Origin: Candidatus Altarchaeum sp.
Lineage (GTDB): Archaea > Altiarchaeota > Altiarchaeia > Altiarchaeales > Altiarchaeaceae
Direction of reading: 5' to 3'
NCBI GenBank assembly: GCA_018260615.1
Contig: JAGWDQ010000121.1
Location: forward strand, 1 to 25,795
DNA: 25,795 bases
The notes beneath the pieces were generated by a model. It had not been told where the DNA came from. It worked only from the letters and a program-made list of their open reading frames with translations, and ran no database searches. Position numbers and translations under genes: made by a program. The first letter of the stretch is position 1. Each line of letters opens with the position of its first letter. Positions 1 through 25,795 of the stretch are shown in pieces.

Positions 1-1
1 T

Positions 2-2689
2 CTGAATAAAAACACAGGGGAACTGCTCTGGAAATTTAAAACCGGAAGTGGTGTGTATTCATCACCTGCAATTTCAGGAAATTTTGTTTATGTTGGTTCT
101 TATGATAATCATACTTATTGTCTGAATAAAAACACAGGGGAACTGATATGGAAATTTAAAACCGGAAGTTATGTGGATTCATCACCTGCAATTTCAGGAA
201 ATTTCGTTTATGTTGGTTCTTCGGATGGTTATGTTTATGCGTTTGGTGAAAAACTGAAAACCTGCCATCATGAATGTTGTGTTAATCTTGAAGGATATGA
301 AAATAAAACATGTTCAAGTGATGATTTTTCCTGCACAAATAACACATGCGTGAAAGTTAAAAATAAAGAAAACGGCGAGATGTGTTCCGGGAATTCAGAA
401 TGTGAAAGCGGTAATTGTTTTAAAGGAGTATGTAAACCATTAGGATACGAATGTGACGCAAATTCTCCTTGTTCTTCGGGAAAATATTGTTCAAATAGCA
501 AATGTATGAATTTAAAGGAAATCAGTTCATCATGTTCCGGGAATTCAGAATGTGAAAGCGGTAATTGTTTTAAAGGAGTATGTAAACCATTAGGATACGA
601 ATGTGACGCAAATTCTCCTTGTTCTTCGGGAAAATATTGTTCAAATAGCAAATGTATGAATTTAAAGGAAATCAGTTCATCATGTTCCGGGAATTCAGAA
701 TGTGAAAGCGGTAATTGTTTTAAAGGAGTATGTAAACCATTAGGATACGAATGTGACGCAAATTCTCCTTGTTCTTCGGGAAAATATTGTTCAAATAGCA
801 AATGTATGAATTTAAAGGAAATCAGTTCATCATGTTCCGGGAATTCAGAATGTGGAAGTAAAAATTGTCAGAATGGGGTGTGCAAGCAAGAGGGTATGAA
901 TTCACGTTCGTTTTTAATTGTTGTAGTAGTTATCATTATAGTGATTGGAATTTTGGTTTATTTGGTCGATTTTTTACCCAATTATCCTATGGTGGAAAAT
1001 TTTTACAATAAATTTATAGAAAATTTTAAAGTCGATTTTTTACCCAATTATCCTGTGGTGAAGAGAAAAAAGAAATCTGTTATTGAAAACTACCCGGAAA
1101 AAATAAAACAGCAAAAAGACGAACTAAAAAGAAAGCTGGATTTGCTGAACACAGATGGTTTTGAATCCGATGCAGAGCAGTTAAAAATAGGGCTTGATAG
1201 TATCAAAAATGAATACGAAATTAAGGAGGTTGAGAGAAAAATTGATGAGTTGAAAAGAAAAATTGATGAAAGAAAGAGAATTAAAGCAGAACAGGAAAAA
1301 CAATTAATACAACAAAAAGAAGAACTACACAAAAATCTGTATTTATTGAACGCAGAGGGTTTTGAGTCTGATACAAAACAGTTAAAAATAGGGCTTGATA
1401 GTATCAAAAATGAATACGAAATTAAGGAAGTTGAGAGAAAAATTGATGAGTTGAAAAGAAAAATTGATGAAAGAAAGAGAATTAAAGCAGAACAGGAAAA
1501 ACAATTAGAACAGGAAAAACTAAAGCAGCAACAAGAAAGAATAAAAGCGGATGAATCAGAAAAAGAAAAATCAAAAAAACAGGACTATGCACCATTTCCC
1601 AGAACATTTCCTGATGGATTGAACAAATACTATTCAAACGCAGAATTCATTGGCGAAGGCGGATTTGCATTCGTATTTAAAGCTATGAGCAATGAAGATA
1701 AACGACTTGTTGCGATAAAAATACCAAAAGAGATGAATGAAAAGATGGATGACCTATTTTTAAGAGAAATTAGAATATGGGGTGAATTAGATCACAAGAA
1801 CATAGTCAAACTCTACAAAGCAAAGACCTATCCCTGCCATTATCTTGAAATTGAATATGTTGGTGGTGGTTCTTTAGAGAACATAAAAAAGCCGATTAAC
1901 ACTGAAAAGGCATCAAAACTGATTAATGATTTACTTGAGGGCTTAAGCGAAGCACATTCAAAAAATATATATCATCTTGATTTAAAGCCGGATAATATAT
2001 TGCTAACTTCGGATGGAGAGCTAAAGATAACCGACTGGGGTTTAAGTAAGATTGCAAAACATCCAACATCAGCAGGAGTCATAGGTGCCGTACACACGCC
2101 AATGTATTCTGTACCCGAATTAATATCTCCAAAGCGTTTTGGAAAAACAGATAACAGAACTGATATATTCCAGATTGGAACTATATTTTATGAACTTGTT
2201 ACTGGTGTGCACCCATTTGACGGCGATAGTTTTGATGAGATAATGATGAATATTTTAGAAGAAACACCCAAAAAGCCATCTGAAATAAATTCGGATGCAA
2301 AAAAACTTGATGCTCTTATAATGAAATGTCTTGAAAAGAAAAAGGAAGACAGGTATCAGAATGTTTCTGAACTGCAAAAGAACTTGGCAGAATATTTGAA
2401 AATAGAATATAACAAATCATTGAGTGAAAGTAAATTGAAGGGGGACCTAAAAAGGTCGTGCTCTTACTGTGGAGAACTTTTAAAGGTCTATGCATCTCAA
2501 AATGATATAGAAAACGCATTAACATACGCAATTGACTTAAAAAATTATGCTGAAGGTGAATATAAGAAGGAGATGGAAAATATAATAGAACAACTCAAAT
2601 ACAAAATGAAAGAAGAAATGGCTATCGATGATAAATTGCTACAACAGATAAATATTATTGCCCATCAGATTAAGATGAGAAGAGGATAA
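2..2689 (+). CDS. Receptor-like Ser/Thr protein kinase, 5'-truncated by the window: PQQ-type propeller blades, Cys-rich repeats, TM helix, 2 helical modules, Hanks kinase, C-terminal helical domain
   Basis: The frame is open from base 2 (LNKNTGELLWKFKTGSGVYSSP), so the GTG at 53 is not the true start. TM FLIVVVVIIIVIGILVYLV at ~911-964. Kinase motifs GEGGFA, VAIK, HLDLKPDNILL, DWG, SVPE, DIFQIG. Confidence 0.93.
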   Translation: MNKNTGELLWKFKTGSGVYSSPAISGNFVYVGSYDNHTYCLNKNTGELIWKFKTGSYVDSSPAISGNFVYVGSSDGYVYAFGEKLKTCHHECCVNLEGYENKTCSSDDFSCTNNTCVKVKNKENGEMCSGNSECESGNCFKGVCKPLGYECDANSPCSSGKYCSNSKCMNLKEISSSCSGNSECESGNCFKGVCKPLGYECDANSPCSSGKYCSNSKCMNLKEISSSCSGNSECESGNCFKGVCKPLGYECDANSPCSSGKYCSNSKCMNLKEISSSCSGNSECGSKNCQNGVCKQEGMNSRSFLIVVVVIIIVIGILVYLVDFLPNYPMVENFYNKFIENFKVDFLPNYPVVKRKKKSVIENYPEKIKQQKDELKRKLDLLNTDGFESDAEQLKIGLDSIKNEYEIKEVERKIDELKRKIDERKRIKAEQEKQLIQQKEELHKNLYLLNAEGFESDTKQLKIGLDSIKNEYEIKEVERKIDELKRKIDERKRIKAEQEKQLEQEKLKQQQERIKADESEKEKSKKQDYAPFPRTFPDGLNKYYSNAEFIGEGGFAFVFKAMSNEDKRLVAIKIPKEMNEKMDDLFLREIRIWGELDHKNIVKLYKAKTYPCHYLEIEYVGGGSLENIKKPINTEKASKLINDLLEGLSEAHSKNIYHLDLKPDNILLTSDGELKITDWGLSKIAKHPTSAGVIGAVHTPMYSVPELISPKRFGKTDNRTDIFQIGTIFYELVTGVHPFDGDSFDEIMMNILEETPKKPSEINSDAKKLDALIMKCLEKKKEDRYQNVSELQKNLAEYLKIEYNKSLSESKLKGDLKRSCSYCGELLKVYASQNDIENALTYAIDLKNYAEGEYKKEMENIIEQLKYKMKEEMAIDDKLLQQINIIAHQIKMRRG
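383..854 (+). repeat. Perfect 150-bp tandem repeat (3.1 copies) encoding a 50-aa, 8-Cys module
   Basis: gaattcagaatgtg starts at 391, 541, 691 and 841, with identical intervening sequence (CSGNSECESGNCFKGVCKPLGYECDANSPCSSGKYCSNSKCMNLKEISSS). Confidence 0.95.
1112..1507 (+). repeat. 201-bp tandem duplication encoding a 67-aa cytoplasmic helical module
   Basis: caaaaaga(c/a)gaacta at 1112 and 1313, ttaaaaatagggcttgatag at 1181 and 1382. Protein QKxEL..LLNxxGFESD..QLKIGLDSIKNEYEIKEVERKIDELKRKIDERKRIKAEQEKQL occurs twice. Confidence 0.9.
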
Positions 2690-2737
2690 TTATTAAAAAA
2701 TTTAGAATTAAAATTGCTCAAATTTTAAAAATAAAAA

Positions 2738-3538
2738 ATGGAGAACAACATATATAATATAATTTACTCTGGCAAAACAGAAAAAGGAATGAAGGAAAAT
2801 AATGAAGATGATTATGTAACAATCTCTTACGAGCGTAATAATGAGAATAAAGATAAAATTTATTTACTTGCTGTTGCAGATGGTCTCGGGGGACACGCAT
2901 CGGGTGAGCTTGCGAGCAAAATTGCAATTATGGAACTGCGGGAAACAATAAAGAGAAATTTAGAAGTTATGGATGTGAAAAATACAATCACAACCGAAAT
3001 GCTTAAGGACTTGCTTTTAAGCGGATTTAAAAAAGCCAGCGACGAAATTTTATATCAGGCGAAAATTATGCCCGGAAAAAAAGGCATGTGCACAACGATG
3101 GTTGCAGCATTAGTAAAAGAAAACGGCGAATGTGTCATAGCAAATGTCGGAGACAGCAGAGCTTATCTGATTGGTGACAAATCTCAAATCTGGCATACAA
3201 AAGACCACAGTTATGTTCAGTTACTGGTCGACATAGGAGAAATAACCGAAGAGGAAGCGTTTTCGCATTCAATGAAAAACCTGGTTGAAAAAGTACTCGG
3301 ACTTGAAGAAAACATAAAACCGGATTTATATGAGAAGAAAATTGAAGATGAAATTTTACTGCTAAGTTCAGACGGACTGCATGATTTTATAAGAGATGGA
3401 GAAATTAAGGACATTGTTTTAAAACAGGGAATTTCAGCAGCTGATATGTTGATTGAAAAAGCACTTGAAAATGAAAGCTACGACAATATTACAGTTGTTC
3501 TGGCCGGGAAAAAACAGGAAAAAGAAAATAATATATAA
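2738..3538 (+). CDS. PP2C/PPM-family Ser/Thr protein phosphatase (PrpC/Stp-like)
   Basis: Motifs AVADGLGGHASGELAS, GMCTT, ANVGDSRAY, TKDHS, LLLSSDGLHD, DNITVV. Lies between two kinase genes. Confidence 0.95.
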   Translation: MENNIYNIIYSGKTEKGMKENNEDDYVTISYERNNENKDKIYLLAVADGLGGHASGELASKIAIMELRETIKRNLEVMDVKNTITTEMLKDLLLSGFKKASDEILYQAKIMPGKKGMCTTMVAALVKENGECVIANVGDSRAYLIGDKSQIWHTKDHSYVQLLVDIGEITEEEAFSHSMKNLVEKVLGLEENIKPDLYEKKIEDEILLLSSDGLHDFIRDGEIKDIVLKQGISAADMLIEKALENESYDNITVVLAGKKQEKENNI

Positions 3539-3581
3539 ATTTAAATAAAATTTAAAATAAAAACAATAAAATTAAAATAAA
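3534..3581 (+). promoter_or_regulatory. Putative TATA-box promoter/leader shared with the gene at 7873
   Basis: tataaattta starts 48 nt before the ATG here (3534) and 48 nt before the ATG at 7873 (7825). Both are followed by aaataaaaacaataaaattaaaataaaATG. Confidence 0.45.
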
Positions 3582-6500
3582 ATGGAGCAAAAAATAAACC
3601 GGACAGGGAAGAGTGAACCGAATACAAAAATATTAAAATTTATTTTTCTGATTAGTATTTGTCTTATCCTGCTCCTGCCAATATCGTTGGCAGAGGACTG
3701 GCCAATGTTCAGGCATGATTTGGAACATACAGGGGAAACATCCGATGTTATTCAAAATCCGGAAAATATGGAATTGTTTTGGAAATTTAAAACAGGCGAC
3801 TGGGTGCGTTCATCACCATCAGTTTCAGGAGATTTTGTTTATGTTGGTTCTCAGGATAATTATGTCTATTGCCTGAATAAAAACACAAGTGAAGTGGTGT
3901 GGAAATTTAAAACGGACAATTGGGTGCGTTCATCACCTGCAATTTCGGAAAATTTCGTTTATGTTAGTTCTGAGGATGGTTATGTTTATTGTCTGAATAA
4001 AAACACAGGAAGATTAGTGTGGAAATTTAAAACGGACAATTGGGTGCGTTCATCACCTGCAATTTCGGAAAATTTCGTTTATGTTAGTTCTGAGGATGGT
4101 TATGTTTATTGTCTGAATAAAAACACAGGAAGATTAGTGTGGAAATTTAAAACGGACAATTGGGTGCGTTCATCACCTGCAATTTCGGAAAATTTCGTTT
4201 ATATTAGTTCCTGGGATAATTATATTTATTGTCTGAATAAAGACACAGGAGAAGTGATATGGAAATTTAAAACGGAAATGGCAGCGCGTTCATCACCTGC
4301 AATTTCCCAGAATTTTCTTTATTTCGGTTCTGATGATAATTATACTTATTGTCTGAATAAAAACACAGCAGAAGTGATATGGAAATTTAAGACAGAAAAA
4401 CCTGTTGATTCATCACCTGCAATTTCAGGAAATTTTATTTATCTCGGTTCTGATGACGGTTATGTCTATTGTCTGAATAAAAACACAGGGGGACTGCTCT
4501 GGAAATTTAAAACAGGCGACTGGGTGCGTTCATCACCTGCAATTTCAGGAAATTTTGTTTATGTCGGTTCTGCGGATGGCCATCTTTATTGTCTGAATAA
4601 AAACACAGGGGAACTGGTATGGAAATTTAACACAGGCAATTGGGTGCGTTCATCACCTGCAATTTCAGGAAATTTTGTTTATGTCGGTTCCTGGAATAAT
4701 TATGTTTATTGTCTGAATAAAAACACAGGGGAAGAGATATGGAAATTTAAAACCGGAAATTTTGTGTATTCATCACCTGCAATTTCAGGAAATTTTGTTT
4801 ATGTTGGTTCTGATGATAGTTATGTTTATGCGTTTGTTGCTCTAAAGTCAGTTAATTCATCGTGTTCTGCAAATTCGGAATGTAAAAGCGGCAATTGCTT
4901 TAAAGAAATGTGTAAAACACCGGGATATGGATGCAATTCGGACTCCGATTGTTTTTTGGAAAGATACTGTTCAAATAACAAATGCGTGAATTTAAAGGAA
5001 AATGGTTCAGCATGTTCCAGTGATTCGGAATGTGAAACAAAAATTTGTTTTAAAGGGGTATGTAAGGAACAGAGATATGAATGCAATTCGGACTCTGATT
5101 GTTCTTCGGGAAAATACTGTTTAAATAACACCTGCGAGGATTCAAAGAAAGTTTGTTTGATATGTTTTGCAAATTCAGAATGTGAAAGTAGTAATTGTTT
5201 TAAAGGAAAATGCAGGGAACAGGGAGTTGTGTGTGATTTGGATTCTGATTGTTCTTCAGGAAAATATTGTTCAAATAACAAATGCTTTTATTTAAAGCAA
5301 ATTGGTTCAGCATGTTTCAGGAATTCAGAATGTGAAAGTGGTAATTGTTTTAAAGGAATATGCAGAGAACAGGGATATATTGATTCAGTTTGGTTTTTAA
5401 TTATCGGAGGAGTTATCTTTCTGGCAATTGGAATTAAATTAGTGACGAAAAGAAAAAAGTATTTGTTTAGCTGGGATGATGTTCCCGAAAACAATACAGA
5501 ACTCATAAAATTTTTAATGTCTGACTTAAAAATAGAGTGGGTAGAAAATGCAGAAATCAGAAAAAATGATAATAACGAAACAATAACTGTTACAAGTAAA
5601 ACAAATTCAGCAAATTCAGTTACTTTCAAACTTAACAAAACAGAAAAGAAGGTGAGTTTATTTATTGAAAGAAGAACATACGAATACATTTTAAAAGAAG
5701 AAAATGGTAAGCTAAACATATACATAAAAGAGAAATTTGGCATTGAAAACTACCATGAAAAAATAAATCTGCAAAAAGACGAACTAAAAAGAAAGATGGA
5801 TTTGCTGAACAGGGAAGGTTTTGAGTCCGATGCGGAACAGTTAAAAACAGAGATTGAAAATATTAGAAATGAAGATGAAATCGGGGAAATTGAAGAAAAA
5901 GTGAATGCATTGAAAATAAGAATAGATGAGGAAAAGAGAATTAAAACGGAACAGGAAGAACAATCAAGACAACAAAAACTAACGCAACAAAAAGAAGAAC
6001 TACACAAAAAGCTGTATTTATTAGACCCAAAAGATTTTGAATCTGATGTGGAACAATTGAGATTTAAGATTGACCACATTGGAAATGAAAAAGATGTTAA
6101 GGAAATTGAAGAAAAAGTGAATGCATTGAAAACAAGAATAGATGAGGAAAAGAGAATTAAAGCGGAACAGGAGGGAATAAATCAGCAACAAGAAAGAACA
6201 AAAACAGAGGAATCAGAAAAAGAAAAACCAAAGAAACAGTACTATGCATCATTTTCAAAAACATTTCCGGATGAATTAAACAAATACTATTCAAACCCCG
6301 AATTTATCGGCGAAGGTGGTTTTGCTTATGTATTTAAAGCCGTGAGCAATGAATATAAACGACTTGTTGCAATAAAAATCCCAAAAGAGATGAATGAAAA
6401 GACAGGTGAATTGTTTTTGAAAGAGATATCCATTTGGAATTTCTTAAATCACAGGAACATTATTAAACTTTACAAAGCAAACATTTATCCCTGCCCTTAT

Positions 6501-7343
6501 CTTGAAATTGAATATGTTAATGGGAACTCTTTAGAGAACATAAAAAAGCCGATTGGTCTTGAAAAGGCATCAAAACTGATTAATGATTTACTTGAGGGCT
6601 TAAAAGAAGCACACTCAAAGAACATATATCATCTGGATTTAAAGCCGGATAATATATTGTTAACCTTGAATGGAGAGCCAAAGATAACCGACTGGGGTTT
6701 GAGTAAAATAGCAAAACATTCCAAATATTCAGCTGTTACAGGACAGACCATAATGTATTCTGCTCCTGAATTGATTTCTCCCGAGGATTTTGGAAAGGCA
6801 GATTGCAGAACCGACATCTTTCAAATTGGAACGATATTTTATGAACTTGTTACGGGAAAGAACCCGTTTGACGGTGACACGCAGAGTCAGATAATAACGA
6901 ATATTTTAATGAAAACACCAAAAAAACCCTCTGAAATAAATCCCGATACAAAAGAACTTGAGGGTATTATAATGAAATGCATTGAAAAGAAAAAAGAAAA
7001 CAGGTATCAGAATGTTTCAGAACTACAAAAGGACTTAACAGAATATTTAAAAATAAAGTATAAAGAATCATTGAGGGAAAGTAAATCCACAGGAGATATA
7101 AAAAGATCGAGTATTTATTGCGAGGAACTTTTAACGGTCTTTGTATCCCAAAATAACACAGAAGAAGCATTAAAATATGCGATTGACTTTAAAAATTATG
7201 CCAAAGGCGAATTTAAGAACGATATTGACAATATAATAGAACAACTCAAATACCGAATGAACGAAAAGATGGATATTGGCGATGAATTACAAAAAAAGAT
7301 AAACATTGTAACTTATCAGATTAAAATGGGGAGAGAAAATTAA
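3582..7343 (+). CDS. Receptor-like Ser/Thr protein kinase: signal peptide, 9 PQQ-type blades, Cys-rich repeats, TM, ~89-aa inserted domain, 2 helical modules, Hanks kinase, C-terminal helical domain
   Basis: Signal peptide KILKFIFLISICLILLLPISLA-EDW. Nine SSP..G.FVY.GS.D..VYCLNKNTG blades. TM VWFLIIGGVIFLAIGIKLV. Kinase GEGGFA/VAIK/HLDLKPDN/DWG/SAPE. Confidence 0.95.
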   Translation: MEQKINRTGKSEPNTKILKFIFLISICLILLLPISLAEDWPMFRHDLEHTGETSDVIQNPENMELFWKFKTGDWVRSSPSVSGDFVYVGSQDNYVYCLNKNTSEVVWKFKTDNWVRSSPAISENFVYVSSEDGYVYCLNKNTGRLVWKFKTDNWVRSSPAISENFVYVSSEDGYVYCLNKNTGRLVWKFKTDNWVRSSPAISENFVYISSWDNYIYCLNKDTGEVIWKFKTEMAARSSPAISQNFLYFGSDDNYTYCLNKNTAEVIWKFKTEKPVDSSPAISGNFIYLGSDDGYVYCLNKNTGGLLWKFKTGDWVRSSPAISGNFVYVGSADGHLYCLNKNTGELVWKFNTGNWVRSSPAISGNFVYVGSWNNYVYCLNKNTGEEIWKFKTGNFVYSSPAISGNFVYVGSDDSYVYAFVALKSVNSSCSANSECKSGNCFKEMCKTPGYGCNSDSDCFLERYCSNNKCVNLKENGSACSSDSECETKICFKGVCKEQRYECNSDSDCSSGKYCLNNTCEDSKKVCLICFANSECESSNCFKGKCREQGVVCDLDSDCSSGKYCSNNKCFYLKQIGSACFRNSECESGNCFKGICREQGYIDSVWFLIIGGVIFLAIGIKLVTKRKKYLFSWDDVPENNTELIKFLMSDLKIEWVENAEIRKNDNNETITVTSKTNSANSVTFKLNKTEKKVSLFIERRTYEYILKEENGKLNIYIKEKFGIENYHEKINLQKDELKRKMDLLNREGFESDAEQLKTEIENIRNEDEIGEIEEKVNALKIRIDEEKRIKTEQEEQSRQQKLTQQKEELHKKLYLLDPKDFESDVEQLRFKIDHIGNEKDVKEIEEKVNALKTRIDEEKRIKAEQEGINQQQERTKTEESEKEKPKKQYYASFSKTFPDELNKYYSNPEFIGEGGFAYVFKAVSNEYKRLVAIKIPKEMNEKTGELFLKEISIWNFLNHRNIIKLYKANIYPCPYLEIEYVNGNSLENIKKPIGLEKASKLINDLLEGLKEAHSKNIYHLDLKPDNILLTLNGEPKITDWGLSKIAKHSKYSAVTGQTIMYSAPELISPEDFGKADCRTDIFQIGTIFYELVTGKNPFDGDTQSQIITNILMKTPKKPSEINPDTKELEGIIMKCIEKKKENRYQNVSELQKDLTEYLKIKYKESLRESKSTGDIKRSSIYCEELLTVFVSQNNTEEALKYAIDFKNYAKGEFKNDIDNIIEQLKYRMNEKMDIGDELQKKINIVTYQIKMGREN
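3897..4202 (+). repeat. Perfect 120-bp tandem repeat (~2.5 propeller blades)
   Basis: Lines 3901, 4021 and 4141 are identical, as are 3961 and 4081. First divergence is at 4203. Confidence 0.95.
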
Positions 7344-7388
7344 CATATATTAAAAGTAACTATTCAGAGGGTACAAAAATTTCACCTC

Positions 7389-7759
7389 ATTTCAAAGATT
7401 GCCTTTGAAATATACTGAAAACTACGAGTTTTCAATATTTTAAAATTTGAAATTTTAAAATGAGAGCGAAGCGAACTTACTATGTTCGGATATTTCAACT
7501 TAACCTCACTTCGTTCGGAGATTTCAACTTCGTGAAATCGTTGAAATACCTATAAAAATTTCAAAAAAATACAATTTTCAAACTTGTTTGAAATACTAAA
7601 ACCTATAGGGTTTTAATCTTTAAAATTTGTGAAATTTTAAAATACACGAACGATTTTAAATACGCAGAGTATTTTAAATACACGATTTTCAAAACCGCAG
7701 AGGTTTTAAAAAGACACGAACGAAGTGAGCGTAACGACAGTGAGCGTAAGTGAGCGTAA
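7389..7759. repeat. Non-coding cluster of ~10 short hairpins, inverted repeats and short direct repeats (REP/BIME-like element or structured RNA)
   Basis: Stems at 7389-7411, 7416-7434, 7437-7461, 7472-7488, 7491-7499/7540-7548, 7520-7539, 7576-7593, 7597-7615, 7619-7641, 7653-7679 and 7687-7711. 13-bp IR ctcacttcgttcg (7505-7517)/cgaacgaagtgag (7717-7729). gtgagcgtaa x3 (7725, 7740, 7750). Confidence 0.8.
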
Positions 7760-7780
7760 AAATCAAAAATTTACCCATAA

Positions 7781-7788
7781 TTTTTTTT
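7781..7788 (+). terminator. Possible archaeal oligo-T terminator
   Basis: T8 run just after the hairpin cluster and upstream of the putative promoter at 7825. T-runs this long are rare on this A-rich strand. Confidence 0.3.
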
Positions 7789-7824
7789 GATGACTGAATA
7801 TTTACTATTAAAAACAAAATAACC

Positions 7825-7872
7825 TATAAATTTAACTAAAATAAAAAATAAAAACAATAAAATTAAAATAAA
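7825..7872 (+). promoter_or_regulatory. Putative TATA-box promoter/leader (copy of 3534..3581)
   Basis: tataaattta 48 nt upstream of the ATG. The last ~27 nt before the ATG are identical to the leader of the 3582 gene. Confidence 0.45.
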
Positions 7873-10833
7873 ATGGAGCAAAAAATAAACCGGACAGGGA
7901 AGAGTAAACTAAATACAAAAATATTAAAATTTATTTTTCTGATTAGTATCTGTCTTATCCTGCTCCTGCCGATATCAGCGGCAGAGGACTGGCCAATGTT
8001 CAGGCACGATTCCGGGCATACCGGCGAGACATCGGATGTGATTAAAAATCCGGAAGATCTGGAATTGAAATGGAAATTTAAAACAAATGGAGAGGTGTAT
8101 TCATCCCCTGCTGCCTCCGGGAATTACATCTATGTTGGTTCTTATGATGGCTATGTTTATTGCTTAAATAAAGATACAGGGGAACTGCTCTGGAAATTTG
8201 AAACCGGAAGTCGTGTGCATTCGTCACCTGCAATTTCAGGAAATTTCGTTTATGTTGGTTCCTGGGATAATTATGTTTATTGTTTGGATAAAAATACCGG
8301 GGAACTGAAATGGAAATTTAAAACCGGATGGGAGATATGGTCATCCCCAGTTTTGTCGGGGAATTACCTGTATATCGGTTCTCATGATACTAATGTTTAT
8401 TGTTTAGATAAAAACACCGGGGAACTAAAATGGAAATTTACTGCGGGACTGGCAATATCTTCATCACCGGCGGTTTCCGGAAATTATATTTATATTGGCT
8501 CATGGGATAACTACATTTATTGCTTAAATAAAGACACGGGAGAACTGAAATGGAAATTTAAAACCGAACGGGCAGTGTCCTCATCACCAGCGGTTTCCGG
8601 AAATTATGTATATGTCAGTTCTGAGGACAGTTATGTTTATTGCCTGAATAAAGACACGGGAGAACTGAAATGGAAATTTGAAACAGGAGGAGGTATTTGG
8701 GTATCTCCTGCTGTTTCCGGAGATTACATTTATATCGGTTCTAATGATGGCATCGTTTATTGTTTAGATAAAAACAACGGCAATGTGAAATGGAAATTTG
8801 AAACAGGAGGAATGTACTCATCCCCGGCAATATCCGGAAATTACATCTATATTGGTTCTTATAAAGGGTATCTTTATTGTCTGAATAAAAACATGGGAGA
8901 ATTGATATGGAAATTTAAAACCGGAGGTTTGGTGAATCCATCTCCTGCAATTGCGCAAAATTTCGTTTATGTCGGTTCTGATGATGGTTATGTTTATGCG
9001 TTTGTTGCTCTAAAATCAATTGGTTCAACATGCGATAAAAATTCAGAATGCAAAAGCGACAATTGTTTTAAAAGTATGTGTAAGCCGGCAGAGTATGTAT
9101 GTGATTCGGACTCGGATTGCATTTCAGGAAAATACTGCTCAAATAACAAATGTATGGATTTAAAGCAAATTGGTTCGGCATGTTCCGGAAATTCGGAATG
9201 TAAAAACGGCAATTGCTTTAAAGGAATATGCAGAGAACAGAGTGTAAATTGTATTACCTCTGCTGACTGCTCCTCTAATCAACATTGTTCCTGTTCATGT
9301 CCGGAATACACCTCGCATATAGACAATAAATGTGTTGTAAGAATTATTGAGGGCATGGAGAACGGTGTCGGCTGGAATACGTATGTGAGTGAGAGTTCGC
9401 AAATTAACATTGTGCCCGTGTCTGGCAAATTCAACGATGCTATTAAAATAACATACAACTTAAAACAAAACGGATGGGTTGTAATTTCAAAGAATATTGA
9501 CCCGGAAATATTATCAGGGATAGAGGGAATTAGATTTTATTACAAAGGTACCGGAGAACCAAATATTATTGAATTTAAACTAATATACGTCGACGAGAAC
9601 TATAATAATGAGGCAACTTTTGCTTTCCTGGAAAACAAATCCGCTGTGAAAGATGAATGGACATCAGAAGTAGTACCCATGGATAAATTCAAATGTGTAT
9701 CTCCTGAGGAAATCTGCAAGGTTGATTCAACACTGGATATAAATAAAATTAGAAAGATAGAAATTGCTATTTCAAGCCCCGGCAAAACAGGTGGTTCCGG
9801 GACACTGATAATTGATGACATTCACGGAATTATATTTGAGAGATGCGGTTGTGAAAATTTTAAACTTATCAGTCAGGCATGCACTGAAAATTTAGAATGT
9901 GAAAGTAAAAACTGCCAGGACGGAGTGTGTAAAAAACAGGAGGATGTGGATTCAATTTGGTTTTTGATTGGTGGCATCATTGTCTTTTTAGTAATTGGAA
10001 TTTTAGTTTATTCTGGAATGAAAAAAAGAAAATTAAAGGGACAAAACGAAATAAAGGAGTTAAGAAGAAAAATTGATGAGGGGAAAATAATAGGTTGGCA
10101 ACAAGAATTAAAAAAGGAAATAGAAGAAATAGAAAGAATTCTAAATTCGTTGAACATAAGAGGTTTTAAATCTGATGTGGAACAGTTAAAATCAAAAATC
10201 GACAAGGTTAAAAATGAAAATGACGTCAAGACAATTGAAAAGGAAATAAAGGGGTTAAGAAGAAAAACTGATGAGATAATAGAGGTGCAACAAAAATTAA
10301 AAAAGCAAATAGAAGAAATAGAAGAAAATATGAAGTTGTTAGATATAAAAGGTTTTGAATCCGATGTGGAACGGCTAAAAAGGATGATTGAATTTATTAA
10401 AAGTAAAGATGATGTCAAAGAAGTTGAAGGAGAAATAGAAAAGTTAGAAATAAGAATTAAAGAGAGAAAGAAAATTAAAGCTGAACTGGAAAAATTAGAA
10501 CAACAAATAAAAGTACTAACTATTAAACAGATAGAAACAAAATATGAAAAATCATTGACTGAAAGTAAATCCACAAGCGATTCAGTACATACAATAAATG
10601 TAATCTTTTACTGCGGGGAACTTTTAACTGTTTTTGCATCTCAAAATGACATAGAAAACGCATTAAAATACGCAATTGACTTGAAAAGTTATGCAAAAGG
10701 AGAATATAATAAGGAAATGGATAGTATAATTGAACATCTCAAATACCTAATGAAAGAAAAGATGGATATCAATGATGAATTACAAAAAGAGATAAATGTT
10801 ATTGTCCATCAGATTAAGATGGGGAAAGAATAA
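7873..10833 (+). CDS. Kinase-less receptor paralog: signal peptide, 8 PQQ-type blades, Cys-rich repeats, CBM11/CIA30-like beta-sandwich, TM, 2 helical modules, C-terminal helical domain
   Basis: N-terminus nearly identical to the 3582 gene. Extra domain at ~9343-9830 (GWNTY...GIEGIRFYYKGTG...LDINKIRKIEIAI...GTLIIDDI). TM IWFLIGGIIVFLVIGILVY. No GxGxxG/HxD/DWG motifs, but the YCGELL..ALKYAIDLK..HQIKM tail is kept. Confidence 0.9.
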   Translation: MEQKINRTGKSKLNTKILKFIFLISICLILLLPISAAEDWPMFRHDSGHTGETSDVIKNPEDLELKWKFKTNGEVYSSPAASGNYIYVGSYDGYVYCLNKDTGELLWKFETGSRVHSSPAISGNFVYVGSWDNYVYCLDKNTGELKWKFKTGWEIWSSPVLSGNYLYIGSHDTNVYCLDKNTGELKWKFTAGLAISSSPAVSGNYIYIGSWDNYIYCLNKDTGELKWKFKTERAVSSSPAVSGNYVYVSSEDSYVYCLNKDTGELKWKFETGGGIWVSPAVSGDYIYIGSNDGIVYCLDKNNGNVKWKFETGGMYSSPAISGNYIYIGSYKGYLYCLNKNMGELIWKFKTGGLVNPSPAIAQNFVYVGSDDGYVYAFVALKSIGSTCDKNSECKSDNCFKSMCKPAEYVCDSDSDCISGKYCSNNKCMDLKQIGSACSGNSECKNGNCFKGICREQSVNCITSADCSSNQHCSCSCPEYTSHIDNKCVVRIIEGMENGVGWNTYVSESSQINIVPVSGKFNDAIKITYNLKQNGWVVISKNIDPEILSGIEGIRFYYKGTGEPNIIEFKLIYVDENYNNEATFAFLENKSAVKDEWTSEVVPMDKFKCVSPEEICKVDSTLDINKIRKIEIAISSPGKTGGSGTLIIDDIHGIIFERCGCENFKLISQACTENLECESKNCQDGVCKKQEDVDSIWFLIGGIIVFLVIGILVYSGMKKRKLKGQNEIKELRRKIDEGKIIGWQQELKKEIEEIERILNSLNIRGFKSDVEQLKSKIDKVKNENDVKTIEKEIKGLRRKTDEIIEVQQKLKKQIEEIEENMKLLDIKGFESDVERLKRMIEFIKSKDDVKEVEGEIEKLEIRIKERKKIKAELEKLEQQIKVLTIKQIETKYEKSLTESKSTSDSVHTINVIFYCGELLTVFASQNDIENALKYAIDLKSYAKGEYNKEMDSIIEHLKYLMKEKMDINDELQKEINVIVHQIKMGKE

Positions 10834-11002
10834 TATTTATTAAAAATTTTGGCAAATATCGCAAAACAACAAAAATTTTGAAATTTTACCATAATCTTAA
10901 AAATACAAGCGTAAAAAATATAAAATATAAATTGTACAAATTACAAAAAACACCTTAAACCCATTCAATGACTTAAGGTAAATTTTATAAAATACCGCCA
11001 AA

Positions 11003-11275
11003 ATGAATGCAAAAAGTGATATATTTGCCACAATCTCTATTGCACCGCACAGCATCAGAAATCTGAAGAAGAAACTTCCCCACACAACATCAACCATCTA
11101 TGAGGTTTCCGAGGATCTGGTGTGTGAAGGACTGGCTGTGGCAGGAAGAGAACATGGAAATGTAGTTATTGATGTGGCAAGTACCTGTTGCGCCCGGAAG
11201 TTAAGGGAAATTTATTTAAAATCTCTAAATTACTCCAAAAAGGACAATTCTAATTTTATATATTTTTACCAATAA
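11003..11275 (+). CDS. Possible small hypothetical protein (90 aa)
   Basis: ATG-started ORF co-oriented with its neighbours, with a locally GC-richer core. No recognisable motif. Confidence 0.3.
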   Translation: MNAKSDIFATISIAPHSIRNLKKKLPHTTSTIYEVSEDLVCEGLAVAGREHGNVVIDVASTCCARKLREIYLKSLNYSKKDNSNFIYFYQ

Positions 11276-11303
11276 TTAATTATATACTATTTTAAAAATC
11301 AGG

Positions 11304-11831
11304 ATGTATCTTATAACTGCGAAATATTCCGGTGATGCGGAACGTAAACGTATTGAATATATCATTAAATTATGGGAAGATAAAGCAAATATTATTAAAC
11401 CGACAGGCATTACTTTTTTCGTTGATGGCGAACCGGATGAAATTGTAAATGACTTAGTATCAAAAATTTCCGAAAAAAATATTGATGTTTTCAAATTAGA
11501 GAAAAGCCCTTTAAATTTAGAGAAAGGCAGGAAGAAAATTGAAATGTCATTTAACGCCGATGTGAATGTTGTTGAAAAATTTGCCGGTTTTGTTATGGCA
11601 AAAAGAAAAGGAGTGCTTAAAAGAGAATCAAAAAAACCAAGGATAAAAGAGTATTCCGTTTATACGAATAAAGGCGGAGGGGATGTTGCTGTAAGATTTA
11701 GCGGCGGTGAAGAGGGCGAAGGAAACAAAGAAACAAAGTTATTAATAGTGATAGAGGCATTTGAGCCGGCATTATCATATATTTACAGGATAATTACAGA
11801 GGACTTTGAATACTTCAAAGAGGGGGTTTAG
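11304..11831 (+). CDS. Hypothetical two-domain alpha/beta protein (175 aa)
   Basis: Clean ORF with typical codon usage. The N-terminal ~65 aa show a beta-alpha-beta-beta-alpha-beta (ferredoxin-like) pattern. DAERKRIEY resembles euryarchaeal hypothetical proteins from memory (unverified). Confidence 0.8.
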   Translation: MYLITAKYSGDAERKRIEYIIKLWEDKANIIKPTGITFFVDGEPDEIVNDLVSKISEKNIDVFKLEKSPLNLEKGRKKIEMSFNADVNVVEKFAGFVMAKRKGVLKRESKKPRIKEYSVYTNKGGGDVAVRFSGGEEGEGNKETKLLIVIEAFEPALSYIYRIITEDFEYFKEGV

Positions 11832-11882
11832 ATATAAAATTTATAAAAATTTATAAATCATATTCATTTAAACAAAATCACA

Positions 11883-14800
11883 ATGAAAAACATAAATAAA
11901 AATTTAAAATATATAATATTTGTGGGTTTGCTCCTTGTCGGAGTTGTGGGAATTGTAGCATTGAGCGGATGTATTAATAAATGCGGGGATTTGGATCAGA
12001 ACTGTTGTGAGAAAGATAAATGTAATTCCGGCGATTTGGTTTGCGGGGATAATAAATGTGTCTATTGCGGCGGTGTTTATGAGTCCTGTTATAAAGATAA
12101 CAAATGCGATAATGGAGTATGTTCTAATGGAAAGTGTGAAAAATGCGGAAAGATTGAGGAGTTATGTTGTTCGGGAGGTATATGCAATAGCGGAATATGT
12201 TCTAAAGGAAGGTGTGAAAAATGCGGAAAGATTGAGGAGTTATGTTGTTCGGGAGGTGTATGCAATAGCGGAATATGTTCCAAAGGAAGGTGTGAAAAAT
12301 GCGGTAATGCGGGTGAATTATGCTGTTCGGGAGGTGTATGTAATACAGGAGTATGTTCTAATGGAAAGTGTGAAAAATGCGGCATGGTTGGTGAATTATG
12401 CTGTTCGGGAGGTGTATGTAATACGGGAGTATGTTCTAATGGAAAATGCACTGCTAAAACTACTACACAAACCACTTTGCCAGTTAAACCGATCAAAATA
12501 GAATGCGAAAAAGTAGATGACTATTCTGTCGGAGACCCAAACATTTTTAGAACTAGTGCATCCAATAGTAAAGTTCTCGGCCAGTTTGGATGCGAATGTA
12601 AATCACCATATAATTCTAAATCCGGATATGCGAAGTATAATGTACAAATATCCGATACAGGCAACTGGAGTATTGATATCAGATATTCCTGCAACAATGC
12701 TCATTCTGTTCCGATTGAAATTTATATTGACGATGAACAAAAACCCCGTGCAAAATTTTATCCAAAAAATACATACGATTGGAATTCTTTCAAAGACAGC
12801 GGCAAAATTGATATTGGCTCAATTACTGCAGGTTCTCATTTCATTACATTTAAAACCGAGGGAGCAAGGTATGGTGTAGCGGACATGGATTATTTTGTAT
12901 TACAAGTTAAAGAAACATCTATTTCAGAAATTTCAACCACTTCGTCAGGTGGATCATCATATAGTAGTGAACAATCTCAGCAACAATCAGTACCAGTATA
13001 TAGAACCTCAACCACTTCATCAGGTGGATCATCATATAGTAGTAAACAATCTCAGGAGCAATCTACATCATATACGATTCCGATCACCTCGTCAGATAAA
13101 TTTCTACTTATAAGAGAATGTGAAGATGTAGATGCTTATACCGTTGGTGATCCTACTACTACAAGACCAGGTGCATCCAAACAGAAAGTTCTTGGACAAT
13201 TTGGTTGTTATGGTTATGCGCCCTATAGTCCCAAACCTGGATATGCAAAGTATAATGTAAAAATACCTGAGGCTGGCATTTGGAATATCAGCATCAGATA
13301 TTCCTGCAACAATTTTCCTTCCGTCCCAATAGAAATTTATGTTGACGATGAACAAAAACCCCGTGCAAAATTTTATACGGAAAATACGTACGACTGGAAT
13401 TCTTTTAAAGAAACAGGTATAATTAATTTAGGTTTAATTACTGATGGTTCTCATTCCATTACATTCAAAACCGGGGGGGCAATGTATGGTGTTGCTGATT
13501 TGGATTACTTCGTATTATACTTCGGAGAACTTCCCATCCCTTCAAATACTTCGTCAACCAGATGTAACTATTATTGTTATACCTGTGATAACTGTAAATC
13601 AAAGATAAATTCTGCGGGTGCCGGAGAAACAATTTGTTTGAATTGGAACATACGCAACCATGTGGGAACTTGCATCAACAATCCATTAAACTTCAGCAAC
13701 AAAATTTTTGATTGTCGGGGACATACGATACAAGGTAATAGTTCAGGTGATGGAATTTATTTGAATGGAAAATCGAATAATACAATCCGAAACTGTATAA
13801 TTACTAATTTCACTACCGGAATTAACTTCCAGTATGTTAATTCTTCTATAATTGAGAACAACACAATTAGTCATATAATAGATTACGGGATAGTGTTGCA
13901 TCTTTACAGCAATAATATTGTCGTAAGGAATAACAATATCTCTCAAAGTAGGGTTGGAATAGTCCCATCAGGCGGCAATGGCCATGACTGGTCTGAAAAT
14001 GTTAACTCAAGCTACATAATTGAAAACAATATTATTCGTGATGTAGTACAAGGGATTCACCTATATGATTCAACCAGATATAATTTGATTACTAATAACT
14101 CTGTTTTTAATGCTGCATCTTCATGTTTTAGTTCAGACAGGGGTTTTGAGAGTAGATTTGAGAACAATACCTGCGAAAACAGTTATATTGGAATTAATCT
14201 TGTTCTTTATGCAAAAGATAATTACTTTAAGAATAATGATATTAGGAACAGTTCTATTGGAATACGATTTGAACATTGGGGCTCTGACAATAACAACGTG
14301 TTTAAGAACATGAATCTTTCAAATTCTTCTCTATATGCAGTTTATTTTGAATCCGGTTCTGGGTCTCTAAATAACACATTTATTAATGTAACCTACAATC
14401 CGGATAAGGAAAGAATGAATTCTTCCTCTGAACTTATCCGTAAATGGTATTTGGATGTAAATGTGGAAGATATTAATGGCGTTCCATTCAACAATGCAAA
14501 TGTTTCGACGTATAATGTTAGCGGAGATATACAGTTTTCTGTTTTAACAAATGCTTTGGGAAACATAGAAAGACAGGAAGTTATAGAGTATATCAACAAT
14601 GCGGGGGTACGGAATTTTTACACAAATTATACAATCAATATCACAAAAACAGGATATAGTAATTATTCAGCGATTATGAATATTAGCAATAATGCTGCTC
14701 TTTTTGTTATTTTATCTAAAACACTCAACGATAGCGAATTAATAGAAAATATGATGAATAACACATGGAATTATCTCAAAAATTTTAATGAAAATAACCT

Positions 14801-16415
14801 TCCTTTGAATTGGTATGATTCTGTCACAAATGAAACAGGAAAATATTTTAATCCCGCCGAATTGGGATTCTATGCTCTCTCTCCCATATTGGCTTATGAA
14901 ATGGAACTTGACTGTGATGGTGACGGAGCATTTGAGCCCAAAAATTCCTCTGGTGAAAATGACTGGAACTGCACAATTGACAGAGTTAATAAAACATTAA
15001 ATAGCTTAAATGCTCTTCCTAAATGGAAATACATCACAAAAGAGATTTGGAAACTTGGGGATAATGAGTGTCCGCCAATTTGCAATGAAACAACATTTGA
15101 TGAATTTGATCAATCATACTTTGATTCACATTTTTATGTTGGTATTGACTCTGTAAGCGAATTCCCAAAAGAAATAAACGATAATTTACTTACGCAGATT
15201 TATATCCATTATAACTTAACTGCTGAAGAGTCAGAGGAAAACTTATCCTTGTTTCTGGATACTATGTGGGCAAACTATAATCTGAGAATTAAGGTCGGAC
15301 AAAATGAAAGTTCTTTAGTCAAATTAGGAGAATATATGTTCCATTCATATAATGATAGTTATCCCGAAGAAAGATTTATAACAATAAATAAAGGGTATTT
15401 AGCCGAGGGGGAAAACATAATCCTATTGGAGAATGCTAATAACGGATCTGATCATTGGATGTCCTGGGATTCACTTAAACTAGGAGTTTATAATGAAACC
15501 GGAGTATATTACCAGCGGTATTCAACTAATTATGAAGTAACCGGCAGATTGGTGCCTTCAATAGATAATGCGTGGCTCGCTGTTAGCATTATTACTATCA
15601 GGGAGTATGCTGAAGCAAACAATTTAACATCTCTTGCAGATAAAGCAGAGAGTATATTGTCAGGTATGAATTTTACTCTGTGGTATAATTACTCAACACA
15701 CAGATTTAACTGGGGAGATTATGATAATCCAAAGACCGGATCTCAATGCGATTACTACTCAAATGAAAATAGAATAATAAATTTTGTAGCGAGGGCACTA
15801 AACCAGATAAATGAAACGGAGTTTCAAACAAGCCTTGATGCTTTACAGAAGCCAACCGGGCATTATAACAATATCATTGTTGAACGGGTGAATTGGGACG
15901 GTTCATATTTCACTTATATGTCTCCGGCATTATTCATAAATGAGATGAACACTTCTTACGGATTAAATACACTTAATAAAGCCACCGGGGCACAGATACA
16001 ATACGCAAAAGATAAAAATTATACCGTGTGGGGCATTTCGGATTGTGTTAATGGCAATGGAGATTATGTTACACGCGGAGCACCGCCCAGGGGAAGTAAT
16101 AACGAATACAATGATGTTGATGATGGATTGATAACACCACATGCTGCTGCAATGGCATTGATTACCTCATACAGCAATGAATCTGTACAAAATTTTAGAA
16201 ATTTGAAAGATAATTATTCAGTTTATGATAATAATTATGGTTTTAAGGACTCTGTTGATGTTATAAATAATATTGCCGCATCAAAGTTTTTGTTGCTTGA
16301 TCAGGAATGGATATTTCTCTCGTTAGCAAATTATAAAGGGGGCATAATATGGAAGTATTTTTATATGGATGAAGGTGTTCGGGATGCTCACTGCGAAATG
16401 TATGAGTGCTCTTAA
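11883..16415 (+). CDS. Large surface lipoprotein: Cys-rich repeats, 2 CBM6/CBM35-like domains, NosD/CASH beta-helix, Ig-like linker, glycoamylase/DUF3131 (GH144/GH189-like) domain interrupted by a CBM-like insert
   Basis: Lipobox ALSG-C. CBM-like copies at 12498-12902 and 13113-13517. Asn/Ile-rich beta-helix at ~13560-14400. C-terminal motifs TWNYL, NPAELGFY, VPSIDNAWL, WDGSYFTYMSP, WGISD, ITPHAA, YGFKDS, LLDQE. Confidence 0.85.
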   Translation: MKNINKNLKYIIFVGLLLVGVVGIVALSGCINKCGDLDQNCCEKDKCNSGDLVCGDNKCVYCGGVYESCYKDNKCDNGVCSNGKCEKCGKIEELCCSGGICNSGICSKGRCEKCGKIEELCCSGGVCNSGICSKGRCEKCGNAGELCCSGGVCNTGVCSNGKCEKCGMVGELCCSGGVCNTGVCSNGKCTAKTTTQTTLPVKPIKIECEKVDDYSVGDPNIFRTSASNSKVLGQFGCECKSPYNSKSGYAKYNVQISDTGNWSIDIRYSCNNAHSVPIEIYIDDEQKPRAKFYPKNTYDWNSFKDSGKIDIGSITAGSHFITFKTEGARYGVADMDYFVLQVKETSISEISTTSSGGSSYSSEQSQQQSVPVYRTSTTSSGGSSYSSKQSQEQSTSYTIPITSSDKFLLIRECEDVDAYTVGDPTTTRPGASKQKVLGQFGCYGYAPYSPKPGYAKYNVKIPEAGIWNISIRYSCNNFPSVPIEIYVDDEQKPRAKFYTENTYDWNSFKETGIINLGLITDGSHSITFKTGGAMYGVADLDYFVLYFGELPIPSNTSSTRCNYYCYTCDNCKSKINSAGAGETICLNWNIRNHVGTCINNPLNFSNKIFDCRGHTIQGNSSGDGIYLNGKSNNTIRNCIITNFTTGINFQYVNSSIIENNTISHIIDYGIVLHLYSNNIVVRNNNISQSRVGIVPSGGNGHDWSENVNSSYIIENNIIRDVVQGIHLYDSTRYNLITNNSVFNAASSCFSSDRGFESRFENNTCENSYIGINLVLYAKDNYFKNNDIRNSSIGIRFEHWGSDNNNVFKNMNLSNSSLYAVYFESGSGSLNNTFINVTYNPDKERMNSSSELIRKWYLDVNVEDINGVPFNNANVSTYNVSGDIQFSVLTNALGNIERQEVIEYINNAGVRNFYTNYTINITKTGYSNYSAIMNISNNAALFVILSKTLNDSELIENMMNNTWNYLKNFNENNLPLNWYDSVTNETGKYFNPAELGFYALSPILAYEMELDCDGDGAFEPKNSSGENDWNCTIDRVNKTLNSLNALPKWKYITKEIWKLGDNECPPICNETTFDEFDQSYFDSHFYVGIDSVSEFPKEINDNLLTQIYIHYNLTAEESEENLSLFLDTMWANYNLRIKVGQNESSLVKLGEYMFHSYNDSYPEERFITINKGYLAEGENIILLENANNGSDHWMSWDSLKLGVYNETGVYYQRYSTNYEVTGRLVPSIDNAWLAVSIITIREYAEANNLTSLADKAESILSGMNFTLWYNYSTHRFNWGDYDNPKTGSQCDYYSNENRIINFVARALNQINETEFQTSLDALQKPTGHYNNIIVERVNWDGSYFTYMSPALFINEMNTSYGLNTLNKATGAQIQYAKDKNYTVWGISDCVNGNGDYVTRGAPPRGSNNEYNDVDDGLITPHAAAMALITSYSNESVQNFRNLKDNYSVYDNNYGFKDSVDVINNIAASKFLLLDQEWIFLSLANYKGGIIWKYFYMDEGVRDAHCEMYECS
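12057..12449 (+). repeat. 78-bp tandem repeat x5 (26-aa Cys-rich unit)
   Basis: Units start at 12057, 12135, 12213, 12291 and 12369 (e.g. CEKCGKIEELCCSGGICNSGICSKGR). Confidence 0.9.
12933..13063 (+). repeat. 75-bp duplication encoding a Ser/Gln-rich inter-CBM linker
   Basis: tcaaccacttc(g/a)tcaggtggatcatcatatagtagt at 12933 and 13008 (STTSSGGSSYSS x2). Confidence 0.85.
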
Positions 16416-16504
16416 CAATTCACAGAACGGTGATATCAACAATGGCTGAATAAAAACAATTTATAAAAATTTATAAAAATCGGACTCACTTAAACAAAAT
16501 CACA

Positions 16505-17299
16505 ATGAAAAACACAGATAAAAATTTAAAATATATAATATTTGTGGGTTTGCTCCTTGCAGGAGTTGTGGGAATTGTGGCATTGAGCGGATGTATTGAT
16601 AAATGCGGGGATTTGGATCAGAACTGTTGTGAGAAAGATAAATGTAATTCCGGCGATTTGGTTTGCGGGGATAATAAATGTGTGCATTGCGGCAGTGTTT
16701 ATGAGTCCTGTTGTAAAAACAACAAATGCGATAAGGGAATATGTTCTGAAGGGAAATGTGAAAAATGCGGCAAGGTGGGCGAATTATGCTGTTCGGGAGA
16801 TGTATGTGATAATGGAGTATGTTCTAATGGAAAATGCACTGCTAAAACCACTGAACAAACACCTCTTCCTAAACCACCGGATACTTTGCCAGTTAAACTA
16901 ATCAAAAGAGAATGCGAAAGTGTAGATGACTATTCTGTTGGAGACCCAAATAACATTTTTAGAACCGGCGCATCAAATGGTAAGGTTCTTGGCCAGTTTG
17001 GATGCGAAGGTAAATCACCATATAATTCTAAATCCGGCTATGCGAAGTATAATGTACAAATATCCGATACAGGCAACTGGAGTATTGATATCAGATATTC
17101 CTGCAACAATGCTCATTCTGTTCCGATTGAAATTTATATTGACGATGAACAAAAACCCCGTGCAAAATTTTATCCAAAAAATACATACGATTGGAATTCT
17201 TTCAAAGACAGCGGCAAAATTATAGTGAAAATGCTAACCTTTGATACTAATACCGAACTCGTGCGCATTAAATTAAAGCATCAAAAGTTGATATTTTGA
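16505..17299 (+). pseudogene. Truncated duplicate of the 11883 lipoprotein gene (signal/lipobox, 3 Cys units, incomplete CBM)
   Basis: Leader and N-terminus match 11883. 17039-17221 is identical to 12627-12809. Homology stops abruptly after DSGKI (17221) and a 25-aa unrelated tail follows. Confidence 0.8.
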
Positions 17300-17346
17300 C
17301 TATAATTACAAAAATCACATAAAAATCAACATAATTGATAACAACG

Positions 17347-17844
17347 ATGTATGAAAAAGAGCTGATTGCACTTTCAAAATCAGGTGCAAGATATATAGTA
17401 ATCGGAGGAATAGCATTGGGACTGAGCGGATACCCAAGGGCGACATTTGACTTGGATATACTGCCACAGTTAAGCGAAGAAAATCTGGATAAGATAATAA
17501 AAACACTGCAGAAGTTGGGATATAAACCAAGAAGACCTGTCAATCCCGAGGACATCAAAGACCCTGAGAAAAGAGAGCTGTGGTTTAAAGAAAAGAATAT
17601 GAAGGTGTTTTCATTTTTCAATCCCGAAGAGGCGGTAAATGAAATTGATGTAATGATATATTATCCTTTAAATTTTGAGGACTGTTTTAAAAGAAGGCAG
17701 ATTGTGAAATTAAAAGGACATGATATTTATATATCTTCTATAGAAGATTTGTTGGAATTAAAGAAGATCTCTATGAGGAATGTTGACATTGGAGATATAG
17801 AGGTGCTGGAAAAAATGCTTGAAAAAAAGAAAAAAGAAAAGTAA
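17347..17844 (+). CDS. Nucleotidyltransferase-fold protein (DUF6036/AbiEii-like putative toxin)
   Basis: YIVIGGIAL..GYPRATFDLDI, EIDVM, SIEDLLELKK..R.VDIGDIEVL. The ATG at 17347 is preferred to the TTG at 17335. Confidence 0.8.
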   Translation: MYEKELIALSKSGARYIVIGGIALGLSGYPRATFDLDILPQLSEENLDKIIKTLQKLGYKPRRPVNPEDIKDPEKRELWFKEKNMKVFSFFNPEEAVNEIDVMIYYPLNFEDCFKRRQIVKLKGHDIYISSIEDLLELKKISMRNVDIGDIEVLEKMLEKKKKEK

Positions 17845-17888
17845 AAAGAAAAGTAAAATCATATAATAAACACATATTACAACAAAAG

Positions 17889-18047
17889 ATGGAAGAAAAG
17901 GACGATGTTGACGGATATATAGAGCGGTTTTCAAAACTGCCGCCGGAAAAAATCCTGAAGTATTTGGGAGAATTGAGGGAATTTTTCATGAAAAACATGA
18001 CCGAAGACGGGAAAAGATTTTTCGCCCATAGACCCATAATAAAATAA
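17889..18047 (+). CDS. Small (52 aa) helical protein absent from the ORF track, putative partner/antitoxin of the nucleotidyltransferase
   Basis: MEEKDDVDGYIERFSKLPPEKILKYLGELREFFMKNMTEDGKRFFAHRPIIK*, 44 nt downstream of the NTase stop. Resembles the small KL.PEEKL.WLEE-type proteins often next to such NTases (from memory). Confidence 0.6.
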   Translation: MEEKDDVDGYIERFSKLPPEKILKYLGELREFFMKNMTEDGKRFFAHRPIIK

Positions 18048-18158
18048 CCACCACTACGACATAAAAATAAAACAAAAATTCAAAAATTAAAAGCATGATT
18101 AAATGATAACAAAAATCATCTAAAATTCAAAATTACTAAAATTCAAAACGAATAAAAA

Positions 18159-20993
18159 ATGAGCGGAAGCGACTGGGAAATGCGAGGGCATGATTTGGAA
18201 CATACAGGAGAAACATCGGATGTAATTAAAAATCCGAAAAACCTAAAACTGAAGTGGAAATTTGAAACCGGAAGTAGTGTGTATTCATCACCTGCAATTT
18301 CAGGAAATTTCGTTTATGTTGGTTCTCATGATAATTATGTTTATTGTCTGAATAAAAACACAGGGGAACTGCTCTGGAAATTTAAAACCGGAAGTTATGT
18401 GGATTCATCACCCGCAATTTCGGGAAATTTTGTTTATGTCGGTTCTGATGATAATTATGTTTATTGTCTGAATAAAAACACAGGGGAACTGGTATGGAAA
18501 TTTAAAACCGGAAATTGGGTGTATTCATCACCCGCAGTTTCAGGAAATTTTGTTTATGTCAGTTCTTATGATAATTATGTTTATTGTCTGAATAAAAACA
18601 CAGGGGAACTGGTATGGAAATTTAAAACCGGAAATTGGGTGTATTCATCACCCGCAGTTTCAGGAAATTTTGTTTATGTCAGTTCTTATGATAATTATGT
18701 TTATTGTCTGAATAAAAACACAGGGGAACTGGTATGGAAATTTGAAACCGGAAATTGGGTGTATTCATCACCCGCAGTTTCAGGAAATTTCGTTTATGTT
18801 GGTTCTAGGGATAGTTATGTTTATTGTCTGAATAAAAACACAGGGGAACTGGTATGGAAATTTAAAAAAAACACAGGGGAACTGATATGGAAATTTAAAA
18901 CAGGCGACTGGGTGCGGTCATCACCCGCAATTTCGGGAAATTTTGTTTATGTTGGTTCTTATGATAGTTATGTTTATTGTCTGAATAAAAACACAGGGGA
19001 ACTGGTATGGAAATTTGAAACCGGAAATGGTGTGTATTCATCACCTGCAATTTCAGGAAATTTTGTTTATGTCAGTTCTTGGGATGATTATGTTTATTGT
19101 CTGAATAAAAACACAGGGGAACTGCTCTGGAAATTTGAAACCGGAAATGGTGTGTATTCATCACCCGCAATTTCAGGAAATTTTGTTTATGTTGGTTCTT
19201 TGGATAATTATGTTTATGCGTTTGAAGCAGAGCCAGTCATAGAGGAATGGCAAAAAGAAGAACTGAAAAGAAAACTAAATTCGCTGAATACAGAAGGTTT
19301 TGAATCTGATGTGGAACATTTAAAATTGAGAATTGGAGAGGTTGAAAATGAAAATGATGTTAGGGGAATTGAAGAAAAAATAAAAGAGTTGAAAATAAAG
19401 GTTGATGAGAGAATACGGATTAAAAAAGAGACGGAAAGGCGATTAGAAGAGCAAAAACTACGCCTGCAAAAAGAAGAACTACACGAAAAGCTGGACTTAT
19501 TGAATGTAGAGGGTTCAGGATTAGAATCTGATGCAGCACATTTAAAGGTAAGGATAGACAATATTAAAAGTGAATATGAAGCGGAGGAAATAGAGAAAAA
19601 GATAAACGAGTTAAAAATAAGGGTTGATGAAGAAAAGAGAATTAAAAAGGAACAGGAAAAATTGCGGAAACAAAAAGAATTATATGGGAAATTGTATTCA
19701 CTGAACACAGAAGGTTTTGAATCTGAAGGGGAACAGTTAAAACTGGGAATTGCACGGATTGAAAATGAAAACGATATTAAGGAAATTGATGAAAAATTAA
19801 AAGAATTGAAAGTAAAAACTGAAGAAAAGAAGAGAATTGAAGCAGAACGGGAAAAATTAAAACAGGAGAAAGAAGAACAAAAACCAGAAAAAAAACAGCC
19901 AACTATGTTATTCCCGGGAACATTTCCTGATGGATTAAAAAAATATTACGATAATTCCGAATTTATCGGCGAAGGTGGATTTGCTTATGTATTTGGGGCA
20001 ATACGCAATGAAGACAATAAAGCTGTTGCAATAAAAATCCCCAAAGAGATGAATGACAAAATAGGCGAACTATTTTTAAAGGAAATTAGGATATGGGGCG
20101 ACTTGCATCATAAAAACATAGTCAAACTCTACAAGGCAAACATTTATCCCTGTCCTTATCTTGAAATTGAATATGTTGATGGAGGGTCTTTAGATGGCAT
20201 AAGCAAACCGGTTAGCGTTGAAAAGGCATCAAAACTGATTAATGATTTACTTGATGGCTTAAAAGAGGCGCATTCAAAAAACATATATCATCTTGATTTA
20301 AAGCCGGAAAATGTATTATTAACTTCGGATGGAGAACCAAAGATAACCGACTGGGGTTTAAGTAAGATAGCAAAACATTCAAAATACTCTAAAGTTGCGG
20401 GACACACATTAATGTATGCCGCTCCCGAGTTATTTTCTCCCGAGGATTTTGGAAAAGCGGATTGTAGAACAGATATATTTCAAATTGGAACTATATTTTA
20501 TGAACTTGTTACGGGAAAGAACCCTTTTGACGGAGATACGCAACAGCAAATACTGATGAATATTTTAATGAAAAAACCAAAAAAACCGTCTGAAATAAAT
20601 CCCGCCGCAAAAGAACTTGATGTTCTTATACTGAAATGTCTTGAAAAGAAAAAGGAAAACAGGTATCAGAATGTTTCTGAACTGCAAAATGCGCTGATTT
20701 CCTATATGAAAACAGAATATAAAAAATCGTTTACTGAAAGTAAATTAAGGGGAGATGTAAAAAGGTCATGTTTTTATTGCGGGGAACTTGTTAAATCCAG
20801 CGCTAAAACTCGTGATATGGTTGAGACATTGAAGTGGATAAATGATTTTAAGGACTATGCAAAAGGCGAAGATGCCAAAGATATAAAAAACATAATAAAT
20901 GAACTTGTTCAGAGGATGGAAAATAAGCTGGAAATTACAGACGAATTAACAGGAAAAATTGAAGTCGTTGTGCATCATATACAGATGCAATAG
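18159..20993 (+). CDS. Soluble (no signal, no TM) PQQ-propeller Ser/Thr kinase: 8 blades, 3 helical modules, Hanks kinase, C-terminal helical domain
   Basis: Starts MSGSDWEMRGHDLEHTGETSDV, directly at the mature propeller. The last blade (YVYAFEA) runs straight into EWQKEELKRK. Kinase GEGGFA/VAIK/HLDLKPEN/DWG/AAPE. Confidence 0.93.
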   Translation: MSGSDWEMRGHDLEHTGETSDVIKNPKNLKLKWKFETGSSVYSSPAISGNFVYVGSHDNYVYCLNKNTGELLWKFKTGSYVDSSPAISGNFVYVGSDDNYVYCLNKNTGELVWKFKTGNWVYSSPAVSGNFVYVSSYDNYVYCLNKNTGELVWKFKTGNWVYSSPAVSGNFVYVSSYDNYVYCLNKNTGELVWKFETGNWVYSSPAVSGNFVYVGSRDSYVYCLNKNTGELVWKFKKNTGELIWKFKTGDWVRSSPAISGNFVYVGSYDSYVYCLNKNTGELVWKFETGNGVYSSPAISGNFVYVSSWDDYVYCLNKNTGELLWKFETGNGVYSSPAISGNFVYVGSLDNYVYAFEAEPVIEEWQKEELKRKLNSLNTEGFESDVEHLKLRIGEVENENDVRGIEEKIKELKIKVDERIRIKKETERRLEEQKLRLQKEELHEKLDLLNVEGSGLESDAAHLKVRIDNIKSEYEAEEIEKKINELKIRVDEEKRIKKEQEKLRKQKELYGKLYSLNTEGFESEGEQLKLGIARIENENDIKEIDEKLKELKVKTEEKKRIEAEREKLKQEKEEQKPEKKQPTMLFPGTFPDGLKKYYDNSEFIGEGGFAYVFGAIRNEDNKAVAIKIPKEMNDKIGELFLKEIRIWGDLHHKNIVKLYKANIYPCPYLEIEYVDGGSLDGISKPVSVEKASKLINDLLDGLKEAHSKNIYHLDLKPENVLLTSDGEPKITDWGLSKIAKHSKYSKVAGHTLMYAAPELFSPEDFGKADCRTDIFQIGTIFYELVTGKNPFDGDTQQQILMNILMKKPKKPSEINPAAKELDVLILKCLEKKKENRYQNVSELQNALISYMKTEYKKSFTESKLRGDVKRSCFYCGELVKSSAKTRDMVETLKWINDFKDYAKGEDAKDIKNIINELVQRMENKLEITDELTGKIEVVVHHIQMQ
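18448..18743 (+). repeat. Perfect 120-bp tandem repeat (~2.5 blades)
   Basis: Lines 18481 and 18601 are identical, as are 18541 and 18661. Diverges at 18447 and 18744. Confidence 0.9.
18834..18899 (+). repeat. In-frame 33-bp duplication inside a propeller blade (KNTGELVWKFK KNTGELIWKFK)
   Basis: Units 18834-18866 and 18867-18899 differ by one base. Confidence 0.9.
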
Positions 20994-21062
20994 TTAAATT
21001 TATCCAAAAAATTTTACTGAAAATAATACTAACAAAATAAACTAAAAATCAAAAAATTAAAA
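20897..21062 (+). repeat. 166-bp direct repeat, copy 1 (kinase 3' end plus downstream intergenic DNA)
   Basis: Matches 22968-23133 (offset 2071) with 3 substitutions. Confidence 0.92.
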
Positions 21063-21097
21063 ATAAAATCTATATTACAAAAAGTATAATGTGAATA

Positions 21098-22630
21098 ATG
21101 GCTTTACCAATAAATATCAAGGACCTGATAACCGGGCAGACAGTTGAATGGGAGCGTATTGAATTTAAAGAAGGTTGGAATCCGGAAGATGTTATGCACA
21201 CCATTTGTGCGTTTGCTAATGATATAAACAACTGGGGCGGAGGATACATAATCATCGGAATAAAAGAAGATAACGGACGGCCTGTTTTACCTCCAAAAGG
21301 ATTAGCCCCTGAAACAATTAATAATATCCAGAAGGACTTGCTAAATCTTTGTAATCGTTTAAAACCGCATTTTTTCCCAATTGCCGAGCCGGTGCGTTTT
21401 CAGGGAAAATATGTTTTAATAATATGGGTTTTTGGCGGGCAGAACAGACCCTATCGGGCGCCGATATCGCTTGGCAAAAAGAAAGAGAAAGAGTATGCCT
21501 ATTATATCAGAAGATTTTCAAATACAGTTAAAGCACAATTTGAAGATGAAAAAGAACTCCTGTCATTAGCAGGAACAATTCCTTATGATGATCGTATCTG
21601 TCATTTAGCAGATGTCGCTGACTTAAAACTTCCGCTGATACAATCTTTTTTAAAAGAAGTTGAAAGTGATTTATATGGTTCTGCTAACATGGATTTCGAA
21701 CAATTATGCTGGCAGATGAGGATTGTTGACGGAACTACCGAATATGTGAAACCCCGAAATGTCGGAATACTTTTTTTCAATGACCTGCCTCAAAGATTTA
21801 TCCCTCTTTCGCAGATTGAAATCGTTCAATTTAAGTCAACTCCGGGCGCAGATAGATTGAGTGAAAAAATTTTTCAGGGACCCATACATCAGCAAATCAG
21901 GGATGCTCTAACCTATCTGAAAAATATTGTTCTTAAGGAATATATTCGTAAAGTTTCGGATAGGGCAGAATCTGTCAGATTTTATAATTACCCGTATATT
22001 GCTCTAAAAGAAGGTCTTGTTAATGCAATGTATCACAGAAGTTATGAAATCAGAGAACCGGTGGAAATACGTATTCATCCCGATAAAATTGAGATTCTCA
22101 GCTTTCCGGGACCCGACAAGTCAATAAAACAATCAGACCTGGATAAGGGAATATTGGTTGCCAGAAGATATCGTAATCGTAGAATTGGTGAATTTTTAAA
22201 AGAACTGAAACTTACCGAAGGACGATGTACCGGGATTCCTAAAATTAGAAAAGGAATGAAAAAGAATGGCTCACCGGAACCTATTTTTGAAACAGATGAT
22301 GGACGAAGTTATTTTTTAACTACATTAATGATTCATCCGGAAGCAACAATAAGTGAGCAAGAAAGTCCACAAGAAAGTGTGCAAGTAAGTGAGCAAGTAA
22401 GTGAGCAAGTAAGTGAGCAAGTAATTCAAATTCTTAAGTTTTGTAAAATACCTCAAAAAAAGCAGGAAATATTAACTAGCATTGGACTTTCAACTGCTTA
22501 TATGAATTATAAAAGATATATATTCCCTCTTGTTCAAGAGGGGGTGTTGTCAATGACACATCCTGAAAATCCAAGACATTGGAATCAAAAATATGTAACC
22601 ACCAATAAGGGCTTAAAAATTATAGAATAA
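21098..22630 (+). CDS. AlbA_2 (Schlafen-like) + HATPase_c_4 (RecG C-terminal-like) + C-terminal wHTH protein
   Basis: EWERIEFKEGW, TICAFAND...GGGYIIIGIKE (AlbA_2). EGLVNAMYHRSY, RRYRNRRIGEFLKEL.LTEGRCTGIPKI (HATPase_c_4). QVSE linker repeats, then wHTH ending HPENPRHWNQKY. Confidence 0.9.
   Translation: MALPINIKDLITGQTVEWERIEFKEGWNPEDVMHTICAFANDINNWGGGYIIIGIKEDNGRPVLPPKGLAPETINNIQKDLLNLCNRLKPHFFPIAEPVRFQGKYVLIIWVFGGQNRPYRAPISLGKKKEKEYAYYIRRFSNTVKAQFEDEKELLSLAGTIPYDDRICHLADVADLKLPLIQSFLKEVESDLYGSANMDFEQLCWQMRIVDGTTEYVKPRNVGILFFNDLPQRFIPLSQIEIVQFKSTPGADRLSEKIFQGPIHQQIRDALTYLKNIVLKEYIRKVSDRAESVRFYNYPYIALKEGLVNAMYHRSYEIREPVEIRIHPDKIEILSFPGPDKSIKQSDLDKGILVARRYRNRRIGEFLKELKLTEGRCTGIPKIRKGMKKNGSPEPIFETDDGRSYFLTTLMIHPEATISEQESPQESVQVSEQVSEQVSEQVIQILKFCKIPQKKQEILTSIGLSTAYMNYKRYIFPLVQEGVLSMTHPENPRHWNQKYVTTNKGLKIIE
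22381..22424 (+). repeat. 12-bp tandem repeat gcaagtaagtga x3.7 (QVSE linker)
   Basis: Units at 22381, 22393, 22405 and a partial at 22417, with degenerate copies just upstream. Confidence 0.9.
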
Positions 22631-22651
22631 AAGTAGCTAAAAAGTAAAAAG

Positions 22652-22696
22652 ATGAAGCAATATTTCAAATACAATGATTCAGGCGTTGAATGGATC
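22652..22696 (+). pseudogene. hsdS: 5' relic of a type I restriction-modification specificity subunit gene
   Basis: ATG at 22652 gives MKQYFKYNDSGVEWI, matching the typical HsdS N-terminus (Y.KYKDSGVEWIGEIP). Similarity stops after WI and the ORF ends at 22789. Confidence 0.65.
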
Positions 22697-22699
22697 CGG

Positions 22700-22850
22700 T
22701 GGGCTTTGTCCTATGTCTGTCCCAAGTCCGTCCCAAGTGAAGACGCGCGGCAATTATTCTCCTGTTCGCAAGAGGAGATGTTAACCTGAAGTACCTGATA
22801 TCAATAGTTAATCAAAAAGCAAAAATATCATATTACTGAAAAGAGGTTAA
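22700..22850 (+). pseudogene. Frameshifted relic resembling the linker/wHTH end of an AlbA/RecG- or Fic-like gene
   Basis: gtcccaagt repeated 12 bp apart (VCPKSVPS), then in a shifted frame AIILLFARGDVNLKYLISIVNQK, similar to wHTH starts in those families (from memory). Confidence 0.35.
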
Positions 22851-22967
22851 AAATTATAAAACTAATGAATAATCAAGTCAAACAAAAATCCAAAAAAAAT
22901 AAAATAAGATTAAATAAAATAAGGAACATATAAATTTAAACACAAATTTAATGAAAATAAATAACTG

Positions 22968-23133
22968 AAATGAACTTGTTCACAGGATGGAAAATAATCT
23001 GGAAATTACAGACAAATTAACAGGAAAAATTGAAGTCGTTGTGCATCATATACAGATGCAATAGTTAAATTTATCCAAAAAATTTTACTGAAAATAATAC
23101 TAACAAAATAAACTAAAAATCAAAAAATTAAAA
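22968..23133 (+). repeat. 166-bp direct repeat, copy 2, containing an orphan kinase 3' end (NELVHRMENNLEITDKLTGKIEVVVHHIQMQ*, stop at 23062-23064)
   Basis: Near-identical to 20897-21062. The 3 substitutions are all non-synonymous (Q>H, K>N, E>K). Confidence 0.92.
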
Positions 23134-23142
23134 TAAACTAAA

Positions 23143-25113
23143 ATGGCAATATTTGAGGGGGTTAACTGGGAAAAAATTAATGAATTGTTGAGACCTGCAG
23201 TCAGGATTTTAAATGAAGATATAGCGGACTTAAAGAGATGGGACGAACCGGATTTGTTTGGACAGTGGAATAAAATAAAGAGCAATTATGAGACATTTAT
23301 GGAGGATTATAGCAATTCCCTGCCAGATGGTATAGAAATAGACATCAGGGCAAGGTTTAAATTTGCTATGTTAAAAATTGCGACGGCTTTTTATGTTAAT
23401 GGTAAAGAAAGAGAAGGAATAACAAATAAATTCTATGAAAAGGAAAAGCATCTTGTTGTAGATTTGGATGATTTTAAGGCATTTGATTTCCTGACGGTTG
23501 AGGAAATAGTTGGCAAAGTGGCGAGAAGTGAAGGAAAAATTTATGAAATTGTTAAAAAATATGCCGAGAGAGGATACAATAACATGGATAAGGTGCTTGA
23601 CGATATTGAAAATATTTCAAAAGATGTAATGTATTATGTGAAGAAAGAATATTCCAAAATGCTGAAAAAAATTGAAGCGGCAGTAATTGAGTATATGAAA
23701 AATTATCCCGGGGGGATTCATATAGTGATTGGCGAACTTGAAAACAAGATAAAGGAAGTTAACGGATTTGACGAAAAAAGAAAAACAGAGATAAATAATG
23801 CGAATGAAACCCTGAAAACAATGGAAAGCAAATTGTCTGATGCCGATACGGATAAACGAAACCTTGAAAACAAAATATCTCAGCTTGAATGGGAGAGATT
23901 ACAGGGAAAACAGGAAAAAGACACCTTAAATGAAAAGATAAATGACATTGAATCCGAGAAAAATCGCCTTTTAAAGAGTTATTCTGAGATTGAAAGCAGA
24001 TGGGACGAAAGATATAAAGAACTTGAAAAAATACGAAACGAATTAAATACGGAGCAAGACACGTTGAACTCACTGAAAGAAAACTATAAACAGGACCTTA
24101 AAGAGGAAAACCAGAGGAAAATTGAGGAAGAATTAAAAAAGATTGAAGAAATGAAATCGGCATTAACAAAAAAAGAATATGATTTACAAACTGAAAAAGA
24201 ACTAATGAAAAATGAAGGGGCTAAAATTAATGAGAAGATTGAGACCCTAAAGAAATTAGAGGAGGGAATAGTTGAAAGATATGTAATGAGCGGCGATGCA
24301 AAAATTTATGAATTAAACTATATCGGAAGATTTAATGAAAAAATGTATTCATTCCCTCTGAATATATACGACCCCATTGATAAAAAAGAACATACTGTAA
24401 ATTCATGGAATAAACATGAAAAATTCACACAGGAAATGGAAATTTATGAAAAATTTAAAACAAAGATGAGTTATAATGAAATTTTTAATACAATTCCGCT
24501 TGGAACAACATCTGTATATAAAATAACCAAAAAGAAATTTGTATTTTTCGGGGAGGAAAAAACAAAGATCGTAATTGAAGCAGCAACATTAAATCACTGG
24601 AATAATTATTGCGAAATTGGTTTTGACACGAATCCCGCGACGCTTTCCGAGCTTACATCTGTGCTGATGAGCCGCATAGACAGGGCGGAACTTGGAAATT
24701 ACTTCCATGTAATCGGGATTTCATCGCCAACAGGATGGAGCAAAAAAGTGCTTGAGTATGTAGAGTCAGATGAATTTCATAAAAATTTCACAGACAGGCA
24801 TGTGTCAATATGTTTAATAGATCCTGAAACAGGGGAGATATTTTATAACCGGACTGATAAACGACTTGCGCAGTTTGAGGAGTTTTTTAAGCCGGAATTT
24901 GACAGCGAAAAGGTTGAAAAATGCAAAAAGGTTATAAAGGAAGATTTAATTATAGATGAATTTGTTACGGTGAATGAGATCGCGGAGAAAAATGCAGATA
25001 AAAATTTTGACAAGCGAATTGTTAAAAAAGCAATGTATGAACTTGAAAAAGAAGGGGTTGGAAATATTAAGTTTGTAGAAGGGGTTGGATTTGGGTTTAA
25101 GAAGAAGGGGTGA
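23143..25113 (+). CDS. Hypothetical protein: helical N-terminal domain, long coiled coil, alpha/beta (possibly restriction-endonuclease-like) domain, C-terminal winged helix
   Basis: E/K-rich heptad stretch at ~aa 190-375. DAKIYELNYIGRF, YFHVIGISSPTGWS, ICLIDPETGEIFYN. Tail FVTVNEIAEK..DKRIVKKAMYELEKEGVG has a wHTH pattern. Confidence 0.85.
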   Translation: MAIFEGVNWEKINELLRPAVRILNEDIADLKRWDEPDLFGQWNKIKSNYETFMEDYSNSLPDGIEIDIRARFKFAMLKIATAFYVNGKEREGITNKFYEKEKHLVVDLDDFKAFDFLTVEEIVGKVARSEGKIYEIVKKYAERGYNNMDKVLDDIENISKDVMYYVKKEYSKMLKKIEAAVIEYMKNYPGGIHIVIGELENKIKEVNGFDEKRKTEINNANETLKTMESKLSDADTDKRNLENKISQLEWERLQGKQEKDTLNEKINDIESEKNRLLKSYSEIESRWDERYKELEKIRNELNTEQDTLNSLKENYKQDLKEENQRKIEEELKKIEEMKSALTKKEYDLQTEKELMKNEGAKINEKIETLKKLEEGIVERYVMSGDAKIYELNYIGRFNEKMYSFPLNIYDPIDKKEHTVNSWNKHEKFTQEMEIYEKFKTKMSYNEIFNTIPLGTTSVYKITKKKFVFFGEEKTKIVIEAATLNHWNNYCEIGFDTNPATLSELTSVLMSRIDRAELGNYFHVIGISSPTGWSKKVLEYVESDEFHKNFTDRHVSICLIDPETGEIFYNRTDKRLAQFEEFFKPEFDSEKVEKCKKVIKEDLIIDEFVTVNEIAEKNADKNFDKRIVKKAMYELEKEGVGNIKFVEGVGFGFKKKG

Positions 25114-25184
25114 AAAAATTCGGTGAAAAAATAAATTTTAATGAAAATTTAAATTTAACAACAAAAATTTATCAAATATAAAAT

Positions 25185-25703
25185 ATGGGCTTTTTAGACT
25201 GGTTATCCGGCACTACGGCAAATATTAAAATGGAGTCAATAAACCCGGAGAAAATATCGGTGGCAGGGGACTGGGAAATGTTTGGGCATGATTTGGAACA
25301 TACGGGAGAAACATCGGATGTAATTAAAAATCCGGAAAACCTAAAACTGAAGTGGAAATTTAAAACCGGAAGTTATGTGCGTTCATCACCCACAATTTCA
25401 GGAAATTTTGTTTATGTTGGTTCTTGGGATGGTTATGTTTATTGTCTGAATAAAAACACAGGGGAACTGATATGGAAATTTGAAACCGGAAGTGGTGTGT
25501 GGTCATCACCCGCAATTTCAGGAAATTTTGTTTATGTTGGTTCTTATGATAGTTATGTTTATTGTCTGAATAAAAACACAGGGAAACTGCTCTGGAAATT
25601 TCAAACCGGAAATTATGTGTCTTCATCACCCGCAATTTCAGGAAATTTTGTTTATGTTGGTTCTAATGATAGTTATGTTTATTGTCTGAATAAAAACACA
25701 TAG
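25185..25703 (+). pseudogene. Truncated PQQ-propeller paralog (3 blades) with an N-terminal amphipathic motif
   Basis: MGFLDWLSG...DWEMFGHDLEHTGETSDV, 3 blades, then ...CLNKNT followed by TAG at 25701 and unrelated sequence where gggga would be expected. Confidence 0.75.
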
Positions 25704-25795
25704 CGTCAAATAACCGTTGGAATTTCTGCACTGAGCTGATATATTTTTAATATTTTCTTGAGTAACACTTTTTCCCTATGCTTGTATTTTTCTTA

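What the first reader, a model, noticed from the sequence alone, without database searches (positions are those of the whole stretch)
2..25703. Expanded, modular receptor-kinase signalling locus with phosphatase, decoy receptor and soluble sensor
Seen: five paralogs built from one parts kit (propeller, Cys repeats, TM, 67-aa helical module, kinase, C-terminal domain) in different combinations: two full receptor kinases, one kinase-less receptor, one TM-less kinase and one truncated propeller, with a PP2C between the first two. Established: ectodomain-TM-Hanks kinase plus a cognate PP2C is the logic of plant RLK and bacterial PknB/PrpC signalling. Inference: this is a prokaryotic (probably archaeal) receptor-like-kinase family that is diversifying its ligand recognition, with membrane, decoy and cytoplasmic variants analogous to RLK/RLP/RLCK classes, possibly sensing viruses, symbionts or surface glycans. 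Single membrane kinases are known in archaea. I do not know of this full combination being described, but cannot confirm novelty.
Basis: partly seen in the sequence, partly recalled or inferred. Interest (0 to 1): 0.85.

Follow-up and report, generated by a model that had tools for sequence, protein, structure and literature searches.

The report
Altiarchaeal ESCRT locus with hypervariable kinases
This cluster of receptor-like kinases is the sensor arm of an archaeal ESCRT membrane-remodelling system that has already been catalogued; what is new is that its propeller-shaped sensor domains change fast at the ligand-binding face, as immune receptors do.

Summary
The modular paralogs are real and recur in several independent assemblies. 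They are not a stand-alone receptor-kinase system. The host is Ca. Altiarchaeum. The window's first 49 bases overlap a contig that carries a Vps4-type ATPase and two ESCRT-III-like genes. That paper describes the associated membrane kinases, phosphatase and C-terminal helical domain, and lists Altiarchaeales members. The 'truncated propeller' is a second soluble kinase broken by an insertion sequence; it is intact in other strains.

Not in that paper: the 40-aa blades are homogenised except at five loop positions, with omega 7.4 here and 3.7 in a second species, against 0.2-0.3 elsewhere. Kinase-less receptors that keep the C-terminal domain also recur in an unrelated ESCRT locus. The system is patchy (2 of 61 class genomes) and is decaying in a sister species, which suggests conflict-driven sensing coupled to membrane remodelling; ligand and output are untested. 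The scan earlier noted this genome's Vps4 trio and similar kinase-ESCRT islands in bacteria.

The parts
2..2689 (+). K1: type-I membrane Ser/Thr kinase (arCOG03682-like); the 5' part with signal peptide is on contig C70
   Evidence: full length 1005-1135 aa in L021, L027, L030
2738..3538 (+). PP2C/PPM phosphatase
   Evidence: PF00481 E 2e-16; 44% identical to the PP2C domain in the T. barophilus ESCRT locus
3582..7343 (+). K2: signal peptide, 9-blade PQQ-like propeller, Cys repeats, TM, mobile 95-aa insert, helical modules, non-RD kinase, CTD
5460..5744 (+). ~95-aa in-frame insert inside K2, with copies in about 10 unrelated ORFs of the genome
7873..10833 (+). D3: kinase-less receptor that keeps the CTD; 8-blade propeller; CBM11-like domain at about 9364-9825
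   Evidence: (CBM_11 E 1e-6)
11003..11275 (+). 90-aa ORF, conserved in other assemblies, weak winged-helix hit
11304..11831 (+). arCOG08177 (inactive Cas2-like plus TBP-fold domain), Main-clade ESCRT marker
   Evidence: 83.5% identical to OIQ05980/PIV28043, which the paper lists as arCOG08177; E 6e-18 to T. barophilus TBCH5v1_RS07770
11883..16415 (+). N-terminally anchored surface protein: Cys repeats, two CBM6-like domains, beta-helix, PF10091 glycoamylase-like domain
16505..17299 (+). short paralog of the above (Cys repeats plus CBM6-like domain); C-terminus altered relative to the 274-aa allele in L023
17335..17844 (+). DUF6036 nucleotidyltransferase (toxin-antitoxin type insert)
18159..20993 (+). 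S4: soluble propeller-helical-kinase-CTD protein
21098..22630 (+). Schlafen AlbA_2/HATPase gene in a cassette bracketed by ~170-bp direct repeats (20897-21067 and 22968-23137)
23143..25113 (+). arCOG09748 (coiled coil, globular domain, C-terminal winged helix), Main-clade ESCRT marker
   Evidence: E 1e-39 over the full length to T. barophilus TBCH5v1_RS07775 = arCOG09748; PKP57656 of HGW-Altiarchaeales-1 is listed in the paper
25185..25703 (+). S5 stub: N-terminus of a second soluble kinase interrupted by an IS; 906 aa when intact
25696..25795 (.). end of an insertion sequence shared with the ends of contigs C78, C129, C145, C73 and C48

Best explanation
The window is the middle of a ~35-kb co-directional 'Main'-clade ESCRT locus of Ca. 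Altiarchaeum: 197-aa ESCRT-III-like gene, Vps4, 152-aa Snf7-like gene, K1, PP2C, K2, D3, arCOG08177, glycan-binding surface proteins, S4, arCOG09748, S5. Membership of this clade is close to shown (about 0.9).

Likely mechanism (about 0.5; each step inferred):
(1) Propellers outside the cytoplasmic membrane (K1, K2, D3) and in the cytoplasm (S4, S5) bind variable ligands on their top face; D3's CBM11-like domain may bind glycans.
(2) Binding clusters the proteins through the helical modules and activates the non-RD kinases.
(3) The C-terminal five-helix domain, kept even when the kinase is lost, docks the proteins on each other or on ESCRT adaptors.
(4) Phosphorylation triggers local ESCRT-III/Vps4 remodelling (shedding, sealing or sorting a membrane patch), and the PP2C resets it.
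The diversifying surface, birth-and-death turnover and patchy presence point to non-self ligands (virus, epibiont or foreign cell surface) rather than a fixed housekeeping cargo.
For: Contig join and single-contig loci. Homology to the annotated T. barophilus ESCRT locus: arCOG08177, arCOG09748, Vps4 (E 4e-60), Snf7 arCOG09749/09747 (E 4e-15 and 2e-13 against 18 proteins). The paper's description and tables. Vps4_C above cut-off on the C70 ATPase. Variation concentrated at blade positions 8, 9, 11, 26, 28, which lie in the D-A and B-C loops of the model (pLDDT 94, BamB-like 8-blade fold). Codon model: omega 7.4 vs 0.30 (33 unique blades, 2dlnL 110) and 3.7 vs 0.22 in a second species not used to choose the sites (10 blades, 2dlnL 15.8); tree-free allele counts 36 amino-acid vs 2 synonymous, and 19 vs 1. 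A kinase-less SP+TM+CTD receptor sits between arCOG09748 and a kinase in an unrelated ESCRT locus. This Vps4 is found in 2 of 61 class genomes and arCOG09748 in 1 of 61; the Vps4 is broken in the sister species. FtsZ-family genes lie elsewhere in the genome.
Against: No ligand, substrate or phenotype is known. Pfam MIT and Snf7 do not hit the genome, so ESCRT-III identity rests on arCOG-level homology and a features-only Atlas lead. Blades recombine, which can inflate omega on a single tree, and the sites were picked on this genome (only the second species is independent). Short-read assemblies misbuild such repeats (PMC12222747), so differences in blade number are soft. Highly repetitive propellers are common in many contexts (PMC9218822). 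Thermococcus homologs have diverged, non-repetitive blades, so hypervariability is not a feature of the whole system. Most comparison genomes are incomplete.
Confidence: 0.55

Rival explanations
1. Cargo sorting or vesicle biogenesis without conflict (the reading of Makarova et al.): the kinases mark cargo by phosphorylation and the propellers bind own proteins.
For: The paper proposes that phosphorylation is key for Main-clade systems and that PQQ-like or Ig-like domains bind cargo in the adaptin-type systems. DNA-filled vesicles were seen on Ca. A. hamiconexum cells (PMC10504349).
Against: Fixed self cargo does not predict omega well above 1 at the binding face, IS knock-out of S5, a broken Vps4 in the sister species, or a match in only 2 of 61 class genomes.
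Confidence: 0.25
2. A stand-alone PknB/PrpC- or RLK-like signalling array that happens to lie beside ESCRT genes.
For: Receptor topology, a cognate PP2C, non-RD catalytic loops, and many different N-terminal domains in the family.
Against: The ESCRT marker genes are interleaved among the kinase genes here, and the same linkage holds in T. barophilus, in L032/L033 and across the paper's tables.
Confidence: 0.12
3. Kin or strain recognition in biofilms (self versus non-self between Altiarchaeum strains), with membrane remodelling as the output.
For: The same pattern of homogenised repeats with hypervariable top-face codons marks the fungal allorecognition genes het-d and het-e; alleles differ between assemblies.
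Against: No cognate polymorphic ligand gene was identified; the soluble kinases cannot see neighbouring cells.
Confidence: 0.06
4. Cell-division machinery, or an assembly artefact.
For: ESCRT (Cdv) divides cells in TACK archaea; the repeats break contigs at both ends of the window.
Against: FtsZ-family genes are present; the system was not found in most relatives searched; the paralogs are 71-80% identical in the kinase and recur in independent assemblies.
Confidence: 0.02

Closest known systems
'Main' clade archaeal ESCRT system with STK and STP (Makarova et al. 2024, mBio, PMC10936438); example T. barophilus CH5 TBCH5v1_RS07770-RS07820
   Same: Vps4, two ESCRT-III-like genes, arCOG09748, arCOG08177, several membrane kinases with a small C-terminal helical domain, PP2C; Altiarchaeales proteins are in their tables (PKP60341, PKP60342, PKP60869, PKP60872, PKP60874, PKP57656).
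   Different: The paper describes N-terminal TM plus Ig-like repeats as typical. Here the ectodomains are recently amplified PQQ-like propellers with Cys repeats before an internal TM, and there are soluble and kinase-less forms, a stand-alone PP2C, HLD loops and diversifying selection. I found none of these discussed in the text sections I read.
Fungal HNWD NLRs het-d/het-e (PMC12222747) and prokaryotic highly repetitive propellers (PMC9218822)
   Same: Near-identical ~40-aa blades, a few hypervariable codons at the binding face, repeat-number variation, broken copies.
   Different: PQQ-like rather than WD40 blades; no NACHT/STAND domain; the output is a kinase beside ESCRT; some propellers are extracytoplasmic. 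Analogy, not membership.
Bacterial PknB/PrpC and plant RLK/RLP/RLCK, including non-RD pattern receptors (own knowledge)
   Same: Ectodomain-TM-Hanks kinase with a PP2C; kinase-less and soluble variants; non-RD loop.
   Different: No PASTA or LRR ectodomain; an extra C-terminal domain; ESCRT linkage; the kinases group with archaeal arCOG03682-type kinases.

Membership tests
Main-clade archaeal ESCRT | Vps4-type AAA ATPase in the locus | tested here: met
   C70 ATPase: AAA E 3e-38, Vps4_C above cut-off; 34% over 380 aa to T. barophilus Vps4; same contig as the kinases in L021, L027, L030
Main-clade archaeal ESCRT | MIT domain on Vps4 (the paper accepts MIT or ESCRT neighbours) | tested here: inconclusive
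   Pfam MIT not hit; the helical N-terminal region aligns with the T. barophilus Vps4 N-terminus; not folded
Main-clade archaeal ESCRT | ESCRT-III/Snf7 genes | tested here: inconclusive
   The 152-aa protein matches T. barophilus arCOG09749 and arCOG09747, and the paper lists Altiarchaeales Snf7 proteins; the 197-aa protein has only an Atlas lead to Snf7 clusters, 0.94; Pfam Snf7 not hit; fold not predicted
Main-clade archaeal ESCRT | arCOG08177 gene | tested here: met
   83.5% identical to OIQ05980/PIV28043
Main-clade archaeal ESCRT | arCOG09748 gene | tested here: met
   full-length match, E 1e-39, to TBCH5v1_RS07775
Main-clade archaeal ESCRT | Vps4 falls in the Main clade of the Vps4 tree | not tested
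   no Vps4 tree was built; Altiarchaeales Vps4 proteins are in the paper's set
ESCRT-linked STK (arCOG03682) | Hanks kinase followed by a ~100-aa helical domain | tested here: met
   364 representatives match the CTD profile
ESCRT-linked STK (arCOG03682) | CTD has a PCI/winged-helix fold | tested here: inconclusive
   The model has five helices and no strands; fold searches give only generic bundles and TPR-like solenoids, Z up to 9.9
Receptor-like kinase (works like) | signal peptide, ectodomain, single TM, intact kinase motifs | tested here: met
   K1 and K2
Receptor-like kinase (works like) | ligand-induced kinase activation | not testable with these tools
   needs biochemistry
Diversity-generating retroelement target | reverse transcriptase and adenine-specific variation | tested here: not met
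   no RVT_1 match in the 87% complete genome; variant codons such as TGG, CGT, GGT and TAT are not adenine-only changes

The most novel reading that the evidence does not exclude
An archaeal innate-immune-like surveillance system: surface and cytoplasmic pattern receptors with propellers under arms-race selection signal through non-RD kinases to an ESCRT-III/Vps4 machine that sheds or seals membrane where a virus or epibiont attaches.
Probability: 0.3. Interest if true: 0.82.

Novelty: new variant of a known kind. Interest (0 to 1): 0.55.

Why it matters
No function is established for Main-clade euryarchaeal-type ESCRT systems; the only paper found that names them is the comparative one. Diversifying selection on the sensors, plus gain and loss between sister species, gives a specific and testable function: conflict or non-self sensing coupled to membrane remodelling. 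It can be tested in cultured Thermococcales that carry the same system. If true, receptor kinases and ESCRT were linked for surveillance outside Asgard archaea and eukaryotes. If not, the locus is a local expansion of a catalogued system.

Tried and rejected
Complex prediction of the CTD with the C-terminal half of arCOG09748: no verdict, score 0.00; not evidence either way. CTD fold searches found no specific relative; PCI was not listed, and the Vps28 C-terminal domain at Z 8.0 is within the generic range. DGR as the source of variation was rejected. IQ-TREE partition fits with a free scale per partition could not separate omega from rate at the five sites; they were replaced by a shared-synonymous-rate model. 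The metagenome scan gave one distant locus. One exact look-up failed. The promoter and terminator scan was at chance level and uses a bacterial consensus. The Atlas gave nothing above 0.84 for the 95-aa insert. Literature searches found no paper on Altiarchaeum ESCRT function or on archaeal propeller receptor kinases; the library lacks most subscription papers. That K1 and K2 correspond to PKP60874 and PKP60872 is inferred from accession spacing relative to PKP60869 and from gene order, not looked up.
Full report
Observation. All long ORFs run on the + strand at about 33% GC. Pfam and hydropathy confirm the parts kit. K1 (2-2689) and K2 (3582-7343) have a propeller, Cys repeats, one TM, helical modules, a kinase and a ~100-aa C-terminal domain (CTD). 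D3 (7873-10833) has the same ends but no kinase, plus a CBM11-like domain. S4 (18159-20993) has no signal peptide or TM. A PP2C lies between K1 and K2. The genome holds four kinase domains of this family, three here and one on contig C59, and one such PP2C. All four kinases read HLDLKPxN and DWG. Among the best 120 homologs 56 are HRD and 30 HLD, so the non-RD loop is shared with part of the family.

Host. The genome is archaeal. The closest named relative of the 175-aa gene, at 86%, is Ca. Altarchaeum sp. CG2_30_32_3053, and cluster members are Altiarchaeales.

Both ends of the window mislead. Bases 1-49 overlap contig C70 exactly. C70 supplies K1's signal peptide and, upstream on the same strand, a 152-aa helical protein, a 487-aa AAA ATPase and a 197-aa helical protein. 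At the other end, the last ~100 bases are an IS end shared with five other contigs. A second assembly shows the other IS end followed by the rest of the gene, with an ~8-bp target duplication. In two further assemblies the gene is an intact 906-aa soluble kinase whose 3' part is 99% identical to C59. So the fifth paralog is a knocked-out second soluble kinase. Single contigs of 78, 45 and 35 kb show the whole order, which excludes an artefact.

What it is. A homolog search returned archaeal kinases with the same CTD and very varied N-termini (PEGA, TPR, HEAT, kelch, PQQ, lectin-like) from Thermococcales, Archaeoglobi and methanogens. In T. barophilus CH5 they lie with a Vps4, three Snf7-like genes, a PP2C and two genes that match window genes 11304-11831 and 23143-25113. 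Makarova et al. 2024 label those two arCOG08177 and arCOG09748, present in all 'Main'-clade ESCRT systems. They state that many such loci encode membrane Ser/Thr kinases with a small C-terminal helical domain and a phosphatase. Their tables include Altiarchaeales Vps4, Snf7, arCOG08177, arCOG09748 and kinases, and a protein 83.5% identical to the window's 175-aa gene is one of their entries. The C70 ATPase has Vps4_C above cut-off and the 152-aa protein matches the T. barophilus Snf7 arCOGs. Pfam MIT and Snf7 do not fire. The gene combination is therefore known, at the level of prediction only.

What this locus adds. (1) The Altiarchaeum kinases form one clade (100/100; 87 rows, hits beyond P0075 left out): a local expansion with domain shuffling. 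(2) The 40-aa blades are nearly identical, synonymous sites included, except at positions 8, 9, 11, 26 and 28 (position 1 varies conservatively). The model (pLDDT 94, 8-blade BamB-like fold) puts these in the D-A and B-C loops, which form the top, ligand-binding face of propellers (established knowledge). With a shared synonymous rate, omega at these sites is 7.4 against 0.30 in this species, and 3.7 against 0.22 in the sister species, which was not used to pick the sites. Tree-free allele counts agree. Recombination among blades and short-read assembly are caveats. K1 and S4 differ between strains at these positions, whereas K2 and D3 are nearly fixed apart from repeat number. The pattern matches fungal het-d/het-e sensors and recently amplified propellers linked to immunity or self-recognition. 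No DGR was found. (3) The CTD is a five-helix domain with no specific structural relative. Of 137 new profile hits, 104 have a full kinase, 15 a partial one and 18 none; about nine of the last are long proteins with TPR, HEAT, SPFH or TM ectodomains. One, with signal peptide, TM and CTD, sits between arCOG09748 and a kinase in an unrelated ESCRT locus. So D3's architecture recurs and the CTD is an independent module; adaptor or co-receptor fits as well as decoy. (4) The system is accessory. This Vps4 was found in 2 of 61 class genomes and arCOG09748 in 1 of 61, most of them incomplete. In the sister species one allele of the locus has shrunk to a split 197-aa gene, a split Vps4, the Snf7-like gene and one two-blade kinase. 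FtsZ-family genes are present elsewhere. Toxin-antitoxin nucleotidyltransferases and a Schlafen cassette interrupt the locus.

Mechanism. Shown: gene content, topology by sequence, intact catalytic motifs, linkage to ESCRT genes, selection signal, turnover. Inferred: ligand binding at the top face, clustering, kinase activation, CTD-mediated docking, phosphorylation of ESCRT parts, membrane remodelling, reset by PP2C. I put ESCRT membership at about 0.9, functional coupling to variable non-self ligands at about 0.5, and a specifically antiviral or anti-epibiont role at about 0.3.

Verdict. Real, but the system type is already catalogued, including this lineage. It is a new variant: an expanded receptor arm with immune-like diversification, which makes the unknown function of Main-clade ESCRT testable. 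Interest 0.55.

Noticed in passing
window 5460-5744; G000 C44, C131, C60, C109, C53, C84, C96, C125, C129: A ~90-aa in-frame insert starting with a YLFxWxDVP motif occurs inside K2 and about 10 unrelated ORFs, sometimes in tandem. By eye the hosts include Lon-like, RadC-like and Cas3-like proteins. No Pfam or Atlas match; it looks like a mobile coding element.
   Followed up: partly
window 20897-21067 and 22968-23137: A ~170-bp direct repeat of the S4 3' end (97.7% identical) brackets the Schlafen AlbA_2 cassette, like an integration scar; a 92% identical copy of the gene lies on C96.
   Followed up: partly
window 11883-17299; L023 762-2439: Anchored Cys-rich surface proteins with CBM6-like domains, one with a beta-helix and a PF10091 domain, sit inside the ESCRT locus. 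L023 has an extra 280-aa paralog missing from the window, and the window's 264-aa gene loses its end at that point.
   Followed up: partly
G000:C60 8710-11749: Three strong Tubulin/FtsZ-family domains in tandem, two of them in one 837-aa open frame; eight matches in the genome.
   Followed up: no
window 25696-25795; C48, C45: An IS with ~23-bp imperfect terminal inverted repeats and several copies in the genome; family not determined.
   Followed up: partly
L015 1876-1973 (G000:C70): A decayed propeller-blade relic between Vps4 and the 152-aa gene, suggesting a lost paralog.
   Followed up: no
L034 452-1453; L032 7607-9334: An SPFH domain fused to the kinase-type CTD, and a Vps4-like ATPase fused to a DAC (diadenylate cyclase) domain, in related material.
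   Followed up: no
P0002, P0003, P0004, P0008, P0009, P0010: Family members with two kinase domains in tandem.
   Followed up: no
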